NCBI GenBank assembly: GCA_900128565.1
Contig: LT635912.1
Coordinates: 1-64,000 of the forward strand
From: Stramenopiles sp. TOSAG23-6
Taxonomy: Eukaryota
Direction of reading: 5' to 3'
Length of the DNA stretch: 64,000 nt
Part shown: positions 1-64,000 of the stretch, in pieces
Layout of the letters: each line of letters opens with the position of its first letter
Position numbering within the stretch: the first letter of the stretch is position 1
Notes under the pieces: model-generated
Database searches by the model: none
What the model saw: only the letters and a program-made list of their open reading frames with translations
What the model was told of the DNA's origin: nothing
Translations under genes and position numbers: made by a program

Positions 1-95
1 ATATTTCAAAAAAAATCTAAAAAAAATTGTTAGGTACAAAATTTCGTACGAAAAAAAAAACTCGATTTTTTTGTTAAAAAAAAAATAAAACATAC
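1..95 (-). other. Family intron (CobW intron 2), 3' end outside the window
   Basis: Exon ...GTACTT|GTATGTTTT, core TTTCGTACGAAATTTTGTACCTAAC. Confidence 0.85.
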
Positions 96-1249
96 AAGTA
101 CTTTATCTAAAGGCACTTTACAATAATTGCTATAAATCATTCTAGCATCTGGAGCCAATGATTTGATATAACATTCTACAGCTAACAATTTTTTTTCATC
201 AGCAACGAGACTTTTTTTATGCAAGTATGAAAAATATTTTTTTTTTTTTTTTGGTAAAAAAAAATTCGTTAGGTACAACATTTCGTATGAAAATTTTCAA
301 AGACAAAAAATGAAAGTAAAAAAATAATGATACAACGTACATTTAAAATCACTACGTCCGCACACAATAGTTGTGAACGAAACGTTTCAGAGCCAATTTC
401 TTCATGAGACTGATGAGAATTTTTTCTCTGTTCATTTGAAATTGAATTTGTGTTTTTCATACTCACTGTAGGGTTAGGGTTTGAAATTGAATTTGTGTTT
501 TTCATACTCACTGTAGGGTTAGGGTTCGCACCTCCTACAGTTTGAAGGTTTTGAGCGTCACACAAGTCAATATTATTGATTTCTTTTGTTTTCGAAATAA
601 GCTCAGCAGAAACTTGGTCGCAATCGACCACAGTAATTACAGCATCTAATCGAAGTCGCCTTCCCAAACCATTGGCTCCACAGTCTAATGAGGTTGTAAA
701 ATTTTCTAACTCCAAAACTACGTTAACAGGATCAGTGATGCCCGATGTTTCAACAATTAGATAGTCAACTGATGAGAGTGCACTATCACTACTATCACGC
801 AACGCCTGCCATACAACTGATTTTAAATCAGAGCCAAGGGAACAACAAATGCAACCATTTGATAATTCGACAACACCATCTGCGGATTTACGTTTTATTA
901 ACTCATAATCTATATTTAGAGTAGCAAAATCATTTACTAAAGCTCCCACTTTAAAATATATCTCTTCAGCTTCAAGGACACGTTTTAATAAAGTAGTTTT
1001 ACCTGCACCAAGAAAACCAGTAACGACAACTACTGGCAACACATCGTTGCGAAGTTTACCTGACATTCGACGCTCTTCCAACCGTTCCAACATACTTGCT
1101 TGTAATTTCAGATTTGATCCACCATTAGAATTTGTACATCGATGTGATTTTTTATAGCTTTTGTAAAGAGTGACAAATAGCACAGTAATTGCAGTGGTAG
1201 ATGCAAAAATACTGGCAAAGGTGAGCTGTCGAACGAACGACTCAGACAT
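96..1249 (-). CDS. CobW/COG0523 (ZNG1-like) G3E metallochaperone GTPase with N-terminal hydrophobic anchor; exons 1249-341 and 218-96, continues past the window edge
   Basis: Walker A GFLGAGKTT, CxCC motif GCICC, VETSG; splicing joins ADVVILN|KKSLV, matching the family's ADxxxLNKxDL region. Confidence 0.9.
219..340 (-). other. Non-canonical GT-AT intron, 122 nt, phase 0
   Basis: AAT|GTACGT...GTACCTAAC...AATATTTTTCATACTTGCAT|AAA; restores ILN-KKS. Confidence 0.88.
436..526. repeat. 45-bp tandem duplication in coding sequence (NPNPTVSMKNTNSIS x2)
   Basis: Direct repeat seen in DNA and protein. Confidence 0.9.
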
Positions 1250-1252
1250 GGC

Positions 1253-1297
1253 TATAATTTCACAAGTCGATACTTATAATTTCACAAGTCGATACTT
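1253..1297. repeat. 22-bp tandem duplication just upstream of the CobW start codon
   Basis: ATAATTTCACAAGTCGATACTT x2. Confidence 0.9.
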
Positions 1298-1734
1298 ACT
1301 ATGAGACGAACTACTACACGGCTATAAAGAGGGTACTATGATAAGTATGCAATGGTGCCTGATGAATGATACATTTACAAATAACAACACTACTTTAGTA
1401 ATTATCAGGGACTCCGTACTTCTCCTACTAATGCTGTTTATAATCTAACATCTACACCAGCAGTGGTACTGGTAGGTTAACTTGGTACCCAGGGCAAGAA
1501 AGACACATCGATCAGAAATATTATGGCCAATTTCTGAATTTCATTTTTTTCTTTTGACATTTCGATTTGATTAGCGGTTAGTAGGGTAGTATTCGGAAAA
1601 TGAAACGGAAAGCCGTTAATCACGGTACGGGCATAAACAGCTTTTTTTTTACAATACTATCAGTAAAAGTTAGAGTTGCTACTTTTATAATTTTGTGATA
1701 GATGTGTTTAAAGTGATCAAGTGAATAATTGAAG

Positions 1735-3757
1735 ATGCATTTTGTAAAACCTTTAGCTTTTGTGCGCACAGTCACTTTCATTTTTCTACTTTTGTGTTTT
1801 GTCCAAAACACAATGGCTCTGAAAGATTTTGTTACTGCTTCCCGAAGTCTCTGTTTTAGTTTCCTTGCTCGTTTTGGTTTCGAAGGAATGGGAAGACAGC
1901 AATTTGAAAACTATAATTCTTTAGATACAACAAAAAACGGAGAGACTGCAGAGCTTTTTGCGTTAGGTGATGATGCTATCCCAAATGACTATAAAACATT
2001 TATTGACATTACTGTCATTTATCCCATCTGGAAAACGGAGCAACTGGCGTTAGTAGTATATTATGACGATGAAAATTGGGATGAGGTGTATGGTGGCTCC
2101 AATGGTGGTGGTATTTCCTGTGCTGATAAGAGAGCAAAAGCTCCCATTGTTATACCATTGTCAGTTGACGACACTATTGATTATTCCAACCCAAATAATT
2201 GGGGTACTTTTTCTTTGCAAGTGAAGAAATACAAATATGTGTTTGTCTCGAAACAAAATAGATATGCATACTTTGGTATCGTAAATGCTAATCCTGCAAA
2301 ATGTAAGCAAAATGATTCATTGTACTGCGAGCAAAATCTTAATTTTGTGAGTGTACTCATGGAATTTTACAACAAGGGTTCTCAGTTTTCGTATGAAAGT
2401 TTATACTTATACGAATTTGTAATTGTATTTCTAACTTTTCAAACAATGTTATTGTTGATAGCAATTGTTTTTGGGGTTTTATTATTTCTTCAAGGTAAAT
2501 TCCATCATACGTATCGTTTGATTCTTGCAGCAGTATTCTTCCAGTTGTCAGGTCTAATTGCAAAATTTATTTATCTATATCAGATTAAATTTGAAGGATC
2601 GAGTAATAATAATTTGGATATTCGGTTCGAATGGGTCTCTACATTTTTTACTGGGTTTTCTGATTTCTGTTTACTTCTTAAGTTTTTACTTGTGGCTTCT
2701 GGTTGGACAGTTATAAAACGAAAATTAGACGGTCAACGGCGAAGCTTTATTGCGGGGATAGCAACAATTTATTTATACTGTAATGTAGCGCTAAATGTAT
2801 ACTTGGTACACTTGAATGATCCAGCTAGTACGAAATATTATTACGCAACTGTCCCTGGAGCTTGTCTGATTGCTTTACGCATTGTTTGTATCATTTGGTT
2901 CTTATATGTTGGAGCTGATACAATTAACCGCTATCGTAAAAAAGTTAGTTTCTTTCAGAAATGCTTAAAATTTGGTACAATTTGGTTAATTTCCCTTCCT
3001 TTGATCGTATTAATTGCTTCTGCGTTACCCGTCATTGAACGGATGAGATTTACTTACATCTGTGAAGTGATCGTAACATTTGTAACACAGGCTTTAATTT
3101 TATTCATGTACGTTTTCATCAGGAATTTCAATTTTTTTCATAGAAAATTTTGTACCTAACAAAAAAAATCGAATGTAAAATATTTTTCCATTATACATGT
3201 ATGGTCCTACAAATGACTATAATAGTTTCTTTCCATTTCATGCAAGAACAAAGGATATGATAGATTCACAAGGTGTTGGTTCTGAATTAGTAGATAGTTA
3301 TCGCCGTACGGTTTTGTCACAACTCACAGATGAGAGCCAAATAGAAACTAAAGAGGGTGAAACTAAAATAGATTATACTTCTCTACCTCAAAAAGGACAT
3401 TCGATTAATATCGAAGATGACGGAGAGTATGAATTGACGATATCATTTCGTCGATCTCTTTATCAAATGCTTTCCGCGGTCAATTTATTCCATGAAGAAG
3501 TTGAATCTCTCAGTGGCATTTCGCATAATATGAAACTTGATACAAATGAGTTAGAATATGAAGATGAGGATTTGGCGTATGATTTAGAGGAATCGTCAGA
3601 AGAAGAAACAGTGGATCAAAGTAATCAAAACGTACACCAATATAGGGCTAGTGAAATGCACTACAGGGGGTTAGAAATGAGAAAACTTGATTCCAGCTCG
3701 AATGATAGTGCAGTTCGTGGATCATCGCTTTTAGACGCCGTAGATGCAAGGGATTAA
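1735..3757 (+). CDS. TMEM145/GPR180-like (GOST family) 7TM protein; exons 1735-3107 and 3199-3757
   Basis: Signal peptide, FLARFGF lumenal start, QFSYE, HHTYRL, GWTV, FPFH motifs; 7 hydrophobic segments; join LFM|YGP. Confidence 0.8.
3108..3198 (+). other. Non-canonical GT-AT intron, 91 nt, phase 2
   Basis: CAT|GTACGT...GTACCTAAC...AATATTTTTCCATTATACAT|G. Confidence 0.88.
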
Positions 3758-3837
3758 AAAGCAAAATTATGGTGAAGTCATTATATTCTAAAATATAGTT
3801 TTTGTATTAGAATTATTTTCATTTATTTATATAGGAA

Positions 3838-6570
3838 CTATTTACTCACATGAACTGCCCATGCATCCAAAATAGGATGAACTTCGTTATCTTTTTCATG
3901 ACTCGTTTTATTTGAGAACCTTTCATGTCCCTCTTTTGCATTGATTCTCTTGGGACTATTATGTACTAACATTCGAGTTCCAAGTAAAGCAGAATAGAAA
4001 TGACGACCAACTCGATGTTGTATTGGAGAATGACTTGGCTCTGAAGCTTCTTCGATAGTATTTGATTCTTTTGATATTGATAAATGGCCCAATGTTTGTT
4101 CTCTCCAAGCCAATAACTTTCTTTTCATTCGGAGTCTTGATACTGCGCCTCTAACTACGGTTTGTAGTAAATAACAAGCTTTATGAAGTTTCAATAAATG
4201 CTCTCGCATTATGAACAACAGTCGTCGGGATTTCTCTTCCTGTCGACTGTTCAGCATTGAAATAGGGTTCATCAAGAACAGATAAAAAATATACTCATAT
4301 CGGACCGTTGGCATTGCTGTGTCTGGTAATCTTGCCAATGGAACAAAACAGAAAACAATAAATAATGTAGACATGAAACTTGTGAGGATACTTGCGTGGA
4401 TAAAACGGAAGTGCAATCCTGTTTGGTGCATTATCAGCACAACATTTAGAAAAGCCATGAAATAAAGATCAATCTGTTCCTGTGATGCATCTTCAGGAAG
4501 TAAGAAGAATATTATTACTAGAAGGCCTGATAAATGCAAAGTACCGCAAAACATCAATATTAAAGCAACTACATACACGTAATCATATTCATACTCTATT
4601 TGCTCTGAATTTACCTTGTTATTTCTTTCTACCAAGTAGTTTTGTTTGTGTTTTGATTTCCCAAAACAACCTAAAACACTGAAGTTTTTCATTTCATGTA
4701 GTTTTTGTGTTGATTTCATTTTTCGTTTAGAAGATGTCAATCCCTTCCTTCCCTGTTCTAGTTGGAATTTGTGTACGCGAAATACTATATTTTTACAATA
4801 TATTATTAATCCCAACATAAGCAGACAATAGGGAATGGACACTACAAAAATTCTAACAAGCCATACATTTAGCAGCATATCTTTTTCCCTATCAAATATT
4901 TCACGATCTTGAACATTTGCAAGTAAAATTTGCCCAAATAGAATATTTATTATACTAATTGCTATGGATTTCCAAGAATCTCTGTGTACCTTAGCGAGGT
5001 TAAAATCTGTGAATGGAGCAAGTTGCATAGCGAACCAACCTTTAAAGAAGGAATATTCGACATCAGTATCCAAGAATGAGAGAGTTAATTGATTCATTTT
5101 TGATGAAATTGACACTTCCACTTGTGTTTTTCTCTGTGTTTTGGATACATTTTTTATATTTGCAAAGTTATTTTGCTTTGCTCGTCTTTTTTTATTCTTG
5201 TTGAAGCAACACAACTTTAAAGTAGACAAAACACATCCACAGGAAAGGATTGCAGGCACAGTAATCTCATTGAAATATAAGGACACGTTTTCTCCATTTG
5301 GATCAATTTTTAGTCTTGAATCCTGAGATATTAAAAAGTTTCGTCTGTTTGTTTGTTCATGAGTATAACATACAAAAATTCCGGAAGCCAATAATGTAAA
5401 AAAGTTAATAGCTTGATTTTGCAAAGAGGACTTTGTTTCTGCTAAAACATCTATACGCATTGCAATACTTGCAGCTAAAAAATACAAAAATAATATACAT
5501 ATTCCAAGAATTAAGTTATAATGAAAACGAATTCGCGAAAGTCCAAATAATGGAATAATTAAGACTTGCATTGTAAATTCAGGTCCAACTTGATTTCCTA
5601 AAATTTTGAACAGTATAATGTGAAACGCACAAATCAAAAAACCAAATATTGAGCATATCTCAGTGTACTTGTAAGCATCACTGCGTGTAATTAAGTAATA
5701 AAAAACACACAATTCCAAACCAGCAAAGGTATAACCAACAGATATTTGACTGATATTTTCATCAAACTTTGTATCGTCTTTGAACAGAATCATTGATACG
5801 TGCAAAATTATTGTAAACGCCATTCCGACTAAAAGTTCCTGCACTCTATTTACACTCCTTCTATGAAACTGATCTTTGAATTCTTCCTCGAGCCAGGGAT
5901 CTGCAAATTCTAATGTATAAAAACGTCGATCTTTCCAAGTCGAGTGGCTCCATCCAGCTTTTTCCTCAATTGTACTTATATCGCGTTTTGTTTTTTGACT
6001 TGACAATGTTTTCGAGAATAATAACTGTAAAATTTTGAGTTCAGCTGCCTGTCTACTTTCGCGCAATACTTCTTCAATACATGATGTAGTTTCATTATTT
6101 TTGTTTTCTATTATATTTTGTTTCTTCTTAAATTGTAGTTCAGTTAACTTGTACATTTCTTGCATTTCTTCGTGGGTAAACTGTTTAGCTTGAAACCTAC
6201 GCAGCACATTCAAATTTCGAATTGATTCTAAGTTAATACGTTGTTTTATACGTTCAATTGTATCTCTTGAGGATTGCACACGTCTGTGTAAACTACGCAA
6301 TGTCTTTTCTCGCCTATGCTTCTTCACTTCATTAACTAGCAAGGCAATCGTTGTGCTTTGCTCCCTAAGTCGAAATTCTATTTGAGATAATTGTTTTTCG
6401 ACCTGTTCAAATTCACCATTCATTAAAACTTTTCGTAGTCTATCGACGTCATTTTGGGCTTCTAAATCTTCTAGCTCAATCATACGTGATGTAATTTCGT
6501 GAAGTGCATCTGAAGCTTCTTGCTCTATGCTGTCTATTATAACTTCGTCACTGTCAGTTGAATCTGACAT
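3838..6570 (-). CDS. Multi-pass membrane protein: N-terminal coiled coil, two TM clusters resembling adenylyl-cyclase membrane anchors, C-terminal IQ-like motif
   Basis: Long ORF; related pre-TM segments (TLEFADPWLEEEF and TLSFLDTDVEYSF); LQTVVRGAVSR IQ-like; no cyclase catalytic motif seen. Confidence 0.65.
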   Translation of the reverse strand: MSDSTDSDEVIIDSIEQEASDALHEITSRMIELEDLEAQNDVDRLRKVLMNGEFEQVEKQLSQIEFRLREQSTTIALLVNEVKKHRREKTLRSLHRRVQSSRDTIERIKQRINLESIRNLNVLRRFQAKQFTHEEMQEMYKLTELQFKKKQNIIENKNNETTSCIEEVLRESRQAAELKILQLLFSKTLSSQKTKRDISTIEEKAGWSHSTWKDRRFYTLEFADPWLEEEFKDQFHRRSVNRVQELLVGMAFTIILHVSMILFKDDTKFDENISQISVGYTFAGLELCVFYYLITRSDAYKYTEICSIFGFLICAFHIILFKILGNQVGPEFTMQVLIIPLFGLSRIRFHYNLILGICILFLYFLAASIAMRIDVLAETKSSLQNQAINFFTLLASGIFVCYTHEQTNRRNFLISQDSRLKIDPNGENVSLYFNEITVPAILSCGCVLSTLKLCCFNKNKKRRAKQNNFANIKNVSKTQRKTQVEVSISSKMNQLTLSFLDTDVEYSFFKGWFAMQLAPFTDFNLAKVHRDSWKSIAISIINILFGQILLANVQDREIFDREKDMLLNVWLVRIFVVSIPYCLLMLGLIIYCKNIVFRVHKFQLEQGRKGLTSSKRKMKSTQKLHEMKNFSVLGCFGKSKHKQNYLVERNNKVNSEQIEYEYDYVYVVALILMFCGTLHLSGLLVIIFFLLPEDASQEQIDLYFMAFLNVVLIMHQTGLHFRFIHASILTSFMSTLFIVFCFVPLARLPDTAMPTVRYEYIFYLFLMNPISMLNSRQEEKSRRLLFIMREHLLKLHKACYLLQTVVRGAVSRLRMKRKLLAWREQTLGHLSISKESNTIEEASEPSHSPIQHRVGRHFYSALLGTRMLVHNSPKRINAKEGHERFSNKTSHEKDNEVHPILDAWAVHVSK

Positions 6571-7012
6571 ATTTTTCTCTAGTTTCAATCTATTCTTTGG
6601 AAACTCTACTTTGAGGCCACAACTTATTTGATCTTGTGATTACTACAATAGATGCATATCATTTGAAATGTTATGCTATATTGCTCCTTTTGTAAAGAGC
6701 GAAGTTTGATGTTAAGGACACAATAAACAAGACATGTATTCGAGGTATATTTTTATAGCGTACAGTATCGTGGTACCTTAGTAGTAGCCTTGTACAAGGT
6801 CTTCGACAGTTACATCCTTGAAAAAAATTGTCGTCGTCGTCGTGAATTTAGAATGGGAATTCGCCGATTCGGTCCAACATTAATTAGGGGTCCTACGTAT
6901 ACATAATAAAGTGCACCAAAACTAATATCAAATTTGTTCAACGCATTTTATTTAAAAAAATTAATTTTCTATAAAAAAATTACGTAACTTATTATAATTT
7001 CATTATAATTAT

Positions 7013-10000
7013 TTATCCTACTAATGGCCTTGCTTTTGCTTGTGTTGTATAATTCTGAACATTATTTTGACCCATTATTTCTAATCCTCTCACGCTTTGT
7101 TGAACCATGGATAAAATATCTACATCACTCATGGTATCATCACCATTCGCCTCAAGCAGCATAACTATTAATAAAACTTCCAGAAGATTATCTGAAATTT
7201 CATCCGATGATTTATTTTTACCAATCAAATGAAGAATATACATCATTCTCACCTGGTGTTCAGATGGTGGTATGTTCGTATTCCAATGATTATTTGATTT
7301 ATTACTTACAGCGAAGGGAAGGCCTATCATTTTTGCGGCATCGCAATCAACATGAAGAAAACTTATGACATTTGCAACATTGTATCCTCCGTGATAGGGA
7401 TTTCGCGGTATTTTCTTTTTCAGTTTGTTGATGATTTGAAATGCCTTTCGCCTGGATTCACGTAAACGCTTTTGTTTATGAACTATTATTGATTTTTCAT
7501 CATCTTTTTTTTCTTTCAAATAACCATTTAAAGGACTATTAATAGAAACAATATGACCACTAGTCATTGCTGAGTGTAACGTGCTATTTTTGGTCCCTAA
7601 GTCTCGTGTTGATCGCATTTCCTGTCGCACTTGGAGTATCGAAGCCGATAAAGCTGCTGATGATGCTTCTTCAAACTCTCGCCGAAGACTAAGAAGTTCT
7701 GCTGCGTGTTTCGCCTCCAATGTATTGTGAAAAATATTTTTTTTAGCCAAAAAAATAGTTAGGTACAAAATTTGTTACGGAAAAAAAATCGAAATTCAAT
7801 TTTGAAAACATACATGTGGCCCGAGTAGCTGCAATGTGATCCTTATGATATGTTTCAGCACTGAGAAATTGTTCATTCATTTCGTTTCTATGTTGCTCAA
7901 ATTGATCAATTAATGTTTCTTTAAATTTAATCATTTCCTGCTCTTTGCTAATATCATCATTTTCTTTTGTTTCTGCGGAAAACCGTTCGTACTCATTTTG
8001 CTGTTTGACTCGGAGTTTATAAATTTCTTCTTTATGAGCTAATTTACACATTTCCTGTTCCTGCACTGCACATCTACGAACTTCATCTAATTCCCCAGAA
8101 TGAATCTGTCTCAAAGATGATAATTCTTTTTCATGAACAAGTTTTTCTCTATTAATTTGTGCTAGAAGTTTTTTTATATGAGATTCTAGTACTCGTACAG
8201 TTTCTTGAAGATTATTTATATCATATTCATTTTGCTCTTCGATAGTTGTAATTTGTGCTTTAAATGCAGCTTGGATGTCATCCACATTTCGAGAATGACT
8301 TTCACTTTGCTTCTTCATTGCTATTCTATAGTTGTCTAAATTACTTGCTCCTTTATTCATTTCCTTCTCAAGTAATATCTTATACTTGTCAGTTTTACAT
8401 TTCTCTTCCTGAACCAACATTTTCTGATTGTCTAGCTCAATTATATGCCATTTTTTCAGTTGTTCAATCTTAAATGCAGTATCAGCAGCAGGTGAAGAAC
8501 TATTTTGACTTATGATATTGCCCATTTTTGTGTTAATAGAAAGTGGACTTGTGGAATTGTTCACAGTGAATATACTAGTAGAAGTTCCAACGTCAAACGT
8601 GTACGTTTTCTCGGGTGGGAATTGTATGTTGTTGGTGGGATTGTTTCCCATAAATACCTCGATTTTGCTTTGGGAATCATCGGCATCCAAATTTCGACGA
8701 TGGTCAAATTCGTTTATGGCTTTATTGACCGATTCAATTTGGTTATAAAACGCACTTAGCGAAACAGATGCAGTATCTGACATTTTTGTAGGACTGTTTA
8801 TGTGTATGGGAGTATTAATATTGTCCTTGCTGCTGTTGACAGGAGTGGCCATATTGTTGACAGGAATGTCAATGAAGTTCGTTTCTACAGAAGGCTTGGT
8901 ACGAACTCTGTATGCGTACATATTCTGGGATGCATCTAAATTAATTATTACTTTTTGTTCTGCAGCTGTTAATCCTGAACGAGTTAATGTATCCACTGAT
9001 GCATGCTCTAAATCATCGATATTAAAAACACGCATTTCCTTCAAATTAGCGATAACACTAGGTGAGATCCCTCTCACCTTCAAGAGCGCCTCAAGTGAAG
9101 GATGCATTTCATTTTCGATACAGGATAAACCATGCGCACCAAATGCAGAGTTTTCCACAGAAGACCACAAATGATTCATGAATTTATGAATACCTTTATG
9201 CTCTTTATTATCATCATTACCAGTGCAGTCACTGCTTGATGATTCTACAGCTCCTTCCCTTTTTTGTGCGGCGATGTTGTGATGTTTTCTATGGAATAAG
9301 TCAAGTGCGTCATTTTCTACTTCCCTGCCAATTACTGAAACTTTGTTTTCTAATTTTTCTACTTCTCTACCGAAAGCAGATGTTTCTCGTTTTATTTTTC
9401 TGCCGATTATAAACCCTTCTTCTTCTACTTTTTTTACATCACTCTTAATTACAGCTGCTTCTCGTTTTAGTTTTCCACCGATTATGATTGTATCCCTTTC
9501 TATTTTTTTTACAACTCTTTGAACTTCCTTTTCTATGTTTGTTGTATCCTTTTTAATTACTCCTGCTGCTTTTTTTATCTCTCTCTTTATAGCAGCTGCT
9601 TCTCGTTCTATTTTTCTGGTGATTCCTACTGATTCCTTTCCTACTTTTTTTGCATCTCCCTCAATCATAGCTGCTTCTCGTTTTATTTTTCCACCGATTA
9701 CAACTGCTTCTTTTTCTGCCTTTTTCAAATCTTTTTCAATAACAACTGCTTCTCGTTTTATTTTTCCACCGATTACAACTGCTTCTTTTTCTGCCTTTTT
9801 CAAATCTTTTTCAATAACAACTGCTTCTCGTTTTATTTTTCCACCGATTACAACTGCTTCTTTTTCTGCCTTTTTCAAATCTTTTTCAATAACAACTGCT
9901 TCTCGTTTTATTTTTCCACCGATTACAACTGCTTCTTTTTCTGCCTTTTTCAAATCTTTTTCAATAACAACTGCTTCTCGTTTTATTTTTCCACCGATTA

Positions 10001-11036
10001 CAACTGCTTCTTTTTCTGCCTTTTTCAAATCTTTTTCAATAACAACTGCTTCTCGTTTTATTTTTCCACCGATTACAACTGCTTCTTTTTCTGCCTTTTT
10101 CAAATCTTTTTCAATAACAACTGCTTCTCGTTTTATTTTTCCACCGATTACAACTGCTTCTTTTTCTGCCTTTTTCAAATCTTTTTCAATAACAACTGCT
10201 TCTTCTTTAACCTTTTTGCCTATGATATATGCTTCCTTTCCTATTTGTTTGGCACCCTTTTCGACTGCTTCACCCAGTCTCCTAAAGATATTTTCCTTTT
10301 TCTTTGAGCTATCTTTATTTTTATGATGTTTTCTGTGAAACATGGAAAAACGTTTCTTTTCTGATAAGTTATTGTCAGATGTTTTATTTACGGAATCATC
10401 AGACGCATCGGATTTTGCTTCAACCTTTGTTTTATTTACGGAATCATCAGACGTATCGGATTTTGCTTCAACCTTACTAGATGTATCACTAGAGCTAGTA
10501 TCTACGGGTTCTGATTGACACTCTTGAGTAAATAGCTCTTTGTGATGTCTTTTGTACCAGGTAAAATATTGGTCTACAGTTACTAAATTATTCTCCCCAT
10601 TGGACATTTCTAAAAAAGCTTCATTTATTTTCTTAGAATTTCCAAAATGACTTTGAAGCTTATCACCCATTTGTATTGATAATTTTCCAATTTGTCGTTT
10701 AGTCAATAAGCCTTTGTTATCATTATCCTTTGCAATTTCTTTACAGAGGAATCTAATTTTTGCTTCTATTGTGTCAGGACTACTGGGGGTCTGAAGTTGG
10801 TACCACCAGATCATATCATCCATTGAAATTCTTCCTCTTTCAAAACGATCGAGTTGCTCAAACTTTACAGAATGGTGCTTCTTTCCCAGCATTTGATTCC
10901 CTTCATGATTTAGTAACTTTAATAATTTATTATATTGTAACTTATTCAAGAAACCAATGTTTTCCTCATCTATGAATTGAAAGGACTTGCGTAGTTCTGC
11001 TATTGATTTGTCCTGACTCTTCAATGAAGACGCCAT
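7013..11036 (-). CDS. Large protein with EF-hand-like N-terminus, 25-aa tandem repeats, SAM-like segment and coiled coil; exons 11036-7814 and 7719-7013
   Basis: FQFIDEENIGFL and LDRFERGRISMDD EF-like loops; join RAT|LEAKH continues the coiled coil. Confidence 0.75.
7720..7813 (-). other. Non-canonical GT-AT intron, 94 nt, phase 1
   Basis: CAT|GTATGT...GTACCTAAC...AATATTTTTCACAATACAT|TG. Confidence 0.88.
9671..10203. repeat. Coding minisatellite, 75-bp unit, about 7 near-identical copies (EAVVIEKDLKKAEKEAVVIGGKIKR)
   Basis: Period 75 in the DNA; degenerate copies flank the array. Confidence 0.95.
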
Positions 11037-11399
11037 ATAATATAGATAATAGCACCGATACAGCCAGTCCCGAAATAAACTGTTCTAAAAGCTTAATTGC
11101 TGTATTTAGGTTCTCCTTCTTACTAACGTAGTATCTTACCTAGAAAATAGATAACCAAGGATCGCGGAATCGAGATCCTAAAAAAGTAACTGACAAAAAC
11201 GAGGTTGTTGCCACTTTTTTGGGTATCAGACGTTATAAATATTAATATTATAAGTAGTTAGTATTGAGAACAGTTTGCTGATAAACAAAATGCAACTCAA
11301 ATATGTTTCAGACATTTATATATAATCATTTGATATAGTCATAAAATCTACAATAGAAATTAGCAGCGAGTATACGTCAAATTAAGAAATACTTTTATA

Positions 11400-13670
11400 A
11401 TGTTGGACACTTCTGTAATCGTTGCATTTCTTTTTTTGTTTTTACAAGGATTTCCCGAAGTACTCTGTGATTCAAAAGAAATCGATGCGGCCATTAAAGC
11501 ATATAAAAATTCTATGTCCCTGAATCCGACAGACCATACATTGCGTGATAAAGTATGTTATGAGTTGGCTTTTAGGGGTAGAGAGGAAACTAGTAGCAAT
11601 TCTTTGGATCTCGCAACATACATTTGGGAAAAAAGTCTTGAAATATGTGAAAATTATCCTCGAACTCTTTTTTTCCGAGCACGTGCCTTCGATCAAGTCA
11701 ATAGGAACGGAGAAGCACTGGATGATTATAATACTATTTTTTCTTCATATGACAATATACCAGCCGATGAATTCGCTGAGTATAGCATTAATCGGGGAGT
11801 ACTCCTTCACAAAATGAACCGATTACCAGAAGCTTTATTTGACTTTGAAAGTGCACTAGCTGCTTCACCAAAAACAAAGTTCCACGTCTTACAGTTTCAG
11901 TCAAAAACATTACTGCGTCTCAATCGTCATAATGAAGCTATTTCAAAACTAGATGAGGCAATTACTCTAGTGCCTTCAAACCCAGAGGCAATGCTCCTGA
12001 AAGGTGAAAGTCTCTTAGAAATTCGGGAAAGATCCGACAAAGCATTGCTTATACTTGAGGATGTAATTGCAATGATTCAAGAACTATCAGGAAAACGTGA
12101 AAATATCATTAATACATGGCAGCTATCCATCGCGTGGGCACATCATGGAGAAGCTTTATCTCTTCTAAATCGTAACAGTGAAGCAATAACGTCATATACT
12201 ACGGCAATTTCGATGGATCCATCCAATACAAATGCCTACAATAGACAAGCTGATGTTCTCAATTCTATGGGACGTGTTGGACACGCATTATCTCTTTTTA
12301 ATCAATCTATTGACACTGACCCAAAATTATCGAATGTAGACGCACGGTTTAGTTCTGGGAATATTATTTACAAAGCTGCACAGAAAGGTACGTTTAATAA
12401 TGAGAAAGCATTTGAGATCTTCGATGAAGCAATCAAAATGATCCCAGACCACAAGACGCTAAGTTTGTCTATTTGGCAAGCAATAAAGCGTTACAATAAC
12501 TTATTGAAAGATCATTCATTTGGAATAGCACAATTGGATCCGTCAATCCAAGGCTTTTTTTCTGATGTGGGAATCACAAGTTTTGAAGGTTCAACTTCTA
12601 AACACTCTATGTCTCAATTTCAAGTCCTAAATATTTTGTGGCCTGGCCTGATATATGCTTCAAATGTGAATGATTCAGAAAATATTAATTTACAATTAAA
12701 CGAACTAATTGAAGAGATTGTTCCTCCATCAGCACGTGCTATACCAACGGATATAGTGAACGGATTTTACAATGCTATAAAAAGTGGCGACGTTTCTACA
12801 TTTACAAGAATTTTACAAGAATTTCCAAGCATAGCACTATTTCGATCGGAAGATGGCAGAGGACCTCTATTTTGGTCATACGAGTTTAATCATTTACACA
12901 TGGCGAAACAACTAGAGAAAGCAGGAGCTGATCCTTTGGCAGTAGATAACGAAAACATATTAGTCACAACGTGTGGTGCACTACCATATTTTATTAATAA
13001 TCAGCATAAAGATAAACAGAAGAAAGCATTAAAAAGAAGTGTTTTACCTCATGTGTGGCAATCATTGGGTGGGGATAGAACTGGTTCGTTTCTTTGGAGT
13101 TTTCAGCACAAAAGTGTCGTGGCAAGGCTCCATATTGAAATATTACAGCACATTTGGTCCTATCTGAAGGTCGAGTCAGGGAATGTCTATGGAAAGACTT
13201 CCAATCGCAAAAGCACTGTGAATAGTTATAACAATTTGGATAGGTTGCTAAGAGCAAATGCATCTGATATAGGTAATTTAGGTATTTACATTGCCAATTC
13301 TTGGTTGAATGTAGAGCTCCCGAATGAAACACTTTCTCCAAAATGGAAAGACTATGGAGGTATTACAATATCAGGTTTGTACTATGTTGATGGAGGTAGT
13401 ATTGGTTTGTCTCAAGGTGTGACTGAAAATCATGCATTGGAAAACACAGCATTATACATTCGTCACTTTTCGAGTTCAGCATCAATACCAGTGAAACAAT
13501 CAGGAGTTAGTGGCTCTATTGTAATGTGGCCAGGTTACATTGAACATATGATGCCAAAGAATAAGAGCAAACGTGAACGAATATCTATAGGCTTCACTGC
13601 CTGGATTACACAGGAAATTCCGCGTGGAACACTGAAGGAAGAACCGATCTCTGATGAGCCCTATTTATAA
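11400..13670 (+). CDS. Secreted TPR protein with ankyrin-like insert and C-terminal 2OG-Fe(II) oxygenase-like fold
   Basis: Signal peptide, several TPRs, DGRGPLFWSYEF ankyrin-like, ISGLYYV...GSIVMWPGYIEH...RISIGF. Confidence 0.7.
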   Translation: MLDTSVIVAFLFLFLQGFPEVLCDSKEIDAAIKAYKNSMSLNPTDHTLRDKVCYELAFRGREETSSNSLDLATYIWEKSLEICENYPRTLFFRARAFDQVNRNGEALDDYNTIFSSYDNIPADEFAEYSINRGVLLHKMNRLPEALFDFESALAASPKTKFHVLQFQSKTLLRLNRHNEAISKLDEAITLVPSNPEAMLLKGESLLEIRERSDKALLILEDVIAMIQELSGKRENIINTWQLSIAWAHHGEALSLLNRNSEAITSYTTAISMDPSNTNAYNRQADVLNSMGRVGHALSLFNQSIDTDPKLSNVDARFSSGNIIYKAAQKGTFNNEKAFEIFDEAIKMIPDHKTLSLSIWQAIKRYNNLLKDHSFGIAQLDPSIQGFFSDVGITSFEGSTSKHSMSQFQVLNILWPGLIYASNVNDSENINLQLNELIEEIVPPSARAIPTDIVNGFYNAIKSGDVSTFTRILQEFPSIALFRSEDGRGPLFWSYEFNHLHMAKQLEKAGADPLAVDNENILVTTCGALPYFINNQHKDKQKKALKRSVLPHVWQSLGGDRTGSFLWSFQHKSVVARLHIEILQHIWSYLKVESGNVYGKTSNRKSTVNSYNNLDRLLRANASDIGNLGIYIANSWLNVELPNETLSPKWKDYGGITISGLYYVDGGSIGLSQGVTENHALENTALYIRHFSSSASIPVKQSGVSGSIVMWPGYIEHMMPKNKSKRERISIGFTAWITQEIPRGTLKEEPISDEPYL

Positions 13671-13719
13671 TATTGAAAAAAAATAAATCGAGTTGGGTAA
13701 ATGCTTGTATTTTTTTAAT

Positions 13720-14970
13720 TTATTTCCGAACAAAACTTTCGCTTATTGCATCAGTAGATACTTGAACTGCATTTGCGTAATTCCTCAGAGGTAAAACTTG
13801 AAATGGCTCCTCTATTTGAACACCAATATCCTCTATTCCATATATTCCGAATGCTATAAACAAAGATACAGGTACCGTTGCACTTCCAACTAGAGGCCAA
13901 AGAGCCAATGGGAGCATATTACACCACACAGTGAGAAAAACTGATGTATGCCGGGTATAACAAGTAGGAATAGGCGTCATTCGAATTCTATCACATGCTC
14001 CAATGCATGTGTTTAAACGCTTCACCTGTTTATCCATTTCACAAACAAGATTTGGGTTGATACTTATACCGGTAGGATTACGAGTTGTTCCAAATTTGGC
14101 TGCAGTTGTCAAGGTTTCCGACATTAGTAAAAGAGTGACTAACGATCCTTGACCCACACATACAGCGTTTAAAATACGGGTTAAGTCATCTAACGATTCT
14201 TTATGTGCTGTACGCGAAACATTATTCTTCTCAGCCAGAAAAACGGGAGATAATTCTTCGGTTAGTTGGTTGTGTATATCACTTTCACTAAGTCCAGTTG
14301 AAGTCAGTTGAAAGTTCATCACGACGGGAAATGCTTTAATTAATTTATAAAGCCGATGGTGTTCCTTACTCATTTCGATACTATCATTTTTATCTCCATT
14401 TTTATTAATCAGAGGTAACCACATGAGTGACTGTCGAACTAAATCACGCGAAGCGTTGATAATATCACCCCAGATAAGTCTTGCCTCATTATACCGGTCA
14501 TAACTTGCATTAGTACGAAATGTTACGAGTAATCCTAATGCTAAGCTGCATACAGTAAATGGAAGGGGATTGATACTAATTTCCTGTGTATATATTATCT
14601 TCATTCCTTCGCTAACTGTGGTTGCTTCGCTGGCTAACGAAGCTACTTTGGTATTCCACAAAGTTAGTGAAGTTGAAGTTGCTCCCACGAGAAACAAATC
14701 TGGGAAAGATAATCTCTGCAAAGTTGCCGCCCATGGGAGGAGCTTCATATGCCGTATATGGCGCCAACATGATCTGTGTTTATCCCAATCAGAATGCGTA
14801 TAATTCCTTTCTTTAGTCGTAACCTGTCGTTGCAATTTAAAACCTTTCAAAGGTGGTTCTTCTTTATTTGAGCCAAATTCTGTTTTCTGTGATAAAGCTC
14901 TGTAGAGTCTTGATGAAAGAATAATGTTACCCTTTCTACGAATTTTGTTCGATATACTAAGACATAGCAT
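13720..14970 (-). CDS. Bestrophin-family (UPF0187/YneE/VCCN-like) anion channel, possibly organelle-targeted
   Basis: LLVTFRTNASYDRYNEARLIWG, TPIPTCYTRH, GIEDIGVQIEEPF; basic N-terminal presequence. Confidence 0.9.
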   Translation of the reverse strand: MLCLSISNKIRRKGNIILSSRLYRALSQKTEFGSNKEEPPLKGFKLQRQVTTKERNYTHSDWDKHRSCWRHIRHMKLLPWAATLQRLSFPDLFLVGATSTSLTLWNTKVASLASEATTVSEGMKIIYTQEISINPLPFTVCSLALGLLVTFRTNASYDRYNEARLIWGDIINASRDLVRQSLMWLPLINKNGDKNDSIEMSKEHHRLYKLIKAFPVVMNFQLTSTGLSESDIHNQLTEELSPVFLAEKNNVSRTAHKESLDDLTRILNAVCVGQGSLVTLLLMSETLTTAAKFGTTRNPTGISINPNLVCEMDKQVKRLNTCIGACDRIRMTPIPTCYTRHTSVFLTVWCNMLPLALWPLVGSATVPVSLFIAFGIYGIEDIGVQIEEPFQVLPLRNYANAVQVSTDAISESFVRK

Positions 14971-15246
14971 CTTTATATATTTCCAGGTTCAGGGAGGCAA
15001 CAATAATGTCCAATCCGAAAGTGAGTTTAGTTTTATGACAATTGTAGAGAAATACTAGAAGATATTATCGATATAATTATGCCTAATACTGCCCTTCCAG
15101 AGAGACCTCGCCGCGTTTTTGCGATTCAAAATTCAAAATCGAAAATCAAATCATCGGAGGTTATATTTACGGACATTTTATTTTGTTCAATAATTGCTTC
15201 AATTAATAAAAAATTAAAACGTGTGTCATTAAAACCTATCGTTTAC

Positions 15247-17835
15247 TTACCATTCAGCCCCTGGCCCAAAAAATTCAGCAAGTAGATCTTTATCATGCAG
15301 AATTCTCTGAATAGTTATTTTAGGAACAAATCGGTAAATTCCACGGCGGACATTAGCTCCAGTGTTTATCTGATGTTGAGTCACGGCACTTATAATTGCT
15401 GTGTCTAGGCGAAATTGTTTGCGAGCAAGTTTTGAGTAAAACTTCTTGGCATAAATCAAATTTTCCTTAAGTTTCTTATGCTTTTCTCTATCGAAATGTC
15501 CATTAACGAAATGTATTGTAGTTCCTCTCACATATTGAAGTATATCCTTGTAGGAAGCATCATTTTTCGCTAAACTTAGAATTTCATATATTTCACACGC
15601 TTTTGGGTTCGACTTCCACATTTTCCGAGGTATGTATTTTATAGCTATAGGGTTGTTCAGGATTGCCATAAGCGCCATTTCTTTGTCCATAGAAAATTGT
15701 ATGCTTGTGAATTTCAATGCTTCGCCCTTATTTTTAATTGCTTTTAATTGTACTTCAAAGTCGCCGTTAATTGCCTTCTTTTTTACAAGTTCCCGATTCC
15801 CACGGAGAGATATGTCTGCACATCTCAAGGCAAGGCCATCTCGTTCCACTGCGATCATGACAAGTGTTTTATACACATTAGGTGTAAAATCATTTTTATT
15901 CACCGCACATAGCGCCTTTGGTTTCACCTTTAGAATCTTGGTTACAAATGCAGATGTATTGTGAAAAAATATTTTTTTTTTTTCTGTTAGGTACAAAATT
16001 TAGTACGAAAAAAAAAATTCGAAATTCAAATAAAAATAAAACAAACAGTTCTTTCGGAGTTTTGGATCAGCATAATTAAAAGCTGAAAAAGACTTGGTAA
16101 CAGCAGCCATCACCACCTCTTCATTAGATCGAACAGTTTTATGAAAATCTTTGAGTGAACTCCCATTTCTTTTAACAATTTTTAAAGCCAATTTTGTATC
16201 TTTTTTATAGGCAGGGGGACAAAACTCAATTGCTCCTGCTGCCTTTTTTAATGCCAATGAAATAATCTCATCATCTATTATCCCAGCATAACGTAAGGAT
16301 GAGGCATGGTTTTGAACGGCTTGTTTAACAACTGCTTTATCATTTTGTAGAACAAAGTGGGCGTATCGTAGAACATCGGGGCCGAACTTTACAGCATTAA
16401 TAACAAAAGCTCTATGTATTGTGAAAAAAAAAACTATTTTTTTTAGCGAAAAAAATCGTTAGGTACGGAATTTCGTACGGAAAAAAATGAAATTCAATTT
16501 TGAAAACGTACATCATGTTTAAGACGTGCGGAGGCGTGATTCATTGCCATTCCTTTGGTACGTTTTAAGGCTTCCATCATGTAGTTTGAGAAAATATTTT
16601 TTTAAATTTGATTTGTTTTGTTACAGGTATGACACTTTCTATAAAATAAAAACAAACCACAAAATCCACAAAATCATGAAAAAAAACAAACAAAAAAATA
16701 AAAACAAACCACAAAATCATGAAAAAAAACAAACAAACAAAAAAACGTACATGAAAGTTGAGTTGTCTTTTAATTCGTCAGGTGCAAGTGCAATCACATC
16801 AACATTTTCTGCAAACCATTTTTTCGTGTTTCGTAGAGCATTAAGTACGACATTTGATGATCTCAACTCTTCTGGTACTCTTCGCAAAACATAAATATTT
16901 TCTTTCGTCGAAAGCATAATAATCTCCGTATCACGTTTCAAATGTTCTGAAAGAAAAACATAACTTCTTTTACTTCTCTTGCAAAGGTATTTTCCAACAT
17001 CCTTGTTTTCTTTGAGTCTCCCTAACAGCAACATTTGGGTCTCAAAACTAAATGAGTCAGTATGATACATGTACCAGTCAACTAGTAACACATCAGTATT
17101 TAAGTTGGGGAGCATATTTTCCACACAATTTTTGATGTTTTGTAACACATTAACCTTTCTTTCGCCTTGGAGATTCGCCGGAAAAAAATCGCGACAATGG
17201 TATTTCGCATTACTCCATAGACCAGCTCGAAATAATATTTCTCTGTCACCTCGCAATGACTCAGGCATTGATGTGAAAAAACTGTGAGAACGATTGAACC
17301 ATGTATGACGACTAAAATTCAAAAGAGCAATATTTTCCAAAGCTTCAATGGCAAACTTTCGACGTCGTCGCGCATCAATGGTAAGACGCTCATATAGATA
17401 TGGATTTGTTTGAAGTGTTTTCGTGATCAGAAAGGAAGAAAAATTCAACCATATGGAAGGATTTATTTCCGGGGGGTGGAATATAAATTCTGGATTTGCT
17501 TTAATTCGAGCTGTGAAAGTGTCAATAACGATTTGTTGTACTCTTGGATGATTCTGCATAGCCATGGAGGCGTATTCAAAATGATCAACATTATTACGTA
17601 CCGCATGTAACACCGCATCAAGGGTATTCATTTCTGGGGGTTCTGGGGGAGCGTCGTCGAAAGTTATGCCACCCCAAAAGTCCTCCATTTCTTTGCGTTC
17701 GCGTTCGAGGGCTACACGTGCTCTTTTTTTCGGCGGTTGGAGCGGTTCGGGCGGTTGTTCAGCTGCATGTGCATTTTGTATACTTGAAACAATAAGCAGC
17801 AATAATAAAAGTAATTTGTTGAATGCGCAGTTCAT
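15247..17835 (-). CDS. DUF4116-repeat protein with signal peptide; exons 17835-16751, 16578-16512, 16413-16047, 15953-15247
   Basis: Repeats of AVxxxGxALxYAxxxLxxDxxxV type; three family introns join all four exons in frame. Confidence 0.8.
15954..16046 (-). other. Non-canonical GT-AT intron, 93 nt, phase 1, donor GTTTGT
   Basis: ACT|GTTTGT...GTACCTAAC...CACAATACAT|CT; join KLRKN-SAFV. Confidence 0.85.
16414..16511 (-). other. Non-canonical GT-AT intron, 98 nt, phase 0
   Basis: GAT|GTACGT...CGTACCTAAC...CACAATACAT|AGA; join LKHD-RAFV. Confidence 0.88.
16579..16750 (-). other. Expanded GT-AT intron, 172 nt, phase 2
   Basis: CAT|GTACGT...TTTG-rich expansion...TACCTGTAAC...AATATTTTCTCAAACTACAT|G; join STFM-MEAL. 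Confidence 0.8.
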
Positions 17836-18129
17836 CTTTAAATAGTTGTCTTTGACCTTGTTCAAGTTAGTACCAGAGAAAACTACTGGGATTTGTGTCA
17901 GGCAGTTCTTCGGTCGTTTTTGTTACGAAATTTCGTACCAAATCAAATTGGTAGCAATTTGAATTGTTTACCAGTACGCTTACGCGTGCGCTGAATGGAT
18001 TTGGTGGGACAAACCTGTTCTGAACTTCTGATGCATGCAATCAATCGCAGGTATTTTTTTTTACGAGAATATTATATATATACGATGATGATAAATTGTA
18101 GTTTATTTTTGAAATTACGCCAAATAGAT

Positions 18130-19942
18130 TTACAATCGACCTCTCGACACTAAAATTGCTTTTTTTAATCCATTTAAATTTTTACGAATTTTAGCTTTTC
18201 GAAAGTCAATTTGAGCTTTTTTCTGTTTTATTTTTAAACGCTGAGCTTTTTCACGAATAAATGCTTGCTTGCTTCTCTTTTGTATTGTAATGTTTAAAGT
18301 TTTCATTTCTGATACTGTTAATTTCTTTCTTTTTAATTTGGGTACTTTGGAAATAAAAAGTTTTCCAATATGTGGTGGATTCCCACACGGTAAACCGTTT
18401 AATACTGGTCTTGGTGAATTCATTGATATGTTTTTATTTATTCTAAAAAAATATGTAAAATTTAAAATTTGTTAGGTACAAAATTTGGTAGAAATCTTTT
18501 TTTTAATTGATGAAATCATGAAAACGTATTTTTTTCTCTAGGGAATCATAAAACTTATTTCTTTGCTTTCGTTGAAGTGCATATTTTTCAGATATCTGCA
18601 AAATTTCTTGCTTTAATTCTTTGACATCTTCTCCATCAATCACTGGTTGTAACATTTCATTTTCATATTTTTTATTGTCAATCATTGGTTGTAACATTTC
18701 ATTTTCATATTTTTTATTGTCAATCATTGGTTGTAACATTTCATTTTCATATTTTTTATTGTCAATCATTGGTTGTAACATTTCATTTTCATATTTTTTA
18801 TTGTCAATCATTGGTTGTAACATTTCATTTTCATATTTTTTATTGTCAATCATTGGTTGTAACATTTCATTTTCATATTTTTTATTGTCAATCATTGGTT
18901 GTAACATTTCATTTTCATATTTTTTATTGTCAATCATTGGTTGTAACATTTCATTTTCATATTTTTTATTGTCAATCATTGGTTGTAACATTTCATTTTC
19001 ATATATTTTTTCAAAAGGATTGCTGATATTTAACTCTTTCTTTTCTTGCCGTTGCACTTCTGGAGGCGTAAATATCCTTGATTTCATGAGTGATAGTGAA
19101 GGTATAACCGTTGGGGTAGAGTATTTAAGTGGCCCTTTTTCTTTTTTTCTTTCTCTGCTTCTTTTTTCTTTATCATTAATTTCTATATCATACTTATGAT
19201 TATCCTGAATATTTTCTTCCTTTATTCTTTCACTGCTTCTTTTTTCTTTATAATGGAATTCTATATCATACTTTTGATTATCCTGAATGTTTTCTATTAT
19301 AATTTCTGTTTCTGATGTAATTCGAACTATACCTTGACTTGGAACTGTCTTCTTGACAATGCAGAATCCTTCTCGGTTTGTATTACCATACGGAGTGCAT
19401 GGAAGTTGAACTGTCGCTTCTAAAATTAAATAAATGCCCCATAAACTTCTTTTAAGTTCTACCTCCATCGATTTTATGTTATTCGAGTTTTCCCAACCAT
19501 AACCTTCTCGTTTAAAAAGTATTGTGACGGATACTGCATTTTGACTCTCCACTGACCAAAGTTTGACTATTGACAATGTTAGCGGTATAACAGTTCTTCC
19601 TAGTCGAAGTATATCCTTTTCAAATTGCCGAAGTTGAAAAGTAACTGGGAGGGACACATGTGGATTAATTTTACTTATATTTTCTTTGCCGTCATCATTG
19701 ATAAGAGCAACAGCGGTACAAAGGTACCAGAAAACACAATCATCTTCAAGCACAGCTACGACAAGTGGGTCACCAGATACTATTGGGCGTGAGTGAATAA
19801 AAGTTGACAATAAACTTGGACTTTTAGTCCTTCGAATGGCACATGTTGCTATTGAGGATGGAATGATTCCTTCGAGAGGCATAACTTTTGCTAGAAAATC
19901 TACACCCCGGGGCAAATTTAATCCATTACTATTGATAGACAT
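18130..19942 (-). CDS. Hypothetical protein with weak CDC48/PEX N-domain-like region and 14-aa tandem repeats; exons 19942-18530 and 18435-18130
   Basis: Long ORF plus downstream ORF joined in frame by a family intron (LEKK|KNISMNSP). Confidence 0.65.
18436..18529 (-). other. AT-AT intron of the same family, 94 nt, phase 0
   Basis: AAA|ATACGTTTT...GTACCTAAC...ATATTTTTTTAGAATAAAT|AAA; modal family length; an in-frame AC 6 nt further downstream is an alternative acceptor. Confidence 0.72.
18636..19004. repeat. Coding minisatellite, 42-bp unit, about 9 copies (YENEMLQPMIDNKK)
   Basis: Near-perfect tandem array. Confidence 0.95.
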
Positions 19943-20279
19943 TGTTGTACTGTATGATTAGAAAAGAGAAGAAACGTTTATATTATATATATCGTGGATA
20001 AATAACGGACGACTTTGACTCGACTCCATATTTCAAATGTAATTTAAATTTAAATTTCGAAATAATTACCCAATCCAATGGAATAACAACCTCGTCATGC
20101 AGATTTCTTGATCTTCAAAATGCACCCTTTACACTATTTGTAATAGCAATCATTGCTATTCCTACATTTCTATTTTACCCTAAAGAAAGAACTATTGTCA
20201 CCTCTGTTGACATGCGCGTACTCACTGAGTTTTTTAATAAAGGTGCTACTTGACGAATTGAACCCTCGTGGGGAGGATA

Positions 20280-21827
20280 TTACTCCTTCTCCTCTATCCA
20301 AGCTTTGAGTGATTTCATTCTTTTTAGGTCAACATCTTCATTTAATTTAACTATTTGAAGTATGTTGTCATTCCCTTTTTGATCGATATTTCTCAATTGT
20401 TCATCGATTCTTCTCCTTTTGCCAATCTTCATACGTGCCTCTTTATTCAAAATTCCTTGGACATCAAATACAATGTCTCTTGCTTTTTTATGATTATACG
20501 GACGGTGGATCGAAAATATCGGGTTCTCGAATATCATGTCGGCCTGCAACTTCCTCCATTCTAACTTGATATTTCGAGATGCTCCGAGTTGAAACCACGC
20601 TCCAAGTTGAAACCACCGACATTCAGGAGAATAATCTTGGTCAGTACTCGAATCATCTCGACTAGTACTCGAATCTATTGCTTTATCGTCTGATAATTTC
20701 TTACATGTTCCCTCTGCGTGATTCCCATGTGTAATTATATAACTGCTTCCATGCGTCATTCCATGCGTCATTCGACGCCTGGTTCTGGTAAATACCTCGA
20801 CTTCAGAAAAATGTCCCGTTTCTTGATTTCCTTCTAGCGGGTCCACAACGACAACCCAGTCTTTATCTGGCAAAATACAACTCTTCAAGGGAACCATTCC
20901 ATCATTGTATCTGGCTAAATTTTGAAAAGGTTGTTTACCAGTGATCTTACTAATGAATTTTCCAAATGCTCTTCTCCATGGCTTTTCAAATATGCGGAAA
21001 GAAACCAATTTGAGGATTCTAGAAAATATATTTCCCGGGTGATATCCATCAGCTGTATAGCCGCACAGGGCACCATCAATTAGATTTTTTCCCACAATAT
21101 ATTTTACGAGACTTTTGTCCGAATCATCTTTAAAAAAATGTATCCTTTGCAGACTTTTATACGCTTCGCCAGCTTTACCACGATCAGTACAGTATTGTCC
21201 ATACGGAATGCGAGCTTTTTTTGCCAATATTCCAACTGTTGCAAAAAAACCCGCTCTCAAAAGTTTAAAAGGGTTGAGTAATTGCTTCTTTTCATAGTAG
21301 CACAGTCCTTTAACTACACTCTCCGCTGCTTTAGAACCCCTCCAAGGAGCTTGTGATGAAAACCATACCGTATAATCTTCCGACGTTTTGTCTTTGTTAA
21401 GTTCACAATGTCCGTTCTTCAAAGCTGCAGCCAAAAGTAAATTTCCCATACTATGGGTATATATTGTTGCTCCATTTATCGTTTTTGTACCAACACCATC
21501 TGCTTCTGCTTCTTCTGCTGCAGCACTAGCAGCTGCCGAATCTTCTTCCTCTGAGTCACCACTTTTAATAAGAAATCTGCACAAATCCTTCTGTAAATCC
21601 TGATTATACCAACCGTTGTGAATTGTGTCAGCATGCCAATAGTAAAATCTTTCGCAATGTTCTAAAACTTTTTCAATATTTGCTGCCCAGTAACCCGTTG
21701 TATCTTCTTTTGGATTATATTCTTCCTCTGTCAACTCCATTTCCCCTGCCCCATGGATAAAGAAACAATCTCTATTTGCCAAAGAAAATCTAGTAGCGTA
21801 CAAACTGAACAGTAGTAAGAGTAACAT
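20280..21827 (-). CDS. Secreted alpha/beta-hydrolase (lipase-like)
   Basis: Signal peptide, FIHG, nucleophile elbow THSMG, PWRGS, NDGMVP, GNH. Confidence 0.75.
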   Translation of the reverse strand: MLLLLLFSLYATRFSLANRDCFFIHGAGEMELTEEEYNPKEDTTGYWAANIEKVLEHCERFYYWHADTIHNGWYNQDLQKDLCRFLIKSGDSEEEDSAAASAAAEEAEADGVGTKTINGATIYTHSMGNLLLAAALKNGHCELNKDKTSEDYTVWFSSQAPWRGSKAAESVVKGLCYYEKKQLLNPFKLLRAGFFATVGILAKKARIPYGQYCTDRGKAGEAYKSLQRIHFFKDDSDKSLVKYIVGKNLIDGALCGYTADGYHPGNIFSRILKLVSFRIFEKPWRRAFGKFISKITGKQPFQNLARYNDGMVPLKSCILPDKDWVVVVDPLEGNQETGHFSEVEVFTRTRRRMTHGMTHGSSYIITHGNHAEGTCKKLSDDKAIDSSTSRDDSSTDQDYSPECRWFQLGAWFQLGASRNIKLEWRKLQADMIFENPIFSIHRPYNHKKARDIVFDVQGILNKEARMKIGKRRRIDEQLRNIDQKGNDNILQIVKLNEDVDLKRMKSLKAWIEEKE

Positions 21828-22191
21828 TTGTGTATTCTATATAGTATATACAGTCGTGATTTATTATATCAATCAAATCTTCATTAATAAATTATTTCTT
21901 AGTAAAATTAAAGAAACAAAATAAAATACAGTGAACCTCGACTAGATTGTTAGATTTGTCTTTCAAAGATACGTATGTTTTTTTAAATTTTAATCCGTTA
22001 GTTAGAGTTTCGAGTCCGTTAAATTTAAAATCGACAGACATCAAACTACCTTGCGGCTTGCTAGCATTTGCTATTATTTTGCTATTTATATACCCATCAT
22101 CATCACTATTATTTCATCCTTGAATGATTTAAATATCATACCCTTACACAAATAACAAACATACGTATACACTAATCCAAATTGTCCCAAG

Positions 22192-25100
22192 ATGACTATC
22201 AGAGTTTTCTATTTCCTCCTTTCGGTGATTACGTCAACTTCTGCAATGGAACTTCGTATGCCGGTTGAGTTCGAAGATCTAGAACTGGAGGGTGAAAACG
22301 GAGAGTTAATCTCAAAGTCAATGCAACATACCATCAATAGTGTCGCAAGGGCTCGCAGTGCACTTCTTTATGTCGAAACTATTGAGAATATTGTGAATGA
22401 TATTCAGTCGAGAATGCATGAATCTGAATATTGGATACCTCATTCTAAAGAAGCTTATGAAAACGATATAAGACGCGTTCTATTCACTGTTGAGAACGAA
22501 ATCAGTGGTTTGAGTTCTTTCTTCCGCGGGATTTCTTCAATGTGTGCCTCAAACGATGTGGAAGCATTTGACTGCATTGAATTACACAATCTTCGCGAGC
22601 AATTTTTTACTTTAACAAATAAGATTGAATCCCGCAAGGAAAATTTTGTAACTCATCTTGCAAAAATAAAGCCTTTGCACTCAATAAGTGCAAATATTTA
22701 TTCTGACAGCGCGATTGTAAATAAAATCGAAAAAATAGTCAAAAATATTGAAATTAAGACTGTGCTTTTGCAACGATTAAAATATAACTCGTCGCTCCAA
22801 ATTGACAATTTGCATTCTCGGATAGCAGAAGCGCAAAACGAACTTTTTGGATCAAGTTTAACGTGTGAAGCAGCACTGAATGAAGTTCAAAATCTTGACT
22901 TTGATGTTAGTCATATTGAAAAAGTATTACTTCGCCATACACTTTCGTCACTTTGTTCTCAGTTTAAAAGCATAAAAAAAGTAAACGCAGTGCAAAGTTT
23001 ATCAGATGCTTATGCAGGGGTTCAAGATGCAAATGATACTATATCAGTTTTGAAAACATTAAAGGAAGTTGATATGTACCACGTAAAAATTCCGGAAGGA
23101 CCAAATATTACCAATGCTTTCACTTTTCAACCATATCCCAGAAAAAAAGATTATACAGTTCGATTAATGAACATTCACAATGAATGGAATCAAGAAAGAG
23201 ATCACGCAGGAAAAGTACTCGATACATTTTACAAGGAAAGCGATGGGGAACCTGGATTACTAAGAACTCAACAATCTCCAAGAGCTAGGTTTCCTGTAAA
23301 GGATAAAGACTTTGATTCATTCAAAACCAAACAACTTTCCCGTGGAATGCCAGTGGCTTTGATTATTGGGGAAAGTTTAAAGCCTATCATCGAGGCAAAC
23401 AGCTACAAATTTCGGGGGCGTATGAAATTTGTTGAATATGATTCCGACATAATGCCTGGTGTCATTGACGCAAAACATTCACACAAGAACAAAAGAGGAT
23501 TAAATGGTATCATAATATACTTCAATTTTCGTAAGTTTTCATATTCTGGGAAGCTTTTGTCTAGTGATTGTGAAAGTAGTGTCTATAACCTAAGTTCATT
23601 TTTAGATGTCTATGCGTATTCGATATCAATCACCGGAGGAGGAAAACAAAGTGACAAAACACATGTGAGAAAATACTACCCCCTGAAGACAGGAACACGT
23701 CGGCAACCACCTGATATTAACTTGTGTGATATCGAAGATTTTGGTAGGGATGCCATTCATGTGGAGAATATTCAATCATTGAATATCTTGAAAATGCAGT
23801 CTAGACCTCTTGTATTAGTGTTTTCAATTGATCACGAAATGGACAAAATAGCTCGTGTTCTCGCAGCTAAATATGTAAATCGTATGACATTTGCAGATAT
23901 TAAAATTGGAACTTCGTTAGCATCAACATACTTTAAAGATGTAACCGAGGCAGCGGTAATTGTATACACTAACCATGTGGAATGGGACGATCAATCAAGT
24001 ATCTCAGAATTTACTTTATCTGAATATCTTGAGTTTTATGCAAATCCTATTGGTGACATTGAAATAATATCAGATCCCTTTGCAAGAGAATTACGCAAAT
24101 TTGCTGAAGTGAGTACTATCCGAGATAACATCGTTGCTGAGTCTAAAGATATTAAAACTTTAAGTCGATCAATGATGAATCTTTCACCAACTTCTCAAAA
24201 TATTGTAGCACCTAATGAACTCTCAGCTTTATCTGCTGGGATTTCTACATCCGCGACTGGGCATACTGAATCGACCACAGAAGTATCATCCCCCCAAGAT
24301 GGCGTTTCTCTTCTTGGTAGTCATGTCTTTGAAGAGTATACGAATGACAAAAGTGGCATGTTTGAAAGAAATCATATTAAGTCTGGGGATCTTTCAAATG
24401 GTTCCTATTTTGTGTACAAAAGTGACCTTAATTCACCTTCACTGCGGAATTCAGATACTTTTCCCAACGAAACTTTCCCAGCCGAAAGGTTATCAGAAAG
24501 CGATGGTGGCGAAGGTTTGATACTTTTAGAGATTTTAGCGGCAAAATTTCTACGCCTAAGTGTTTTTTTGAAAAGCAACAATCGTAATCCCCGAGTAAAT
24601 AAAGGGAATAGCGATACTATAGACAAGTCTAGTGAAGACATTAAAAGAGTGGATTCAGTAAATAATGGTTCAGCGGTTGCATTACTTGATTTATTGCGTT
24701 CTGGTATTCAACAGAAATACAATGAGTGTAAAGAAAATAGAAGCCTGGTTTGTATAAATCATCTTAATATGCTTGCAAAGCGGCATGACATTACTATTAG
24801 AAAGGATATTCGTTATATTCATCAAGAGGTACTTAGAACAATGTCTATGGTTAAAGCTGTAAATGAAAATGACGTTATGGTAAGAAACCATATGCTCAAT
24901 TATCAGAAACTTGAACTTGCAGAAAGCGAAAAGAGACACAAAGCTGCTCAAATATCTGCAAAGCATGAAGAACTTGAAATCAATCTTGGTATACAGCAGC
25001 AAGTCATCGACAATCTGACTAAAGAAGCATGGAAATTACTTCGTCAAGTCCTTCCGCAAATCACGGAGGTACACAAAGCAAAAGAAAGAGCTGATCTAAA

Positions 25101-25652
25101 AGATTTATTAATTTGTCTTGGAATTTTAGAAAATAGACTTACATTAGTAAATCCAGGTCTCCTTTCTGTGTGCAATGCGATAGATGGTGCTATACAGGCA
25201 AGAGTATGTTCAAGCGCCATATTAATGAATATGTCTGATTCATTCTTACCGGCCATGCATGCTGTATGGACATCCAGAAGAGCAATTGATGTTGTACATA
25301 CATCGGATACAGGTTTTTCATGTACTTCGGAGAGAGAATCCAATACAAGTAGAAACATTCTCGGTGTACAGATTCATATAAAATGGCCACAAAATTATTT
25401 TGAATGCTTACTCCAAGGGAAAGAAGTTTTTACTTATGCATGTAGTATTGGAACTCTGGATCGTCGAGTGCAATTACCTGTAATACGCGAACTAGATGAT
25501 GAAATACTTCAACGTTTGAAAGAAGATCCTGTATGTTTTATTTTTTTTCAATTTCGAATTTTTTTTTCGTACGAAATTGTGTACCTAACAATTTTTTTTA
25601 GATTTTTTTTTAGAAATATTTTTCCAAAATACATGGGTGGGCAGCAGAATAA
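22192..25652 (+). CDS. Large secreted protein with coiled coils and possible non-catalytic thioredoxin-like domains; exons 22192-25530 and 25635-25652
   Basis: Signal peptide; two related segments (SYKFRGRMKFVE, AKYVNRMTFAD); family intron near the 3' end gives KEDP|GWAAE*. Confidence 0.65.
25531..25634 (+). other. Non-canonical GT-AT intron, 104 nt, phase 0
   Basis: CCT|GTATGT...TTTCGTACGAAATTGTGTACCTAAC...AATATTTTTCCAAAATACAT|GGG; boundary set by family homology. Confidence 0.78.
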
Positions 25653-25755
25653 GAGACTCGATCAACATACTCGGAAAGAAATTGAAATTCCTAGGAAAAG
25701 AAAGTCAATAAAACCATTTTTCAAATAAAAGATTTTAATGATTTTTTTTATTAAT

Positions 25756-26193
25756 TCAGCATTGATTACTCCTGGATATACTTTTTAATCCTTGAATACT
25801 ATGCCGTGATTTCTTGAGCCTAGAATTAATAAAGACCCATTCTCTCAAGAAATTTAACCTCGTTGTAACATCAAACATATAAGGAACAATCATTGGTAAA
25901 GGTTTTTCGGTCAACAGCACACAAAATACCATCGAAAAGTTTGGTTTAACCGGACACGGAATTGGAGGGGACAATAATATTTGTTTTACCTTGTCAAAAT
26001 CAAATCCGGTGTCTATTTCTAATCTATTTACAATAACATTTTTTTTACCTTTGCTCTCAACGAGAATTCCACAGTTTTTGACAGGTAAAGGAATAACTCT
26101 AGTCCCGTTTGTCCGTCTAACCCTACAACACTCTTTCGCAACAAGTCCCTCCAGCCATGACTTTACCTCTGTCTCAACTTTATCTGAAACCAT
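25756..26193 (-). CDS. Hypothetical protein, about 145 aa (MVSDKVETEV...)
   Basis: Protein-like composition from ATG 26193; the upstream part of the ORF looks like intergenic DNA. Confidence 0.6.
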   Translation of the reverse strand: MVSDKVETEVKSWLEGLVAKECCRVRRTNGTRVIPLPVKNCGILVESKGKKNVIVNRLEIDTGFDFDKVKQILLSPPIPCPVKPNFSMVFCVLLTEKPLPMIVPYMFDVTTRLNFLREWVFINSRLKKSRHSIQGLKSISRSNQC

Positions 26194-26446
26194 TTTCGTA
26201 CTGGAAAAATAAAGTAGTTGAATGAAAAGTGGACTGGTCACGCTGAATTTCAAAAAAAAAACACGAAATACTGCCGAAAAAAGATCGTTACTTTTTAGAG
26301 CGAGTTTGTGAAAAGATGAAAACGAAATTGGTACGAAAATTCGTACCAAATTTTTTTTTTCAGAAACACAAATGGCCAAGCGGCATGAAAAGATCCAATA
26401 CGTCGTGTAGGAACACCGGTTTAGTTACTGGTTGGAAAAATAAACA

Positions 26447-27844
26447 ATGAAAGTGTCACTATTTTTGTTGAATTTATTCACACTCACATGTGTATATGCA
26501 AATGATTCGTGGGTAAAAAAATTGAACAACTGTTTTTATACTTGCTGTCAAAAAGATACGTGTGACGCAGCGAAATGCACTTCGCCTGATGGGAAAGGTG
26601 GCTTTGACTGTTGTGCGGATGAAAAAGCTTGGGGTGAAAAACAAACGTGTCAACAGGGATGGAACACGAAACCTTTGGGCAACTTGGATCTAGAAGTATA
26701 TACTTGTGTCAGTTCTTCAGGTAAACAGGATAATTCAAAGTGTACTTCTCCGGATATGAAAGGTGGGTTTGATTGCATCGTCTCTCGGGCTTACGGAGAA
26801 CCAATGACATGTGCAGACGGTTATCACTCTAAACCTTTACCAAAGGCTGGCGTTGAACACGAGAAACACATAAACAAATGGCAGAAACATCACTTCCAAA
26901 AGCAGTGTCAACATTGGGATAAGCATCGGGAGAATTTGTGGATGAAAAAAAAGAAATTTTGTACTGAACCTGGAGCAAATCCTCATTCTTGCAAAAAGTA
27001 CTTTGGTAAGTTTCACTGGTGTAAGATGAATGCAAAACACGATATGAAATGTGCCGATTGGATCAATGGTGTTAAAGAAGATGATTTGATGTCTCGAAAA
27101 TTTGCGTGTCTGCCACACAAAGATGAAATCGACCAACACTTGATTTCGTTTGGCCTTCCGAACCCAATGAGTTGGCCTTCATTAACTCAGTTTGTCGAAA
27201 AAAGTGTCGACAAATTCGCAGCAGAATGGAAAGATGGATTTTGGAATCAAGAAGACCATCGTGGTACAATGCCAGAGAAACCACATGATCATCTTTTAGC
27301 TGGAGCCTGCAAAAAATGGTTCAAAAAAGTGTTTTGGTGCAAGCGTCATGTCAAGGAAAACAAAGAATGTGCCAAGTGGCTTGATAATGTCGTTTCAAAG
27401 GTTTGGAAAAAGAAAGTGAAAGCATGCAAACGTCACAAGGGATGTGTTGATTCTGGTTTGGAGCCTGATGATGAAATTGATTGGGATGACGTTGATACTG
27501 ACGATTGTGATGGTCGCGAGTGTTCAGATTGGAAACCTGGATTTTGGAATGAAGACGAGGAAGTCATGTATTCTAAAATGAAAAACAAAAAACAACATAA
27601 GCATCACCACCACCACCACCACGCAAAACATGTCATTATCCCAGTCGCAGTCGGTCTTGTGAGCTTCATTCTTGGTTTATTTACGAATAAATTGAGACGA
27701 AGATGTAAAAAAAAGACGTTGGACTCCGTTAATGATCGAAGTGTGTATGTTGCCAATGTTACTCCCCCGGTATTACCTGCTGTGCTTGTGGCATCAACAG
27801 TTAATCAGAAAATGGATTTTACTCTGGATGATCCAGAAGTTTAG
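26447..27844 (+). CDS. Cys/Trp/Lys/His-rich type I membrane protein
   Basis: Signal peptide, duplicated KCTSPDxKGGFDC module, CKKxFxKxxWCK repeats, poly-His, single TM followed by basic residues. Confidence 0.8.
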   Translation: MKVSLFLLNLFTLTCVYANDSWVKKLNNCFYTCCQKDTCDAAKCTSPDGKGGFDCCADEKAWGEKQTCQQGWNTKPLGNLDLEVYTCVSSSGKQDNSKCTSPDMKGGFDCIVSRAYGEPMTCADGYHSKPLPKAGVEHEKHINKWQKHHFQKQCQHWDKHRENLWMKKKKFCTEPGANPHSCKKYFGKFHWCKMNAKHDMKCADWINGVKEDDLMSRKFACLPHKDEIDQHLISFGLPNPMSWPSLTQFVEKSVDKFAAEWKDGFWNQEDHRGTMPEKPHDHLLAGACKKWFKKVFWCKRHVKENKECAKWLDNVVSKVWKKKVKACKRHKGCVDSGLEPDDEIDWDDVDTDDCDGRECSDWKPGFWNEDEEVMYSKMKNKKQHKHHHHHHHAKHVIIPVAVGLVSFILGLFTNKLRRRCKKKTLDSVNDRSVYVANVTPPVLPAVLVASTVNQKMDFTLDDPEV

Positions 27845-28089
27845 AAAAGAAGTCTATTTTGTACATATTACTGTATAATATATAAAAAAAATATATATAT
27901 TAATTTTTAGTTTGGCCGTTATGTAACGGTTAATTATTTTTAGTAAACGTTAACTGAAAACACTACGTACTACGTAGTAGGTTCGTCTCTTTCATTTCTT
28001 CGGCTTTACGGTATTTCACAAAGTAGGTGAGTGCTCACAGCTTTTGTCATTACTGAAAGTTCCCAAATCATCTGATATCTATTTTACAA

Positions 28090-28578
28090 ATGAACATTAA
28101 AGCTGCCAGAGGCCTAGATAGAGGCCCCACAGATAGGGAAAGTCTTCAGCCAGAAAATAAACGCTGTTGGACCGAATACACTAAAGACGGACAGAAACAG
28201 AGAAGACCTGAACCGAAGGGTTGCGTCTGCTACTTCCCTTGGATCCTATTTTGTGGCTGGCCTCTCTGTGTCTGTTATCATGATTGTGGAGAAGAGTGTG
28301 AGCGTTGGATTGATATATGTTGTAGATGCCAATGTAATCGCTGTAAAAAATGTTTATGTTTTGGGAAGGAATGCAACGAAAAATCTTGTACGTGTTGTAC
28401 TTGCTGTCAAAGTGGTACAGCTGCAGCTAAAAAATTGCGAGTCAAACATCGAGAATGCTGTGAGTGCGACTGTATTAGCAACTCTTGTGGAAATCGATAT
28501 TCAGGCTGTAACAATTGTTGTGTACGTTGTGTATGCATTCAGTGTCCACATTGCTGTAGGAATTCACTATGCTGGTAA
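28090..28578 (+). CDS. Small, very Cys-rich protein
   Basis: 162-aa ATG ORF with many CC and CxC motifs. Confidence 0.6.
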   Translation: MNIKAARGLDRGPTDRESLQPENKRCWTEYTKDGQKQRRPEPKGCVCYFPWILFCGWPLCVCYHDCGEECERWIDICCRCQCNRCKKCLCFGKECNEKSCTCCTCCQSGTAAAKKLRVKHRECCECDCISNSCGNRYSGCNNCCVRCVCIQCPHCCRNSLCW

Positions 28579-28971
28579 GTTTTAACAAACAAACGATTCT
28601 TCGTGTATAAAAGACTCAATAAAATATTGGGTCTCGAAATTACTTACATAAAATCATCACCAACAAGAATAACTTTTACGATATACCACATAAAATATCT
28701 CGGAGCATATCATATATCTAGATGGGCACTTTGAAGAAATTAACCCAGCAAGGTCAAATAGAATTAGCGCTGCTTATGACGAATCAGAGCTTCACCCACG
28801 AAACGAAATGACGGAGGACAAACAAAAAACACACGAAGAAATGCAAAGATAATAAAAATAGATTTTATGAATATATTTGTAAAAATGTTTTGTTGCAATC
28901 AAAAACTATATTCAAATCAAGTCTTCGTTGGACAAGAAAAAAATACCCGAATTTTCCTTGCTGTAGTGGCA

Positions 28972-31900
28972 TTAATTAACGATTTCGTACCTAACTTGTG
29001 GCAGATCCACGTCTTCGTCATCTTCATCGACACAGCATACTTCAAAAACTAGATACTTTGTTCCACGTCTTAAAGGTACTTTAGATATATCTGGTGCCAA
29101 GACTTCCATTAACTTTGGCATTCGCTCTGCAATCTTTTTTTTTGATGAAAAAAATGAGTAAATAATTGCAGTTCCGTAACTGATCATCGCTACATTAACA
29201 CCATATCGGGTTTTAAAAGATTCAATGAACTTGGATAAAGTAAGAGGACCAGATAATTCTACTTTATCCCATATTGAGAATTTATGATGTACTCCATTTA
29301 ACTTATATTCGACAGTTTGTGGCGGTAAAGGTTCGGATAACGCAAATAATGGCAATGCTAAATTCACAAAAGCATTTCGATATGCTTCCAAAGATTTACC
29401 CTGAAAATATTTGTACATTTCTAAAGAAATCAAACCAGTCACCATTGCGGTAGTTGTTGCTATTGCAGGGATAATTTTACCGGCAATTTGCTTCGCTTCG
29501 TGCTTGTTAACTTCTTTTATACGATAATTTCGTGCACGAAGATTACCACACGATGTGATAAAGTCCATATGCCAATTTTTCTCATCATCTTTTTCAAATT
29601 CAATCGGTTCCATTTTGTATCCAGCAAACTTTGAAGGTGGCGGAAGAGCTTTTATAAAATGATCTCTTTCCTGATCTATACTAGACTTACTGCTTGCAAC
29701 ACTATCAATTTTCTTCTGCTCTGCGTCATCTTTAGCAATGGTTACACCATCTATCGGAGTAAAATCAGGTACAATTACATTTTCAAGTCGATCACGGAAA
29801 AATGATATGTCTTTATTACCCTTCAAATTGTAGTTGAAAGCGCGTAAGTTTGCAGCAGCCATGATAAATCTCATATGTTCAGGATCATCAATATCAAAGA
29901 CTACAGGATTAGGTGCACGTTTTGTTCCAGACCAAAATGGATTTCCATGAGAGTCGACTTGATCTATTGGGAAATTATATAATAATTGAGAAATACTATT
30001 GAAAAACATAAATTGGAATTTCAATCTTGCCCAAACAACGCATTCTGCAAACGTCACAGGCTTATCAGTAACAAGAGAGGACAGCACAGCTTCAAGAGTT
30101 GGAAGTTCGTTGGCTTGATCAAGGGAAGATAAAAAAGCATTCTTATCCGTTATATAATTGTTTGCATTCTCAGCAGCTTGTTTGAACTCACCTTCAAAGA
30201 CGTCTCTTGCCCATTGAAGAACATGCTCAATTTTGTGAGGGAAATTTTTCAATGTACATATAGGGACACTTTGTTCCGGTGGATCACGACTTGCGCCGTA
30301 ATTTTCAGTCAAATCTGGTACAACAATTTGTGTGTTTCCTTTTGTACCTAAAGTTCCAGACTCAAACATTGTTTTCTTGTAGTAAACACATCTTTGATCA
30401 ATATAAAGACGAGCATCCACATTATCAAGAGCGGTACAAACACCACTTAGCGAAGCCCAAAATGAATCGTCAAAAGTTTGTTCAGTATCAGCACCAACCC
30501 TTACCTCATAAGCTTTAATATTCATCTGTTTATTCATTTCTCGAGCAGCACGTGCAGCAGCGGTTGATTTAGCATGACCAATGTCACTAGATCTAAATAA
30601 AAATTGCCTAGATAAATTTGATTTTTCAATTTGATCCATATCAGTAACATATACTCCAGATTGTTTTTGAGTTTTAGTACTTTTAGAACAAGAAGTATTT
30701 GATGTTGCAATTCCCATCATTGCCCAATTCTTCAGCATCTCACAGCCAATAGCGCCGGCGCCTACAAGAAAAAGTGATTGTTGGCGAATGTTTTGTTGCA
30801 AAGTCTTACCAAATACTGCAATTTGTCCATCGTATCGCGTACCAATTACTTCGTATTCACTTGGTGGTAGTGGATATTTTACAGGCAAACATTCCACGGC
30901 ATCAAAATAAAACCACTGTTTAATTGGGGTAAATTTACCTGAACATGCTTTCAATACTTCCTGACCGGCAATACCACCAATCAAAGCGGCCATGGGGTTA
31001 AGATTTCCACGAGCGGAACACGAAAGCTTAGTCAAAATCGACTCTGCTGCATCATTGATTTCTGCAACTGTAAAACTACCACTAGTTTTAGCGGAAGAAT
31101 TCATTGAACGAGCTATATCAACTAACTTCCTTGCATCATTTATGCAGCCGGAACGTGGTAGCTGTCCACCACTAGAACGACAAAATGCGTCAAGTGCACG
31201 AAATCCAAGATGAAGAACGGGTGAATGCTCCATTTTTCCAAAATCACTCAACAGGAATTCTCCTGGACAGGAAAACGATTCACGAAGAGGCATAAAAGAC
31301 ATTGTTTTTGGTTGCTTTACCTGACGGAAATAGCCACCACGTTCATGTGCAGTATAATTCGTTGTGTTTTCAATTGAAAATGAGTAAGGATTTCTCACTG
31401 TTACACGTCGAGGCTTGGAGTTATTCAGTTGGACCATTCCTTCTACTTCATCAAATGTCACGAAATCCCCTGTTTCAAGACCATGACGAACATTATCATG
31501 CGTGGTTACAACACCAGGCGAGTCTTGCGTTATGATACTTATCAATCCTCTAGCTTCATTTTCTCCGGACGTGTCCGAGACAACAAAGTTTTTCCCAAAA
31601 TCACAGAAAATACGCGCAAAAACACCACGAATATCGGCACTGATAAAGTATACACCATTTGAGTGACAAATATCATTTACACGAAGTAACTCTTCCTCTG
31701 AGCAACCAGTCATAACAACCAAAGAATATTGTGATATTGTCGATTCTTCTAGGAATCCTGAAACCTGTTGGACTCTAACGTATTGATTAAGTTCCTGTAA
31801 CTTTTCTACACAAGCAGCAGCTCGAGATTTTCCAGCACGACAATCTTCTTCGGTAATATAAAACTGCGATGACATATCCGTAAACTGAGAGGGTTCATCG

Positions 31901-32100
31901 TCATATAAAGAAACACTCTTGACGCCAGCTAGGATTATGTTTTTTGCTATCTCGACGCCAACACCACCAAGACCAGCAATAAGAACGTCAGAACCTTGCA
32001 TACGGCGTTGTGCTTCATGACCCATAACATAAAGCTGGCGACTGTATAATCCTTCGTCAACATCATGCTCTCTCTGGTCGGTATCCATTGCAGAAGCCAT
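28972..32100 (-). CDS. UBA1: Ubiquitin-activating enzyme E1, intronless
   Basis: LYSRQLYV, GAGAIGCE, SNLSRQFLF, catalytic PICTLKNFP, IIPAIATTT. Confidence 0.98.
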   Translation of the reverse strand: MASAMDTDQREHDVDEGLYSRQLYVMGHEAQRRMQGSDVLIAGLGGVGVEIAKNIILAGVKSVSLYDDEPSQFTDMSSQFYITEEDCRAGKSRAAACVEKLQELNQYVRVQQVSGFLEESTISQYSLVVMTGCSEEELLRVNDICHSNGVYFISADIRGVFARIFCDFGKNFVVSDTSGENEARGLISIITQDSPGVVTTHDNVRHGLETGDFVTFDEVEGMVQLNNSKPRRVTVRNPYSFSIENTTNYTAHERGGYFRQVKQPKTMSFMPLRESFSCPGEFLLSDFGKMEHSPVLHLGFRALDAFCRSSGGQLPRSGCINDARKLVDIARSMNSSAKTSGSFTVAEINDAAESILTKLSCSARGNLNPMAALIGGIAGQEVLKACSGKFTPIKQWFYFDAVECLPVKYPLPPSEYEVIGTRYDGQIAVFGKTLQQNIRQQSLFLVGAGAIGCEMLKNWAMMGIATSNTSCSKSTKTQKQSGVYVTDMDQIEKSNLSRQFLFRSSDIGHAKSTAAARAAREMNKQMNIKAYEVRVGADTEQTFDDSFWASLSGVCTALDNVDARLYIDQRCVYYKKTMFESGTLGTKGNTQIVVPDLTENYGASRDPPEQSVPICTLKNFPHKIEHVLQWARDVFEGEFKQAAENANNYITDKNAFLSSLDQANELPTLEAVLSSLVTDKPVTFAECVVWARLKFQFMFFNSISQLLYNFPIDQVDSHGNPFWSGTKRAPNPVVFDIDDPEHMRFIMAAANLRAFNYNLKGNKDISFFRDRLENVIVPDFTPIDGVTIAKDDAEQKKIDSVASSKSSIDQERDHFIKALPPPSKFAGYKMEPIEFEKDDEKNWHMDFITSCGNLRARNYRIKEVNKHEAKQIAGKIIPAIATTTAMVTGLISLEMYKYFQGKSLEAYRNAFVNLALPLFALSEPLPPQTVEYKLNGVHHKFSIWDKVELSGPLTLSKFIESFKTRYGVNVAMISYGTAIIYSFFSSKKKIAERMPKLMEVLAPDISKVPLRRGTKYLVFEVCCVDEDDEDVDLPQVRYEIVN

Positions 32101-32319
32101 GTTATTTATACTAAGTTACTAACCTCGTACAAAATATTATGATGACTAGTACGACAACGACACACATCGATCAGAAAGCTTCGCGGCCCTTAGGCTAGGG
32201 TTAGGGTTTCGTAGAAGAATCTTAGAAGCTGCGCGCTGCTGTCATACACACACGCATAATCTATAATATATCTTTTTTTGATTAACCCCCTTAATTTTCT
32301 AGACAATCAATTGATTACG

Positions 32320-35300
32320 ATGAAGACAATGTCCGCTTACCAACTCGAACGTGCTGTACAACAAGCTATTGTGGAGGTAAAAAAAGTCTTGGATGTGAAT
32401 CGAAATCCCAAGTACCCTCCACGTGTTCAGCACAAGTACAATGACAAGTTTACTTTAGTCACATTTGGTGCGCGTGCTGCTGCGGCATCACTCAAATCCC
32501 ATTTAAAGGAACTTGGACTTACCGACAGCAAGCTCAAAGTATTACTAGATGCTTCTCGGGGAGGTAAATCAGTGACTCTTGCCTTTGCTGCTGGAGATTC
32601 GATACGTTTCAACCGTAAAGAAGAACGAGAAGTCGTTTCTGGCGATAAGATTGTTACCACAGAAAATGGTTTTTTTGGAAACAAGAAGCAAACTAAAACT
32701 ATCGTCACCACAGTGACAGACTATTACTGGAATATCGAATACCATTGGAAATTATATGCATTCTTTGGTGTTGACAATTCTTCTTCAAGTGTAAACAACG
32801 AAGAAGCAAAAAACACAAAAAAAGAAAATTCAGATAATACAATCACTTTGTTGGAGCGTAAGTCAACTACTTTTGAAATTGTGACTAATTCAGATAAACG
32901 ACCATATAATTCTTCTCGATATTCGGGTCAACCTTTAGAAGTATGTATTGATTGGTTTATTCGCTTATTTGATGAATCTGGAAGTATAAATTTTTCTATT
33001 GACAGAACTTCCAAGAATTGTAAGACACCCGCACAAAATGATGAAATCATTGCAACCAAGGCATTTTTCTTTGATTCTTGGCGGCCTTTTTCAAATGGTG
33101 TTCAACATTTCATAAATAAAATATACAAAGCTACGCAACGCATGGCTAGTGAAACTAAAGGCCAATCTCAATTAAAGGATATGACGAAACATCTTTCGGA
33201 GTATAAAAAATTTCCACTTGTTTTTTCAGTTTTTACTTTTGAAGAAGAAGATGAAAATGGAACGACATCTACTGAATTGACACTTGCTCAAGATGATTTT
33301 TTGCATCTTGTTAAACAACATGATGTGTCTTTAGGAGATACGCTTGAAAGAGTTGATCAAATTAAAACAGAACAGGCGATGGATTTTGGCATAGAAAATC
33401 GATTATTTTTATCTGCAATGTTCATTGAAGGTGTTGGAACTCAGATAGGAAGTATTGTTGAAGGCGTTGAACGAATGTTACGAGATCAAGTCATCGCCGC
33501 TGTTGGTAAGCACATAGAACCCAAAGACTTTTCTGAATATATGGACTTTCATAATAGGATGATTTTTCGTGATCAATATCGTCCACGTGGTTTCTGTTAT
33601 GATATCCGCAGAGAAGGACATGCACCTCAAGGTTCCTTAAGCATTGAAGTTAATTCAAATGATAATAATACGGATTCATGCATTCAAACTCAAGTGATGT
33701 ATGCGAAATCAAAAGAACCAATGAAATTTCCATTAAGTGCGGCCTCTGAGGTTGCTATGCTTGGAGATCGGTATCTCCATGCTGCGATTTTGCATCAATT
33801 TTCATATCAAAAACCCTCTCTATTAAATTTGTGTGTTCGAGCTCGTCAATTTAGTTCATTTGTTTTAATGATTGGAAATATTTCAGGTCCAAATCTTTTT
33901 ACGCCGTCTGCTGCAATTATTTTAAAAAATAAGGATGTATGCTTTCATCATTTTGTGTACAGTTATTTTTTTCTCTAAGAAAATTGTGTACCTCACGACT
34001 TTTTTGTAAAGTTTATTTTATAATATTTTTTCACAATGCATGACTTGAAGATTCCATTATTATTAGAAACAATCCCGACACCAAAGGAATTTAAAGATGC
34101 TATTGACTCTTTATCACCTGAACAAAAACGATTTTGTAAGGCCTTTCGTTCAATGCAGTTGGCAAGTACACTTTTTGGAGTTTGTGTTATTCAAATTAAG
34201 CCTCAATTGGAGAAAGTTCTTAATCTTCCACCTGATAGTTTAACTAAACAAATTAAGTTAACGCAAAATCTCACTGAACTTTTTATAAAGTATCAAATAC
34301 CATCCGATCTGCTATCATTTGCTGGTGATGCCAGTGAATCTTGCGATGCTAAAATAGCTGCTGTTGAAAAACATGTATCTAGTGTGTATGAAGTGATTCA
34401 AGCAGAAAAAGACAAAGAATTAAAAGAAAAAGAAGAAGAAAGGAAAAAGGCTAAGGAGAAGGAATTATTAGCTTCCGCAAGAAAAGAAGCAGCTCTGATG
34501 GACAGTGCTTCACAGTTTGGTGGGTTTGGTGGCGCGCGACCAAGGATGAGTAAATCCCGTGGTGCTGTTCCAAAATCACTATGTATGAAACCTCAAAGGA
34601 TGATGATGCGCAGTATGGCCGCCGCCGGCGCCGCCCCCCCAGCTCGAGCTGTACCCTATGGACTAGGAGCTGCAAATGCTTTACATTCGGTTGATACCCT
34701 TTCTTCTGTCGGCGGCGCCGCACCACCAGAAATGGAAATGGATTTCGGGCCCTCACTCGAAGAGATGAGTTCAGAAGCACCACATGAACGACAATCTCAT
34801 GAAAGTCAAGGAAGTAAATCCGACAAAGTATCGACAGCAAGTGATGGATCTTTAGGCACTCCAATGGGTTCTTCGTCAAGTACAAGTATTGATGTGACCA
34901 AGGTACCTGGTATGCTTGACAAGCGTATGGAAAAATTTGATGCTGATGGCTCAGTGAGACCAACAAAGATAAAAATAGGCCCAACATGGAAATTAAAATC
35001 CCAGGATGGTTTATTGTCAAAGCCTAAAAATAAGAATATAAATAATACTTGCCAGTCTGGGTTAAAAAACAGTGCTTTCGATCTTTTGGATGCTCTGACT
35101 TTATCTGGCGGGTTAAGTATTGATCATGCCAGTCTCCATGTCATCATTGCTGCTACACATTACTTTGATAAAACACTTATGGATACTATAGTTAAAGGTA
35201 ATGTAAATCCCATCGAAAAAGTTGAACGGACTAGCCTAATAGTTGCAAGTACAATTCAAGGGAAAAGAACTGGAGATTTGATTAAAAACGACCAACTCGA

Positions 35301-35349
35301 AAGACTTTCAGAGGTGAATCCTGCTCTGTTTGCAATATCAGATTCTTGA
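32320..35349 (+). CDS. Conserved-looking hypothetical protein; exons 32320-33936 and 34042-35349
   Basis: Two long ORFs joined in frame (ILKNKD|DLKIPLLLE) by a family intron. Confidence 0.8.
33937..34041 (+). other. Non-canonical GT-AT intron, 105 nt, phase 0
   Basis: GAT|GTATGC...GTACCTCAC...AATATTTTTTCACAATGCAT|GAC. Confidence 0.85.
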
Positions 35350-35573
35350 GATCGACTTATCATTATTTGGATAAGAGATAATGCGTAAGTGGTCACAATG
35401 TCGCATTATTTTCTAGTGGTTTATTATTACCTTGGATGTGTACCAAGAAGCCGAGAAAGGATCTTAGATAATAAAAACTACATTTATTTTATTTAGTAAT
35501 CAAAATTTCAGACTTTTAAGATTTCTACGTATATATAATATATAACCTATTCTATTATTTTACTAACATGGCA

Positions 35574-37391
35574 CTAACATGTATCACGTAAACCCCGTGA
35601 TTTAACAACTGGTAAGAGCCACGTTATACACCCTGAAAATATACAAAGGCACACACACAACACTAATGCAAAGACGGGATGTTTTGCATATAAAATTGCA
35701 ATATCTGTACTAAGAAAACCACCAATTCTTGCGAAAGCTGTTACAAGACCTAATCCTGAAGCTCGTAATGTCGTTGGAAATATTTCCGTAGATAATACCC
35801 ATAGACTCTGATTAAACCCTAAAGCAAAAGCTCGAGCAAGGAAAAGTAATGTTGTTATAAATAAAGAAGGGATATATTTGGCAACACCAGAAATTTGTGT
35901 CGTAATTGAAATACCAAGTATGGAAACAGCAGTTAAAAAGAACATCAAGGAGACAGTGCCTCGACGACCTATTCTATCAATTAAATAAATGGCAAAGAAT
36001 AAACCGGGTAACTCACCAGCATTCGTATATAATACTTGTAAATATTCCATATTACTCATACTGCGGCACTTGTTTGTGTCTTTTGGTTCATTGAATTCTT
36101 TTACAAAATCTACAGTTAGCAAAATTAATACATAATATATGATAGCCATAAAAAGAAACAAAGTTGCAAGAATAAATGTACTTCGACGCAAATTTAAATA
36201 GTCATTTGCATCAACTGAATTTTCTAAATATTCAGCATCATTCATTGTGTTTTTCTCGGCAATTCCATTAATTGATACATCACCTAAATCAACTTCCATA
36301 TTTCTTATATCATTACTATTTTTGCCTCCACAACAACGAGAAGGTAACAAAGTTAAAATTGATGCAGATCTATTTGCATTAGCATTTTCCATATTAATTG
36401 AAATTTTCTTTTGTAGATTGATACCAAGGCACATATGTAATGCAGACTCAGTGCCATTTACGATAGCAACGTATCGTAATAATTCTGTAGCCTCCTTATC
36501 ACGACCAGTAGTTAAAAGGAACCGAGGGCTAGGGGGAACTGGTGAAAATTGCCAGGATTTATAGTTACAAGTTCCTGGTAATGAAATAATCAATAAAACT
36601 ACAGACGGTATTGCCGCACACACTAACATTAGTCGCCATGATTCCCCAACAAACGTTGGCCCTGCTGAAAGTGTGGCCCAAGACACCAATGCCATACAAA
36701 CACCTCCAACAGAAAACCACAGAAAAAATAATAACAAATTTTGCCCTCGGTGCCGCCGTGGCAAAAACTCTGCGTATAGAGCCAGGGCAGCAGGTGCCCC
36801 ACCGAGACCTATTCCGACTAAACCTCGCCATAAAGCAAGCGACCATAGAGATTGTGAAGTAGCACTAGCCAGTCCACACAAACCCACAAAACCAACAGTG
36901 GTAGCATAGCCCACTCTACGACCTAGTCGATCAGACAAAATTCCTATACTTATACTCCCAAGAAGCATTCCGATAAAAACAGTCTGTGTAATCATTTTTT
37001 TCTGACCACTATTTAGGTCCCAACTACATGCCACAGATGTGGTAAGAAAAGAAATAATTAAAAGTTCCATAGCATCAGCCAATTGTGTAAGACCACAAAT
37101 GAATAAGAGCCGTCGCTGAAACTTACCATATCCAATACTTTCTAAAACAAGATCAAGAGGAACAGTTTCAACCAGGCCACTAAGTAAGGGCGACGACACA
37201 ACATCGTCATCCTCTTCTAAACCTACTTCCACGGGTCGCAAAGACTCATCATGGAGCATGTTTTGTGAGCCGTTCACGCTTACACTATTACGATTAGTAA
37301 TGGTTATTTCAGGAGGAGAGCGAGAGAAACTCAAATCTGATGGATGATCCTCAGTTTTTCCATTTTTACGACAAACCTGCTCCATTTTCAT
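35574..37391 (-). CDS. SVOP/SV2-related MFS transporter
   Basis: IGYGKFQ, ADAMELL, SDRLGRR, AEFLP, EIFPTTLRASGLG. Confidence 0.9.
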   Translation of the reverse strand: MKMEQVCRKNGKTEDHPSDLSFSRSPPEITITNRNSVSVNGSQNMLHDESLRPVEVGLEEDDDVVSSPLLSGLVETVPLDLVLESIGYGKFQRRLLFICGLTQLADAMELLIISFLTTSVACSWDLNSGQKKMITQTVFIGMLLGSISIGILSDRLGRRVGYATTVGFVGLCGLASATSQSLWSLALWRGLVGIGLGGAPAALALYAEFLPRRHRGQNLLLFFLWFSVGGVCMALVSWATLSAGPTFVGESWRLMLVCAAIPSVVLLIISLPGTCNYKSWQFSPVPPSPRFLLTTGRDKEATELLRYVAIVNGTESALHMCLGINLQKKISINMENANANRSASILTLLPSRCCGGKNSNDIRNMEVDLGDVSINGIAEKNTMNDAEYLENSVDANDYLNLRRSTFILATLFLFMAIIYYVLILLTVDFVKEFNEPKDTNKCRSMSNMEYLQVLYTNAGELPGLFFAIYLIDRIGRRGTVSLMFFLTAVSILGISITTQISGVAKYIPSLFITTLLFLARAFALGFNQSLWVLSTEIFPTTLRASGLGLVTAFARIGGFLSTDIAILYAKHPVFALVLCVCLCIFSGCITWLLPVVKSRGLRDTC

Positions 37392-37511
37392 TAAATGTGT
37401 GTGTTACAAAAAATCAATATAATAACTTGCATTTGATATTTACTTCAGTGTTTACTTCATTAATTAACAAAATATTAGGTGTTTTTTTATATCACCAAGT
37501 GTACATTTAGC

Positions 37512-39076
37512 TCAAACAGCTGTAACTGTACATCCGTCACAATTACCAGAAAAGCAACCTGTATCGGTAGGTCGAGTTCTTCCTAGAACTTTCTCCAAAT
37601 CTTCTTCCTTCATATTAGCATCATATACATCACCAGCATCGTATCCAGCAAATACTTTAGCTTGGATCTCTACCTGTGCATCTGCAGGTACGAGATCCAT
37701 CGGAATCGCAACTCTATTGATAATCTTGATACCGCTATTAACAATCGCGTTGTATTTCATATCACTCATACTGACGAAATTATCAATTTGGGTAATGCCA
37801 AGCCAGTGCAATGCATCAGGCATCATCGATTGAAATCGAATATCTTGTACTCCAGCAACCCGCTCAGTACAGTTAAAATATTGACTTGCAGAATCTCCTC
37901 CTTCTTGCCGTTTTCTTAAATTATACACTAGATATTTAGTGACTTCACCAAGGCATCTACCTTCCTTTCGAAAATAAACACATGTATTTTGGAAAAATAT
38001 TTCAAAAAAAAATCGTTAGGTACAAACTTTCGTACGAAAAAAAATTAAATTGGAATTTGAAAAAAAAAAAAAACATACAGACACCAGCTCCGCCTTTTTG
38101 AGCAGTTTCGACACATAGTTGAATGGCATGAATTAAATATGGTCGACAGGTGCAAATGTCTGATCCAAAAACATCAGAACCATTGCATTCATCGTGTACT
38201 CGAACTGTAAGTTCTTTATTTGGATCTGTGATTGCTTTCACATCCCCAAATATGTATATAGTAAGCCCCCCAATGTATTGTGAAGAATAATTGTAGGATT
38301 TTTTTTGTTAGGTACGGAATTTCATATGAAAAAAAATTAAATAAACATTTAATTGTAAAACCATACATTGGAGGTAGAAAACATTTGAGATCTGGACGTG
38401 TCATTAACTCAGGATACATTCCATTCGTCTGTTCAAATAAACTTTGTCGGAGATGGTTCTCTTGACATCCAAAACGTCGCGCAATCTCTGGGAGGTACCA
38501 AACTGGTTCGATGGCTGCCTTTACAATGTTAACTTGACCGTTACTGTTAGCTACAACTTTCCCATCTACTTCCATTTTACCTGATTTAACTAGTTGAATA
38601 ATTTCAGGGACATCAATGTGTGCCATAGTCACGGCAATAGTTGGCCGGATATCGTATCCTTCCTTTAATAACGCACCAAAGTTGGATACAATTTCATGAC
38701 CAAAGGGGTCGAAAGCTCCAACTTTACTCGGATCTGCCCACTGTGGAAACGGTCCAATTTTCACTGGAGGTACTGTTGTTTCCAGTTCAGGAGTGTGATC
38801 ACGATCGACCTTGTCTTGTGCTGCAGCTAAGCCGCGATAAATACAATATGAGCCACTATGAGCACCAATGACATTTCTTTGAAATTTTTTACGGGTGTCG
38901 ACACTTGCAACAATTGGGCCACGCTTTGAAGCGTCTGATTCACCCCAGTTGATATCTAGTTGACCAAGTCGGCCTTTTTTTGGATGAGTTGTTAGAGAAA
39001 TATATGATAACTGTGGTCTCCTTGTGGGAGAACCGCATGTTTCTGTTTTTTTTTTTTTACGAACTGGTGAACTCAT
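37512..39076 (-). CDS. URG1-type GTP cyclohydrolase II family protein (GTP_CH_N plus GCH II domains); exons 39076-38367, 38272-38079, 37981-37512
   Basis: RNVIGAHSGSY, LPPIGG (spliced), RVHDECNGSDVFGSDICTCRPYL, YFRKEGR (spliced), SMSDMKY. Confidence 0.92.
37982..38078 (-). other. Non-canonical GT-AT intron, 97 nt, phase 1
   Basis: TCT|GTATGT...GTACCTAAC...CCAAAATACAT|GT; restores GAGVCVYFRKEG. Confidence 0.92.
38273..38366 (-). other. Non-canonical GT-AT intron, 94 nt, phase 2
   Basis: AAT|GTATGG...CGTACCTAAC...CACAATACAT|T; restores FLPPIGGLTIYIFG. Confidence 0.92.
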
Positions 39077-39417
39077 GAGTATAGTATTGGTTAATTCACA
39101 AAAAAATGCCGTATCTTGGAATTAAACACAGTTATTTTTCGGCAAGACGATACTACGAAGTCAAGAAACTTCTTCGAACGAAACTGAAATTCGACAAACC
39201 TGCTTTTGGACTTAAAAAATTTGACAACTGCATTTTGACAGCAAGATTTCACATTTTTGCGAGGTTTGCAAGCCAATCGTTCGTTGTTTGTGGTTTTGGT
39301 TTGCGTTATCTTATACATTATTAATAACAACACGCTTGCTCGTCTGTTTATTCGAAACGCTGTTGGATTCATTCCTGTGTTTTGGTATAGTAAACTTGAT
39401 CTTTACACTATAGTTCA

Positions 39418-40545
39418 ATGTCAGGTACATTCTCCTTCCTTGTTACAATCCTTGCTCTATCGCCATACCATGCAGCAGCAGCTATAACATGGAAATGTCA
39501 AGTTATTACCTCGGGTATGGAGGGGTTTGATTCGTGTCAAATGAAAATGAGAGCGTCAGGCCTCACAACGCAAGAACCGCAATGCTACCACCTTGGAGAA
39601 ACAGATCCCATATGGATTGGTAGTGTTGATAATTGGACGTCGTTACAGGGAAAAGGAGTTTGGTCTATCATTAAAGAATCCTCTGCCTATGCAGGTGACG
39701 CTGGTGGCTGCGAAGCTGTGACGCATAAAAGTGAAAGTATTTGCAATCAATCTTGTGAAAAAGCGGGTGCTCGCTTCATGGCAATTGTCGGTGTACACGT
39801 CAATGATGATGGCACACAGGTGTGTCCAACTCAAACAAAATGTTATATAAATACATCATCACTTTCAATGGGAGCTATAGTGGGTATTGTTGTTATCAGT
39901 CTCCTGTATGTGTTTGTTATGAGCTTTGTGATTCGGGAGCTCTACATAAAATTAAATGATGATCCTTTCGCTTTCAACTCAATGGAAGCAAAGGAAGCAC
40001 CACAATGGCTGAAACCTTGGCTGAAACATCCAGGAATTTTGTGTTGGGTTTTGACAGTGTTTACATTCAGTGCTGTTGTAGCTATTATAAGTGGATCATG
40101 TTCCCAATATTGGAAGATACCCGAAAGCAGCATAAGCGTTGGCTTCACTGTCTTCGGGTTTGCATTGCTGACTCTGATAACCCCAGCTTTAGGCTGTGCA
40201 ATGTGTAGTCTCTTCGAGTATATGTGCTATCGCCCAGCTATGGAAAGTACACAATACGAAATAGATCAAGGTGTAACACCTGTTGTAGCACATGACGTAT
40301 ATGTCCCCGGGGATCGATTTGGAAATGAAGGACACTGGCGAACTGACTTATCTGGCCCTGCAGTTGCTCAGGGCCAATGTCAGATAAGCTTCTGTATTCT
40401 TGGTTCAATAGCAGTTGTGGTTTCTTTATTGCCAATGATTCATGCAATCAACACAGCACATACATTTTGTTCATCACAGAGTGGACTTGGACCCAAAAAT
40501 CTTTTCGATGTGTTCTTTGGACCGGTTTTAGGACTTCTAATATAA
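39418..40545 (+). CDS. Hypothetical membrane protein with signal peptide, Cys-containing ectodomain and about 4 TM helices
   Basis: 375-aa ORF, hydrophobicity pattern. Confidence 0.7.
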   Translation: MSGTFSFLVTILALSPYHAAAAITWKCQVITSGMEGFDSCQMKMRASGLTTQEPQCYHLGETDPIWIGSVDNWTSLQGKGVWSIIKESSAYAGDAGGCEAVTHKSESICNQSCEKAGARFMAIVGVHVNDDGTQVCPTQTKCYINTSSLSMGAIVGIVVISLLYVFVMSFVIRELYIKLNDDPFAFNSMEAKEAPQWLKPWLKHPGILCWVLTVFTFSAVVAIISGSCSQYWKIPESSISVGFTVFGFALLTLITPALGCAMCSLFEYMCYRPAMESTQYEIDQGVTPVVAHDVYVPGDRFGNEGHWRTDLSGPAVAQGQCQISFCILGSIAVVVSLLPMIHAINTAHTFCSSQSGLGPKNLFDVFFGPVLGLLI

Positions 40546-40800
40546 TATAAACCAATGCTTTTAGCACTTGTAAAAAAAAAATCTATAAATTCCTTAACTT
40601 GAGTCTAATCTCGAAATCGGTGTAATAGTTTTGGAAAAGAGAGAGAGAGAGTTAGATATATTTATTTGTCTTATGAATCTAAAAAATAAAATAATATACA
40701 CTTTGATCAATATTACAAAAAATTGCTTTACCAATTGAAATATTATACACATTAAAGTATAGAACTATAAAACTGACTCTTGGTAAATTGCTTTACCAAT

Positions 40801-43218
40801 TTACCAATTTACAATCACTGAGAAAACCGAAATAAATACAATTAATCTACTATAATGGGAGAACAAACTACTCCCAATACCTTTTTTAATGTTGTCAATT
40901 GAGCACATAAAGGTCAAGATATCAGAATTAGTCTCAGGTTTCAAATCAGCAGTTGTAAAAGTTTTTGAATATAACTTGCATATTTTTGTTTTAAGATGAT
41001 ATGTAAAACTTTCGCACCCTTCTACTAACTTACATTGTTCACTACACGAAATCACTAATTCTTTGTTAGTAAAACTTCCTAAATCTGGAGCAAGTTCCCA
41101 GGTCGCATTAAATTTTGAACAACCACTAACATAATTTGTCCCTTGAGATGGACAAACAAATGTTTTCGTTTGTCCATCTATAGGAATTGGTGTTAAATCA
41201 GAAAGAAGCATCAAATTACTCCATAATTGACAAGTTTGATTCAAAGCTACATATGAAAAACTCCGACAACCATAATGTTCTACACATCTTGTATTACATA
41301 CAGATTCTTGAATATTATACAATATTGTTAAAGATTTTCTTTCTGTCACATAGCCACAATTTTCATATTTGTCACATTGCGAATATTCAGACTTTGATGA
41401 CGTTTTACATGTCTCAACTGTAGGTGCTTGTTTAGTTACAGGTGTTGCTGAACAAACACCATTACTACATTTTAAACCATCATTTCCACATGTATTTCCA
41501 GTGAGAGGATTAAAAGCATCTCCTGAGCCCCATCTCCATCCTTTCATACTCTTACACTCATTGCCATTTAATGATTTGCACATCACCTTACAACCATCGC
41601 CTTCAACACCACAAAATGTTCCAACTTGTTCAATATTTTCACATTGGGTTGTACTGCAAATGCCTTCGCTACAAATACCTTTCAATACACTATCTAATTC
41701 ACATGGTGATCCCTTTTTATACATACATGTATCTGTACAACAATCCTTATATAAATAAGAATCGGGTGAGCATTCTTTACCTGTTGTTAATTGACAATTT
41801 TGACAACATGCACAACTTATTTTGTTATCATCGCATTCACACGTTTCATTATAATCAACAACTCCATTTCCACATTTTGCTGTATATTCTCCAATATTGT
41901 TAGAGCATATTTTGCTCTTTATCGTATTATCTAAAAACGAACATACCTGAGCTTTCCTGTATTTCGTGTTGAATTGATATGCTCCTTCAAATCGACCATC
42001 GCCATAATCCATAATTCCACCCGTTGTACCTTGTCCTTCTTCAAATGAATGTTGGGCAGATAAAGCATGACCAACTTCATGTGCAAACGTGATCCAGGGA
42101 GGTCCAGCTTTGGGAAAGTATCTCGTGATTCCTTTATTATAGCTTCTACAAAGAGATGACATAAAAGCTAATCCTACTTGTACATTTTCTGTATCGACCA
42201 TGGGACATTTATTAAATAAATGCCATAATGCAACGTTAGCATCACCTGAAGGTTTTGCAAGTAAATACTGATCTAATTGAGTTTTGATTTTTGAAGCACA
42301 CTTAGCATAATTTGGAGTTGTTCCAGCATCACTATAAATGTTTTGTTCTTTTATCAAAAGGACCACATTTAGCTGATCTTTATAGATTCTATTGGCTTTG
42401 GCAATTACATGTTCTAAAAAGTATATTGCTTTGTCATTACTACCTAAAGTTTTGACTAATTCAGGGCCAATTTCTAAACCCATATTGATATAATGAGGAT
42501 TTGTATTTCCTCCTACGAAACAGTCTGACCACTTCACCACAGTTGTAGTTGAAAATGTAGTCGAAACAAGACGTCTACGGATATCATTCGAATATTTCAA
42601 TACTACAGAGTCATCTACATTTGGAGTTGGTGCAATATCATTAAATAAGAGATTATAAATGGGTAAGTGAGCGTGTTGAGAAATGTGTAACAAATGATTT
42701 CTTTTGGTCGTTCGGAAATCAAAACGTTCACCATCATGCGCAAAGAGACCATCAAAAATAATGTCACTTTTTACAACATGTGAAGAATTTTGGCCATGTT
42801 TACTATTGATACCGACTGCACTAGTCGTTTCTTCGGAACTGTCAGGGAAATGTTCCGGTAAAATCATTAGTAATCCGTCAGGAGACTCAAATTGGAGCAA
42901 AGCTACAGATACTATATCTTCATTGGAATACACTTTACTACTTTTACCTCTATCGTTATGAACATTAACTTTGAAATCACGAGCAAAGTACCTACCTAGT
43001 GTCTGTCGATGAAATACAAGGCTTAACTCCTTGTCAAAAATACTGAAATTCAACTGAAGAGAGGAAATTAGTGCGACTTCATCTCGAGTCAACATAGAGG
43101 TGACGTGACGAAATTTCGTGCTTGAACCACTTGGGATCAATGAATATGGAACTTCAACTTCAATGGCATCTACAGTGCCACAAAAAAGGAGTAGGAAATA
43201 ATATAACAGAAGCTTCAT
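40801..43218 (-). CDS. ADAM-like M12B (reprolysin) metalloprotease with disintegrin-like and two PAN/apple domains, C-terminal membrane or GPI anchor
   Basis: HEVGHALSAQH, Met-turn GIMDY, CGNGVVDYNETCEC, CxxxCxxxxGCxSF motifs. Confidence 0.88.
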   Translation of the reverse strand: MKLLLYYFLLLFCGTVDAIEVEVPYSLIPSGSSTKFRHVTSMLTRDEVALISSLQLNFSIFDKELSLVFHRQTLGRYFARDFKVNVHNDRGKSSKVYSNEDIVSVALLQFESPDGLLMILPEHFPDSSEETTSAVGINSKHGQNSSHVVKSDIIFDGLFAHDGERFDFRTTKRNHLLHISQHAHLPIYNLLFNDIAPTPNVDDSVVLKYSNDIRRRLVSTTFSTTTVVKWSDCFVGGNTNPHYINMGLEIGPELVKTLGSNDKAIYFLEHVIAKANRIYKDQLNVVLLIKEQNIYSDAGTTPNYAKCASKIKTQLDQYLLAKPSGDANVALWHLFNKCPMVDTENVQVGLAFMSSLCRSYNKGITRYFPKAGPPWITFAHEVGHALSAQHSFEEGQGTTGGIMDYGDGRFEGAYQFNTKYRKAQVCSFLDNTIKSKICSNNIGEYTAKCGNGVVDYNETCECDDNKISCACCQNCQLTTGKECSPDSYLYKDCCTDTCMYKKGSPCELDSVLKGICSEGICSTTQCENIEQVGTFCGVEGDGCKVMCKSLNGNECKSMKGWRWGSGDAFNPLTGNTCGNDGLKCSNGVCSATPVTKQAPTVETCKTSSKSEYSQCDKYENCGYVTERKSLTILYNIQESVCNTRCVEHYGCRSFSYVALNQTCQLWSNLMLLSDLTPIPIDGQTKTFVCPSQGTNYVSGCSKFNATWELAPDLGSFTNKELVISCSEQCKLVEGCESFTYHLKTKICKLYSKTFTTADLKPETNSDILTFMCSIDNIKKGIGSSLFSHYSRLIVFISVFSVIVNW

Positions 43219-43519
43219 TTCGATTTTGTTGTTGTATTTTTTTGTGTGTACCACTGTGTGTACCACTCAAAAACACATAAACTCAAACTGACTAGTAGCA
43301 CATATCTTATGACAGTTGGATGGACGTTGAAAAAAATAAATCATTGATTTCGTGTTTTCCACGAATTCGAATGCAATTTTTTTCATTTTTTTCAGCTTCA
43401 GGAGTCCATCAGAAAAAATAATATTTTTTAGAGTCCGAGAGGGGGAAGCTAAAGCTTTGATTAGAGAAATTAATCACAGAGCATTGCAATTAACACGATT
43501 ATAGCCACGTATATAAACA

Positions 43520-46500
43520 ATGGGACGCATTGATTATATTGTATGTGAAAATTTTAAATCCTATGCTGGAATACAGAAAATCGGTCCTTTTAAGGGTTTC
43601 ACCGCCATCATTGGTCCGAATGGCTCGGGTAAGTCAAATCTAATGGATAGTGTTTCGTTTGTCCTGGGAGTATCATCTCAAAAGTTACGTGGTAAAAAGT
43701 TGCGTGATTTGGTATTTCAAAATGAAACTCAAAAACGTGGTCTGAGTGAAAAGAATGGTGCTTATGTTGCACTAACTTACATTGTGTCAGAGGGTGAGTT
43801 ATCAGGAATGGAAGAAGGTGACCGTTTGGAGTTCAAACGTTCTATTTCTCCTGCAGGCAGTAGCAGCTATCATCTTAATGGCCGTAAAGTTGGTTGGAAT
43901 AGATATAATGCGACACTAGAAAATTTAGGATTATTGGTTAAAGCGAGGAATTTCTTAGTTTTCCAAGGGGACGTGGAGTCTGTAGCTATGCGTTCTCCAA
44001 AGGATTTGACCTCACTCTTCGAAAAAATCAGTGGTTCTGAAGAATTCCGTGAAGAATACGATACATTAAGTAAAAGTAAGTCCGCAATAGATAATGAGAC
44101 AGTATTTGCATGTGGTAGGAAGAAAGCTCTTGCGGATGAAAAGAAGAGAGCTAAAGCTGAAAAAGAGGAAGCCTCTCGGTGGAAGTTACAAACTGAAAAG
44201 TTATCCGATACTAAACGTGAGTTTTATTTATATCAACTTTTCCATATTGAAGCTGAGCGCAAAAGCGAACAGAGTACAGTTGATGATATTAAAGAAAAGA
44301 AAAAAGAAATTGAAGCAAAATTAGCTGCGGAGAATGCACAGATCAAATCTGCTAGGGCTGAACGCGCCAAGGCTTCACGAATATTCCAGCAATCTCAAAA
44401 AAAACTTGATAAAGCTCGACAAGCTGTCGATAAAGATCAACCTGCTGTGATTAAGCTACGTACTGAGATAAAACATAGCACAACACGAGCTCAACGTCTT
44501 AAAAATATTGGTATTAAAATTAAAGCTGATCATGATAATCAACTACAAGTGCTAAAAGATATGGAAGTAGATGTCGAAGCTGTACGTTCAATGCAGACCG
44601 AGTTTGAATCTCAAATACACGAAGAAAGTTCACAGCGACCAGAATTACATCTCACAAAAGAACAAGAAGCATTATACTCTGAAACGAAAGAAGCTGCACG
44701 GGCTAAAACGACAAAACTTCGCGTTCGCCTTGAAAAAGTTGAGAGAGATCAACAGCAAGATACTGACAGACTTCAGCGTTTGCAGGGAGAAGATTCGGAA
44801 CAAAGTGATCGTGTTAGATCTCAACGAGAAACTATAGCAACACTAGAAACTCGACGAAAACAAGTTGCGACAGCGATTCAACGAGATGAAGAAAAATGTT
44901 CAGAAGTGACTGAGAATATCAATACAATGAAAAAAAATATTGAGGAAAAGGAAGCGACATTTACAAAAAACTCTGACAATATTAAATCTGTCAGTGAACG
45001 CCTAGGACATGCAAAGGATAGTAAACGGCAAACGTCTAAAGAACAAAAAGATTCGCAATGTTTAGAAAGATTGCAGCGTACATGTATGTTTTATTTTTTT
45101 TTTTAAAACAAAAAATCGATTTTTTTTTCGTACGAAATTTTGTACCTAACAAATTTGAGTTTTTTTTTTAAATATTTTTCCAAAATACATTTAAAGGTGT
45201 CCACGGGCGCCTTGTAGATTTATGTAGACCAACTCAGGAAAAGTATAATGTTGCAATTACTGTAGCCATGGGAAGATTTATGGATGCGATTGTGGTGGAT
45301 ACGGAACAACTAGGTTTCGATTGTATACGATTTATGCGAGAACAGCGTTTGGGTCGAGCGAAATTTTTACCTCTCGACAAATTAAATCCAAAAATGATCA
45401 ATGAACGACTTCGTCAATTAGGTAGTTCTTGTCATTTGGCATTCGATGTCGTTCGATTTGATCCGATTTTTACGTTGGCTATTCAATATGCTTGTAGTAA
45501 TACTGTAGTCTGTGATGATTTAAGTGTTGCACGTCGTTTATGTCACACGGACGGACGAAATTTGAAAGTTGTCACTTTACAAGGTTATATGATTGCAAAA
45601 AATGGAAATATGACTGGAGGATTAACTGCGTCAAATATAGACAGAGCTCGACGTTGGGATGAACGCGAATTTCAGAAAATGAGGAAACAAGTAAAAACCT
45701 TGAAGTCACAACAAGCTGAATTACAACGTGAACTGGGAGGGGGTAGCAAAGTAGCGAGACATCGTGGGCGTATTGGTTCACTCATTGCTGAATTACGTGC
45801 AAGCGAATCCTCTCGTGGAACGTTAGAGAGCAAACTCGAATATGCTAAGAAAGAATTACAATCACAAACAATTCCAAAATTGAAAAAACTTCAAACGCAG
45901 TTACAAGAAGCCGAGAGTATTCTAGGTGAAATGCGACCTAAAAAACAGAAGTTAGAAGCTTCAATTGGAAAACGATCGAAAGTTATTGCTGATTTGAAGA
46001 AAAAAATTGCTTCGACAGAACGTAGTCTTTTTTCACAACTATCTAGTGATATTGGAATTGATATTATGGGAGCAACAGGAAGTGTTGCCGATTACGATGA
46101 ACAAAGGCATGAACGCCAAAGAGAAGTTGCTAAGGGGCGAGCTTCTTTAAAAGACCAATTAACGAAATTGATTGCTCAGCAGGATTACATGGCTAAACGA
46201 GCAGATAAAATTTTGTCTAAAGTAAAGCGATCTGAAAAGCATTACGCTACTGAAGAAAAACAATTAAAGAAATCAAAGAATGCTCTTGAAAAAGCCGAAG
46301 CAAATCTTGCTTTATTGAAAGACACAGTAGAAGGTTTGAAAGAAGAATGTAAGGTATTAGCACAAAAAAAAGAAGAAAAAGAAACGGAAGTCAAATTGTT
46401 TACGAAGGAAAAAACGGCAATATCTAAAACTCGAGATGGTTTTGTAAAAGAAATTGGTTCGCATGAAGCTCGAGTGGAACGTATGCGGGCTCGATTACAC

Positions 46501-47840
46501 ACCGTTCTTCAGAAAGCTCAAATGGAACAGGTTGAACTCCCATTACTTGATTGTGATGATTCAGATGAGGATGATGTAGATGATCCGATGGACACTGACA
46601 GATCTTCTATGTCGCGTTCGCAATCTCAGTCAGATTTTGGAATTTCTGGTTCTGAAAGTCAAGATGGAAGTAGTGTAACATCAGGCTCGGCCACTATGAG
46701 GTTTAGTCAACGAATGAGTACTGGCGTACGACGTAATCGTAATATTGCCGCACAGATTGATTTTTCAGCATTAAAACGAAATCGTGATGTAGAATTATCG
46801 CAGAGTGAACACACGGTAATTCATAAACAATACGTAGCTACCATTAGAGAAATTGTTGGTGATTTAGAGACAATAAAGCCAAATATGCGAGCTTCAGCGG
46901 CATATGACAAAGCTGATGAAGATCTCACGAAACAAACTGCGGAATATTCTACAGTCAGAGAGACACAAAGAACGACTGATAAAAAGTTTGAAGAAATACG
47001 AAAATTTCGCCACGCAGCATTCATGGAAGCATTTGCGCATATATCTACGGTAATTCCTGCTGTGTATAAAGAACTTACAAAAAGTCCTCTCCATCCAACA
47101 GGTGGTTCTGCTTACTTGACATTGCAGAACCAAGAAACGCCATATCTTGGAGGTGTTAAATATTGTGTTCTTCCTCCAGGAAAGAGATTTCGTGATATGG
47201 AACAGTTATCTGGTGGTGAAAAAACAATTGCAGCTTTAGCTTTATTATTCAGTATACATAGTTTCAAACCTGCTCCATTTTATGTAATGGATGAAATCGA
47301 TGCAGCGCTTGACAATGTGAATGTTCAAAAAGTTGCTAACTTTATTCGCCTACGTAGTAAAGGGAGTCCGTTTTCATTTCAATTTCGTATCTAAGTTTTT
47401 GTTTTCGTAGATAATGTTGTACCTAACATTTTTTTTTTGAAATATTTTCTCAAAATACATGTATTCATTTAGGAAATGCGAAGCTTCGTGGAAGTATTAA
47501 TACAGACAGTGACGCTAATATTTTAAGTATGACTCAAAGTCAAAATGAAAATGAAAATGACTTGTTGGTATCAAAACCTGAAAAAGGTCTTCACTTTGAA
47601 GGTACACAGTTTCTTGTGATTTCACTAAAAGATTTGTTTTACAGTAAGGCAGATTCATTAGTTGGTGTATGCCGCGATGAGAAAAAATGCTGTTCGGTAA
47701 CAATGACGTTAGATCTCACTAAATACGAGCGCAGTAAGGAAAATGATGACACGCAAAATAACCAACAAAATATTGTCAATGAGGCTATCCAGGATGATGA
47801 TGGCGAATATTCTCTCATAAACGCCAGTCATAGATATTAA
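43520..47840 (+). CDS. SMC1: Cohesin subunit SMC1; exons 43520-45083, 45191-47365, 47461-47840
   Basis: [27 protein letters not shown], hinge [34 protein letters not shown]. Confidence 0.97.
45084..45190 (+). other. Non-canonical GT-AT intron, 107 nt, phase 1
   Basis: CAT|GTATGT...TTTCGTACGAAATTTTGTACCTAAC...CCAAAATACAT|TT; restores [12 protein letters not shown]. Confidence 0.9.
47366..47460 (+). other. Non-canonical GT-AT intron, 95 nt, phase 1, donor GTCCGT
   Basis: GGA|GTCCGT...GTACCTAAC...CTCAAAATACAT|GT; links in frame to the terminal QFLVISLK exon. Confidence 0.85.
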
Positions 47841-48070
47841 AGGTGATTTCTATCAGCTTTGATGTTTACTTGATGTGTTTTTTTTGATGTTGTTTTTGGT
47901 ATAAAAAACATGACTCAAAATGAATATGACCAAATGTTAGAGCAACACCTATGTATTATTTTATACTAATTATGCGTTTTTTTGCATTTTTTTACTCAAT
48001 AAAACGTATTATATACAGTATCTATGACTAAGACACTTTATTGATTTTTTTATAATTACACAATCTTCCT

Positions 48071-49480
48071 TTATTCATAATATATTTTACGTCGTTTCAC
48101 TGATCGTTTTACTTCTCCACCTGTTGTTGGAAGTAGTGGACTTTTTGCAAGTTCTTCAGCACTACGTGGATTCTTTTCGTTTTTTTCGTTAGGCACAAAA
48201 TTTGGTACGGATTCTAGTTCATCAAAATCATCATGAAAATCATCCATACCTGCCATTTCCGCATCAAGAAGAGCATCCATAGCTTCATCCATTGCATCTT
48301 CACCAGACTCTGTGCCTCTGTGAACATTATTACAATCAGAATCTTCAACGGCCTCTTGAGTAGCTGCAACGAATTCCTTAACAACCTTTTTTACATAACT
48401 TTTATGAAAAATTTTACTATTAGGATTATTTGGAATTTGTGATGTACGCGAATCAGAAAATAAACGATAGAAAAATTGTAAATGCTTGACTGTAAACTGA
48501 AATCGGTCATAATAAGCTACCATTTGTCCAGATGCTAATGCTAGTCTATGTCCGATGAAATTTGGAAAAATTAAATTTTCACTATTTTTAAATGCACCAA
48601 CATCAAAATAAGGATGTTCATAATTCATGTCAGAGGCTGCAAACGAAAAAGCGATTCTAGGTGTGTGATATCCTTTTCTCCCAGCGCTACCCCAATGAAT
48701 AATTCTATGTGAAAACATCACTGCAGATCCAGCAGTTGCAGGAAGTGCCTTGATGTTTTGATATGCTTCTTTATTGTGTAGAGCTCGTTGGAGTGGATCT
48801 GGATCGTCATCATTTGGAAGATCACCTTCCTCTGGCCCATAGCCTGGGTCAAACTGACGAGGGATGACATAAAGACATGAATTATCAGGACACGCATCTG
48901 TCAATGGAATCCAACATGTTGAATATTTAGGTGAACCATTTTTTCGAAATGAATTTGGTAAGTCTTCTGGCTGCCTATCTCTATGAGGTGAAAATCCTTT
49001 ATGACCTTTATTAGGGTCAATATACCAAGCAAGAAAATCGAAATTGTTCTGATTACCACCAGAAGTGAACGCAATCAACTCAGAAACTTCACGTGCCATC
49101 GCCCAGCTCTCGTCATATAATAGTATAAACGTTGCTGGCCAACCATGTTGCATAAGAGTTACAATTGACCTAGCTAATGCAGCAGTATTTCCTACCCAGG
49201 GCAACCTACTAGTTTGGAAATAACCATCTTGATTCATTCTATTTTTGAGGTTCTGCCAGTCATTATTAGAGTTTTTGAATACTTTTACTTTTTGCTGCCA
49301 AAGTGTATCACAAACATGTAATTCAGGACATAACTTTTGCCAATAGGACACGTCGTTTACAACGTCAATTGGGTCGATGACACTAGTACTCCCCGAAAAG
49401 TCACAAGAAACGTGCGAAAGAAGAGACGCAAGTGATTTTACTGAGAGTTTATCTACATTATCAGGATTATCAAGTGCCAT
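48071..49480 (-). CDS. PhyH-family 2OG-Fe(II) dioxygenase
   Basis: PHRD, CWIPLTDACPDNSCLYVIP, IIHWG. Confidence 0.85.
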   Translation of the reverse strand: MALDNPDNVDKLSVKSLASLLSHVSCDFSGSTSVIDPIDVVNDVSYWQKLCPELHVCDTLWQQKVKVFKNSNNDWQNLKNRMNQDGYFQTSRLPWVGNTAALARSIVTLMQHGWPATFILLYDESWAMAREVSELIAFTSGGNQNNFDFLAWYIDPNKGHKGFSPHRDRQPEDLPNSFRKNGSPKYSTCWIPLTDACPDNSCLYVIPRQFDPGYGPEEGDLPNDDDPDPLQRALHNKEAYQNIKALPATAGSAVMFSHRIIHWGSAGRKGYHTPRIAFSFAASDMNYEHPYFDVGAFKNSENLIFPNFIGHRLALASGQMVAYYDRFQFTVKHLQFFYRLFSDSRTSQIPNNPNSKIFHKSYVKKVVKEFVAATQEAVEDSDCNNVHRGTESGEDAMDEAMDALLDAEMAGMDDFHDDFDELESVPNFVPNEKNEKNPRSAEELAKSPLLPTTGGEVKRSVKRRKIYYE

Positions 49481-50279
49481 GTAAACACTTTACAGTTTAT
49501 AATAAGAGTAGCGTTTTTCTACCAGTACTTGAAGTGGCTTATGAATACGAAGAAAAGAGAAAGTGTAGTGTGCTGTGGCATCATCAGTTGTTCTTTCTGT
49601 TGTGTCACACTGACTTGAGGCTGCAGTCGCACGAAATCGTGATTTTCAAAAAACGTCTTTTTTTTGACGTTTTTTCAAAAAACGTCATTTTTTCGACGTC
49701 ATTTTTTCGACTTTCCGATCCGCAAGAGTACGCAGAAACAACGTTTTGAACAGTTAAAAAAGAGTGTTTTCAAAGTTGGTTGCTGTTGTCCCATTTGTCA
49801 GGTCATTACCCTCAAGATGAATCAACAATGTTTGGCAATGATGTGTATGACAAGTTGGGCTCAAAATAATTTTGAAGATAGTATGAAAACTCAGTGTATA
49901 TTGCGTGAACTTGAGTCTGAGCATCAGCTGCTTAATTAATGTACAACATTTTCATTGTAGAAAAATTTTAAAGGAAAAAAAAAAATTGAACCCTAACACA
50001 AAAACACAAAACATTTTATTCACTAATGAGCTCTCTTTGGTCTACTCAAGCATGGGATAATAACCTTTGTCCGTCAAACAATGAAGGAGCACCTTCTCAA
50101 CGTGAATGTACTACTCTACGTATAAAACGTTATTTTTCGCGCGTTTGGAAAAAAAATGCGTTTTCGTGTGCTGTGAGCCTGACTTTGGAATTCGTTCTGG
50201 ATTTTTGCCAAATTTGCACGATATAGATCAGAATTGATCAGCTGTCGATTCTTTCATCATCAGCAGAGTCTTCTTCAGA

Positions 50280-50756
50280 ATGTTCAGTTATGTTGGAAAT
50301 TCAGTAATGACATTCATTATGTCACACCCACTTATGATATGTGCCTGTTTGTTTATTCTTTACCGTATTCGGCAAGCGTCACAGCCAATTCCGGACTATG
50401 GTGGAAACGTTAGAGTAGTTCATTCTTTGATGGAGTGGAAAGCTATTCAGAAAGAAGCTATTGCAAAAAACGTACCAGTTATCGCTGACTTCTATGCCAA
50501 TTGGTGCCCCCCTTGTAGAATGGCGGCTCCAGTATTTGCTGAATTGAGTCTAGAATATGATAGAGTCATATTCTGCAAGATTAATGTTGATAACTGTAGA
50601 GATGTATGTTCAGCTGTCAACTTCTCTGGAGGAATTCCTCAATTCCACTTGTATAAAGACGGTTCTAAGCAGGATGAAGTAGTTGGTTTTAGTAAGGGTA
50701 GATTAGAAGGTCTTGTATCCAAGTCAGGAGCATTACAAGTTAAAAAATCCTCATGA
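50280..50756 (+). CDS. Thioredoxin with N-terminal membrane anchor, WCPPC active site
   Basis: DFYANWCPPCR, KINVD, GIPQF. Confidence 0.92.
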   Translation: MFSYVGNSVMTFIMSHPLMICACLFILYRIRQASQPIPDYGGNVRVVHSLMEWKAIQKEAIAKNVPVIADFYANWCPPCRMAAPVFAELSLEYDRVIFCKINVDNCRDVCSAVNFSGGIPQFHLYKDGSKQDEVVGFSKGRLEGLVSKSGALQVKKSS

Positions 50757-50786
50757 TGATAAAATAATATAATTGTTTTCTTTTTA

Positions 50787-53700
50787 TTATCTTTGTTTGT
50801 CTTTTCTTACATTAACTAGCAAAAAATATGCCACTATTCTGAAAAGTAAACCAAATATAATAAGGCAGATTATATCAAAAGCAAAATCAGGCTTCCGATG
50901 CTCCTCAGGGGCATTTTTGTCATATTTACTCATGAGACAACTAGCATCATCGGAATTACCACAGTTGTCCCAGTCCATAAAACAACCATCTTTCTCTCGA
51001 AGTCTTTCAGTATTCTGATTCTGATTATTAAAACTGTCAATACATTTCTGGAGTACTGTAGTTGGAAAATCAGATTCGTGGCCAATACCCATTTCTATCC
51101 AAGTCAGTGCTCTTGCGGACCACCTACTATATGCCCAATATGCGAACTTGCCAGCCTTTGGGACATATCCACCAAAGAGATTAATCAATACTGCAAATAT
51201 GACAGAAGTTAACGTAGCAAGTGACAAATCAGTTTGAAATGCACAGCCAACTGCGTAACCCATTCCAGATACAGTCCATACAACACAGAGAGCCCATTGT
51301 AGATATGAGCTTGTTGGGCCTGCAACATCTACAATGAGTGCTACAGGTGCGATAAAACAAACAGCCCCGATACACTGGAGGGGGAAATCAACCAAAACTA
51401 CTGCCAGAAAATACGCAAGTTTATTTACACCAGCACTTGCTTCACGCCAAAACACAATCTTCTTTTGACCACAGAATGATACACAAGAGACAGATGCTGC
51501 ACAGACACCAAGAGCCATTGTCATGAAAAAACCAAATGGGCCCAATTCATTTCGAAGAGGTTCAAAGCATATTTGTGTAAAAATATTCTTTTTGTACAAT
51601 TTGTTAGGTATGGAATTTCGTACGAAAAAAGAAATCGAAATGGAAGAAAAATAGAAACATACATTTCCATTCAGCACCCGATGGGCAATTTTTCGAATAT
51701 TCATTGGCACCTCCTCTTGGCTCAATTAACAGTGGTTCAGATCCAAAGATGATAGCAATAACAAAACCATCAAATACAAATGCAAGTAAGTCAAATCCCA
51801 ATTGGTATGTGCGAAAAAAACGAATTCTAATATTTTGTACAATAAAGGCTCTCAATTGAACAAAAAAAACAGGAGCTTCTTTCGACGTATCTGACATTGT
51901 TTTGTTGTTTTCTGGTGTAAGTTTTGTATCTGACTTCGTTTCCGTTTTCATTTCCTGAAATGCTTTTGATAATTGGTTAGATGCAAGACGAGATGCATTA
52001 ATCTGGGATTTCACATTTTTTGTAATAGTGCTACTTTTGCTTTGACCACCATCATTTTCAATTCTACCGCATAAAACATCCAACACAAAATCTGCGAAAT
52101 TGTCATCAGAATCTTTTTGGTACCCCATTTTTGCAAAGTGAGCTTCCGCGAGGCTAGCTTGACCTAAATAAACAGTTTTACCACCATATCCAAGTAACAT
52201 CAATGTATCGATTTGATTGTATATTTCAAGCCGAGGTTGATGTAGTACACTCACGACAGTAACTCCACCATTTGCAATGGTTTTCAATGCTTTCATTACC
52301 CCAACTGCTGTACTCGAATCTAAGCCACTCGTTGGTTCATCTAATAAAATAGCTAAAGGATCCATTACCAACTCTAATGCAATATTGACTCTTTTTTTCT
52401 GTCCGCCACTAATTCCTCTTCTGTACTCATCTCCAATGATGACGCCTGCAACGTCTTGAATGCCCAGAACATTCAGTACAGCTTCGACTCTATCTTTAAT
52501 ACTTTTCTCTGATACTTGTCTTGCACTTAAACGCGTTTTGGCAGAATGTGTTATGGCTTCTCGAACTGTGAGTTCTGGATGCATGACATCAGATTGAGGC
52601 ACAAAACCAATACGTGACTTAAAATCTGTTAAACATCCTTCTTTTTCATTGATAAATACTGTACCATCAGTATGCTCCAATTTCCCCGCAATGATATTAA
52701 GAAAAGTAGATTTCCCCGCTCCACTAGCACCAAGAATACACATTAAATTACCAGGTTTAATTTCGCCATTCGTCCCAGATAAGCGAAACTTCTGCGATTG
52801 TTTTTTTTTGATACAACAACCACAATATTTATATTGAGTTGGAATCTTCAATGCGAGGGAATGAAATTTAATAGATATCGAATCCTTTTTCGTTGTAGAG
52901 ATTTTTTCGACTTTACTTTCTTGAGTTTTATTTTCTTGAGTTCCGAGATTTTGCATTTCAACTTGTGGTTGTTGGGAAACTTTACTTTGTCCTTTTCGAA
53001 AAAAACATACCAAAAAAAATTGTCCGCCCACTAAAACAATTACAATAATAAGCAAAAATGGTTCTGAATTTGATTTTGCCCCTTCGGCGCAAATGGATAA
53101 TTTCCCACATTTTTTTGGAGTTTTTGATCCCCTTGGACAATAATAACCTTTAGGACAAATTGTTTTAGTACCTGCATATTTGTCACAATAGTACCCAGAC
53201 GGACATGCCACAGGATATTGATTTTCCTCGCAGTGTAAGCCTGGAGCACATGCAGTCAATGTGACGATACATTGAGATAAATCTCCAGCTTCTTGATAGA
53301 TGTGTCCTGGTTTATGAGACACCCATTTATATGGATCCTTACAAGTATTTTGGGTGGTTGCAGAGGCGTTTCCTTCACAACTACCTAAAAAACTTCGAAA
53401 TTCATGACTGTTCATTGTGGCTTTTGCTTTTGTGTTTTTTTTTTCTAAATCACAGACAGATAATAATTGCTCGCGAAAGAAAAGTATTAGAAATGTGTCC
53501 TTTTCGTGGGCAGAGTTAAAATCAGCACCATCTATTGGCCGTGTGCACACAGCTTTTGGCTTCTGACTCATGGCATGATACAGTTCAAGAAGTAGCGTTC
53601 GTGAAGCAGTGACATCTTTACACATACTGCACTCGTTAGAAAAGTTACTTGAATTATCAGAAACACTCGTATCACCCATTTTTTCAAAGAATATTCTTCC

Positions 53701-53907
53701 AAAACATGTATTTCGTTGATTTTGGTTCCCCATTACCCCAATAATATTTTGAACTGCTTCTTTCGTTGGACTAGAGGAAATGTTCAATTTGTTTGTTAGC
53801 CAAACTTGAACCTCTGTGAGACAGCTCGACGTAATAGAAGAATTAAGTTGACTCGCATTCACATTCAATATCACTAAACACAGAAGTAGCATTAAAATAT
53901 ATTCCAT
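50787..53907 (-). CDS. ABCG half-transporter with Cys-rich extracellular N-terminus; exons 53907-51663 and 51568-50787
   Basis: GASGAGKST, ISGGQKKR, LLDEPTSGLD, LHQPR, FWREASAG; CPxGYYC repeats. Confidence 0.92.
51569..51662 (-). other. Non-canonical GT-AT intron, 94 nt, phase 1, acceptor TAT
   Basis: AAT|GTATGT...TTTCGTACGAAATTCCATACCTAAC...ACACAAATAT|GC; join EWK-CFEP. Confidence 0.85.
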
Positions 53908-54234
53908 GGCGAAAGTAATCCAAATTTACTCGCAATATAAATTTTCTTGGGGAGTTTAGGTTCTTTTTTGTCGAAGAGAGAAACTTTCAAATTTCAGCAA
54001 GTGAAAATTTCAAAATTCGCTGAAAATCAAATTTGAAATTCAAATTCAAATTCAAATCGAAATATAATTGACAAGGTACAAAAAAAACATATAAATGCAA
54101 GTCCCTTACCGCAGAATTTATACATACGTAGATATTAGATATATTTGAGATACTGCTTTATTTTTTGGTAATTAAAAAAAAACGAATTCTATCTATTCTG
54201 GAATCTTCTATCTATTCTGGAATCTGGATGAAAA

Positions 54235-56109
54235 ATGGTTCATTTCTTGACTACATTGATATATCTTTTGTATTATCACTGCATACATGCAAATGATGAC
54301 CAATGTAATGAAGCTATAAAAAAGCAAAAGATAAACGTGAATAGTTCAGAGTGGAAACTGTCACCAAATCGTGTTGTTATGGACAGTAACTTTAAATGGG
54401 GTCGAGTTGTAGTTCCCATCTGGACGTCAGTATTTTTAGGCACTAATGATTCTCTCCCACACTTGGATAACACTTTACAAATTTTATCCTCATTTGAGAG
54501 TGATGAACTTGCGCTTGTTACAGTCGTAGGTGGTGGCGCTTATCTCCGTATTCTTGAACATATGGAATTTAGTTCTATTCATTTCTTTGACGCAAACGTT
54601 AACGAGTTAAGTAAACTTCGACTTGTTCATGACGATATTATCAAATATGACTATGATACATGGATAGCAAATGGTGGAATGCAGTCTGTAGCTAATAAAA
54701 TTTCCTCACTGCGGGAAAAATTTTACCTGCCAGCCCCACTTCTAACAGCAGGTGTAACCCTGCATCCTGCAACTGACTTTGAGTGGCCGATTCCTGGTCA
54801 GAGTAGTTATTATGATCCATTAGGTCGACGAAATCCACTTTGGTCAATTTTCCCTCCTTTATCTTACCCAGAGTATGCATGGAAACCAACTCGAAAGGGT
54901 TATGAGAGAGTACGCAGACAATTGAAATATCGTGTGGCAAATGAATTTTATTTATCAGTTCCTTGTGGCATCATTCCACCTAATATTCTTTCAATAGTTT
55001 ATGTTGATGGAATCAAAATTCCAAAATCAACAATACGTGCGGTTTCACGTTCGGGTGATGCTATTGGTTTATGGTCGATGGTTGAAGACCAAAAATTACT
55101 CGGTAGGGGAAATAATTCAGATTGGTCAGATTCCCATTTCTTTTGGGAGCTCGCAGTTCGTTGGAGGATTGAAAGTAGCACTACAGTAATAAATAATACT
55201 AGAATCGGTATGGATAATATTGTAAATAATGTAATGCATATTTGGGCAATTGAAGATATAAATATGATGGGAACAATCTACGATTGGATGTTTACAAGTA
55301 GCATGGAAGCATCGTCATTTGCTTCGTCTACTGTGACGACTTCAACACCCAATAAAAAGGAGACAGACAAATCTTTCAATGAAATCATTGTTTTCCATAT
55401 TCTACTTGGTAAAGCAACTACTAAAACGAATTGTTCAAAACGCGAAGAATTATTTATGAATGCGTTGATTCGAGCTGTAAAAGAACCACATGTAAGAAAT
55501 GTTCTAGTTACTGAGCATAACACCTCTTCAAAACAATTTGATATTTTAACTAATCCATGTGCATTAAATGCAGCTAATATCAGAAAACTTATCAACAAAA
55601 CATTGTCATTAACACCAGACAACATCAAAACGAACATAATAGCTACTCGTTTTCTACCTGGTGGTGGTACTCATGATAGAAATGTATTATTTGATATTGC
55701 AGTAAATGAAGGAATTCCATCAAAAAATGGTAATAAAAAAGAAACTTTCCTTGAAGATAATAATAAATCTATGAGACCAGCAACTATTCAACTTCAGATT
55801 GATGAAAACACGAAAAAAAGGCCTATTATTTTTCCATATGATGGGTCTGTAAAAGTATTACAATCTCTCGCGGCTGCTGCGTGCATGGATATTCCTCTTA
55901 CTGATAAATCATGTATGTTTTATTTTTTTTAATTTCGATTTTTTTTTCGTACGCAATTTTGTACCTAACAAAAATATTGAATGTAAAATATTTTTCAAAA
56001 TACATGCATAGACCAAATTATGAATGAAATGAAAAGAATTATAAAAGAAGATAAAAAATCTTCTGCGAGGGCGATTCGCCCTGAAAAAGAGAGCAAGGTG
56101 ATTCAATAA
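54235..56109 (+). CDS. Hypothetical secreted protein; exons 54235-55912 and 56006-56109
   Basis: Signal peptide, long ORF; join DKS-CIDQIM. Confidence 0.7.
55913..56005 (+). other. Non-canonical GT-AT intron, 93 nt, phase 1
   Basis: CAT|GTATGT...GTACCTAAC...AATATTTTTCAAAATACAT|GC. Confidence 0.85.
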
Positions 56110-56183
56110 GGATAATTACAAAAGTATTACTTTAATAATGAATAAGTAAAAAGTTTGTTAGTTTTGGTTTGTCTTCCTTTTTT

Positions 56184-56909
56184 TTAGTTTATCGTCTTTT
56201 TTTTCTTAGAAGGTAGTTTACTTGCAATTGTTGGCTGAACTCCCTCATCCAATCTTTTACGCTTCTTCTTTGTAGTTTGTTTTTTCATACTTGTCTTTTC
56301 ATCATCTTCAATATCGACGTGTTTTGATAAATCTTTTTCTGTCTGAGCATTATCTTCAAGAGATAGATTATTATTATCTTCAAGAGATAGATTATTCAAT
56401 ATCCATTTAAGTAACTCATCACCTTCAATCATACCAAATCTTTCTATTAGAGTATAATTCTTATCATTTATTGGACGAAATGTTTCATACCCGTGGCGAA
56501 GTTCTGCCATACGATTGATGGTTCTTTGATCCCATCCAGGACGAATATTTCGCGAAACTGCTTCAAGAGCTTTTTTGTTTGATTTAGACATGAGTGAAAT
56601 GACAAGAATTTTATAGCCTTTCTTCTCAGCCAAAGCTGCCAAAACTCGAAAGTTCCTGAGTTTCATGTTTAAATTATCTAATATTACCAAAGGCTTCTTA
56701 TCCATAAGGGCTAATGTGCACTTGTTTGCACACCAAGGTATTGCACAATCACAGTGAGTGCTAAGTTGCCATCTTCGGCCTTTATTTTGTGGTTGTAGCC
56801 ACCATCGATCGTTGCTACACACAACAGCACCATGGTCTTTTTCAAGTTGATTGGAAAGATAACTTTTACCCATTCCTGTTGTGCCTCTCAAAATAATAAA
56901 ATTCTGCAT
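56184..56909 (-). CDS. P-loop kinase (AAA_33 / N4BP2-like) with basic NLS-like tail
   Basis: ILRGTTGMGKS, VCSND, VILDNLN. Confidence 0.8.
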   Translation of the reverse strand: MQNFIILRGTTGMGKSYLSNQLEKDHGAVVCSNDRWWLQPQNKGRRWQLSTHCDCAIPWCANKCTLALMDKKPLVILDNLNMKLRNFRVLAALAEKKGYKILVISLMSKSNKKALEAVSRNIRPGWDQRTINRMAELRHGYETFRPINDKNYTLIERFGMIEGDELLKWILNNLSLEDNNNLSLEDNAQTEKDLSKHVDIEDDEKTSMKKQTTKKKRKRLDEGVQPTIASKLPSKKKKTIN

Positions 56910-57192
56910 GTTGTTGGGTATATTACAATTTGAAACAGTTTAATTATCAAATCAAACTGAAGATATATCTTATTTTCTTCAAAGATACTGATTTGAGATT
57001 GATTAGGCCTAATTCCGAGTGACACGATCGCCGAAGATCGACTGTTTCTGTTTTTTTTCGTTTTTCGTGTCGGTGTTTGTTTGCCGTTTGTTGGTTCGGG
57101 AAAATTTGAATTCAAATTTCAGCAAAAATTTCAACAACAAAACAACACAACACACAATAAAGAGTTTTGAATTTATCGTTTTAAAACTTACG

Positions 57193-59675
57193 ATGAGATT
57201 GATGAGACTTTTTATATATCATTTTGCATTCGTTCACACTGTTGCAGCAGAAGCATCTTTTGTGTTAAAAAGTTATGAATGCGTCGCTGGCTTCGATTGT
57301 ATGTATCAAAACAGTTGTGCTAATGATGAAGGAGTTTCTTGTCCCATTGGCCGGTTCTGTGGCAGACCCAGTTCTTTCCCCAATGGACTTTTTCAATGTG
57401 ATGGTGACCATAATCAAAGTTGTCCAGGTAGTGAATTCCCAGATGATAGGTGGAGAACTTCAAAGTGTGCCACGGGTGCATACTGCCCGACGACAGTAAC
57501 AAATCAAAAATGTGAAGCTGGATACTTTTGCCCAAGAGGGTCTGTCAAAAGAGTCAAGTGTTCAATAGGTTCAATATGTGGCGAAGCATCACACTTTCCA
57601 ATTGGATTTTTGCTGTTTGGTTTCGCAATACTTTTGTTTATTTTTTATATTTTATGCCGTCGCTTTTGTCTCACGACAAAAATTGGTCATACGATTTCAA
57701 ATGATGGTTGCGAAAACAAAAAAGAACTTCCAGTTTCTAAGAAACTGAAAATGCCATTTCCTCTTCAATTCGAATTTGATAATATATGCTGGAACTTTCG
57801 AGATAAGCCTATTCTTCGTGGTGTATCGGGTTCTGTCAAAGCAGGTGAAATGATTGCAATTATGGGTCCATCAGGAGCAGGTAAAAGTACACTAGTAAAT
57901 TGTCTAATGTCACGGTATACCCCCAGTACCGGAACAGTAACAATAAATGGATACAAAGATATTGAATTCTCTAGTATATGTGGAATAACTGGTTATGTCC
58001 CACAAGATGATATAATGTTGGCTAAATTAACAGTCAGGGAGAATTTAATGCATTCAGCAAATACTCGAATAAATTCTCAAGTAAAAGCAAATTACTCTTC
58101 AAAGGCTCGTGTTGATTCTGTACTCACCAGTCTAGGTCTAGAACATGTACAACATTGTATAGTTGGAGATACCCGTAAGCGTGGACTAAGCGGTGGTGAA
58201 AAAAAACGTGTATCGATTGGTCTTGAACTAGTGGCTAGTCCGTCTGCAATTTTTCTTGATGAGCCTACGACAGGGTTAGACTCATCCGCGGCTGAAGTTG
58301 TGATTAATCAATTAAAACTCTTTGCTAATGAAGGACACGCGGTTATAGTAATTTTACACCAACCACGTGCTAGTATATTCAAACAATTCGATAATATCCT
58401 TTGCTTAACATCTAGAGGCGAAACATTTTACTTTGGAAGTCCTCTTAAAGTTCGTGACTTTTTAAACCAAATACAAAATCCATGTCCATCGGGGAAAAAT
58501 CCAGCAGATCATTTAATTGACATTGCAACGAAAAAGGGTAAAGTATCAATGACATCTACCCCAACAAGTATTTCGGATAAATCTAAAACAATCTCAGAGA
58601 ATACAGTAAAATTTGAAGATCCAAGATTAAACATCAAAGGAAAATTAGCGAGTTGGGGAGCCCAGTTTTTATTCTACTGGAAACGTTCCTGTGTACAACA
58701 GCTACGAGATTCCATGGCACTGTATCTTTATTGTGGTCTTGTTTTCCTCATGGTTGCTTCTCTCTCAACTGGTTTTTCACCTTTTATCCAAGAAAATCTG
58801 GAGAGTGTTTACAAACCACCCCTCGGCAAATCATTGAGAGATTATTGTCCACCACACAATAAAGCATGTTCTGGCAGCATTAACGACGATGGATTAATAC
58901 AAATGATGTTTTTCTACTGTATGTCAATTGGATCAATTGGAATGCTTGCTGCATCTCGAACATTTTACAGAAGTGAAATGATAGTAATGAAAAGAGAATC
59001 AAATATTGGTCTATCCTCATCTGCTTGCATCATTGCAAAAGTTTTTGCTGATTTAAATGTAATTATATTACTATCATTGCTCGCATCAGGACTATGGCTT
59101 GCCATGGGTTATCCGGGTGGACCTGTTCGTTGGTTTGTTCTTACTTTTTCATTGTTGTTTACTTGCTACGGATGGGGATATTTTGTTTCACAAATTGTAT
59201 CCGATGATATGATTATGACAGTATGTATGGTGTACGTTTTCATACTAAATTTTGTACCTAAGATTCTTTTCATCCTAGTGTTTCTCTTTTGCTCACATTT
59301 TCTAAAAATAATTTTACTTTTCGAATGATTCCAGTTGTCATATTCTAATTTTACATTTTTTCTGACGTATAATTTAATTACAGCACTGCTCTTGGCTTAT
59401 CTGCTTTTAATGGTGTGAATCCAAAACTTGTGGATGTTCCTTGGCCGTGGAGAACCATCTGGGGCATGGGATATAGTAGGTGGATTTCCGAAGCCATATT
59501 TTCCACCTTTACAATGCATGATAGAAACAGTGGCTTACCTGTGCAATTTGCTGCATCGAGATTTGGCTATGATGTCTCCGACAATCAATTTATTCTTGAT
59601 ATTGTAGTTGTAGTGATACAAGGAACCTTATTGAGAATATTTACAGGATTTTTGATTGTTAAAAAGAATACATAA
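57193..59675 (+). CDS. ABCG half-transporter with Cys-rich N-terminus; exons 57193-59231 and 59384-59675
   Basis: GPSGAGKST, LSGGEKKR, FLDEPTTGLD, LHQPR; join VCMV-TALG. Confidence 0.92.
59232..59383 (+). other. Canonical GT-AG intron, 152 nt, with a degenerate family-derived 5' half
   Basis: GGT|GTACGTTTTCATACTAAATTTTGTACCTAAG...TTCTGAC...TTACAG|C; restores frame. Confidence 0.85.
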
Positions 59676-59795
59676 AAGATTTAGAAATAAAAACCATCAG
59701 AGATATTTTTTAAATGGCTTAATATTCAGAGCACTTCTTCAGAATGCAGGATTTTATTTGAGTAAAGTTGAACCGTTTATAAATGACCTAATCGT

Positions 59796-61023
59796 TCACG
59801 CATTTGCTGCTATTTTATCTGCTTCACCTACTATTATCGTTGATTCTGTCGATATTGCAAAATCTTCGGCCATATCCAAACTAGAACTTCTTTCTTCTTC
59901 TTTTGCTGCTTGTACTGTTGTTTCTGCTTCTTTCAATTTCAAATTTGCAACTGAAAAAACAAATGTTTCCTCTTCTTTCTTCCTCTGACAACGAAATTTC
60001 CAACGGACCTGATTTACATTTGTTTTATCTGGATCATTAGATGTCACTTCGTATCCTTCAAATGTTGGTATACCTCCTAACCATTTTTGCTTTTTTGTTT
60101 TTGGAAATCCACTTTGAATTACGCTATTTCGTGCAATTTCAGATATATCAGTTGTACTAAGGCACCATATCTGTCGAGCTATGGAATATTCTTCTAGTAG
60201 AGGTGCATCTGATAAATGAAATATCATAGGATCATCCGTGGATAAACTAACATTTAACCCTCGCTTGAAGAATTTATAAAAGGGTTGATCTTCGTATCTC
60301 ATGAATAGAACATTGTTTGATACTGGTGAAACTGCGAGCCCAATATTATCTAGATAGTAAAGATATTGCATAACTATATCATTTGCTAATCCAATTCCGT
60401 GATTAATTCCATTAGCCAATAAATAAGTAGTACAAAGATGATGTTTGGAACCACTTTCACCTGCATGTGGACGCAATGAAAAAGTATTCATTCCTTTAGA
60501 ACGCCTTAATGAATTCAATCGGCTAATATTTGCATAAAGGTAATATAATTGATAAGAATATGGAGGATTTTGTTCCGATGTCCAATCTTTTGGAGTTGTA
60601 ACCTTTCCATCAATTGTTGCAAGAGGGAGATCAAGTAAGCTTTCATCATCGACAGAGTCAAATCCTGAAACATCTTTTAGAAATTCTGAAAGCTCCGGAT
60701 ATTTTTTTGGTTTCTCAGTTGCATCAAAAAGAGGTTGAAATATATTATATATAACTTCTTGATATGATGTTACTTTTTTCAATTTGTGAAATATGCGGTA
60801 AATGTATTGTGAAAAAATATTTTTACTCGAAATATTTTGTTAGGTACAAATTTGGTATAGAAAAAAATTAAATTTAAATTTTGAAAACATATATTCTTGG
60901 AATTTGAATAAGCCATCGATTGTGTGGCTGCTGGACTAGCTTATTATTGAGAGCCCATTTTGCAAGTTTATCCCATGCATCAATGTTATCACCATAAATG
61001 GATAAACGATACTCTGCCCACGT
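59796..61023 (-). CDS. AMP deaminase, C-terminal part only; exons about 61023-60893 and 60801-59796
   Basis: AEYRLSIYG, WLIQIPR, FDSVDDES, LRPHAGESG, SLSTDDP; N-terminal half not present upstream. Confidence 0.88.
60802..60892 (-). other. AT-AT intron of the same family, 91 nt, phase 2
   Basis: AAT|ATATGTTTT...GTACCTAAC...CACAATACAT|T; restores QIPRIYRIF (an equivalent AT-AC register is possible here). Confidence 0.85.
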
Positions 61024-63491
61024 CCATTGATGCAGACATCCGGCGATATTGCTGCAATTGTTTTTCAAATTGATTACTTTGTGTGTGCGTATCATTCAAA
61101 GAGTGTGACATATTTATATCAAAATTATTTTTCATATATTGCGTCATTTCTTGTATTCCGCCAAGAGAACCACTACGCCCACGTCTTACAGGAGGCGATT
61201 TGACAAATTTTGACCCAGATGAAGATGCACGAGCTCGTTCAGGCCAAAGTGAGTGCAAATCAGGGTCTGACGGAGTTCTGCTCATGTTAAAACTATTTCT
61301 TTGCTGACGAACATTTCTACTATTATCTGGTGTTTGCCTCAAATAACCTCTTATTTGTGTAGGTGTTGTTGGTGAACCCAAAAAAGTTGAATTAGGATGT
61401 CGTGGGGGTGTTGACCCCAGAGGGGTTGGCAAATTTGATCCTAGTATCATTATAGGCGATTTTCTTGAGATATTAGTGTTAGGGGACGCATGTCCTATTT
61501 GTTGAAATTGCGGCGGCGTATTTATGGAACTGTTCAAACTTGTTGGCATGCTATTATCTGATGATGTGCTTAGTCTATGTACCCTGTCTGCAGTCATAGG
61601 AATACTATTATCTGATGACAAGCTTAGTCTATGCCTTTCAACGACTTGTCCGACAGTTAACGGTGCATTTGAATGTAATCTTTCTAATGAACTTGCAACA
61701 CTGTATTGAATAGGACTTGATGATGATGCAACCTGCATATTAGGATTCGATCTATTGCTTCCAGGTGATAAAGGGTGACAATTCCGAGGTATAGATAAAG
61801 GTAATGCAACAGACATTGGGGAACCAGCATCATTTTTTACATTGGTATATTGATTATGAGAACCAATACGTGATTGCTGTTGGGGTGACCAATTCTGTGC
61901 ACTTTGAGATGGATAGGTTCTTTGATGTTGAATCATATGAGGCATCATTGGCTGTCGTGGGGAGTAATGTGGACCTTCACTCATTGGAGAAGATATTGAA
62001 GGATGTTCCATCGACCGATCATTCTTATACATGACTTTCATTTGTCCCATATTTTGACGTCGTGCAGAGTGTTCCATACCAGTAGATGAAGACAATGCAC
62101 CTTGAGGTCCAGAATATTGTATATACTGCTGACGAGAATTCGAATAAATATTATTTGGATTGGGTTGAAATTCAGGTTCAACATATTTTTGTGGTTCAAT
62201 AGCAATATTATTCTGTTGGCCTCTTTGCTGTTGATAGTATCTATTCTGTACCATCATAGCAAATCCTGGTCCTAAATGGTCTGGAAGTGAATGTGGTCGG
62301 AAATGATCATGTATTTCGGAAAAATATTATTTTTAGTAAAAATTTGTTAGGTACAAAATTTGGTACAAAAAACAAATTCGAAATTCAATTTTGAAAACGT
62401 ACATTTGGTTGACTTGCTCGGTATAACTCTGGAGGAGATCTATAAGGAGAGTCTAATCGCAAAGGGTAGCGATACATGAGATTATGATTCCCACTATGTA
62501 TTACACTCTTAGTCTGTTGTTGTATATCTTGGGTATAATGAGTATCATGATAGTGTCTTGCTTGGTTTCGTACTCTTGGGATATTTGAACTCTGTTTTTC
62601 TACCTCTTGATTAGGGTTAGGGTTACGTTTCTTTCTCACGTCTTGGCCATCAGAAGCATCTTTCCCTTCCGGTCGATCAGCATAATTATTAATAATACAA
62701 TCAGTGACATTTGGTTGTCCAAGAATTGAACCTGAGAGATCAAATCCACAGTCTTTTGCATACATTACGCTAGCTTTTAATTCACCGAACGGTGTTCCAA
62801 TGGGAGAAAAAAAATATTTAGAAGTTTCCCGATTTGAGTTAAAGCTCAATGGCAGAGAACCATCATTGCTCACTGCATTTGCGCCAAATTCATAATTTAT
62901 ATGTGTTGTTGACAAATTGGACCGTTTCGTATTTCGCATCAGACCATATGCAGGTAGAACTCTAACAAAAGCAAATACCGATCGAAGAAATATTGCAATT
63001 CGCTTATAAACCTGTCTTAGTTGAGAGGTCATATCTCCATACTTTTTTAAACTTAAGTCTGCACCACCAGATGGATCAAAGTGTAAACTCCAACGCTCAA
63101 GTAATATACGTGACGAAGTTGTGTTATCATTGTGATTCTTGGCTTCTACAGAGGGTATTCCGACACCAGAAAAATGACCAGCACAAGCTCCACCCCCGCC
63201 CATCCAAAATATGTCACACTCTTTGAATGGTAAATATGGATCATGCTTCCATGGTTCTAGCTCTTTGCGCACAAAATCTATGTTTTCTATGTGCAAATTA
63301 AATGGCGGCCTCGTCTTCTTCTTTTGAGTCCTTTGAGGAGACTGAAAACGAACACGAGATTGTAACACAATCTCCGATATTTTGAACAAAGATTCAAGTA
63401 CAATACGTTCACACTTTCCTCGCTCATTCTTTTCCAAAGCATTACCTTGTGCAGATTGCCGGCGTTTAATTGCACTAGAAGGTGCAGACAT
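60989..63491 (-). CDS. ATG13: Autophagy protein 13 (HORMA domain plus Ser/Pro-rich disordered region); exons 63491-62403 and 62308-60989; C-terminus possibly truncated
   Basis: IVLQSR, FNL, LLERW, YKRIAIFLRSVFAFVRVLPAY, TPFGEL. Confidence 0.85.
62309..62402 (-). other. Non-canonical GT-AT intron, 94 nt, phase 0
   Basis: AAT|GTACGT...GTACCTAAC...AATATTTTTCCGAAATACAT|GAT; joins the two ATG13 ORFs in frame. Confidence 0.88.
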
Positions 63492-63744
63492 TATGAAAGT
63501 CCCACGTGGGTGGGAATGATTCCCGCTGTCCCCAAGAAATGCTTTTATAATATTTTATCAGTGAAATACTAATGTTGTCCGATTTCGAGATTGATTGTGT
63601 TTTGTCGAGAAGAACTTTCTTTTCACCAAAATGAAACTGTTTTTTCCTGTTCAACTGACGCAACATTTTTTCATAATTAATTAAACGTATATTTGTGACA
63701 GTGATACATTTTACAACAATAGTTGAAATTAAAAGCGACGATAG

Positions 63745-64000
63745 ATGGATTTGGCAGAAGAATATGAACAATGTGGTCTTGGTGCATATCAGCCATATTA
63801 CGACAAACTTTTACTTGAACACCCTAAAACTGTTGGCTCATCTGTGTCGTCGAAAGAACGTCGAGGTAAAACATATACTGGCTCTAAATTTGTGTATGGT
63901 GAAATACGATTTGACTCTTTTTCTCTGGCAATACATAAAGTTCGAATATATGGTGGATTGAAAACCCCCGGAGGAATTTTCTACGACCTTGGGTCGGGTA
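63745..64000 (+). CDS. DOT1-like class I SAM methyltransferase, 5' part, runs off the window (not in the ORF track)
   Basis: Manual translation MDLAEEYEQ...FVYGEI...GIFYDLGSG. Confidence 0.8.
   Translation, partial: MDLAEEYEQCGLGAYQPYYDKLLLEHPKTVGSSVSSKERRGKTYTGSKFVYGEIRFDSFSLAIHKVRIYGGLKTPGGIFYDLGSG

Follow-up and report, generated by a model that had tools for sequence, protein, structure and literature searches.

The introns of a 64-kb stretch of DNA (the window) from a marine, MAST-3-like stramenopile whose genome is very compact belong to a single introner-like family, which is probably spliced as GU-AU, most likely by the U2-type spliceosome. Every intron detectable in the window is a member of this AT-ending family, in line with an earlier reading of the letters alone (the sequence-only reading), according to which the family accounts for essentially all introns. 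By extrapolation from these 64 kb, the AT-ending class may be dominant genome-wide.

One element family with uniform ends

A search of the window with the family profile (nhmmer) yields 19 matches to one element of ~94 nt (Table 1), the number given by the sequence-only reading; a 27-nt core-like match at 48185-48211, within coding sequence, lies beyond these 19. The 25-nt core is found 13 times at ≤3 mismatches, against 0 in 100 shuffles. Seventeen copies are complete, with lengths of 79-122 nt; the other two are degenerate (59187-59334) or run past the window start (1..95). The earlier statements of a 94-nt mode (four copies), 14 interrupted genes and an invariable sense orientation hold, the last for 19/19 copies (two-sided binomial ~4e-6, by our own arithmetic). 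Mean identity between pairs of copies is 0.69, rising to 0.91 for the closest pairs.

The complete copies are bounded by GTAYGT (ATAYGT in two) and ...ACAT, and at the homology boundaries 15 are GT-AT and two AT-AT. The terminal AT is invariant, as are T2, G5 and the branch-box ACCU (each 17/17); G1 is present in 15/17, and the AAC after ACCU reads CAC in one copy (33937..34041). The sequence-only reading had counted 18 complete copies, nearly all ending in AT, the eighteenth being the degenerate one; the U2-like GTAYGT donor and CTAAC branch motif without AG that it described are recovered in the profile family. GUAYGU is the usual major-type donor in intron-poor eukaryotes. The branch A lies 33-50 nt upstream of the 3′ end. 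No convincing terminal inverted repeats were seen beyond GTAT/ATAC, and the five copies with GTACGT or ATACGT donors all retain an unpaired partner (three with A, two with T); pairing between the two ends is not supported by the sequences. Whether either AT-donor copy works as an intron is doubtful: 18428..18529 is ambiguous, and the AMP deaminase gene lacks its N-terminal half.

Each copy brings its own signals: a yeast-type donor (GUAYGU), a run of T, GUACCUAAC as a strictly conserved branch box, and a conserved 3′ block (AAUAUUUUUYCAMAAUACAU). The pre-mRNA would be cut before the G of GUAYGU and past the final AU, giving GU-AU introns (A-U...AU in two copies); the frame is restored when exactly the element is taken out. 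Most likely the major (U2-type) spliceosome is at work, its rule for the 3′ splice site relaxed or altered, and the AU is chosen by where it stands, as the last two bases of the conserved 3′ block, rather than by an AG. Exons mostly end in (A)U, often with G as the first base of the exon that follows, a possible trace of the insertion site that may reflect either an AT target-site duplication or a preferred target; the element is presumably mobile, or once was.

Table 1. Copies of the AT-ending element in the 64-kb window
Position	Strand	Copy and host gene	Observation
1..95	-	Truncated; cobW-like gene	Donor GTATGT at 95, 3′ part beyond window start; nhmmer match 109-19; the exon before it (218-96) has 41 in-frame codons
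219..340	-	122 nt, GT-AT (GCAT end); cobW-like gene	Frame restored, 311 + 62 codons; Pfam cobW match extends to final residue of upstream exon
3108..3198	+	91 nt, GT-AT; GPR180/TMEM145-like gene	Joins 459 + 185 codons
7720..7813	-	94 nt, GT-AT; gene 7013-11084 (no family assigned)	Joins 1090 + 234 codons
15954..16046	-	93 nt, GTTTGT donor; DUF4116 gene	Exon ends CT, hence no AT-AC register
16414..16511	-	98 nt, GT-AT; DUF4116 gene	nhmmer match; frame restored
16579..16657	-	Short, 79 nt; 5′UTR of DUF4116 gene	Ends 1 nt upstream of ATG; 5′ boundary uncertain
18428..18529	-	Diverged, 102 nt, ATACGT donor; uncertain status	After calreticulin-like ORF; ORF on far side begins at own ATG 5 nt downstream
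25531..25634	+	104 nt, GT-AT; near 3′ end of 1190-codon ORF	Exon ends CT; 5 codons remain
33937..34041	+	105 nt, GTATGC...GCAT, with CCTCAC as branch motif; gene 32260-35349	Joins 559 + 435 codons
37982..38078	-	97 nt, GT-AT; GTP cyclohydrolase II gene	No canonical register possible; CT at exon end
38273..38366	-	94 nt, GT-AT; GTP cyclohydrolase II gene	7ej3 continuity 222/223/224
45084..45190	+	107 nt, GT-AT; SMC1 gene (hinge)	Predicted splice gives FKGVHGRL
47366..47460	+	95 nt, GTCCGT donor; SMC1 gene	Exon ends GA; frame restored
51569..51662	-	94 nt, GT-AT (ATAT end); ABCG transporter gene	All possible registers non-canonical
55913..56005	+	93 nt, GT-AT; gene 54232-56107	Joins 560 + 33 codons
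59187..59334	+	Degenerate; 3′ end of second ABCG gene	nhmmer 39.5 bits; internal deletion, CCTAAG, no clear ACAT end
60802..60892	-	91 nt, ATATGT donor (AT-AT); AMP deaminase gene	Pfam and 2a3l continuity
62309..62402	-	94 nt, GT-AT; ATG13-like gene	Joins 384 + 439 codons

Reading frames and homologous proteins across the junctions

When exactly this unit is taken out, the longest frame upstream runs on into the longest frame downstream in 14 of the 17 complete copies, the chance rate being 1/3 per copy. Three copies stand outside this test: the 5′UTR copy 16579..16657; 18428..18529, whose long downstream ORF is out of the restored frame; and 25531..25634, which is uninformative because only 5 codons follow. 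The earlier claim that the frame is restored in every case is overstated, holding for the 14. Stop codons in the exon frame are present inside elements.

Four junctions are continuous, residue for residue, with homologous proteins: two in GTP cyclohydrolase II and one each in AMP deaminase and SMC1. At copy 38273..38366 of GTP cyclohydrolase II, exon A ends at residue 222 of 7ej3 and exon B starts at 224, with the split codon as 223; at copy 37982..38078, residue 63 of exon B corresponds to 286 and residue 2 of exon C to 290, and the residue count puts the split codon at 288, free of gaps. In AMP deaminase (60802..60892), the Pfam AMP_deaminase match runs over 305-347 and then 349-624 around split codon 348, and the alignment with 2a3l passes from 411 to 413 around split codon 412. 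In the SMC1 hinge, a splice at the AT boundary of 45084..45190 would regain the F-x-G-V motif, in agreement with F/Y-x-G-V in five distant homologues. At the second SMC1 copy (47366..47460), the 120 nt after the AT score as coding in the frame that this acceptor gives (19.4 versus a coding mean of 14.6).

Judged by these comparisons, removal of exactly the element's length is needed for frame and conserved protein sequence, and canonical sites fail. Sense-only orientation, GUAYGU and CCUAAC signals, and the regained frames and conserved protein sequence together support the view that the elements behave as introns, and their removal is in all likelihood by splicing.

Spliceosome and cleaved bonds

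While the major spliceosome is the probable agent, the same mRNA could come from a minor (U12-like) spliceosome in which the snRNAs have evolved together with an altered 5′ motif, RTAYGTTTT in place of RTATCCTTT; the 3′ end would then be free to be AT, like that of known U12-type subtypes. We regard this as unlikely. GUAYGU is a standard major-type motif of intron-poor eukaryotes, its +5/+6 positions are GT rather than CC, and a T of TCCTTAAC is missing from the branch box CCTAAC, which, by our own comparison, reads as U2-type CURAY. The branch A at 33-50 nt is also far from the 3′ end, U12-type branch points usually being much closer (10-12 nt in Physarum, according to the Physarum preprint). 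For the minor machinery speak the termini themselves, GT-AT and AT-AT being documented as U12-type rather than U2-type (PMC1557818; Physarum preprint), and a donor that, by our own comparison with the motif in the Physarum preprint, fits RTAT..TTT at 7/9 positions. That preprint describes a massive expansion of minor introns in Physarum, with GT-AT and AT-AT making up 17% and 8% of the non-canonical ones, co-evolution of the U12 snRNA and the branch motif, and a proposed transposon origin. Minor introns number in the hundreds in Blastocystis, another heterotrophic stramenopile, which also has the full set of four minor snRNAs (PMC10639083).

Equally doubtful is a second reading with the same mRNA, in which the bonds are shifted to give mostly AT-AC (the element GTAT...ATAC together with one of the two ATs of a target-site duplication) or TG-CA, and copies that disallow the shift would be dead or use other sites. 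The exon ends in AT in 11/17 copies and has T at -1 in 14/17, so that shifts of -2 or -1 yield identical mRNA there; the T(-1) is equally accounted for if it were intronic. Both spliceosomes can work with A(+1) paired to C(-1), and we know of no efficient pairing of G(+1) with U(-1) in the major one. AT-AC intron classes are described (PMC1557818). GTAT/ATAC inverted-repeat termini flanked by AT are what a transposon with a 2-bp duplication would be expected to leave.

Register 0 (GT...AT) is nevertheless the only one open to all 17 complete copies. Strict AT-AC is possible in 8/17; it fails at 15954, 25531, 37982 and 47366, as the sequence-only reading had it, and also at 219..340 and 33937..34041 (AT-GC) and 51569..51662 (AT-AT). 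The genes with the failures at 38078 and 16046 have intact frames, and the 38078 junction was checked against the solved homologue 7ej3. In the AT-AC register the intron ends vary (AC, GC, AT) and the first two bases are absent in six copies, whereas the register 0 end is invariant. If the donor were cut 1-2 nt ahead of GUAYGU, the bases that pair with U6 and U1 would be misplaced in the established geometry. TG-CA is open to 14/17 copies, and those forbidding it (47366..47460, 18428..18529 and 16579..16657) are the three weakest; in 47366..47460 the donor is GTCCGT, and an AG in frame at +12 is a candidate alternative acceptor. The claim that GT/AT-AT is the sole shared register fits all copies but is overstated, since TG-CA is excluded by these three alone. 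From the donor, a canonical GUAYGU, and the terminal AT, which does not vary, we infer that the cleaved bonds are those of GU...AU and not 1-2 nt further 5′. The broader proposal that this organism's spliceosome, or a variant of it, uses AT as its normal 3′ site is supported in part, by the intron behaviour and the failure of AG; the cut after AT, rather than 1-2 nt upstream, is its conditional part.

Ordinary GT-AG splicing at nearby AGs, with the AT ends a coincidence of the repeat, is very improbable and, from the sequence comparisons, already contradicted at the four junctions. The public model GSMAST32...1950.1 uses GT(45084)-AG(45196) and GT(47366)-AG(47586), and in-frame AGs lie ≤30 nt behind five copies. 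However, as counted by eye, the AG met first downstream keeps the frame in only 5/15 copies, about the chance rate. In SMC1 the model's first AG, 6 nt past the AT end, removes the conserved F-x-G of the hinge; the second removes 123 nt, including the 120 nt that score as coding and are called intron. In the public models GT-AG was forced, and conserved residues were lost. At 37982..38078 the nearest in-frame GT-AG deletes 7 codons of a segment aligned gap-free to 7ej3, and any choice in GTP cyclohydrolase or AMP deaminase adds or deletes residues where the AT boundary is exactly continuous.

We give just as little credence to the absence of splicing (DNA-level excision in the expressing nucleus, dead genes or translational bypass), with which the lack of a junction read among the joints listed (all repeat-driven cross-joins; 158 others lie beyond the listing) and element copies on RNA-library contigs would agree, but not the exon-frame stops, the strict sense orientation and intact splice signals, which DNA elimination would not predict, the long intact frames on both sides in 14 genes, which pseudogenes would not predict, or the element's presence in genomic DNA from two independent sources. 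In independent metagenome DNA the element is present at 5/5 loci where the contigs listed reach an intron, and the copies are therefore not assembly artefacts; all five loci being common to both sources, no insertion polymorphism was seen among these contigs. A 355-nt poly(A) RNA contig covers 51347-51567, plus 134 letters more, and 51567 is the leftmost form of the predicted junction of copy 51569..51662 in the ABCG gene; this single observation is compatible with the junction but no proof of it.

Relation to known introns

Yeast U2 introns (GUAUGU ... UACUAAC ... YAG) share with the family the donor hexamer, a T-rich tract and a strongly conserved branch box in which an A is bulged; the family differs in lacking a 3′-terminal AG, and the AGs that 7/17 copies have after the branch and before the 3′ end are, judged by frame, unused. 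Introners, transposon-like families of introns in Micromonas, Aureococcus and many others, are likewise short, AT-rich homologous families that carry their own splice signals into many genes, with element ends as intron ends and short direct repeats overlapping the exon/intron borders (PMC9860276, PMC12130899). Those described there end in GT/GC/GA...AG or AT...AC, in contrast to the AT 3′ end here, and in the survey families with unfamiliar sites were discarded unless supported by RNA (PMC12130899). The present family also differs in its want of a convincing terminal inverted repeat beyond GTAT/ATAC and in showing no insertion polymorphism at the five loci compared.

In Fritillaria borealis, a tunicate of the larvacean group, most introns escape GT/AG; their non-canonical ends are described as those of non-autonomous DNA transposons, with U2-type removal (10.1101/2025.08.15.670264). 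This animal has many diverse non-GT/AG classes, non-canonical at the 5′ end as well, whereas the stramenopile family is a single class with a textbook GUAYGU and branch box, changed in its 3′ dinucleotide only. More than 60% of Amoebophrya introns are non-canonical, in repeated families with border-overlapping direct repeats of 3-5 nt; as described, they share no terminal dinucleotides and form hairpins from inverted repeats of 8-20 nt (PMC7789003), unlike the uniform GT-AT termini here. U12-type introns, including those of Physarum, also contain spliced GT-AT and AT-AT pairs (PMC1557818; Physarum preprint), and a transposon with TA duplication has been proposed as the source of Physarum minor introns (Physarum preprint). 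There, however, such pairs form rare subtypes whose donors are RTATCCTT/RTATCTT and whose branch points lie near the 3′ end; in the present family the AT-ending pair is the rule.

The literature searched holds no description of a GU-AU introner-like family. To that extent the earlier claim of an undescribed dominant class stands, but dominant non-GT/AG introns and U12-type GT-AT/AT-AT introns are precedents for it. A family of introns ending in AT matters in that the AG end is, to our knowledge, close to universal in spliceosomal introns. The GU-AU family would be a new variant, to be placed next to the U12-type GT-AT/AT-AT subtypes and the non-canonical introners known from Fritillaria and Amoebophrya.

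The element family and the genes it interrupts

A single family of short, A/T-rich elements interrupts 14 genes in the window. A profile search based on 16 seeds finds 19 copies, all of them in the same orientation as the gene that they interrupt; the count, the strict sense orientation and the family relationship proposed in the sequence-only reading are borne out, and a 25-nt core repeat occurs 13 times at ≤3 mismatches compared with none in 100 shuffles. Seventeen copies are complete, with boundaries set at the ends of family homology; of the remaining two, one is degenerate and one extends past the window start. The complete copies are 79–122 nt long (mode 94), and the elements have a G+C content of 16–26% in a window of 34–38%.

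At the homology boundary all 17 complete copies end in AT (15 GT...AT and 2 AT...AT), as had been claimed, and none ends in AG. The other signals resemble those of U2-type introns, again in agreement with the earlier claim. The donor is a GTRNGT-like hexamer (GT start in 15/17, G5 in 17/17) with the family consensus RTAYGTTT, and a CURAY-type branch box lies 33–50 nt from the 3′ end, reading CCTAAC in 15 complete copies, CCTCAC in copy 33937 and CCTGTAAC in copy 16657. A TTTTTYC tract precedes the 3′ end, and the conserved terminal block is AATATTTTTYCAMAATACAT. When the copies are aligned with their flanks, the most constant columns are T2 and G5 in the donor, ACCT within the branch box GTACCTAAC, and the terminal AT. 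An AG between branch and 3′ end is present in 7/17 copies, unused judging by frame.

Two further sequence features were observed. A perfect 12-nt palindrome, TTTCGTACGAAA, lies just 5′ of the branch box (45126–45137, and at homologous places in other copies); in copy 38366 it is doubly changed and still palindromic (TTTCATATGAAA), while other variants mostly carry one-sided changes. A core-like 27-nt match (ATCCGTACCAAATTTTGTGCCTAAC) at 48185–48211 (−), inside the coding frame of a PhyH-domain gene, is either fortuitous or a fragment that became exonised.

Long ORFs are densely packed on both strands and encode eukaryotic proteins: ubiquitin-activating enzyme E1, SMC1, two ABCG transporters, the C-terminal half of AMP deaminase, a URC1-type GTP cyclohydrolase II, an ATG13-like protein, bestrophin and an MFS transporter. 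No non-coding RNA was detected when the window was scanned with Rfam and for tRNAs. Since the closest database proteins are from stramenopiles and the top matches are 'GSMAST32... assembled CDS' entries of EukProt, the source of the window is read, from these similarities, as a probable MAST-3-like marine stramenopile; for SMC1, the EukProt entry and the window are identical locally. The N-terminal half of AMP deaminase was sought upstream of the gene and not found; either the gene is truncated, or it is a pseudogene, or the assembly is chimeric here. Its first exon overlaps the 3′ end of the ATG13-like ORF (stop 60989).

Coordinates of the AMP deaminase gene and of individual element copies in the window
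Feature	Coordinates	Strand	Remark
AMP deaminase gene	59796–61095	−	Pfam positions 305–624 of 630 only
AMP deaminase first exon	60895–61095	−	Met start immediately after stop
Degenerate copy	59187–59334		Outside the 17 complete copies
Copy 16657	16579–16657	−	5′UTR intron ending 1 nt before ATG; gives no frame information
Copy 25531	25531–25634		Five codons left downstream; gives no frame information
Copy 18529	18428–18529	−	Long downstream frame has own ATG about 4–5 nt past copy end

Predicted exact removal, cut sites and RNA

The sequence-only reading held that removal of the elements restores the frame in every case. We removed the GT..AT unit and asked whether the longest upstream and the longest downstream open frames become joined. 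This holds for 14/17 complete copies, where chance would give one in three; the other three give no frame information, and the claim stands for the fourteen. The start codon close behind copy 18529 means that this copy may sit in the leader of another gene or between genes, and a Pfam search of the ORFs behind it found no family and leaves the copy ambiguous. Copies 16657 and 18529 both look like leader introns right at the start codons of long frames.

Homology is a stronger test than frame, and it demonstrates exact residue continuity at four junctions in total. In GTP cyclohydrolase II, compared with its solved homologue 7ej3, exon A ends at residue 222 and exon B starts at 224, with the split codon supplying the missing residue; the alignment of exon B stops at 286 and that of exon C resumes at 290, and when the unaligned end residues 287 and 289 are counted in, the split codon falls on 288. 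The AMP deaminase exons end and begin at residues 411/413 of the homologue 2a3l and at Pfam positions 347/349, and the first SMC1 junction creates FKGVHGRL, which fits the hinge motif F/Y-x-G-V-x-G-R shared by five distant homologues. At the ABCG and cobW junctions comparison with solved structures is uninformative. The ends of homology coincide with the ends of the predicted introns, as flank alignment, frames and residue continuity agree. In this respect, and in its 19 homologous copies in 64 kb, the family resembles introners.

Which bonds are cut is a separate question. The exon ends in AT in 11/17 copies and in T in 14/17, and the next exon starts with G in 9/17, so that several registers yield an identical mRNA. 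Register 0, with cuts before GTAYGT and after the final AT, is open in 17/17 copies, register −1 (TG-CA) in 14, register −2 in 11 and register +1 in 10. The claim that GT/AT-AT is the only register shared by all copies therefore holds as far as register 0 is open throughout; its exclusivity depends on the only three copies that rule out register −1, and because these are the weakest, the window alone leaves register 0 unproven. We prefer register 0 as the probable site of cutting on two sequence arguments: the cut then precedes GUAYGU, a flawless donor of the major type; and AT never varies on the intron side but is changed on the exon side in 6/17 copies, the opposite of what an AT-AC reading predicts.

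Sequencing runs containing window DNA exist, including poly(A) metatranscriptomes, and reads of three RNA runs and one DNA run were compared with window positions 44001–64000. Among the joints listed, which are dominated by cross-matches between repeat copies, none is an exon–exon joint across an element. A 355-nt poly(A) RNA contig covers 51347–51567 and carries 134 further letters; 51567 is exactly where the predicted junction, with its three ambiguous bases, falls in its leftmost placement, and the contig is only compatible with that junction. A protein search for its product found no candidate. In two poly(A) runs the element-bearing bins are at exon-level depth except for one (25.4), and the third RNA run, which is not poly(A)-selected, resembles DNA; this pattern is only compatible with removal of the elements, contig depth and missing cover being no evidence. 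Another poly(A) RNA contig, matching the window at 45185, carries a different copy of the element and runs into telomere-like repeats of the CCCTAA type. A loose-end consensus at 57154 was absent from the window.

In the DNA run, element-bearing bins reach depths of 18920, 1254 and 767 compared with about 4–10 elsewhere (one bin 22.6). The highest value belongs to bin 44668–45334 in a seawater metagenome, ~2000-fold above the ~9.5 of flanking single-copy bins; it is summed over contigs and may include relatives of the organism, and suggests thousands of element copies in the organism or its relatives. A 16-nt core motif was also used to scan metagenomes, and the outcome was discarded: the 118 loci are chance matches, as a profile search of them gave four weak matches (≤20 bits) and no real copy. 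The element is present at all five loci common to the window and the second, independent metagenomic DNA source where the listed contigs reach the intron.

Candidate splicing machineries and the origin of the copies

The terminal AG is among the most constant features of spliceosomal introns, and spliceosome structures show it being recognised by contact with both the 5′ G and the branch A. The copies bring a full set of major-type signals, namely donor, T tract, branch box and pyrimidine run, and in the mechanism proposed here a U2-type spliceosome would take the AU at the end of the terminal block as its 3′ site. We give about an even chance to the proposal that AU is the ordinary 3′ splice site of this organism, that a single introner burst made GU-AU dominant genome-wide, and that the spliceosome keeps canonical 5′ and branch recognition with changed 3′ choice or docking.

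The serious rival is removal by the minor (U12-type) spliceosome. GT-AT and AT-AT are documented U12-type subtypes in the sections available of PMC1557818; Blastocystis, itself a heterotrophic stramenopile, has hundreds of minor introns according to part of PMC10639083; and portions of a preprint describe a minor system in Physarum that expanded and co-evolved, so such a course is possible. However, the elements differ from the U12 5′ motif RTATCCTT at donor positions +5 and +6, and the branch box GTACCTAAC, 33–50 nt from the end, departs from a TTCCTTRAC motif near the 3′ end. The Rfam scan revealed no minor snRNA within the 64 kb.

Ordinary splice sites are rejected on frame, homology and register evidence. 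The AG alternatives required by a U2-type GT-AG class fail in frame or homology; read by eye, the AG nearest downstream of the element preserves the frame in 5/15 copies, as often as by chance. Shifted two bases to the left, 8/17 copies admit a strict AT-AC reading, so the elements do not form an AT-AC class. Copy 38078–37982 (−) allows only GT-AT, TG-CA, TA-TG or AT-GT; the segment aligns without gaps to 7ej3, and the nearest in-frame GT-AG would remove seven codons. Copy 51662–51569 (−) ends in ATAT, and every possible register is therefore non-canonical. A wider search (±45 nt) returned many canonical matches, as expected by chance; only length-preserving options count, and these are sporadic (GT-AG at +4 in 16511 and +25 in 33937).

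Public gene models, which seem to come from the same organism as the window and force GT-AG, illustrate the cost. In the SMC1 model, intron 1 (45084–45196, +) uses an AG six bases downstream and loses F-K-G of the hinge, and intron 2 (47366–47586, +) removes 221 nt, including a 41-codon coding segment. When codon usage is scored with the window's own genes as the training set, coding windows average 14.6; the 120 nt that follow the AT acceptor reach 19.4, against −28 and −62 in the other two frames. The public E1 model has 863 aa, compared with an uninterrupted 1047-codon frame in the window.

Structure-defined introns (euglenid type, Amoebophrya hairpins) are dismissed because base-pairing with compensating changes is absent: only GTAT/ATAC could pair, and in the five copies that carry C at +4 the partner base at −6 stays unpaired (A in 3108, 16511, 62402 and 18529; T in 340).

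As to how the copies spread, the terminal inverted repeat is 4 nt only (GTAT/ATAC), and a search for longer ones at the element ends returned only A/T-rich low-complexity pairs. This short inverted terminus and the AT flank are the sole points in favour of a putative DNA-transposon origin, and insertion by reverse splicing fits the strict sense orientation equally well.

Known intron families and the meaning of a proposed GU-AU class

Transposon-like intron families are well known, as passages in PMC12130899 and PMC9860276 describe, and non-GT/AG introns dominate the genomes of Fritillaria borealis (10.1101/2025.08.15.670264) and Amoebophrya (PMC7789003), according to parts of these reports. 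In both of the latter systems both ends vary, whereas the window elements form a single uniform class in a stramenopile, in which 5′ and branch signals stay canonical and the 3′ dinucleotide alone is altered. Literature searches on MAST-3, introners and non-canonical protist and stramenopile introns turned up no description of such a class, in line with the earlier remark that it is not known as a dominant one; the intron tables that supplement the Tara single-cell paper and introner surveys might bear on this point. The portion available of the Tara paper (PMC5778133) mentions introns only in its gene-prediction methods.

Gene finders restricted to GT-AG mis-model this MAST-3-like organism, as the SMC1 example illustrates, and by our own reasoning such errors may be part of the reason why few genes are reported for MAST-3 single-cell assemblies (table in PMC5778133). 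A heterotrophic stramenopile would also join the lineages in which introns were gained in a transposon-like way. If the proposal of an AU 3′ splice site is true, this would be a free-living protist in which U replaces the G of AG in most introns while donor and branch site remain textbook, and a natural experiment that shows cleanly how a 3′ splice site is chosen, easier to interpret than Fritillaria or Amoebophrya.

Follow-up and report, generated by a model that had tools for sequence, protein, structure and literature searches.

A uniform family of AT-ending introns in a stramenopile contig and its possible introner-like spread

Introners of marine algae were reportedly treated by Huff et al. 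in 2016. Fungal introner-like elements are longer than the introns described here, run from GT to AG and are outnumbered by the other introns of their genomes. Intron-poor protists and yeasts have strongly shared intron motifs, as in the 3' motif of Giardia and Trichomonas and the GTATGT and TACTAAC signals of yeast, and the relic introns of intron-poor genomes are biased towards the 5' ends of genes.

As far as the account of Gozashti et al. goes, marine-algal introners have canonical GY...AG ends and occur alongside ordinary introns, and many carry locus-specific target-site duplications (TSDs) or terminal inverted repeats (TIRs) of at least 6 bp. The odd intron ends of the tunicate Fritillaria borealis are explained, in the main statements of the published description, by introner ends, which are varied and match clear inverted repeats of transposons. 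The introner elements of Amoebophrya, as summarised in their description, have inverted repeats of 8-20 nt and direct repeats of 3-5 nt, with terminal dinucleotides that are not fixed. Here we describe a family of introns in a 64-kb stretch of DNA from Stramenopiles sp. TOSAG23-6 (contig LT635912.1, positions 1 to 64,000; "the window").

The intron family of the window

Essentially all introns of the window are copies of one family. It has 19 related members, of which 16 are complete, one is cut by the window start, one is degenerate and one is a variant ending in ACAG; all 19 are genic and in sense orientation. An nhmmer profile built from seven clear copies and run against the window (cut-off E<0.01) gave 19 matches, 18 of them intron copies. 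The other match, 26 nt on the minus strand (48186-48211), lies inside a coding exon and was not counted as a copy.

The typical copy has about 95 bases, with the usual GT start and an AT end instead of AG, and follows the consensus (A)T/GTAYGTTTT...TTCGTACGAAATTTTGTACCTAAC...AATATTTTTCMMAATACAT/, slashes marking the exon borders. AT closes all 16 complete copies, CAT 15 and ATACAT 12 of them, and the donor is GT in 16/17 copies and ATATGT in one. Lengths fall between 91 and 107 nt in 14/16 copies, the other two having 122 and 172 nt. Among the 17 copies with a readable donor flank the last exon base is T in 16 and the base before it A in 12; relative to coding-strand composition the chance of T in at least 16/17 is 5e-8 and that of AT in at least 12/17 is 2e-9. 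Adding the copies at 59232, with GT ahead of the donor, and at 18529, with AA, reproduces the counts of an earlier note on this DNA (T in 17/19, AT in 12/19), and its intron phases of 7/7/5 were recovered from our own gene models.

The same note had described a homogeneous family across unrelated genes, and this is borne out: similarity reaches the exon borders and stops there, conservation beginning at the donor and ending at ...CAT. The observation of a uniform AT-ending intron family is confirmed. A 26-base pattern from the 3' half matches the window seven times, with no match in any of 100 shuffled sequences. Pairwise identity averages 0.70 (0.86-0.88 for the best pairs, 0.59 for shuffled controls), figures that are inflated by low-complexity A/T runs; divergence between copies is 12-45%, the closest pairs differing by 12-14%. 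Conserved blocks, placed at the donor, the branch and the 3' end, cover about two thirds of each intron. All of this conserved part could be splice signals, and extreme constraint would look alike.

On the plus strand, intron 3108..3198 (91 nt, GTACGT...TATACAT, phase 2), a profile match whose removal restores the frame, interrupts a gene for a GPR180/TMEM145-like membrane protein (Pfam). It is joined by 25531..25634 (104 nt, GTATGT...AATACAT, phase 0), for which the frame test is uninformative because the last exon has just five codons, by 33937..34041 (105 nt, GTATGC...AATGCAT, branch motif ACCTCAC, phase 0) and by 55913..56005 (93 nt, phase 1). An SMC1-like gene holds two copies, 45084..45190 (107 nt, phase 1) immediately upstream of the hinge domain and 47366..47460 (95 nt, donor GTCCGT, phase 1), the latter with A as last exon base and neither T nor AT ahead of the donor. 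The variant 59232..59383 (152 nt, phase 2, GT...ACAG) interrupts a gene for an ABCG-type transporter. Its donor and core (GTACGTTTTCATACTAAATTTTGTACCTAAG) are those of the family, yet its 3' end is ...TTCTGACGTATAATTTAATTACAG; with the family donor, the sole in-frame acceptor past the last stop codon is an AG. Since this copy seems to end in ACAG, AG would still be usable by this spliceosome.

The minus-strand copies include 62309..62402 (94 nt, phase 0) in an ATG13-like gene (Pfam), 60802..60892 (91 nt, donor ATATGT with A at +1, end ACAT, phase 2) in an AMP deaminase gene and 51569..51662 (94 nt, end ...ACAAATAT, phase 1) in an ABCG-type transporter gene. A GTP cyclohydrolase II (URC1-like) gene contains 38273..38366 (94 nt, donor GTATGG, phase 2) and 37982..38078 (97 nt, phase 1). 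Three copies share a DUF4116-repeat gene: 16414..16511 (98 nt, phase 0), 15954..16046 (93 nt, donor GTTTGT, phase 1) and the long 16579..16750 (172 nt, end CTACAT, branch motif ACCTGTAAC, phase 2), which carries an internal tandem duplication and was spotted by eye, its profile score being only E=4.8. Intron 7720..7813 (94 nt, phase 1) is entered by a contig of the independent seawater run X3 that spans 6982-7810. In the CobW-type GTPase gene with intron 219..340 (122 nt, end TTGCAT, phase 0), the Pfam match of exon 1 ends precisely at the exon boundary. The copy cut by the window start (1..95) has its donor GTATGT at 95, after an exon ending in CTT. The degenerate copy 18428..18529 has donor ATACGT after an exonic A and candidate 3' ends at 18453 (ACAT), 18451 (ATAT) and 18428 (ACAT). 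With a repeat-rich ORF on one side and a small downstream ORF on the other, it may be a last-exon or 5'-UTR intron; a single RNA-library contig (X7, 18448-18633) runs through its donor unspliced.

The family is repeated genome-wide. DNA contigs of run X1 break off at every intron, 20 kb carry 2,981 X1 and 2,693 X3 contigs, and depth bins holding an intron reach about 10 to 250 times their neighbours. Relative positions within coding regions average 0.685, with a minimum of 0.38; none of 15 positioned copies lies in the first 38% (P=8e-4 if uniform), statistics that refer to 15 introns in 10 genes with start codons assigned by us. Relic introns of intron-poor genomes show the reverse tendency, towards the 5' end.

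Exact removal and the non-AG acceptor

The GT...AT segments are real spliceosomal introns with a non-AG acceptor, and their anatomy and exact removal are demonstrated here. Excision from GT to AT restored the reading frame in 12/13 introns tested, and four further introns left uninterrupted ORFs after removal. Continuity is residue-exact over three junctions relative to solved homologues (two GTP cyclohydrolase II and two AMP deaminase chains, three of these four compared residue by residue). On 7ej3_A the junction of 38273..38366 reads 222/223/224 and that of 37982..38078 reads 287/288/289; on 2a3l_A the exon upstream of 60802..60892 extends to residue 411 and the downstream exon starts from 413, with a split codon at 412. 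Three relatives of the GTP cyclohydrolase II (URC1-like) protein, 81-83% identical, are ungapped over both junctions (residues 51 to 443 in P0137 and P0242, 47 to 456 in P0241); these are uninterrupted ORFs that may stem from RNA or from intron-free DNA.

AG is absent downstream of the branch motif in 9/16 introns, and in the other 7/16 an AG at +3 to +25 is unused according to frame or homology. Intron 38273..38366 contains no AG at all and 37982..38078 none downstream of its branch motif; we take the non-AG acceptor to be real because these two introns have no usable AG. Among the best-supported 15 of 195 joints in RNA-library contigs, no spliced junction over any intron was found, and an Rfam search of the window found no snRNA or other RNA family.

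The major spliceosome probably acts on these introns. The donor (GTAYGTTTT) is normal and strong, as is the branch motif (TTTTGTACCTAAC), and the non-canonical acceptor is formed by the terminal bases of a conserved block of 20 nt, ...AATATTTTTCMMAATACAT/, lying 33-50 nt beyond the branch A. The excised segment extends from GT to AT; the cut could shift one or two bases to the left with the mRNA unchanged, because the last exon base is nearly always T and the one before it usually A. The (A)T ahead of the donor and the G after the acceptor most plausibly represent a preferred insertion or splice context and do not amount to a proven TSD.

Copying, convergence and the transposon model

Nearly all introns being copies of one sequence, the family looks like a single intron that multiplied. 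Similarity up to the borders combined with repetition over the genome is the working definition of an introner, and we consider introner-like spread the best reading, with a probability of roughly 55%. One founder intron, ending in CAT from the start, would have multiplied in a compact genome with few other introns, as an introner in the broad sense. Copying is suggested by the spread of pairwise identities: over 38 variable columns their variance is twice that of column-permuted alignments and was reached in none of 2,000 permutations, a result that alignment of neighbouring columns may inflate. Pairs of copies also have blocks in common in regions without evident splicing role, for example GAATGTAAAATA (3108 with 55913) and GGCTAAAAAAAAT (7813 with 16511). 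The copies are not near-identical, so no recent burst is demonstrable.

Alternatively, the introns may be old and not copies at all, a derived spliceosome having demanded long donor, pre-branch, branch and 3' motifs and a fixed length, so that unrelated ancestral introns converged on one sequence, with exonic (A)T as part of the donor signal. We regard this as rather unlikely. It is favoured by the location of the conserved blocks where splice signals sit, by the divergence of the copies and by the weak linkage between the 5' and 3' variable halves, which is not significant (Mantel r=0.16, P=0.07). Intron-poor protists such as Giardia and Trichomonas have extended common 3' motifs as well. Exonic T is absent in two copies that must still splice, one of them in the SMC1-like gene, so that T acts as a preference, like splice consensus positions. 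However, convergence would need very many independent, parallel changes from AG to AT genome-wide, and it is at odds with the common non-signal blocks and the excess variance, with the avoidance of the 5' third of genes, unlike 5'-biased relic introns, and with two ABCG paralogues in the window whose introns lie at different places.

The earlier note had proposed a non-autonomous DNA transposon, GTAT...ATAC, with a short TIR, which inserts at AT and duplicates it, the right-hand AT becoming the acceptor. Introners whose TSDs supply a splice site are a precedent in the published description, as far as it extends, and splicing is neutral in residues relative to homologues, as expected when one duplicate is removed; AT and T before the donor are far beyond chance. 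Nevertheless, we think this origin improbable. The exon end matches the intron end at -1 and -2 with frequencies of 0.94 and 0.75 within loci and of 0.94 and 0.75 between loci, and at -3 to -6 the match is at background level, so that within-locus agreement equals between-locus agreement at every position. By the criterion in the text of Gozashti et al. this pattern is "ambiguous". The left flank is not AT in 5/17 copies while the right end is AT in 16/16, which argues for AT as part of the element or splice signal and not as a target copy. As to the inverted repeat, ATGTAT/ATACAT complementarity reaches 6 bp in 4/16 copies and at least 5 bp in 9/16, yet within the element it comprises just 4 bp (6 bp including the flank, perfect in 4/16), and donor position 4 varies between C and T without a matching change at the 3' end.

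Further results also speak against the transposon. No transposase, integrase or reverse-transcriptase domain was found in 37 ORFs of the window (E<=1e-5). Random insertion (about 10% non-ORF, 18 retained copies) predicts about 3-4 intergenic or antisense copies, whereas the profile search saw no full one in the window (P about 0.03, our estimate), and cut-and-paste insertion does not predict the 3' bias in genes. The note's introner-like origin is partly supported, as far as the homogeneous, repeated family is concerned, and its TSD and inverted repeat are not demonstrable. The note's own alternative, in which the exonic (A)T belongs to the signal for the donor or for the insertion site, is an equally good fit. 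That the intron ends pair with each other in the RNA, which it also raised, is possible but weakly supported: a terminal helix forms in 6/15 minimum-free-energy folds, and z is below -2 in only 1/15 introns. For the multiplication of a founder intron, a route through transcripts, for instance reverse splicing and then recombination, would fit no worse than a DNA element moved by cut-and-paste, given the sense-only and genic-only placement, the empty first 38% of coding regions and the lack of a usable inverted repeat.

It is highly improbable that the exonic AT or T is really intronic, which would make the termini AT...AC (U12-like, or the U2-type AT-AC class) or TG...CA: a two-base left shift to ATGTAY...ATAC is neutral for the mRNA in 12/17 copies and a one-base shift to TG...CA in 16/17, but ends are uniform only in the GT...AT register (GT 16/17, AT 16/16), the AT...AC register breaks in 5/17, the donor does not match the U12 type, and 33-50 nt separate the branch motif from the 3' end, compared with 10-20 nt in U12-type introns.

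Comparison with known systems

The near-invariant donor and branch motifs and the conserved 3' block resemble those of intron-poor protists and yeasts, whose introns, unlike the present ones, keep AG, vary in length and have nothing in common between the signals. Fungal introner-like elements likewise show no TSD or TIR and a strong genic bias, and reverse splicing of the excised intron is proposed for their spread; in contrast to them, the introns here are shorter, end in AT and form nearly the whole intron set of the window. The Amoebophrya elements, as far as their description extends, are likewise non-canonical introns that recur in a marine protist, and they too have short direct repeats across the exon/intron border and ends whose complementarity could draw the exons together; here, however, the ends are fixed, no more than 6 bp are complementary, and the introns fold no better than shuffled sequences do. 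In Fritillaria borealis, too, most introns break the GT/AG rule, apparently via the major spliceosome according to the main points of that report, whereas the present family obeys one GT...AT rule, has a donor and branch site that are canonical and strong, and shows an inverted repeat of only 4-6 bp. Compared with marine-algal introners, the family differs in its AT acceptor, in comprising practically all introns of the window and in having no demonstrable TSD or usable TIR. It resembles the introners of Micromonas, Aureococcus, Symbiodinium and Chrysochromulina, as portrayed in the account of Gozashti et al., in that short introns, nearly uniform in length and sequence, occur in many copies in unrelated genes of a marine protist, and, as that account has it for marine-algal introners, similarity ends at the exon border and splicing restores the original coding sequence.

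Family structure and splice borders

The intron family was first noticed by scans for donor-like and branch-like motifs, and a profile was then built from seven clear members. Searching the window with this profile gave 19 matches with E<0.01, namely 18 introns and one 26-nt match in a coding exon; a long copy at 16750-16579 was added by eye, which makes 19 copies in all: 16 complete, one truncated by the start of the window, one degenerate (18529) and one variant (59232-59383). The donor is GT in 16 of the 17 readable cases and GTAYGT in 12 of them, the remaining donors being GTATGC, GTATGG, GTCCGT, GTTTGT and ATATGT. Three blocks are conserved in the alignment: a 5'-terminal GTAYGTTTT, TTCGTACGAAATTTTGTACCTAAC preceded by a T-run, and a 3'-terminal AATATTTTTCMMAATACAT. 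The putative branch motif, located 33-50 nt before the intron 3' end, is ACCTAAC in 14 of the 16 complete copies, with ACCTCAC and ACCTGTAAC as variants, and a pattern of 26 bases taken from the 3' half has 7 matches in the window versus none in 100 shuffles.

Sequence conservation sets in at the donor and ends after ...CAT. Of the 17 upstream exon flanks that can be read, 16 end in T and 12 in AT, frequencies well beyond chance, and the acceptor is weakly followed by G (9/16). The corresponding counts of the earlier note, which include two odd copies (T in 17/19, AT in 12/19), were reproduced together with its intron phases (7/7/5), and its description of a homogeneous family in unrelated genes is borne out by a similarity that extends up to the exon borders and not beyond.

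Motifs resembling the intron core are likewise found outside the introns. The match in a coding exon, at 48186-48211 on the minus strand (26 nt, CGTACCAAATTTTGTGCCTAAC-like, E=9e-4), lies in frame in a PhyH-like dioxygenase gene and may be either a chance similarity or the remnant of an exonised copy. Others (TTGGTACGAAAATTCGTACCAA, GGTACGAAATTTCGTAAC and TTTTCGTAC; 17922-17950, 26331-26350, 26196-26205 and 32125-32131) are located just upstream of start codons, in short regions of which one is a divergent promoter. This position raises the possibility that the central palindrome of the intron, TTTCGTACGAAA, may resemble a promoter or initiator element of the host.

When the segment from the donor G through the final T of ...CAT is removed, the longest frames on either side become joined in 12 of the 13 copies tested, the last exon at the thirteenth consisting of just five codons; for the other four complete copies, removal results in uninterrupted ORFs. 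Solved homologues place three junctions to the residue. Two of them lie in the GTP cyclohydrolase II gene, where exon A aligns with 7ej3_A to residue 222, exon B with 224-287 and exon C from 289, and the split codons correspond to residues 223 and 288; the AMP deaminase exons, which flank the copy with the ATATGT donor, align with 2a3l_A up to 411 and from 413. A relative's protein (P0137, 83% identical) matches the spliced model in one ungapped block, 51-443, over both cyclohydrolase junctions, and so do its two cluster mates, among them P0241 with a block of 47-456. A Pfam search with the 41-aa second CobW exon found no match, so the support for the CobW junction (340-219) comes from the frame, which is kept, and from a Pfam match that stops at the exon border. 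Since the exon ends in (A)T, placing the cut one or two bases further to the left leaves the mRNA unchanged, and one register alone, GT...AT, gives uniform ends.

The RNA-library runs X6 and X7 contain 18% of the words of 15200-19990, and among the best 15 of 195 joints of RNA-library contigs on 1-20000 none spans an intron. An X7 contig (18448-18633, 1 mismatch) reads through the ATACGT donor of the degenerate copy (18529) without splicing, which may reflect either retention of this copy or DNA present in the library.

The acceptor is AT in all 16 complete copies and AG in none. In particular, the intron at 38366-38273 contains no AG at all and that at 38078-37982 none after the branch motif, and splicing to the next exonic AG beyond either of them would delete residues conserved in all homologues. 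Over the complete copies, AG is absent after the branch motif in nine, and the other seven have an unused AG at +3 to +25. A variant at 59232-59383 (plus strand), in an ABCG-type gene, combines the family donor and core with a different 3' half. With that donor, no acceptor other than ACAG is in frame beyond the last stop. AG can therefore probably still serve as an acceptor in this host, a hint that the last intron base may be either T or G. A second branch-like motif, TTCTGAC, precedes this ACAG.

U12-type introns have an RTATCCTT donor and place their branch site 10-20 nt from the 3' end; the GTAYGTTTT donor and the distance of 33-50 nt found here speak against a minor-type intron. Excision at the DNA level, as in ciliates, was rejected because donor and branch motifs are strong, which points to splicing, and because the boundaries read AT instead of TA; a known structured RNA was likewise rejected, with no Rfam match in the window.

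Genomic spread and host

DNA contigs of the sequencing run X1 on the first 20 kb, which contains eight introns, are identical to the window and break at every intron. On this stretch 2,981 contigs of X1 pile up, and 2,693 of the independent seawater run X3, whose pieces are ~97-100% identical to the window on unique sequence. Depth in bins with introns is ~10 to 250 times that of neighbouring bins of the same 20 kb, a figure of coverage and not of copy number. The contig breaks and the excess depth at introns thus indicate that the family is repeated throughout the genome, also in the independent sample. An assembly artefact was rejected, because contigs of the independent run run into the introns.

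A metagenome scan with SMC1 exon 2 found 80 loci, none of them from a close relative (best identity 32%), and motif scans of viral contigs and of prokaryotic genome contigs found nothing. A protein query composed of cyclohydrolase exon B (64 of 101 residues) and both intron read-throughs was covered by the listed matches to at most 82%, mostly 56-68%, and these matches show no sign for or against the presence of the same introns in the relatives.

The window is AT-rich (GC 0.33-0.385 in 4-kb bins) and very compact, genes covering 57,613 of 64,000 bases if stop-to-stop ORFs are taken as genes. Its ubiquitin-activating enzyme gene UBA1 (28972-32115, minus strand) is intron-free, and the named relatives of the product are oomycete and labyrinthulid proteins with ~50-55% identity. 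A public protein, P0001, whose source label leads to a MAST-3 stramenopile, is 100% identical to this ORF over the aligned parts; the host is therefore a MAST-3-like heterotrophic stramenopile. P0001 lacks 184 of the 1,047 residues, with 13 gaps, and the deposited gene model seems to hold spurious GT...AG introns. Gene finders based on GT...AG will produce wrong models for this genome, and its real GT...AT introns would escape predictors that assume such ends.

Several other features of the window were observed. Telomere-like CCCTAA/TTAGGG units occur at 32170-32205, in the short spacer on the 5' side of UBA1, and at 455-520, within a 45-nt tandem duplication inside the CobW-type gene. Long in-frame coding tandem repeats are present on the minus strand at 9523-10326 (~7 units of a 24-residue KREAVVIEKDLKKAEKEAVVIGGKI-type) and 18576-19199 (~8-9 units of KYENEMLQPMIDNK). 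The AMP deaminase gene lacks the N-terminal half of the enzyme: homology starts abruptly at ~61020 (AEYRLSIYG..., profile position ~348 of 630; region 60893-61060, minus strand), and upstream, in another frame, the low-complexity tail of an ATG13-like ORF ends with a stop at 60992. Truncation of the gene, a frameshift that fused two genes or a chimeric assembly join may account for this.

Multiplication, constraint or transposition

We favour, at a probability of roughly 0.55, an introner-like family that spread by multiplication. Mean pairwise identity of the copies is 0.70, compared with 0.59 for shuffles, the best pairs reach 0.86-0.88, and pairs of copies share blocks in stretches that have no evident role in splicing. 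The variance of pairwise identity over 38 variable columns is twice that of column-permuted alignments, a value reached in none of 2,000 permutations. Two ABCG paralogues in the window have their introns at different places. Furthermore, the relative position of 15 introns in their genes averages 0.685, and the minimum is no lower than 0.38 (P=8e-4 if positions were uniform). In intron-poor genomes, relic introns are biased towards the 5' end of genes, and the avoidance of gene starts in the window favours the multiplication of a founder. Such a 3' bias would be expected if copying proceeded via 3'-primed cDNA; alternatively, it might arise from weaker selection against poorly spliced insertions near the 3' end.

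A serious rival, albeit an unlikely one in our view, is that these are old introns under extreme constraint. A simple family tree is disfavoured by the weak linkage of the variable regions at the two ends (Mantel r=0.16, P=0.07) and by the closest copies, which still differ by 12-14%; much of the intron sequence could also be signal. Against such convergence, very many introns would have had to change their last base from G to T independently, which would appear far less parsimonious than the spread of one founder that already ended in T.

Still less probable is the origin envisaged in the earlier note, a non-autonomous DNA transposon with an AT target-site duplication (TSD) and a GTAT...ATAC terminal inverted repeat (TIR). 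We applied a published TSD test, in which exon positions -1 to -6 are compared with intron-end positions -1 to -6, and intron positions +1 to +6 with positions +1 to +6 of the next exon. The match within loci equals that between loci at all 12 positions, and what is shared is the family-wide (A)T and the weak G; the authors of the test class flank patterns of this kind as ambiguous. An AT duplication does not emerge from this comparison, nor from the flanks, as five of the 17 left flanks are not AT while the right ends all are. In particular, GGGA precedes the GTCCGT donor in an SMC1-like, essential-looking gene (47366).

The proposed inverted repeat comprises 4 nt in the element and 6 nt with the flank; the published criterion is 6 nt or more, and 10 or more are usual. 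The ATGTAT/ATACAT complementarity is perfect in four of 16 copies and extends over at least 5 bp in nine, and donor position 4 varies between C and T with no matching change at the 3' end. An end-to-end helix is present in six of the minimum-energy folds of 15 copies, folded with two exon bases; fold z-scores range from +0.84 to -2.06, with one below -2, and no longer terminal helix is predicted. The profile search of the window revealed no full copy between genes or in antisense orientation, its 37 ORFs contain no transposase, integrase or reverse-transcriptase domain, and Rfam returned nothing for it. The one positive mark of the transposon model is therefore a consensus that is also expected of a splice signal.

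A possible change of the 3' rule and the relation to known introns

For the origin of the AT ends we tentatively propose, as a possibility that we hold to be well short of probable, that the 3' rule of the major spliceosome changed from AG to (C)AT for about the whole intron set, and that a founder of ~95 nt replaced the ancestral introns via transcripts. The contact between the first and the last intron base would then be G-U (or A-U) in place of G-G, and a founder with an AT end would copy itself through transcripts by reverse splicing and recombination. A transcript route would explain why placement is sense-only, genic and 3'-biased. Should one uniform GT...AT family indeed constitute nearly all introns, this genome would be a natural experiment on the choice of 3' splice sites without AG; since donor and branch are canonical, the departure is confined to a single base. 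The same family would likewise bear on how introns multiply, given its 3' position bias and the lack of clear transposon marks.

No mention of unusual introns in MAST-3 was found in searches of the literature or in the text of the MAST genome papers searched, the supplements of which might hold intron statistics. A recent introner survey, searched for these terms, names neither stramenopiles nor MAST, and AG and AC were the only 3' ends that its curation treated as familiar. Introners are described from many marine protists; the way in which TSD, TIR and splice sites relate to one another varies among them, and some have neither TSD nor TIR. Genome-wide departures from GT/AG are likewise described: in Fritillaria borealis the intron ends are transposon inverted repeats, and in Amoebophrya the introns carry inverted repeats of 8-20 nt and direct repeats of 3-5 nt. 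By comparison, the introns of the window form an introner-like family that follows a fixed GT...AT rule and accounts for nearly all introns present.

Follow-up and report, generated by a model that had tools for sequence, protein, structure and literature searches.

Two introns that interrupt a GTP cyclohydrolase II (GCH II) gene in a MAST-3-like stramenopile end in AT. Working from one 64-kb stretch of DNA (the window, 64,000 nucleotides in all), we confirmed that both intervening sequences are genuine introns that pair a GTATG donor with an AT end. On sequence resemblance, we take the two to be copies of one repeated element family and not independent inventions. Introns of this AT-ending family occupy most split genes of the window.

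The AG at the 3' end of the intron is among the most conserved signals in eukaryotes. To our knowledge, lineage-wide exceptions are few, namely appendicularian tunicates, Amoebophrya and euglenids. The window case looks simpler than these: the 5' site and branch motif are yeast-like, and the last base alone is changed.

Two introns inside conserved GCH II motifs

The interrupted gene is, as judged from its sequence, a URC1/Urg1-type GCH II of the uracil catabolism pathway (Table 1). PF12471 (GTP_CH_N) matches exon 1 at 1.3e-78 and PF00925 matches exon 2; this order, an N-terminal PF12471 domain followed by PF00925 with the conserved core motifs present, is the layout of URC1/Urg1-type GCH II. 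Splicing with GT...AT cuts at both introns, computed from the window sequence, yields a 457-aa protein that is collinear with PDB 7ej3/7eev over its full length. Exon 1 is 48-58% identical to seven homologues other than P0008, drawn from stramenopiles, fungi and one bacterium. One of these carries the name 'Uracil-regulated protein 1'. One aligned homologue reaches 79% identity over exon 1. At its C terminus the window protein carries a Cys-rich tail (...GCFSGNCDGCTVTAV) that is absent from the aligned homologues.

Both introns lie within conserved motifs, as the sequence-only reading had proposed. A boundary script showed that removal of intron 1 restores ...CFLPP-I-GGLTIYIFGD... and removal of intron 2 restores ...GGAGV-C-VYFRKEGR.... 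When the spliced protein was aligned with its homologues, the check that the reading had called for, the restored residues were present, both junctions were gap-free against 7/7 homologues and the junction motifs were conserved in 7/7. On PDB 7ej3_A, the exons flank residues 223 and 288, so the two split codons fall on exactly those residues.

AG acceptors fail at both introns. Neither intron contains an AG downstream of its branch-like motif, and the distances given earlier were correct: the first exon AG lies at +38 for intron 1, and for intron 2 the AGs lie at +17 and +21, the latter at the cost of VYFRKEG. Given the GTATG donor, the AT acceptor holds for both introns. The further claim that only AT boundaries work stands against the AG alternatives, but it overlooked slide-equivalent cuts 1-2 nt away: AT..AC, TG..CA or GT..AT for intron 1, and TG..CA, GT..AT, TA..TG or AT..GT for intron 2. 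A single junction can be placed in more than one way within 1-2 nt. Only the pooled introns establish the AT acceptor, and the chemical cut sites are those that the pooled introns imply rather than ones seen directly.

Introns of one repeated family

Seventeen complete copies of the family, about 91-172 nt long, lie in the 64 kb, and one further intron is cut by the window edge. Their consensus reads GTAYGTTTT...GTACCTAAC...AATACAT. The branch-like TACCTAAC occurs 17 times in the window against 1.13 expected, the full pattern GTATG..TACCTAAC..ACAT six times against 0 expected, and nhmmer returned 15 matches at E <= 1.4e-7. One TACCTAAC, at 28988 (+), is a chance match opposite the UBA1 ORF and outside any element context. 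A scan of public collections with the element core pattern gave a single match, the metagenome contig L001; a second element pattern had no match in viral contigs or prokaryote genomes.

Conservation is confined to the elements. Across an alignment of 14 window copies and the L001 copy, T at +2, G at +5 and the terminal AT are invariant (15/15), and TACCT.AC is invariant save for a single change from A to C; the exon flanks show no conservation. In the 14 copies whose spacing was measured, 33-46 nt separate the branch-like motif (TACCTAAC, with variants TACCTCAC and TACCTGTAAC) from the 3' end. Young age of the copies, rather than selection, could account for part of this signal conservation.

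The ends of the pooled introns favor GT..AT. All 17 copies end in AT (16 CAT, 1 TAT), and a YAG 3' splice site was not encountered among them. Fifteen begin with GT, the commonest 5' hexamers being GTATGT (6) and GTACGT (5); the other two, ATATGT and ATACGT, have A as their first base, which shows that G at +1 can be dispensed with. Reading the boundaries as GT..AT is possible in 15/17 copies, as TG..CA in 13/17 and as AT..AC in 9/17, and we rejected AT..AC as a universal boundary on that count.

Splicing at these boundaries restores reading frames. Of 14 copies tested by script with the best upstream and downstream ORFs, 13 join their frames (P = 6.1e-6), and the frame is likewise kept by the copy on L001, a metagenome contig separate from the window. 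The exception, 25531-25634, lies near the end of its ORF, where a short last exon is plausible. AG use would instead break the frame at an internal TAG in 16414-16511 and at a GAG in 45084-45190. In the CobW-like gene, the acceptors at 219 and 234 are the only ones that stay open. Four junctions are exact at the protein level; in the AMP deaminase fragment, the exons around the intron align to 2a3l_A residues 368-411 and 413-688, with the single residue 412 between them.

Conventional acceptors also occur in the window. The intron of the second ABCG gene is an ordinary GT-AG intron with an element-like 5' part, and its spliced product, ...MIMTVCMVTALGLSAF..., is identical in P0244 (98% identity) and conserved in P0245. 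A competing cut that pairs GT59221 with AT59378 (intron 59221-59383) also keeps the frame, but the homologues P0244 and P0245 both back GT59232..AG59383. This intron implies that a conventional spliceosome is present and that AG acceptors have not been abolished in the organism. Rfam and tRNA scans of the 64-kb window returned no match and no snRNA.

Table 1. The GCH II gene, copies of the AT-ending intron family and one GT-AG intron in the 64-kb window.
Feature	Position	Strand	Length and ends	Remarks
URC1/Urg1-type GCH II CDS (predicted)	39076-37512	-		ATG at 39076; 2 introns
GCH II exon 1	38367..39076	-		236 codons + 'at' (split Ile codon); 7ej3_A residues 15-222
GCH II intron 1	38273..38366	-	94 nt, GTATGG...GTACCTAAC...CAATACAT (end ATACAT)	phase 2
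Branch-point-like TACCTAAC, intron 1	38307..38314	-		branch A to 3' end 35 nt
GCH II exon 2	38079..38272	-		finishes Ile, GGLTIYIFGD...GGAGV, then 't' (split Cys codon); 7ej3_A residues 224-286 (+ V at 287)
GCH II intron 2	37982..38078	-	97 nt, GTATGT...GTACCTAAC...AAAATACAT (end ATACAT)	phase 1; homology only
Branch-point-like TACCTAAC, intron 2	38015..38022	-		branch A to 3' end 34 nt
GCH II exon 3	37512..37981	-		finishes Cys, VYFRKEGR..., stop included; 7ej3_A residues 290-419 (+ V at 289)
Family member, CobW-like gene	219..340	-	122 nt, GTACGT...CTTGCAT	219 acceptor gives ...ADVVILNKKSLV...
Family member, GPR180/TMEM145-like gene	3108..3198	+	GTACGT...TATACAT	
Family member	7720..7813	-	94 nt, GT..AT	
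Family member, DUF4116 gene	15954..16046	-	donor GTTTGT	
Family member, DUF4116 gene	16414..16511	-		internal TAG, out of frame if used
Expanded family member	16579..16750	-	172 nt, GTACGT...TACCTGTAAC...AAACTACAT	internal tandem repeat; frame read by eye
Degenerate copy, status uncertain	18428..18529	-	ATACGT...AAACAT	in frame, phase 0
Family member near end of 1125-codon ORF	25531..25634	+		sole copy with differing best frames
Diverged family member	33937..34041	+	GTATGC...TACCTCAC...AATGCAT	
Family member, SMC gene	45084..45190	+	107 nt, GT..AT	joins 522- and 733-codon ORFs in frame
Family member, same SMC gene	47366..47460	+	95 nt, donor GTCCGT	
Family member, ABCG transporter gene	51569..51662	-	94 nt, GTATGT...AAATAT	RNA junction; in frame
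Family member	55913..56005	+	93 nt, GT..AT	
Ordinary GT-AG intron, second ABCG gene	59232..59383	+	152 nt	5' part element-like (GTACGTTTTCATACTAAATTTTGTACCTAAG)
Family member, AMP deaminase fragment	60802..60892	-	donor ATATGT	options AT..AT, TA..CA, AT..AC
Family member, ATG13 gene	62309..62402	-	GTACGT...AAATACAT	

Excision in RNA

Seawater metatranscriptomes record exact removal of two family members with precise ligation of their exons. Runs X2 and X7, which belong to two studies, gave contigs in which 38272 is followed directly by 38367, so that exactly the 94 nt of GCH II intron 1 are missing; this junction comes from polyA libraries in both studies. A contig of run X3 joins 51567 to 51662 across the ABCG intron, again a 94-nt skip, its shorter side measuring 134 nt; splicing here passes over an upstream AAG. 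These contigs are assembled at low depth (about 3-8) from libraries that may contain DNA, they cannot give unspliced-to-spliced ratios, and their junctions cannot tell the slide options apart. The repeat at 38037-38086 was left out of the junction search, which is why no junction is reported for GCH II intron 2; one X7 junction was dropped at repeats, and the search is evidence neither for nor against splicing of that intron.

The elements themselves are transcribed. Their core appears in hundreds of RNA contigs (574 in run X1, 765 in X2), with word depths of 881-4064 in element bins. Junctions between different element copies, such as 38012 to 38298 or 45110-45156 to 47417-47431, were set aside as repeat-induced artefacts; their shorter side spans just 20-26 nt, and in most of them foreign letters intervene.

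A proposed mechanism for AT-ending introns

We think it highly probable that the GCH II introns are short, introner-like and transposon-derived copies, and that the major spliceosome removes them with AT as the acceptor. Each copy would bring its own yeast-like signals: a GTAYGT(TTT) 5' splice site, the branch-site-like GTACCTAAC, a T-rich stretch and the ...AATACAT end. The major (U2-type) spliceosome would then excise the element, with its terminal AT serving as 3' splice site instead of an AG, and would bypass any AG that lies downstream of the branch site but ahead of this AT. We infer the spliceosome involved, the chemistry at the 3' end and the transposon origin.

Transposition of a MITE-like element is the most likely way in which the family spread. 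A short terminal inverted repeat (TIR; GTAT...ATAC) together with a duplicated AT could supply both intron ends, and splicing out the element with one AT would restore the reading frame. In 12/17 copies, AT forms the last two bases of the upstream exon; the background rate is 0.095 (P = 2e-9). The inverted repeat spans merely 4-6 nt and the upstream AT is absent in five of the 17 copies, which leaves the TSD/TIR model weak.

Alternative routes to precise removal

Removal by the minor (U12-type) spliceosome, which could perform the same precise excision and tolerates non-AG ends including GT-AT, is very improbable. The U12 5' consensus is RTATCCTT, and the family has GTAYGTTTT instead. The U12 branch motif, TCCTTAAC, typically lies 10-26 nt from the 3' end; TACCTAAC is unlike it and lies 33-46 nt away. 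The very strong conservation of the 5' and branch motifs is a U12-like habit, and nine copies allow an AT..AC reading, but the remaining eight make that reading impossible. According to the available part of PMC1557818, U12-type introns do accept AT-AN and GT-AT ends, with seven GT-AT cases.

Excision outside the spliceosome, whether guided by RNA structure of the inverted ends or carried out as somatic DNA removal like that of ciliate IESs, is very improbable. RNA structure formed by inverted ends has reportedly been proposed as the guide for Amoebophrya introners and for the nonconventional introns of euglenids. The window family does carry inverted repeats at its intron ends, (AT)GTAT...ATACAT, and these pair in 5/8 minimum-energy folds. 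Short direct repeats also flank the boundaries, as the available text of PMC7789003 describes for Amoebophrya introners. Yet the folds of the eight copies are no better in energy than shuffles (z -2.2 to +1.0), giving no sign of stable end pairing, and variants at +3/+4 (GTACGT, GTTTGT, GTCCGT) are not matched by compensating changes at -5/-6. The conserved yeast-like 5' and branch motifs speak against this route as well, and the hundreds of RNA contigs that contain the element argue against its removal from expressed DNA.

Remoter still is the reading in which the introns are spliceosomal but the true cuts lie one base off, at TG...CA, making 'AT acceptor' a misnomer. Such cuts yield an identical mRNA in 13/17 introns, and RNA is blind to the difference between slide options. 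They are impossible, however, in the other four: 47366-47460, the RNA-confirmed ABCG intron at 51569-51662, 60802-60892 and 18428-18529. GT..AT fits 15/17 and puts the conserved GTAYGT at its canonical position.

That nothing is functionally spliced, the interrupted genes being pseudogenes or the low-depth (about 3-8) and possibly DNA-derived contigs reflecting intron-less alleles or contamination, is scarcely credible, since it would make pseudogenes of about 14-17 genes in 64 kb despite long intact ORFs on either side, frames restored in 13/14 copies and an intron 1 junction in polyA libraries of two studies.

Relation to known splice signals and introners

The family resembles the introns of Saccharomyces-type genomes, which are intron-poor and use rigid GTATGT / TACTAAC / YAG signals. 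Shared features are few and short introns, a near-invariant GTAYGT, a CTAAC-type branch and a branch-to-3' distance of about 35-45 nt. The window introns differ in their branch motif, where TACCTAAC has one C more than the yeast U2 branch consensus, in ending with YAT for YAG and in ignoring upstream AGs.

As a repeated family, the introns resemble introner elements, which in Micromonas, Aureococcus, dinoflagellates, fungi and others put large numbers of short, nearly identical introns into genes that are unrelated. Similarity across unrelated genes is confined to the intron in the window family too (15 nhmmer matches and the L001 copy). Introners carry their own splice signals, and splicing removes the element with one copy of the boundary repeat, according to the available portions of PMC7789003, PMC11282704 and PMC12130899. 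In those portions, introners have inverted ends and a direct repeat at the boundary, both short; the TIR of the window family, at 4-6 nt, is unlike theirs. The introners described there use GT-AG or other accepted pairs, whereas the window family ends in AT in 17/17 copies. Large introner surveys assumed AG or AC 3' sites and dropped families with unfamiliar ends that had no RNA support, as stated in the available part of PMC12130899.

Amoebophrya (Syndiniales), also a marine protist, offers a protist parallel in its ends and a contrast in its signals. The accessible text of PMC7789003 describes repeated introns with inverted repeats at their ends and non-GT-AG boundaries, where direct repeats of 3-5 nt overlap the boundaries and make the exact cut ambiguous. 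It also reports no preferred dinucleotides, hairpin-forming repeats of 8-20 nt and an apparent lack of U1. The window family instead has uniform GT..AT ends, yeast-like motifs and weak end pairing without covariation.

Non-canonical intron ends are known in animals. In Fritillaria and other appendicularian tunicates, introns are mostly non-GT/AG throughout the lineage and the major spliceosome is thought to be responsible; the intron patterns are given as AG-A(N) in the available discussion of PMC7789003. The window introns, from a protist and not an animal, keep the 5' GT and differ in the last base only. GT-AT is a rare but workable pair for both spliceosomes, as the accessible part of PMC1557818 sets out, and the second step was completed with AT in U2-type DGCR2 and in U12-type DEADC1 and SLC24A6. 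Each of those animal cases is an isolated exception in a set of about 10^5 introns, whereas in the window 15-17 of the 18 recognised introns are GT..AT. The literature we searched describes no GT-AT intron class and no MAST-3 splice sites, although supplements (PMC5778133 and others) could hold intron statistics.

Implications for the lineage and for gene finding

The chances are slightly in favor of GT...AT being the default intron type genome-wide in the MAST-3-like lineage, spread by a burst of MITE-like introners and handled by an adapted major spliceosome. Such a burst would have seeded thousands of genes, with the terminal repeat of the element supplying the 3' splice site. The major spliceosome would ligate after U at -1, ignore upstream AGs and still process a few AG introns. 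If so, the lineage would be a natural system with rewired recognition of the 3' splice site in the second step. It would be useful for learning how the second catalytic step picks its 3' site and how thousands of genes can receive an unusual splice site from a transposon. The RNA support came from public seawater metatranscriptomes, so a genome-wide test is possible without culture.

Where AG or AC acceptors are assumed, gene finders and introner surveys would get the models of almost all split genes in such genomes wrong, and this may add to the low gene counts and completeness scores of these uncultured marine grazers. In the window, about 14 split genes in 64 kb are affected.

GCH II junctions and the AT acceptor

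Homology and structure confirm that two introns lie inside conserved motifs of a GTP cyclohydrolase II (GCH II) gene, as the sequence-only reading had observed. Joined at GT..AT, the three coding blocks give a 457-residue product that aligns gap-free across both junctions (...CFLPP[I]GGLTIYIFGD... and ...GGAGV[C]VYFRKEGR...) with all seven homologues compared, among them database protein P0008 (79% identical over exon 1) and stramenopile, fungal and bacterial members. We also matched the exons one by one, without prior joining, to solved structures. On the GCH II structure 7ej3_A the blocks are collinear: exon 1 covers residues 15–222 and exon 2 residues 224–286, with its last codon, V, expected at 287, while alignment of exon 3 starts at residue 290, which would place the exon's first residue, V, at 289. 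Exactly a single residue is thus left for each split codon: 223 for the first and 288 for the second.

Coding blocks and introns of the GCH II gene, and the conventional intron of a second ABCG gene
Feature	Position	Strand	Description
GCH II exon 1	ATG at 39076, to 38367	minus	236 codons; ends ...CFLPP plus two bases 'at'
GCH II intron 1	38366-38273, 94 nt	minus	GTATGG...CAATACAT
GCH II exon 2	38272-38079	minus	second coding block
GCH II intron 2	38078-37982, 97 nt	minus	GTATGT...AAAATACAT
GCH II exon 3	37981 to stop 37514-37512	minus	third coding block
GT-AG intron	59232-59383	plus	second ABCG gene; ends ...TTAATTACAG

In Pfam, PF12471 (GTP cyclohydrolase N-terminal domain) falls on exon 1 (1.3e-78) and PF00925 on exon 2. 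Judged from these matches, the domain order is the URC1/Urg1-type architecture; one homology match is named 'Uracil-regulated protein 1'. The protein ends in a Cys-rich C-terminal tail (...TGCFSGNCDGCTVTAV; 37512–37580, minus strand) that neither PDB 7ej3 nor any of the seven aligned homologues has.

Neither GCH II intron contains an AG between its branch-like motif and its 3' end. The earlier arithmetic on downstream AGs was correct: the first after intron 1 would remove 38 nt, and those after intron 2 would remove 17 or 21 nt, the 21-nt loss deleting VYFRKEG.

Because the bases around both ends repeat, more than one placement fits each junction. Intron 1 reads as GT..AT, TG..CA or AT..AC; intron 2 as GT..AT, TG..CA, TA..TG or AT..GT; and an intron of an ABCG gene (51569–51662, minus strand) as GT..AT, TA..TG, TG..TA or AT..AT. 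Since the readings slide, no single intron proves an AT acceptor, and the two GCH II introns, put forward as its best internal proof, do not establish it alone. Pooled over 17 introns, GT..AT is allowed in 15, TG..CA in 13 and AT..AC in 9. Under the GT..AT reading the conserved GTAYGT falls at the normal donor position, and the two introns outside it begin ATATGT and ATACGT. At the level of sequence, pooling the family proves the AT acceptor. That proof, and the membership of both introns in an introner-like repeat family, are supported additions to the earlier interpretation.

A repeated intron family

The introns belong to a large family. The window contains 17 instances of the motif TACCTAAC where 1.13 are expected, and six of the whole pattern GTATG..TACCTAAC..ACAT where 0 are expected; a profile of six copies returned 15 matches in the window (E <= 1.4e-7). 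About 14 genes carry the 17 complete copies and an eighteenth that is truncated at the window edge; SMC, two ABCG transporters, ATG13, CobW-like, GPR180-like and DUF4116 genes are among them. Copies measure 91–107 nt, except one of 122 nt and one of 172 nt, lengthened by an internal tandem repeat. We aligned 14 complete window copies with one from a separate metagenome contig. Conserved blocks are a 5' GTAYGTTTT, a central ...TTTTTTCGTACGAAATTTTGTACCTAAC and a 3' ...AATATTTTTCMAAATACAT; the terminal AT is invariant (15/15), exon flanks are unconserved, and two subfamilies are apparent.

Cutting at GT/AT..AT brings the longest open frame on the upstream side into phase with the longest on the downstream side in 13 of 14 copies, where chance would give 1 in 3 (P = 6.1e-6), and the metagenome copy is likewise in frame. 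The only exception, 25531–25634, lies five codons ahead of a possible stop, and a very short last exon may be all that follows it. Exons beside 60892–60802 align to residues 368–411 and 413–688 of the AMP deaminase structure 2a3l_A.

The DUF4116-repeat gene (15954–16750, minus strand) holds three family introns (172, 98 and 93 nt) in about 800 nt, the 172-nt one with an internal tandem duplication. An open 472-codon ORF encoding a PhyH-like domain contains an element-core-like stretch (CCGTACCAAATTTTGTGCCTAAC; 48186–48249, minus strand), which may be an exonized or partial copy.

RNA supports removal of family members. Parts of 37400–47399 were present in ten RNA runs from four metatranscriptome studies, and four of these runs were compared with 37400–57300 as assembled contigs, whose depth of 3–8 cannot give splicing efficiency; RNA libraries can also contain DNA. 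Position 38272 is joined directly to 38367 in contigs of two runs from different studies (66 nt on the shorter side in X2, 76 nt in X7), an exact removal of intron 1 with placement ambiguous by 2 nt. For intron 2 the contigs gave no junction, the repeat 38037–38086 having been skipped in junction detection, and its support comes solely from homology. In a third run (X3), a 355-nt contig passes directly from 51567 to 51662, so that a further 94-nt element, in the ABCG gene, is removed.

Element-core bins (37982–38063, 45084–45190) reach word depths of 881–4064 in polyA metatranscriptomes, against 0–5 in the majority of other bins. RNA contigs that match the element core only number in the hundreds (574 in run X1, 765 in X2), indicating that the family is large and transcribed, which argues against removal at the DNA level. 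Hundreds of contigs diverge exactly at the element ends. Element RNA is abundant, whether it comes from unspliced precursors, from retained introns or from excised introns that are stable.

AGs are skipped in this family and still used elsewhere. In several copies the AT end is preceded, downstream of the branch-like motif, by one or more AGs: the RNA-confirmed ABCG intron is spliced past an AAG, and splicing at the TAG of 16414–16511 or the GAG of 45084–45190 would disrupt the reading frame. For the second ABCG gene, P0244, a database protein with 98% identity, contains exactly the spliced GT-AG reading ...MIMTVCMVTALGLSAF..., and P0245, with 47% identity, conserves it; a conventional intron therefore coexists with the AT class. 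A GT..AT reading of this intron was rejected, as it would delete conserved residues. The first 31 nt of the GT-AG intron resemble the element 5' end and core (GTACGTTTTCATACTAAATTTTGTACCTAAG), but no such likeness extends to its 3' part, where the last bases are ACAG; decay or recombination may have turned an element copy into an intron with an AG acceptor.

Proposed splicing mechanism

Yeast-like major-spliceosome introns have a GTAYGT-type donor, a CTAAC-type branch and a T-rich stretch. The element introns have the conserved GTAYGT, a T-rich stretch and, 33–46 nt before the 3' end, a CTAAC-type motif. With these sequence signals, removal by the major spliceosome of an intron-poor, yeast-like system is a well-supported proposal. 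The element, GTAT...ATAC, would insert with a 2-bp AT duplication, and splicing would take away the element and one AT. Such insertion fits the upstream exons, of which 12 out of 17 close with AT (P = 2e-9) and five do not.

An RNA stem formed by the paired ends could instead define the cut, since the ends are short inverted repeats that pair in five of eight minimum-energy folds. However, the eight folds are no better in energy than shuffles (z from -2.2 to +1.0), and variants at +3 or +4 are uncompensated at -5 or -6, so we think a stem does not define the cut. The minor spliceosome tolerates GT-AT ends (PMC1557818). The 5' motif, branch motif and spacing of the element, however, do not fit U12-type introns.

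At intron 1 the exon flanks (38263–38376, minus strand) are themselves complementary (CCTCCAAT / ATTGGGGGG), extending the end pairing to 12 bp (-19.4 kcal/mol, z = -1.9). Other copies show no such flank complementarity, and at intron 1 the PPI/GG codons probably produce it by chance.

Comparison with known introns

We rate the element introns as probably a variant of non-canonical, transposon-like spliceosomal introns. Four systems come nearest: introner elements, which have canonical ends; the introners of Amoebophrya, which have inverted and direct repeats but lack preferred dinucleotides (PMC7789003); tunicate introns, 95% of which escape GT/AG (PMC13326754); and Euglena nonconventional introns (PMC12501133). 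Literature searches on GT-AT intron classes, non-canonical introners and MAST-3/Nanomonadea/Incisomonas introns turned up no such class, just isolated GT-AT introns, rare ones, from plants and animals. A term search of the main text of MAST genomics papers found no mention of splice sites (PMC5778133, PMC8163842, PMC12614181, bioRxiv 10.64898/2026.04.17.719054). A recent introner survey admitted 3' sites of the AG and AC types, and families with unfamiliar ends were dropped unless RNA-supported (PMC12130899); such a filter would easily miss a GT-AT family in an uncultured protist. The family is a uniform single-base departure from the AG rule, testable with public data.

Organism and neighboring genes

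The window is gene-dense, with 30–40% G+C in 2-kb windows and the standard code. The ABCG ORF is 98% identical to EukProt protein GSMAST32...1953, and the UBA1 ORF is closest (82%) to GSMAST32...1945; we tentatively take this label to denote a MAST-3 (Nanomonadea) gene set. The next matches are stramenopiles, at about 47–55%, and the RNA runs containing the locus are seawater samples.

The UBA1 gene (28972–32115, minus strand) is an uninterrupted 1047-codon ORF. Its closest database model, P0124, has 863 residues at 82% identity and a label from the same series as the 98% ABCG match; this public model may be mis-spliced. At 59796–61095 (minus strand), AMP deaminase homology begins abruptly at ...AEYRLSIYG (2a3l_A residue ~368), where the same-strand ATG13 ORF ends (stop 60989–60991); the two frames differ by one. 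The catalytic domain lacks its N-terminal half, for which gene truncation, rearrangement and a chimeric assembly are possible explanations.

Follow-up and report, generated by a model that had tools for sequence, protein, structure and literature searches.

How does an intron that ends in AG come to lie among introns that end in AT? The stretch of DNA analysed here (64,000 nt, hereafter the window) is eukaryotic, gene-dense and about 36% G+C, with long exons. The AG end of introns is among the most constant signals of eukaryotic genes, and nearly all introns found in the window end in AT. The first-pass annotation of the window described the intron at 59232–59383 as its only GT-AG intron and as a converted member of the AT-ending family. 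Most of the interest of this intron comes from the AT-ending family that surrounds it.

The family is represented by a curated set of 15 full copies of 91–122 nt, which lie on both strands in unrelated genes (GPR180-like, SMC1, GTP cyclohydrolase II, ABC transporter, AMP-deaminase-like, ATG13 and cobW genes, and others). From 5′ to 3′, the family layout consists of a donor GTAYGTTTT, a spacer with a TTTCGA module and a T-run, the segment TTTCGTACGAAATTTTGTACCTAAC, an A/T-rich linker, and a 3′ motif ATATTTTTC(A/C)..AATACAT. The donor variants GTCCGT, GTTTGT and ATATGT occur in one copy each. The spacer between donor and core measures about 25–40 nt and is found in all 15 members, and the A of CTAAC lies 33–50 nt (median 38) from the 3′ end, in tails composed of 42% A, 43% T and 10% C. 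With at most two mismatches, the core TTTTGTACCTAAC occurred 24 times in the window compared with 2.85 expected occurrences. A profile built from the 15 copies recovered them at E-values of 1e-8 to 1e-17 (nhmmer) and further matched one family copy cut by the window start, as well as a doubtful copy at 18529, which starts with ATACGT where a calreticulin-like ORF ends. A further match of the profile, a long variant at 16578–16750 (173 nt), ends in ACAT, has a degenerate core and contains a tandem duplication. In contig bins of the RNA libraries, the family cores reached depths of 10 to more than 5000. A metagenome scan with an 18-letter family pattern returned five loci, of which only one (L001) was a true family copy, and the contig of this copy changes to a bacterial-looking gene within the intron tail. 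The scan of viral contigs for the family returned none.

The sites of the family copies show exon-side repeats of 0–5 nt (mean 2.1). Repeats of at least 2 nt were present at 11 of the 15 sites, compared with 9.6% by chance (P = 6e-9), and their variable length is a misfit with a fixed target-site duplication. The ends of the family also show a short inverted likeness (ATGTAT/ATACAT). Folding of five family members was not significant relative to shuffled sequences (z from −0.6 to −1.4).

The AT ends of the family were checked at five of the 15 junctions, by homology or by RNA contigs, the latter being derived from four seawater RNA libraries of three studies and mapped onto positions 44001–64000. 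At 45084–45190, an X7 contig joins 45078 to 45186 and skips 107 nt, and a TACAT repeat permits the joint to be shifted to GT..AT. The split-codon F at this junction is invariant in seven of eight SMC1 homologues, and the alignment is gap-free. At 51569–51662, an X2 contig omits 94 nt, and a shift of one position yields GT..AT on the minus strand. The AMP_deaminase profile is continuous over the junction of 60802–60892 (profile positions 347, 348 and 349), and the match to 7ej3_A (GTP cyclohydrolase II) is continuous over those of 38273–38366 (222, 223 and 224) and 37982–38078 (287, 288 and 289). The Pfam coordinates of SMC_N and cobW were too coarse for the junctions of 47366–47460 and 219–340, respectively, and the SMC1 alignment passes through a variable insertion at 47366–47460. 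At 11 of the 15 copies the last exon letters are AT, and an AT..AC reading would fit those copies too. However, this reading is ruled out at 37982–38078 by the sequence around its ends, where ..GTCT precedes GT...ACAT and GTGT.. follows. GT..AT (AT..AT for the ATATGT copy) is the sole reading common to all 15 copies. An AG between the core and the end is bypassed in seven of the 15, including both copies whose AT junctions are supported by RNA contigs.

The intron at 59232–59383 (plus strand, 152 nt, GT..AG, phase 2) interrupts an ABCG-type half-transporter gene. Exon 1 (57193–59231, plus strand) was delimited as an ORF that starts with the ATG at 57193 and ends with the GT of a split GTC valine codon. 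It carries the Pfam domains ABC_tran, ABC2_membrane_7 and ABC2_membrane, and it is 98% identical to P0001, the best database protein for this gene (source label eukprot:GSMAST32.ASY1.ANO1.1953.1, which may point to a marine stramenopile). A second ORF on the plus strand runs from 59373 to the stop codon at 59673–59675. Within it, exon 2 (59384–59675, plus strand) comprises 96 codons and the stop and encodes the conserved C-terminal membrane part, which shares 50 of its 96 residues with P0002 and 43 with P0003. The letters read GT at 59232–59233 and AG at 59382–59383. We joined the exons in silico at these ends and aligned the spliced product with P0001, P0002, P0003, P0006, P0011 and P0013. 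The product was gap-free at the junction in all six homologues and its split-codon valine was invariant, in agreement with the earlier proposal that canonical AG splicing still works in this cell. P0001 has the identical junction, with MTVCMV before and TALGLSAFNG after it.

The choice of the acceptor is narrowly constrained by the reading frame. The frame of exon 2 opens only past an in-frame stop at 59370–59372, and the AG at 59382–59383 is the single AG beyond it. The CAG at 59381–59383 (plus strand) is the sole AG or AT past this stop that restores the conserved frame, the two ATs in the same interval (ending at 59373 and 59378) being out of frame. Two candidates upstream of the stop were rejected. 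An AG at 59334–59335 is in frame but meets a stop after 10 codons, and an AT at 59356 gives V-F-S-D-V-stop (five codons), with loss of the conserved 96-residue C-terminus. Because no AT acceptor keeps the frame or the full C-terminus, an internal AT acceptor is incompatible with the conserved protein; splicing to an internal AT, which the first-pass annotation had raised against its own reading, thus finds no compatible site. On the donor side, two donor-like motifs in exon 1 (GTATGT and GTATGG, 59221–59230, plus strand) encode a conserved V-C-M and are apparently not used as donors. The combination of donor 59221 with the acceptor at 59383 would cut out 163 nt and shift the frame. The conservation of the joined product thus supports 59232–59383 as a real intron with a GT..AG cut and speaks against the use of an AT within it.

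The RNA contigs touch this junction at two points. First, an X7 contig covers 59384–59518 and has 17 loose letters before 59384, of which the last three are GGT. These three letters equal the end of exon 1, while the intron itself ends in CAG; 14 of the 17 letters are presumably adapter. The RNA support for the 59231/59384 junction consists of these three letters in one contig, for which a chance match has a probability of 1 in 64, and the joint from 59231 to 59384 was absent among the 15 of 27 contig joints that were listed. Second, an X1 contig that reaches over at least 59174–59408 holds the intron unspliced, with a G>A difference at 59291, 117 letters from the nearer contig end. This contig may represent pre-mRNA, a retained intron or DNA. 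Since the intron is present in this contig, which comes from an independent sample, it is not an assembly artefact.

No other GT-AG intron was found in the window by inspection of ORF junctions, listing of strong donors and reading of the sequence, scans that were not exhaustive; within this scope, the intron keeps the singular position that it had been given. A generic ORF-joining scan is too permissive to be used alone, as it gave 387 GT..AG and 743 GT..AT candidates outside the family sites, mostly joins of neighbouring genes. The other introns found in the window were all of the family type, namely the 15 full copies, the edge-cut copy and the long variant. No snRNA or tRNA genes were detected in the window.

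The link between this AG-ending intron and the family lies in its 5′ end. The first 31 nt (59232–59262, plus strand) consist of a donor, GTACGTTTTCAT, fused to a core, ACTAAATTTTGTACCTAAG, both recognised by nhmmer and blastn-short. The family profile aligned to 59231–59262 over its positions 26–57 (16.9 bits, E = 2.9e-4 for the whole window). By blastn-short, nucleotides 6–30 of the intron were identical at 24 of 25 positions to the member at 15954–16046 (E = 1.9e-6) and at 23 of 25 positions to four others, and nucleotides 1–12 were identical at all 12 positions to the donor at 3108. The 31 letters quoted in the first-pass annotation had one match with at most three mismatches, at 59232–59262, with none expected in 100 shuffles. 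The core retains 12 of the 13 letters of TTTTGTACCTAAC, with CTAAC changed to CTAAG, and all 15 letters of AAATTTTGTACCTAA, the best-kept part of the intron, match the family consensus. The spacer between donor and core is absent in this intron, while it is present in 15 of 15 family members. The letters bear out both the altered branch motif and the direct fusion of donor to core that had been reported. Joining the two TTTTCAT stretches of the member at 3108–3198 gives nearly the 5′ end of 59232–59383, suggesting that the spacer was lost by a deletion between short repeats. The intron as a whole falls outside the family range, with a length of 152 nt compared with 91–122 nt and a core placed 122 nt from the end compared with 33–50 nt.

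It could be argued that this likeness is due to chance, or merely to splicing signals shared throughout the organism. The organism may use GTAYGTTTT as its general 5′ consensus, and a single non-family intron serves as comparison. However, the core match is far longer than a branch consensus, base composition leads one to expect only some 0.03 exact occurrences of a core 12-mer in the window (an estimate), and the two E-values given above were obtained in a search space of 128 kb. Similarity above chance, which had been named as a test of the family relationship, was therefore found, and we consider a fortuitous likeness very improbable. We conclude that the first 31 nt derive from the intron family of the window.

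The remaining 121 nt (59263–59383, plus strand) present a different picture. They are unique in the window and consist of 50% T, 17% C and 26% A, so that 66% of the letters are pyrimidines (62% in the last 45 nt of the intron). Their longest match within the window was 12 nt (E = 0.35, blastn-short), and the family profile gave negative scores on the 121 nt alone. The depth of RNA contigs over this part was 0.2–2.3, and it is not a high-copy repeat. A position weight matrix (PWM) of the family 3′ end reached at best 3.89 in the intron, a value with a chance of about 0.10 in a segment of such length, compared with 13.9–27.5 in 14 of the 15 members and 7.7 in one. The family 3′ motif with its AT end is missing from this intron, which ends in AG. 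We rejected CATATTCTAATTTTACAT, whose last letter is at 59356, as a leftover of that motif, because its PWM score was not above chance and a cut there would run into the stop after five codons described above. The portrayal of this part as unrelated, pyrimidine-rich sequence with a TTCTGAC motif close to a CAG acceptor was thus confirmed.

These features bear on the idea of a converted family member, of which one half stands: the 5′ 31 nt are family-derived, while the 121 nt that lack family signal and the sharp break at 59262 do not speak for conversion as such. In the simplest course of conversion, the last base would have changed from T to G (ACAT to ACAG), the branch CTAAC would have served from about 38 nt upstream, and the tail would then have drifted and grown. 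A family copy with this one change would indeed be a textbook intron, with its branch 33–50 nt from the end, the TTACAG of the present intron resembles ATACAT, and the variant at 16578–16750 shows that growth by internal tandem duplication occurs. However, drift should blur the whole intron, whereas here 31 nt are about 94% identical to the family and 121 nt retain nothing. Moreover, the tail shows no internal repeat and is 2.5 to 4 times as long as the family tails. We regard simple conversion as unlikely. The high identity up to 59262 and its absence afterwards argue for rearrangement and not for slow decay, and a rearranged hybrid fits the sequence better than point-mutational drift. The intron at 59232–59383 is best described as a hybrid, in which a family 5′ module is set on an unrelated canonical 3′ module.

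A motif scan of the 3′ module revealed two candidate branch sites on the plus strand, both fitting YNYTRAY. TTCTAAT (59343–59349) has its A at 59348, 35 nt from the last base of the intron, and TTCTGAC (59360–59366) has its A at 59365, 18 nt from that base. The proposal of a branch within 20 nt of the acceptor thus corresponds to TTCTGAC, while TTCTAAT is equally a candidate and its 35 nt lie inside the family range. For the AT class, a branch distance of roughly 30–50 nt had been proposed, and the 33–50 nt measured in the 15 copies from CTAAC to the end agree with it, the use of CTAAC as branch being predicted. One may ask whether the family core still serves as the branch site in the hybrid, with the lariat formed at CTAAG (59258–59262), 122 nt from the acceptor, and the tail looped out. 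The preservation of the core as the best-kept part of the intron could reflect such continued use. On the other side stand the C-to-G change at the position after the branch A and the presence of the two closer branch-like motifs. The intron also folds no better than shuffled sequences (z = +0.34; 119 of 200 shuffles did as well or better), which leaves no structure that would shorten the distance, and pairing of the intron ends was rejected on the same value. Continued branching at the core appears quite improbable.

How the two modules came together may be explained by a derived family copy, an origin to which we give an even chance. A GT..AT family copy would have been inserted into an intact ABCG coding sequence, as the neighbouring copies were in other genes, at a site that presumably had no intron before. 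The donor would have been joined straight to the core, probably through loss of the segment between two TTTTCA(T) stretches, and the core would have changed from CTAAC to CTAAG. The family 3′ half with its ATATTTTTCACAATACAT end would have been lost and replaced by 121 nt of unique pyrimidine-rich sequence ending in TTACAG, so that only the 5′ 31 nt of the inserted copy would remain; this order of events is conjectural. Splicing would now be of the ordinary kind, with the donor GTACGT, a nearby branch site (18 or 35 nt from the end, that is TTCTGAC or TTCTAAT, whichever is used), a T-rich tract and CAG, and the old core, 122 nt from the acceptor, would probably be idle.

We prefer this route because the remaining introns detected in the window all belong to the family type, because the proteins of relatives run through the site, and because TTACAG is two changes away from ATACAT. 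The relatives P0002–P0005, P0158 and P0159 (45–58% identity) have proteins that are uninterrupted through the intron site, although these proteins may be spliced gene models and are no proof that the intron is absent from the genes. A representative protein search returned only relatives of at most 58% identity, all continuous through the site, and a word-based protein search with the read-through ORF 58600–59325 gave no match at E = 1e-10 among 2434 candidates. Several observations weigh against the derived copy. The similarity of about 94% is lost sharply at 59262, with no gradual decay of the tail, and the exon side is without the AT repeat that is present at 11 of the 15 family sites. The basis of the comparison is 64 kb of one genome.

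The same sharp break would be produced by fusion with an older canonical intron. An older GT-AG intron may have been present at this codon, and a family copy may have inserted at or beside its 5′ edge, giving tandem introns. The family donor would then have been spliced to the old acceptor, and the middle part (family tail, AT acceptor and old donor) would later have been deleted, leaving the break at 59262/59263. The abrupt end of similarity after CTAAG accords with this course, as do the lack of the exon-side AT repeat and the build of the 121 nt, which look like the end of a conventional intron with their 66% of pyrimidines, two YNYTRAY motifs and final CAG; no T-to-G change of the last base is required. 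However, no other canonical intron was found among the approximately 18 introns of the window, so old introns appear rare, and the insertion would need to hit the exact exon-intron boundary. The continuity of the relatives' proteins through the site also counts against it, weakly, for the reason given above. We assign to the older intron a chance of about one in four. With regard to the derived copy, we see roughly balanced odds that the intron is both a hybrid of that origin and a working major-type (U2-like) GT-AG intron.

The intron at 59232–59383 serves as an internal control for the family. Judging from it, the cell that splices the AT-ending introns also reads an ordinary acceptor, and a family donor can work with this acceptor. 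Since both classes share the donor, any difference between AT and AG classes must reside in the 3′ half or in proteins recognising it. The choice of the AT end, and the factor responsible for it, thus become accessible to a comparison within one genome. As a tentative view, which we hold to be less likely than not, two modes of 3′ splice-site recognition may exist side by side, one in which the family 3′ motif directs splicing to AT and ignores upstream AGs, and an ancestral one of pyrimidine tract plus AG. Single introns could cross from one to the other, and 59232–59383 would be a hybrid left after such a crossing. In that case, the combination of a family donor and a canonical acceptor would mean that 5′ and 3′ halves can be exchanged between the two classes. 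Alternatively, there may be one tolerant spliceosome; the data of the window fit both. In practice, gene finders restricted to AG ends will mis-annotate such genomes.

Among known systems, U12-type introns are an obvious comparison for the family. They have a donor of the RTATCC/RTATCCTT type and a branch motif TCCTTAAC close to the 3′ end, and they tolerate odd 3′ ends, including rare GT-AT. Like them, the window family combines a highly conserved donor and a branch-like motif with a non-AG end and lacks a pyrimidine tract. However, the family was rejected as U12-type, since its donors are GTATGT, GTACGT, GTCCGT, GTTTGT or ATATGT and its core is TACCTAAC, not TCCTTAAC. The family core, at 33–50 nt from the 3′ end, also lies further upstream than the branch motif of U12 introns. 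The intron at 59232–59383 itself is plain GT-AG, unlike the U12 type.

Neither GT-AT introns nor the family core motif turned up in the literature that we searched. In the main texts of two papers, the word "intron" occurred twice and "splice" not at all (PMC5778133), and neither occurred in the other (PMC12614181). The family resembles introner elements, which occur in Micromonas, Aureococcus, dinoflagellates, fungi and others and are multi-copy and transposon-like, according to the part of the source available to us (PMC9860276). Like introners, the window family is made up of numerous short introns that are nearly identical and lie in unrelated genes, with 15 full copies within the 64 kb; repeats occur on the exon side of its sites (11 of 15 with at least 2 nt), and its ends show the short inverted likeness mentioned above. 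In the same part of that source, introners are described with 5′ GT, GC or GA and with 3′ AG, unlike the window family, which ends in AT (PMC9860276). A 2025 survey accepts solely AG and AC as 3′ ends, as stated in the accessible portion (PMC12130899). The intron at 59232–59383 carries only the 5′ 31 nt of an introner-like element, over half of which is lost.

Two further organisms combine both kinds of intron, as far as the available sections of the respective papers describe them. Fritillaria borealis, like the present organism, has a large majority of introns that break the AG rule and a few canonical ones in one cell. Its canonical 3′ ends are reported to be served by conserved U2AF paralogues and its non-canonical 3′ ends by divergent ones, so that duplicated U2AF fills the role of the 3′-end reader there (PMC13326754). 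This arrangement corresponds to the two modes of recognition suggested in the first-pass annotation. However, it is an animal in which both intron ends are non-canonical, whereas here the 5′ GT and a strong CTAAC are retained. In Amoebophrya, as in the window, canonical and non-canonical introns coexist and features of the family appear on GT-AG introns: direct and inverted repeats of the introner type are also found in 1% and 15% of canonical introns (PMC7789003). The intron ends in Amoebophrya are highly variable and form hairpins, whereas the window family has uniform GT..AT ends, and its five folded members did no better than shuffled sequences.

Through the window, the repeated family introns of 91–122 nt are excised at 15 sites, from GT to AT in all but one copy, which runs from AT to AT. 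The full copies lie at 3108–3198, 25531–25634, 33937–34041, 45084–45190, 47366–47460 and 55913–56005 on the forward strand, and at 219–340, 7720–7813, 15954–16046, 16414–16511, 37982–38078, 38273–38366, 51569–51662, 60802–60892 and 62309–62402 on the reverse strand. The family is built from a conserved donor, a palindrome (TTTCGTACGAAA), a core (TTTTGTACCTAAC) and an end reading ATATTTTTC..AATACAT. AG dinucleotides in the tail are skipped in seven of the 15 copies, and RNA contigs or homology confirmed five of the 15 junctions. At these sites the final bases of the upstream exon match those of the intron (AT, CAT, ACAT or TACAT). This exon-side repeat is 0–5 nt long (mean 2.1), and it reaches at least 2 nt in 11 of the 15 introns, compared with 9.6% of random positions (P = 6e-9). 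It may reflect a preference for certain target sites, or else a duplication whose length varies. No such repeat was found at the GT-AG intron of the ABCG-type half-transporter gene (59232–59383, forward strand).

In the minimum-energy fold of this GT-AG intron, the donor GUACGUU (59232–59238) pairs with GACGUAU (59364–59370). The latter segment, located 13–19 nt upstream of the acceptor, overlaps the candidate branch site TTCTGAC. The fold of the intron as a whole was no better than those of shuffled sequences. An apparent second GT-AG intron in the same gene was also considered. Thirteen residues encoded at 57404–57442 (forward strand), a 39-nt GT..AG segment, are missing from the database homologue P0001. 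Because the same residues align to two other homologues, P0002 and P0003, the skip in P0001 looks like a gene-model artefact rather than a second intron of this kind.

Variant and partial family copies were also found. In a long variant of 173 nt (16578–16750, reverse strand), the donor reads GTACGT, the core is degenerate (ATACCTGTAAC) and the end resembles that of the family (ATATTTTCTCAAACTACAT); a stretch of about 45 nt is tandemly duplicated within it. A degenerate copy at 18430–18529 (reverse strand) begins ATACGTTTTCATG, with A instead of G at position +1, and a calreticulin-like ORF ends exactly where it starts; this copy has an indistinct 3′ end and may be unspliced and lie inside an untranslated region. 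On the reverse strand at 48184–48211, an in-frame family core (CCGTACCAAATTTTGTGCCTAAC; nhmmer E = 6.8e-4) lies within ORF 48074–49489, which encodes a PhyH-domain protein; the core is translated as part of ..SVPNFVPNEK.. in the acidic tail at the C-terminus. This core may be an exonised remnant, or it may belong to a candidate 88-nt GT..AG intron (48162–48249), the removal of which would shift the reading frame. Finally, an intergenic stretch containing GGTACGAAATTTCGTAAC (17914–17973) resembles the internal palindrome of the family (nhmmer E = 5e-4); neither the family donor nor its 3′ motif was found nearby.

The AMP-deaminase-like gene (59799–61095, reverse strand) covers profile positions 305–624 of 630, and the first 300 or so profile positions were not found for it. 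A long ORF (60992–62326, reverse strand) that continues the ATG13-like gene overlaps at its end, in a different frame, with the first coding stretch of the AMP-deaminase-like gene. These features could be explained by truncation of the gene, by a frameshift or by misassembly.

Outside the window, the metagenome scan with the 18-letter family pattern yielded one true family copy, at 87–170 of contig L001, which reads CTAAT where the family has CTAAC. Judging from a translated motif, the preceding exon appears to resemble part of a family-B DNA polymerase. Inside the intron tail, L001 switches to a short-chain dehydrogenase-like gene on the opposite strand, and the contig is probably a chimeric assembly. 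In seawater RNA libraries, the summed contig depth ranged from about 10 to more than 5000 in bins with family introns (high-depth bins at 44668–45334, 47336–48002, 55340–56006 and 62010–62676) and was about 0–5 in the adjoining exon bins. Many of the RNA-library contigs match the family intron and then diverge precisely at its 3′ end (45190/45191). This pattern is consistent with the family being present in very many copies in nature.

Follow-up and report, generated by a model that had tools for sequence, protein, structure and literature searches.

A single A-first copy of a GT-AT intron family in an AMP deaminase gene, with AT-AT as its candidate terminal pair

The AMP deaminase locus

An AMP deaminase gene lies on the minus strand of the window, by which we mean the whole 64-kb stretch of DNA analyzed here, and it is divided into two pieces by 91 bases at 60892-60802. 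The upstream exon piece (60893-61032, in a frame that stays open to 61095) carries the homology HQWTWAEYRLSIYG...WLIQIPRI+, and its frame closes with ...NRWLIQIPRIY (AEYRLSIYGDNIDAWDKLAKWALNNKLVQQPHNRWLIQIPRIY) at 60889. The downstream exon (59799-60801) encodes the C-terminal catalytic half of the enzyme in a frame of 347 codons, (IY)RIFHKLKKVTSYQEV / (IY)RIFHKLKKVTSYQEVIYNIFQPLFDATEKP, which runs from 60803/60797 to the stop codon at 59796-59798. The interruption falls in phase 2, with 67 codons open before it and 334 after it.

The downstream piece matched PDB entries 26xc and 2a3l at an E value of 2e-81, and the upstream piece matched at 6e-10 and 4e-09. On Pfam PF19326 (profile length 630) the upstream piece covers positions 305-349 and the downstream piece positions 348-624, and the motifs RPHAGESG, GFDSVDDES, and SLSTDDP are kept in the structure alignment of the downstream exon. 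Residue Y413 of the Arabidopsis AMPD is both the last residue of the upstream match and the first residue of the downstream match; the protein therefore has a single Ile-Tyr at this point, and the 91 bases must go. A metagenomic relative that is 69% identical (P0005, locus L001) reads VPRIYRIFRQIG / ...NQWVIQVPRIYRIFRQIGAVSSFQD... without interruption at PRIY/RIF (the slash marks the join), and tblastn of P0005 against the window returned two pieces whose overlap is the Ile-Tyr only (70.6% identity over 238 aligned columns). The initial annotation had proposed that removal of the 91 bases restores the frame at a WLIQIPR(I/L)Y motif, and the PRIY/RIF join, which matches PDB, Pfam, and P0005, bears this out. 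All four relatives with continuous cover (L001 to L004, 46-69% identical, L001 possibly being a cDNA) are without an intron at the site.

The catalytic domain is not complete, since only PF19326 positions 305-624 of 630 are present. A scan of 45 long ORFs in the 64-kb window did not recover positions 1-304, and the tblastn matches to P0005 begin no earlier than its residue 230. When 77 residues of P0005 were used to look for a same-assembly N-terminal half among proteins of at least 136 residues, 10 matches were returned, none of them from that assembly; this carries little weight in either direction. The deaminase piece is immediately preceded on the minus strand by an ATG13 gene (PF10033, 62388-63554), which an in-frame GT-AT family intron at 62402-62309 links to a 445-codon low-complexity frame. 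Between 60992 and 61095 this frame overlaps the beginning of the deaminase frame (region 60989-63554, minus strand). Judged from this arrangement, the ATG13-deaminase junction may be a mis-joined contig, a gene fusion, or a rearranged or truncated gene that is possibly dead.

The downstream exon is partly covered by RNA-library contigs from two separate studies (X6 at 59968-60229, X8 at 59747-60008), a weak argument for the leading explanation given below, as such libraries can contain DNA. Among the 117 matches of the "longer" protein search, the only near-identical protein was P0001, a EukProt CDS of 324 amino acids named GSMAST32..., apparently from the same assembly. Its gene model begins at an ATG within the intron at 60802-60892 and, further on in the exon, drops nine residues; standard annotation thus gets this locus wrong. 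The next named matches were from amoebae and kinetoplastids. Elsewhere, the gene set of the window includes DUF4116, a bacterial/fungal-type bestrophin, and a URC-type GTP cyclohydrolase. The closest record and this gene set are both indicative of a marine protist rather than a tunicate. Large ORFs at 9275-10315 and 18552-19097 contain long tandem arrays that keep the frame, with units of 75 and 42 bases, respectively, and two identical 45-base tandem units at 435-524 end in GGGTTAGGG, a telomere-repeat-like motif.

A family of GT-AT introns in the window

The 91-base interruption belongs to a repeat family with 15 full copies in the 64 kb, found on both strands. A typical family intron is about 95 bases long, starts with GTAYGT, has the core TGTACCTAAC, and ends in ...CAMAATACAT; the blocks common to the copies are the donor GTAYGTTTT, TTTTTTTCGTACGAAATTTTGTACCTAAC, and the tail AATATTTTTYCAMAATACAT. 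Excision from GT to AT joined long frames of the same phase in 12 of the 15 copies, and in 2 more it led to short terminal frames (5 and 33 codons). All 15 copies have T at +2, G at +5, and AT as their last two bases, the 51662 copy being counted after its 3' end was shifted one base to fit the frame.

To place the AMP deaminase copy, the 14 other full copies were used to build a profile, and an nhmmer scan of the window with it gave 20 matches. The copy was matched at 60889-60802, over model positions 4-96 of 96, with an E value of 4e-9. Its identity to the 14 others in the alignment is 58-81%, which indicates that the family is not very young. As the initial annotation had noted, this member has A rather than G at +1: the base at 60892 is A, and the other 14 full copies have G. 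Its 5' hexamer is ATATGT (60892-60887), vs GTATGT or GTACGT at the same place in the family copies, and its 5' terminus on the minus strand reads ATATGTTT. The family core is present at 60839-60848 and includes a CTAAC box 37 bases from the 3' end, a putative major-type branch site. In the alignment of the 15 copies, TTTTCAC and AATACAT (60802-60815) close the unit, whose final 20 bases are ATATTTTTTCACAATACAT and whose 3' terminus is ...TTTTCACAATACAT at 60802. An AG at 60827-60826 sits between the CTAAC box and the 3' end; it would be skipped here, as such an AG probably is in other family copies. We also compared contigs of RNA runs X6, X7, and X8 and of DNA run X3 with positions 44001-64000 at 90% likeness. 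DNA contigs of X3 (n = 47) resembled the unit from 60802 upward and diverged below, so the family likeness ends at 60802.

The bases flanking the unit allow more than one reading of its borders. The dinucleotide before it is AT in 11 of the 15 copies, CT in 3, and GA in 1, and AT-AC ends are therefore also possible in many copies, and not in four. One of the copies where they are impossible lies in the GTP cyclohydrolase II gene (38078-37982, ct/GT...AT/gt). The sequence before it matches PDB 7ej3 residues 224-286 and the sequence after it residues 290-419; with the 64th residue, the split codon, and the first residue downstream included, the match has no gap. Since this copy excludes AT-AC and fits the structure without a gap, GT-AT is the register common to the family.

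Several other members and related sequences deserve mention in their own right. In the copy at 16511-16414 (minus strand) the 3' border reads ACAT/AGAG, and the open frames on either side (30 and 137 codons) agree with the AT end rather than with the AG that follows two bases later. The SMC1 copy at 47366-47460 was considered as proof of a junction and set aside: PDB matches break off at residue 1181 and start again at 1184, but some 45 residues that follow the intron are unmatched. These residues (47461-47600, plus strand) are without a counterpart in solved SMC1 structures and may reflect an insertion or a further unrecognized intron. A family-like copy at 18430-18529 (minus strand) has A at the homologous +1 (ATACGTTTTC) and was rejected as a second A-first case; its tail is diverged, it has no homolog, and eight end pairs are in frame, with AT-AT, AT-AA, AT-AC, and GT-AT among the possibilities. 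The ABC transporter gene contains a 152-base GT-AG intron (59232-59383, plus strand) that ends in ...TTACAG and whose first ~30 bases resemble the family 5' part and core (GTACGTTTTC...TGTACCTAAG); canonical and AT-ending introns thus coexist in the window. Over 44668-45334, sequences resembling the copy at 45084-45190 add up to depths in the thousands in two RNA libraries and in DNA. Such abundance in the RNA data may come from unspliced RNA, from excised introns that are stable, or from carried-over DNA.

Cut registers and the A at the first position

The AMP deaminase intron has Ile-Tyr codons at either border, ATA TAT upstream and ATT TAC downstream, and for this reason seven 91-base registers keep the same protein. 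Starts at 60894 (AT-AC), 60893 (TA-CA), and 60892 (AT-AT) yield one identical mRNA, and starts at 60891 (TA-TT), 60890 (AT-TT), and 60889 (TG-TA) yield a second. The seventh register, GT-AC at 60888-60798, yields a third. The codons of L001 at the join (ATC TAT CGT) are too diverged to pick among the three candidate mRNAs. Once the 3' end is set at 60802, the frame survives with a start at 60892 and with no other; starting at GT 60888 takes out 87 bases and disrupts it. AT-AT is therefore the register in line with the family. The initial annotation had weighed AT-AT against the equivalent AT-AC; its preference for AT-AT stands as the family-matching choice, but it had overlooked GT(60888)-AC, TA-TT, AT-TT, and TG-TA, all of which are in frame. 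It was right that the GT at +5 does not provide a conventional solution. Joined to the next AG (60774-60773), GT 60888 removes 116 bases and shifts the frame, and joined to the first AG (60827-60826), it runs into TAA in the wrong downstream frame.

A cut two bases upstream at both ends (60894-60804) would give the same mRNA with a textbook A-first/C-last pair, and the AT at 60894-60893, which repeats the AT at 60803-60802, makes it available. The donor would then become ATATAT, however, and lose the +5 G kept by all 15 copies, which ranks this register below AT-AT. The family register is also GT-AT where it can be fixed, in the GTP cyclohydrolase copy, and since 4 of the 15 copies have no upstream AT, AT-AC would make the AMP deaminase copy a special case. 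For these reasons we regard an AT-AC cut as unlikely. Use of the GT at 60888 with the AC at 60799-60798, or of the TA-TT, AT-TT, or TG-TA register, would give the same protein from another mRNA. The GT-AC version likewise takes out 91 bases, keeps the frame, and leaves the protein identical, but its donor, GTTTTC, agrees with the family hexamer at G+1 and T+2 only, and both of its ends lie four bases from the positions used in the other copies. Among the spliced readings GT-AC would rank lowest, and we consider this group very improbable.

The contig comparison over 44001-64000 (RNA runs X6, X7, and X8 and DNA run X3) was swamped by family cross-matches. Among the matches listed, none spanned the 60802/60892 join, which says nothing for either splicing or retention, and none had a different letter at 60892, from which no base call follows. 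An X8 depth of 3.6 at 60828, inside the intron, could come from a cross-matching copy, unspliced RNA, or DNA. No transcript-derived protein crossing the join was found with the first 110 downstream residues, either among the 117 matches of the "longer" search or among the 4 of the "near" search, all of which were at most 52% identical. A metagenome scan with the downstream exon gave 82 pattern matches, with no relative among them. The A at 60892 could in principle be an error in the consensus, the true minus-strand base being G and the copy an ordinary GT-AT intron. The window may stem from a small data set (16-18 million letters in runs X1 and X2), but an error at exactly this position is a priori unlikely and there is no sign of one; this is the explanation to which we give the least credence.

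G is kept at +1 in 14 of the 15 copies despite overall differences of 20-40% among them. The position therefore looks constrained, and the A may be a defect. A recent, disabling G-to-A change in a deaminase gene no longer under selection is thus a serious rival. The change would have disabled or crippled splicing in a gene that is truncated, dying, or on a mis-joined contig, and removal of the 91 bases would then not be required. The absence of PF19326 1-304 from the window would fit such a history, as would the way ATG13 and its long disordered frame run into the deaminase piece; the failure to recover an N-terminal half among same-assembly proteins points weakly, if at all, in either direction. 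Set against this, about 380 codons are open over both sides of the intron with the catalytic motifs kept, and the pieces retain their 70.6% identity to P0005. Record 7 of X3, an independent DNA contig covering 59211-60448, differs from the window at only 2 of 1,238 letters, no more than in the neighboring genes. On balance a defective copy seems possible, though not the expectation.

Our leading explanation, which we hold tentatively and with somewhat less than even confidence, is that this is a real intron, a diverged family copy with a G-to-A change at +1 that may still be removed at the family positions through an AT-AT cut. We infer both the splicing and the register from sequence. The machinery that removes the GT...AT copies would still excise this one, cutting before the A at 60892 and after the T at 60802. 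Positions +2 to +6 (TATGT) and the tail, both unchanged, would define the two ends, with the A at +1 being tolerated. The message after excision would read ...Pro-Arg-Ile-Tyr-Arg-Ile-Phe...

How an A at +1 might be tolerated can be considered in terms of the first and last bases of the intron. These bases touch in the second catalytic step, and the pairs are G...G or A...C in almost all genomes. A G1-to-A change stops the second step in the major spliceosomes that are well studied, except where the intron ends in C. One idea is that the first and last bases of this family are read as a G-U or A-U type pair rather than as G-G or A-C, in which case a T-ending intron would tolerate a +1 G-to-A change by itself. 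We consider this speculative and somewhat doubtful. PMC13326754 describes the G-G and A-C terminal pairs as isosteric; the main text of PMC2673412 gives no isostericity values for G-U and A-U relative to G-G. The more general rule put forward in the initial annotation, that a last T relaxes the constraint on a first G, is a conjecture drawn from one copy, in a gene whose N-terminal half is not in the contig.

If the idea is correct, the family as a whole would offer a natural test of how the first and last bases interact in the second step. A T-ending family with occasional A-first copies would amount to many natural mutants of this contact in one genome, and these mutants would show which terminal pairs the splicing machinery accepts. 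A-first copies would also account for the failure of standard gene models at the AMP deaminase locus. The value would lie in a genome-wide table together with RNA data rather than in the single AMP deaminase copy.

Comparison with known intron systems

What we describe is a single A-first copy in a GT-AT intron family, and A-first/T-last introns are already known in other systems. Precedents include U12-type AT-AT introns, which occur along with GT-AT (PMC1557818), and the AG/AT introns of Fritillaria (PMC13326754).

Non-canonical U12-type introns with these ends are known from human, mouse, and Arabidopsis, and also from Physarum polycephalum. Among 66 such non-canonical introns in four species, Table 2 of PMC1557818 gives 12 AT-AT and 7 GT-AT introns, and that paper describes AT-AN and GT-AT as competent for U12-type splicing. 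The system here is similar in that AT-AT, in the AMP deaminase copy, and GT-AT, in the family, occur together, as both pairs do in those U12-type data, and in that a constant 7 bases separate a conserved box from the family 3' end. The donor, however, is different. As the initial annotation had stated, it is not U12-type, being ATATGTTT vs the U12-type ATATCCTT, and the family consensus GTAYGTTT likewise departs from [A/G]TATCCTT, the motif given in a Physarum preprint. The family also differs in having no TCCTTAAC-like box ~10-15 bases before the 3' end, although an organism-specific variant as in Physarum is possible, and in having a yeast-like CTAAC box about 40 bases upstream of that end. 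An Rfam scan of the 64-kb window gave no match, minor-spliceosome RNAs included.

In the larvacean tunicates Fritillaria borealis and F. pellucida, introns end in AT more often than in any other dinucleotide (34% and 44%, respectively), and AG/AT introns make up 16% (PMC13326754). The same paper describes a YAY triplet that forms the last three bases of the intron and often also precedes the 5' site, with splicing by a U2-type spliceosome. Our family resembles this arrangement, since the unit ends in CAT and often has AT before it. It differs in that the second base is T, not G, and in that its usual donor, GTAYGT, is an ordinary one. The host is also protist-like rather than a larvacean, with GSMAST32... 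as the closest record, followed by amoebae and kinetoplastids.

U2-type AT-AC introns, such as those of SCN4A and SCN5A, share with the AMP deaminase copy an A at +1 in an otherwise major-type donor, and an AT-AC register exists here. They differ in that the register that keeps the +5 G here ends in T, C being last only in 60894-60804 (PMC1557818).

The family as a whole may also be compared with introners and transposon-derived introns. PMC7789003 describes Amoebophrya introners with direct and inverted repeats and non-canonical ends, whereas the introners of Micromonas and Aureococcus have canonical ends. Our family is similar in its many similar copies in unrelated genes, its short terminal inverted repeats (ATGTAT...ATACAT), and the 2-base direct repeat across its borders, and its AT end sets it apart from the Micromonas and Aureococcus elements. 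In the AMP deaminase copy, the G-to-A change at +1 breaks the terminal inverted repeat. The lack of an intron at this site in L001 to L004 is consistent with a lineage-specific gain.
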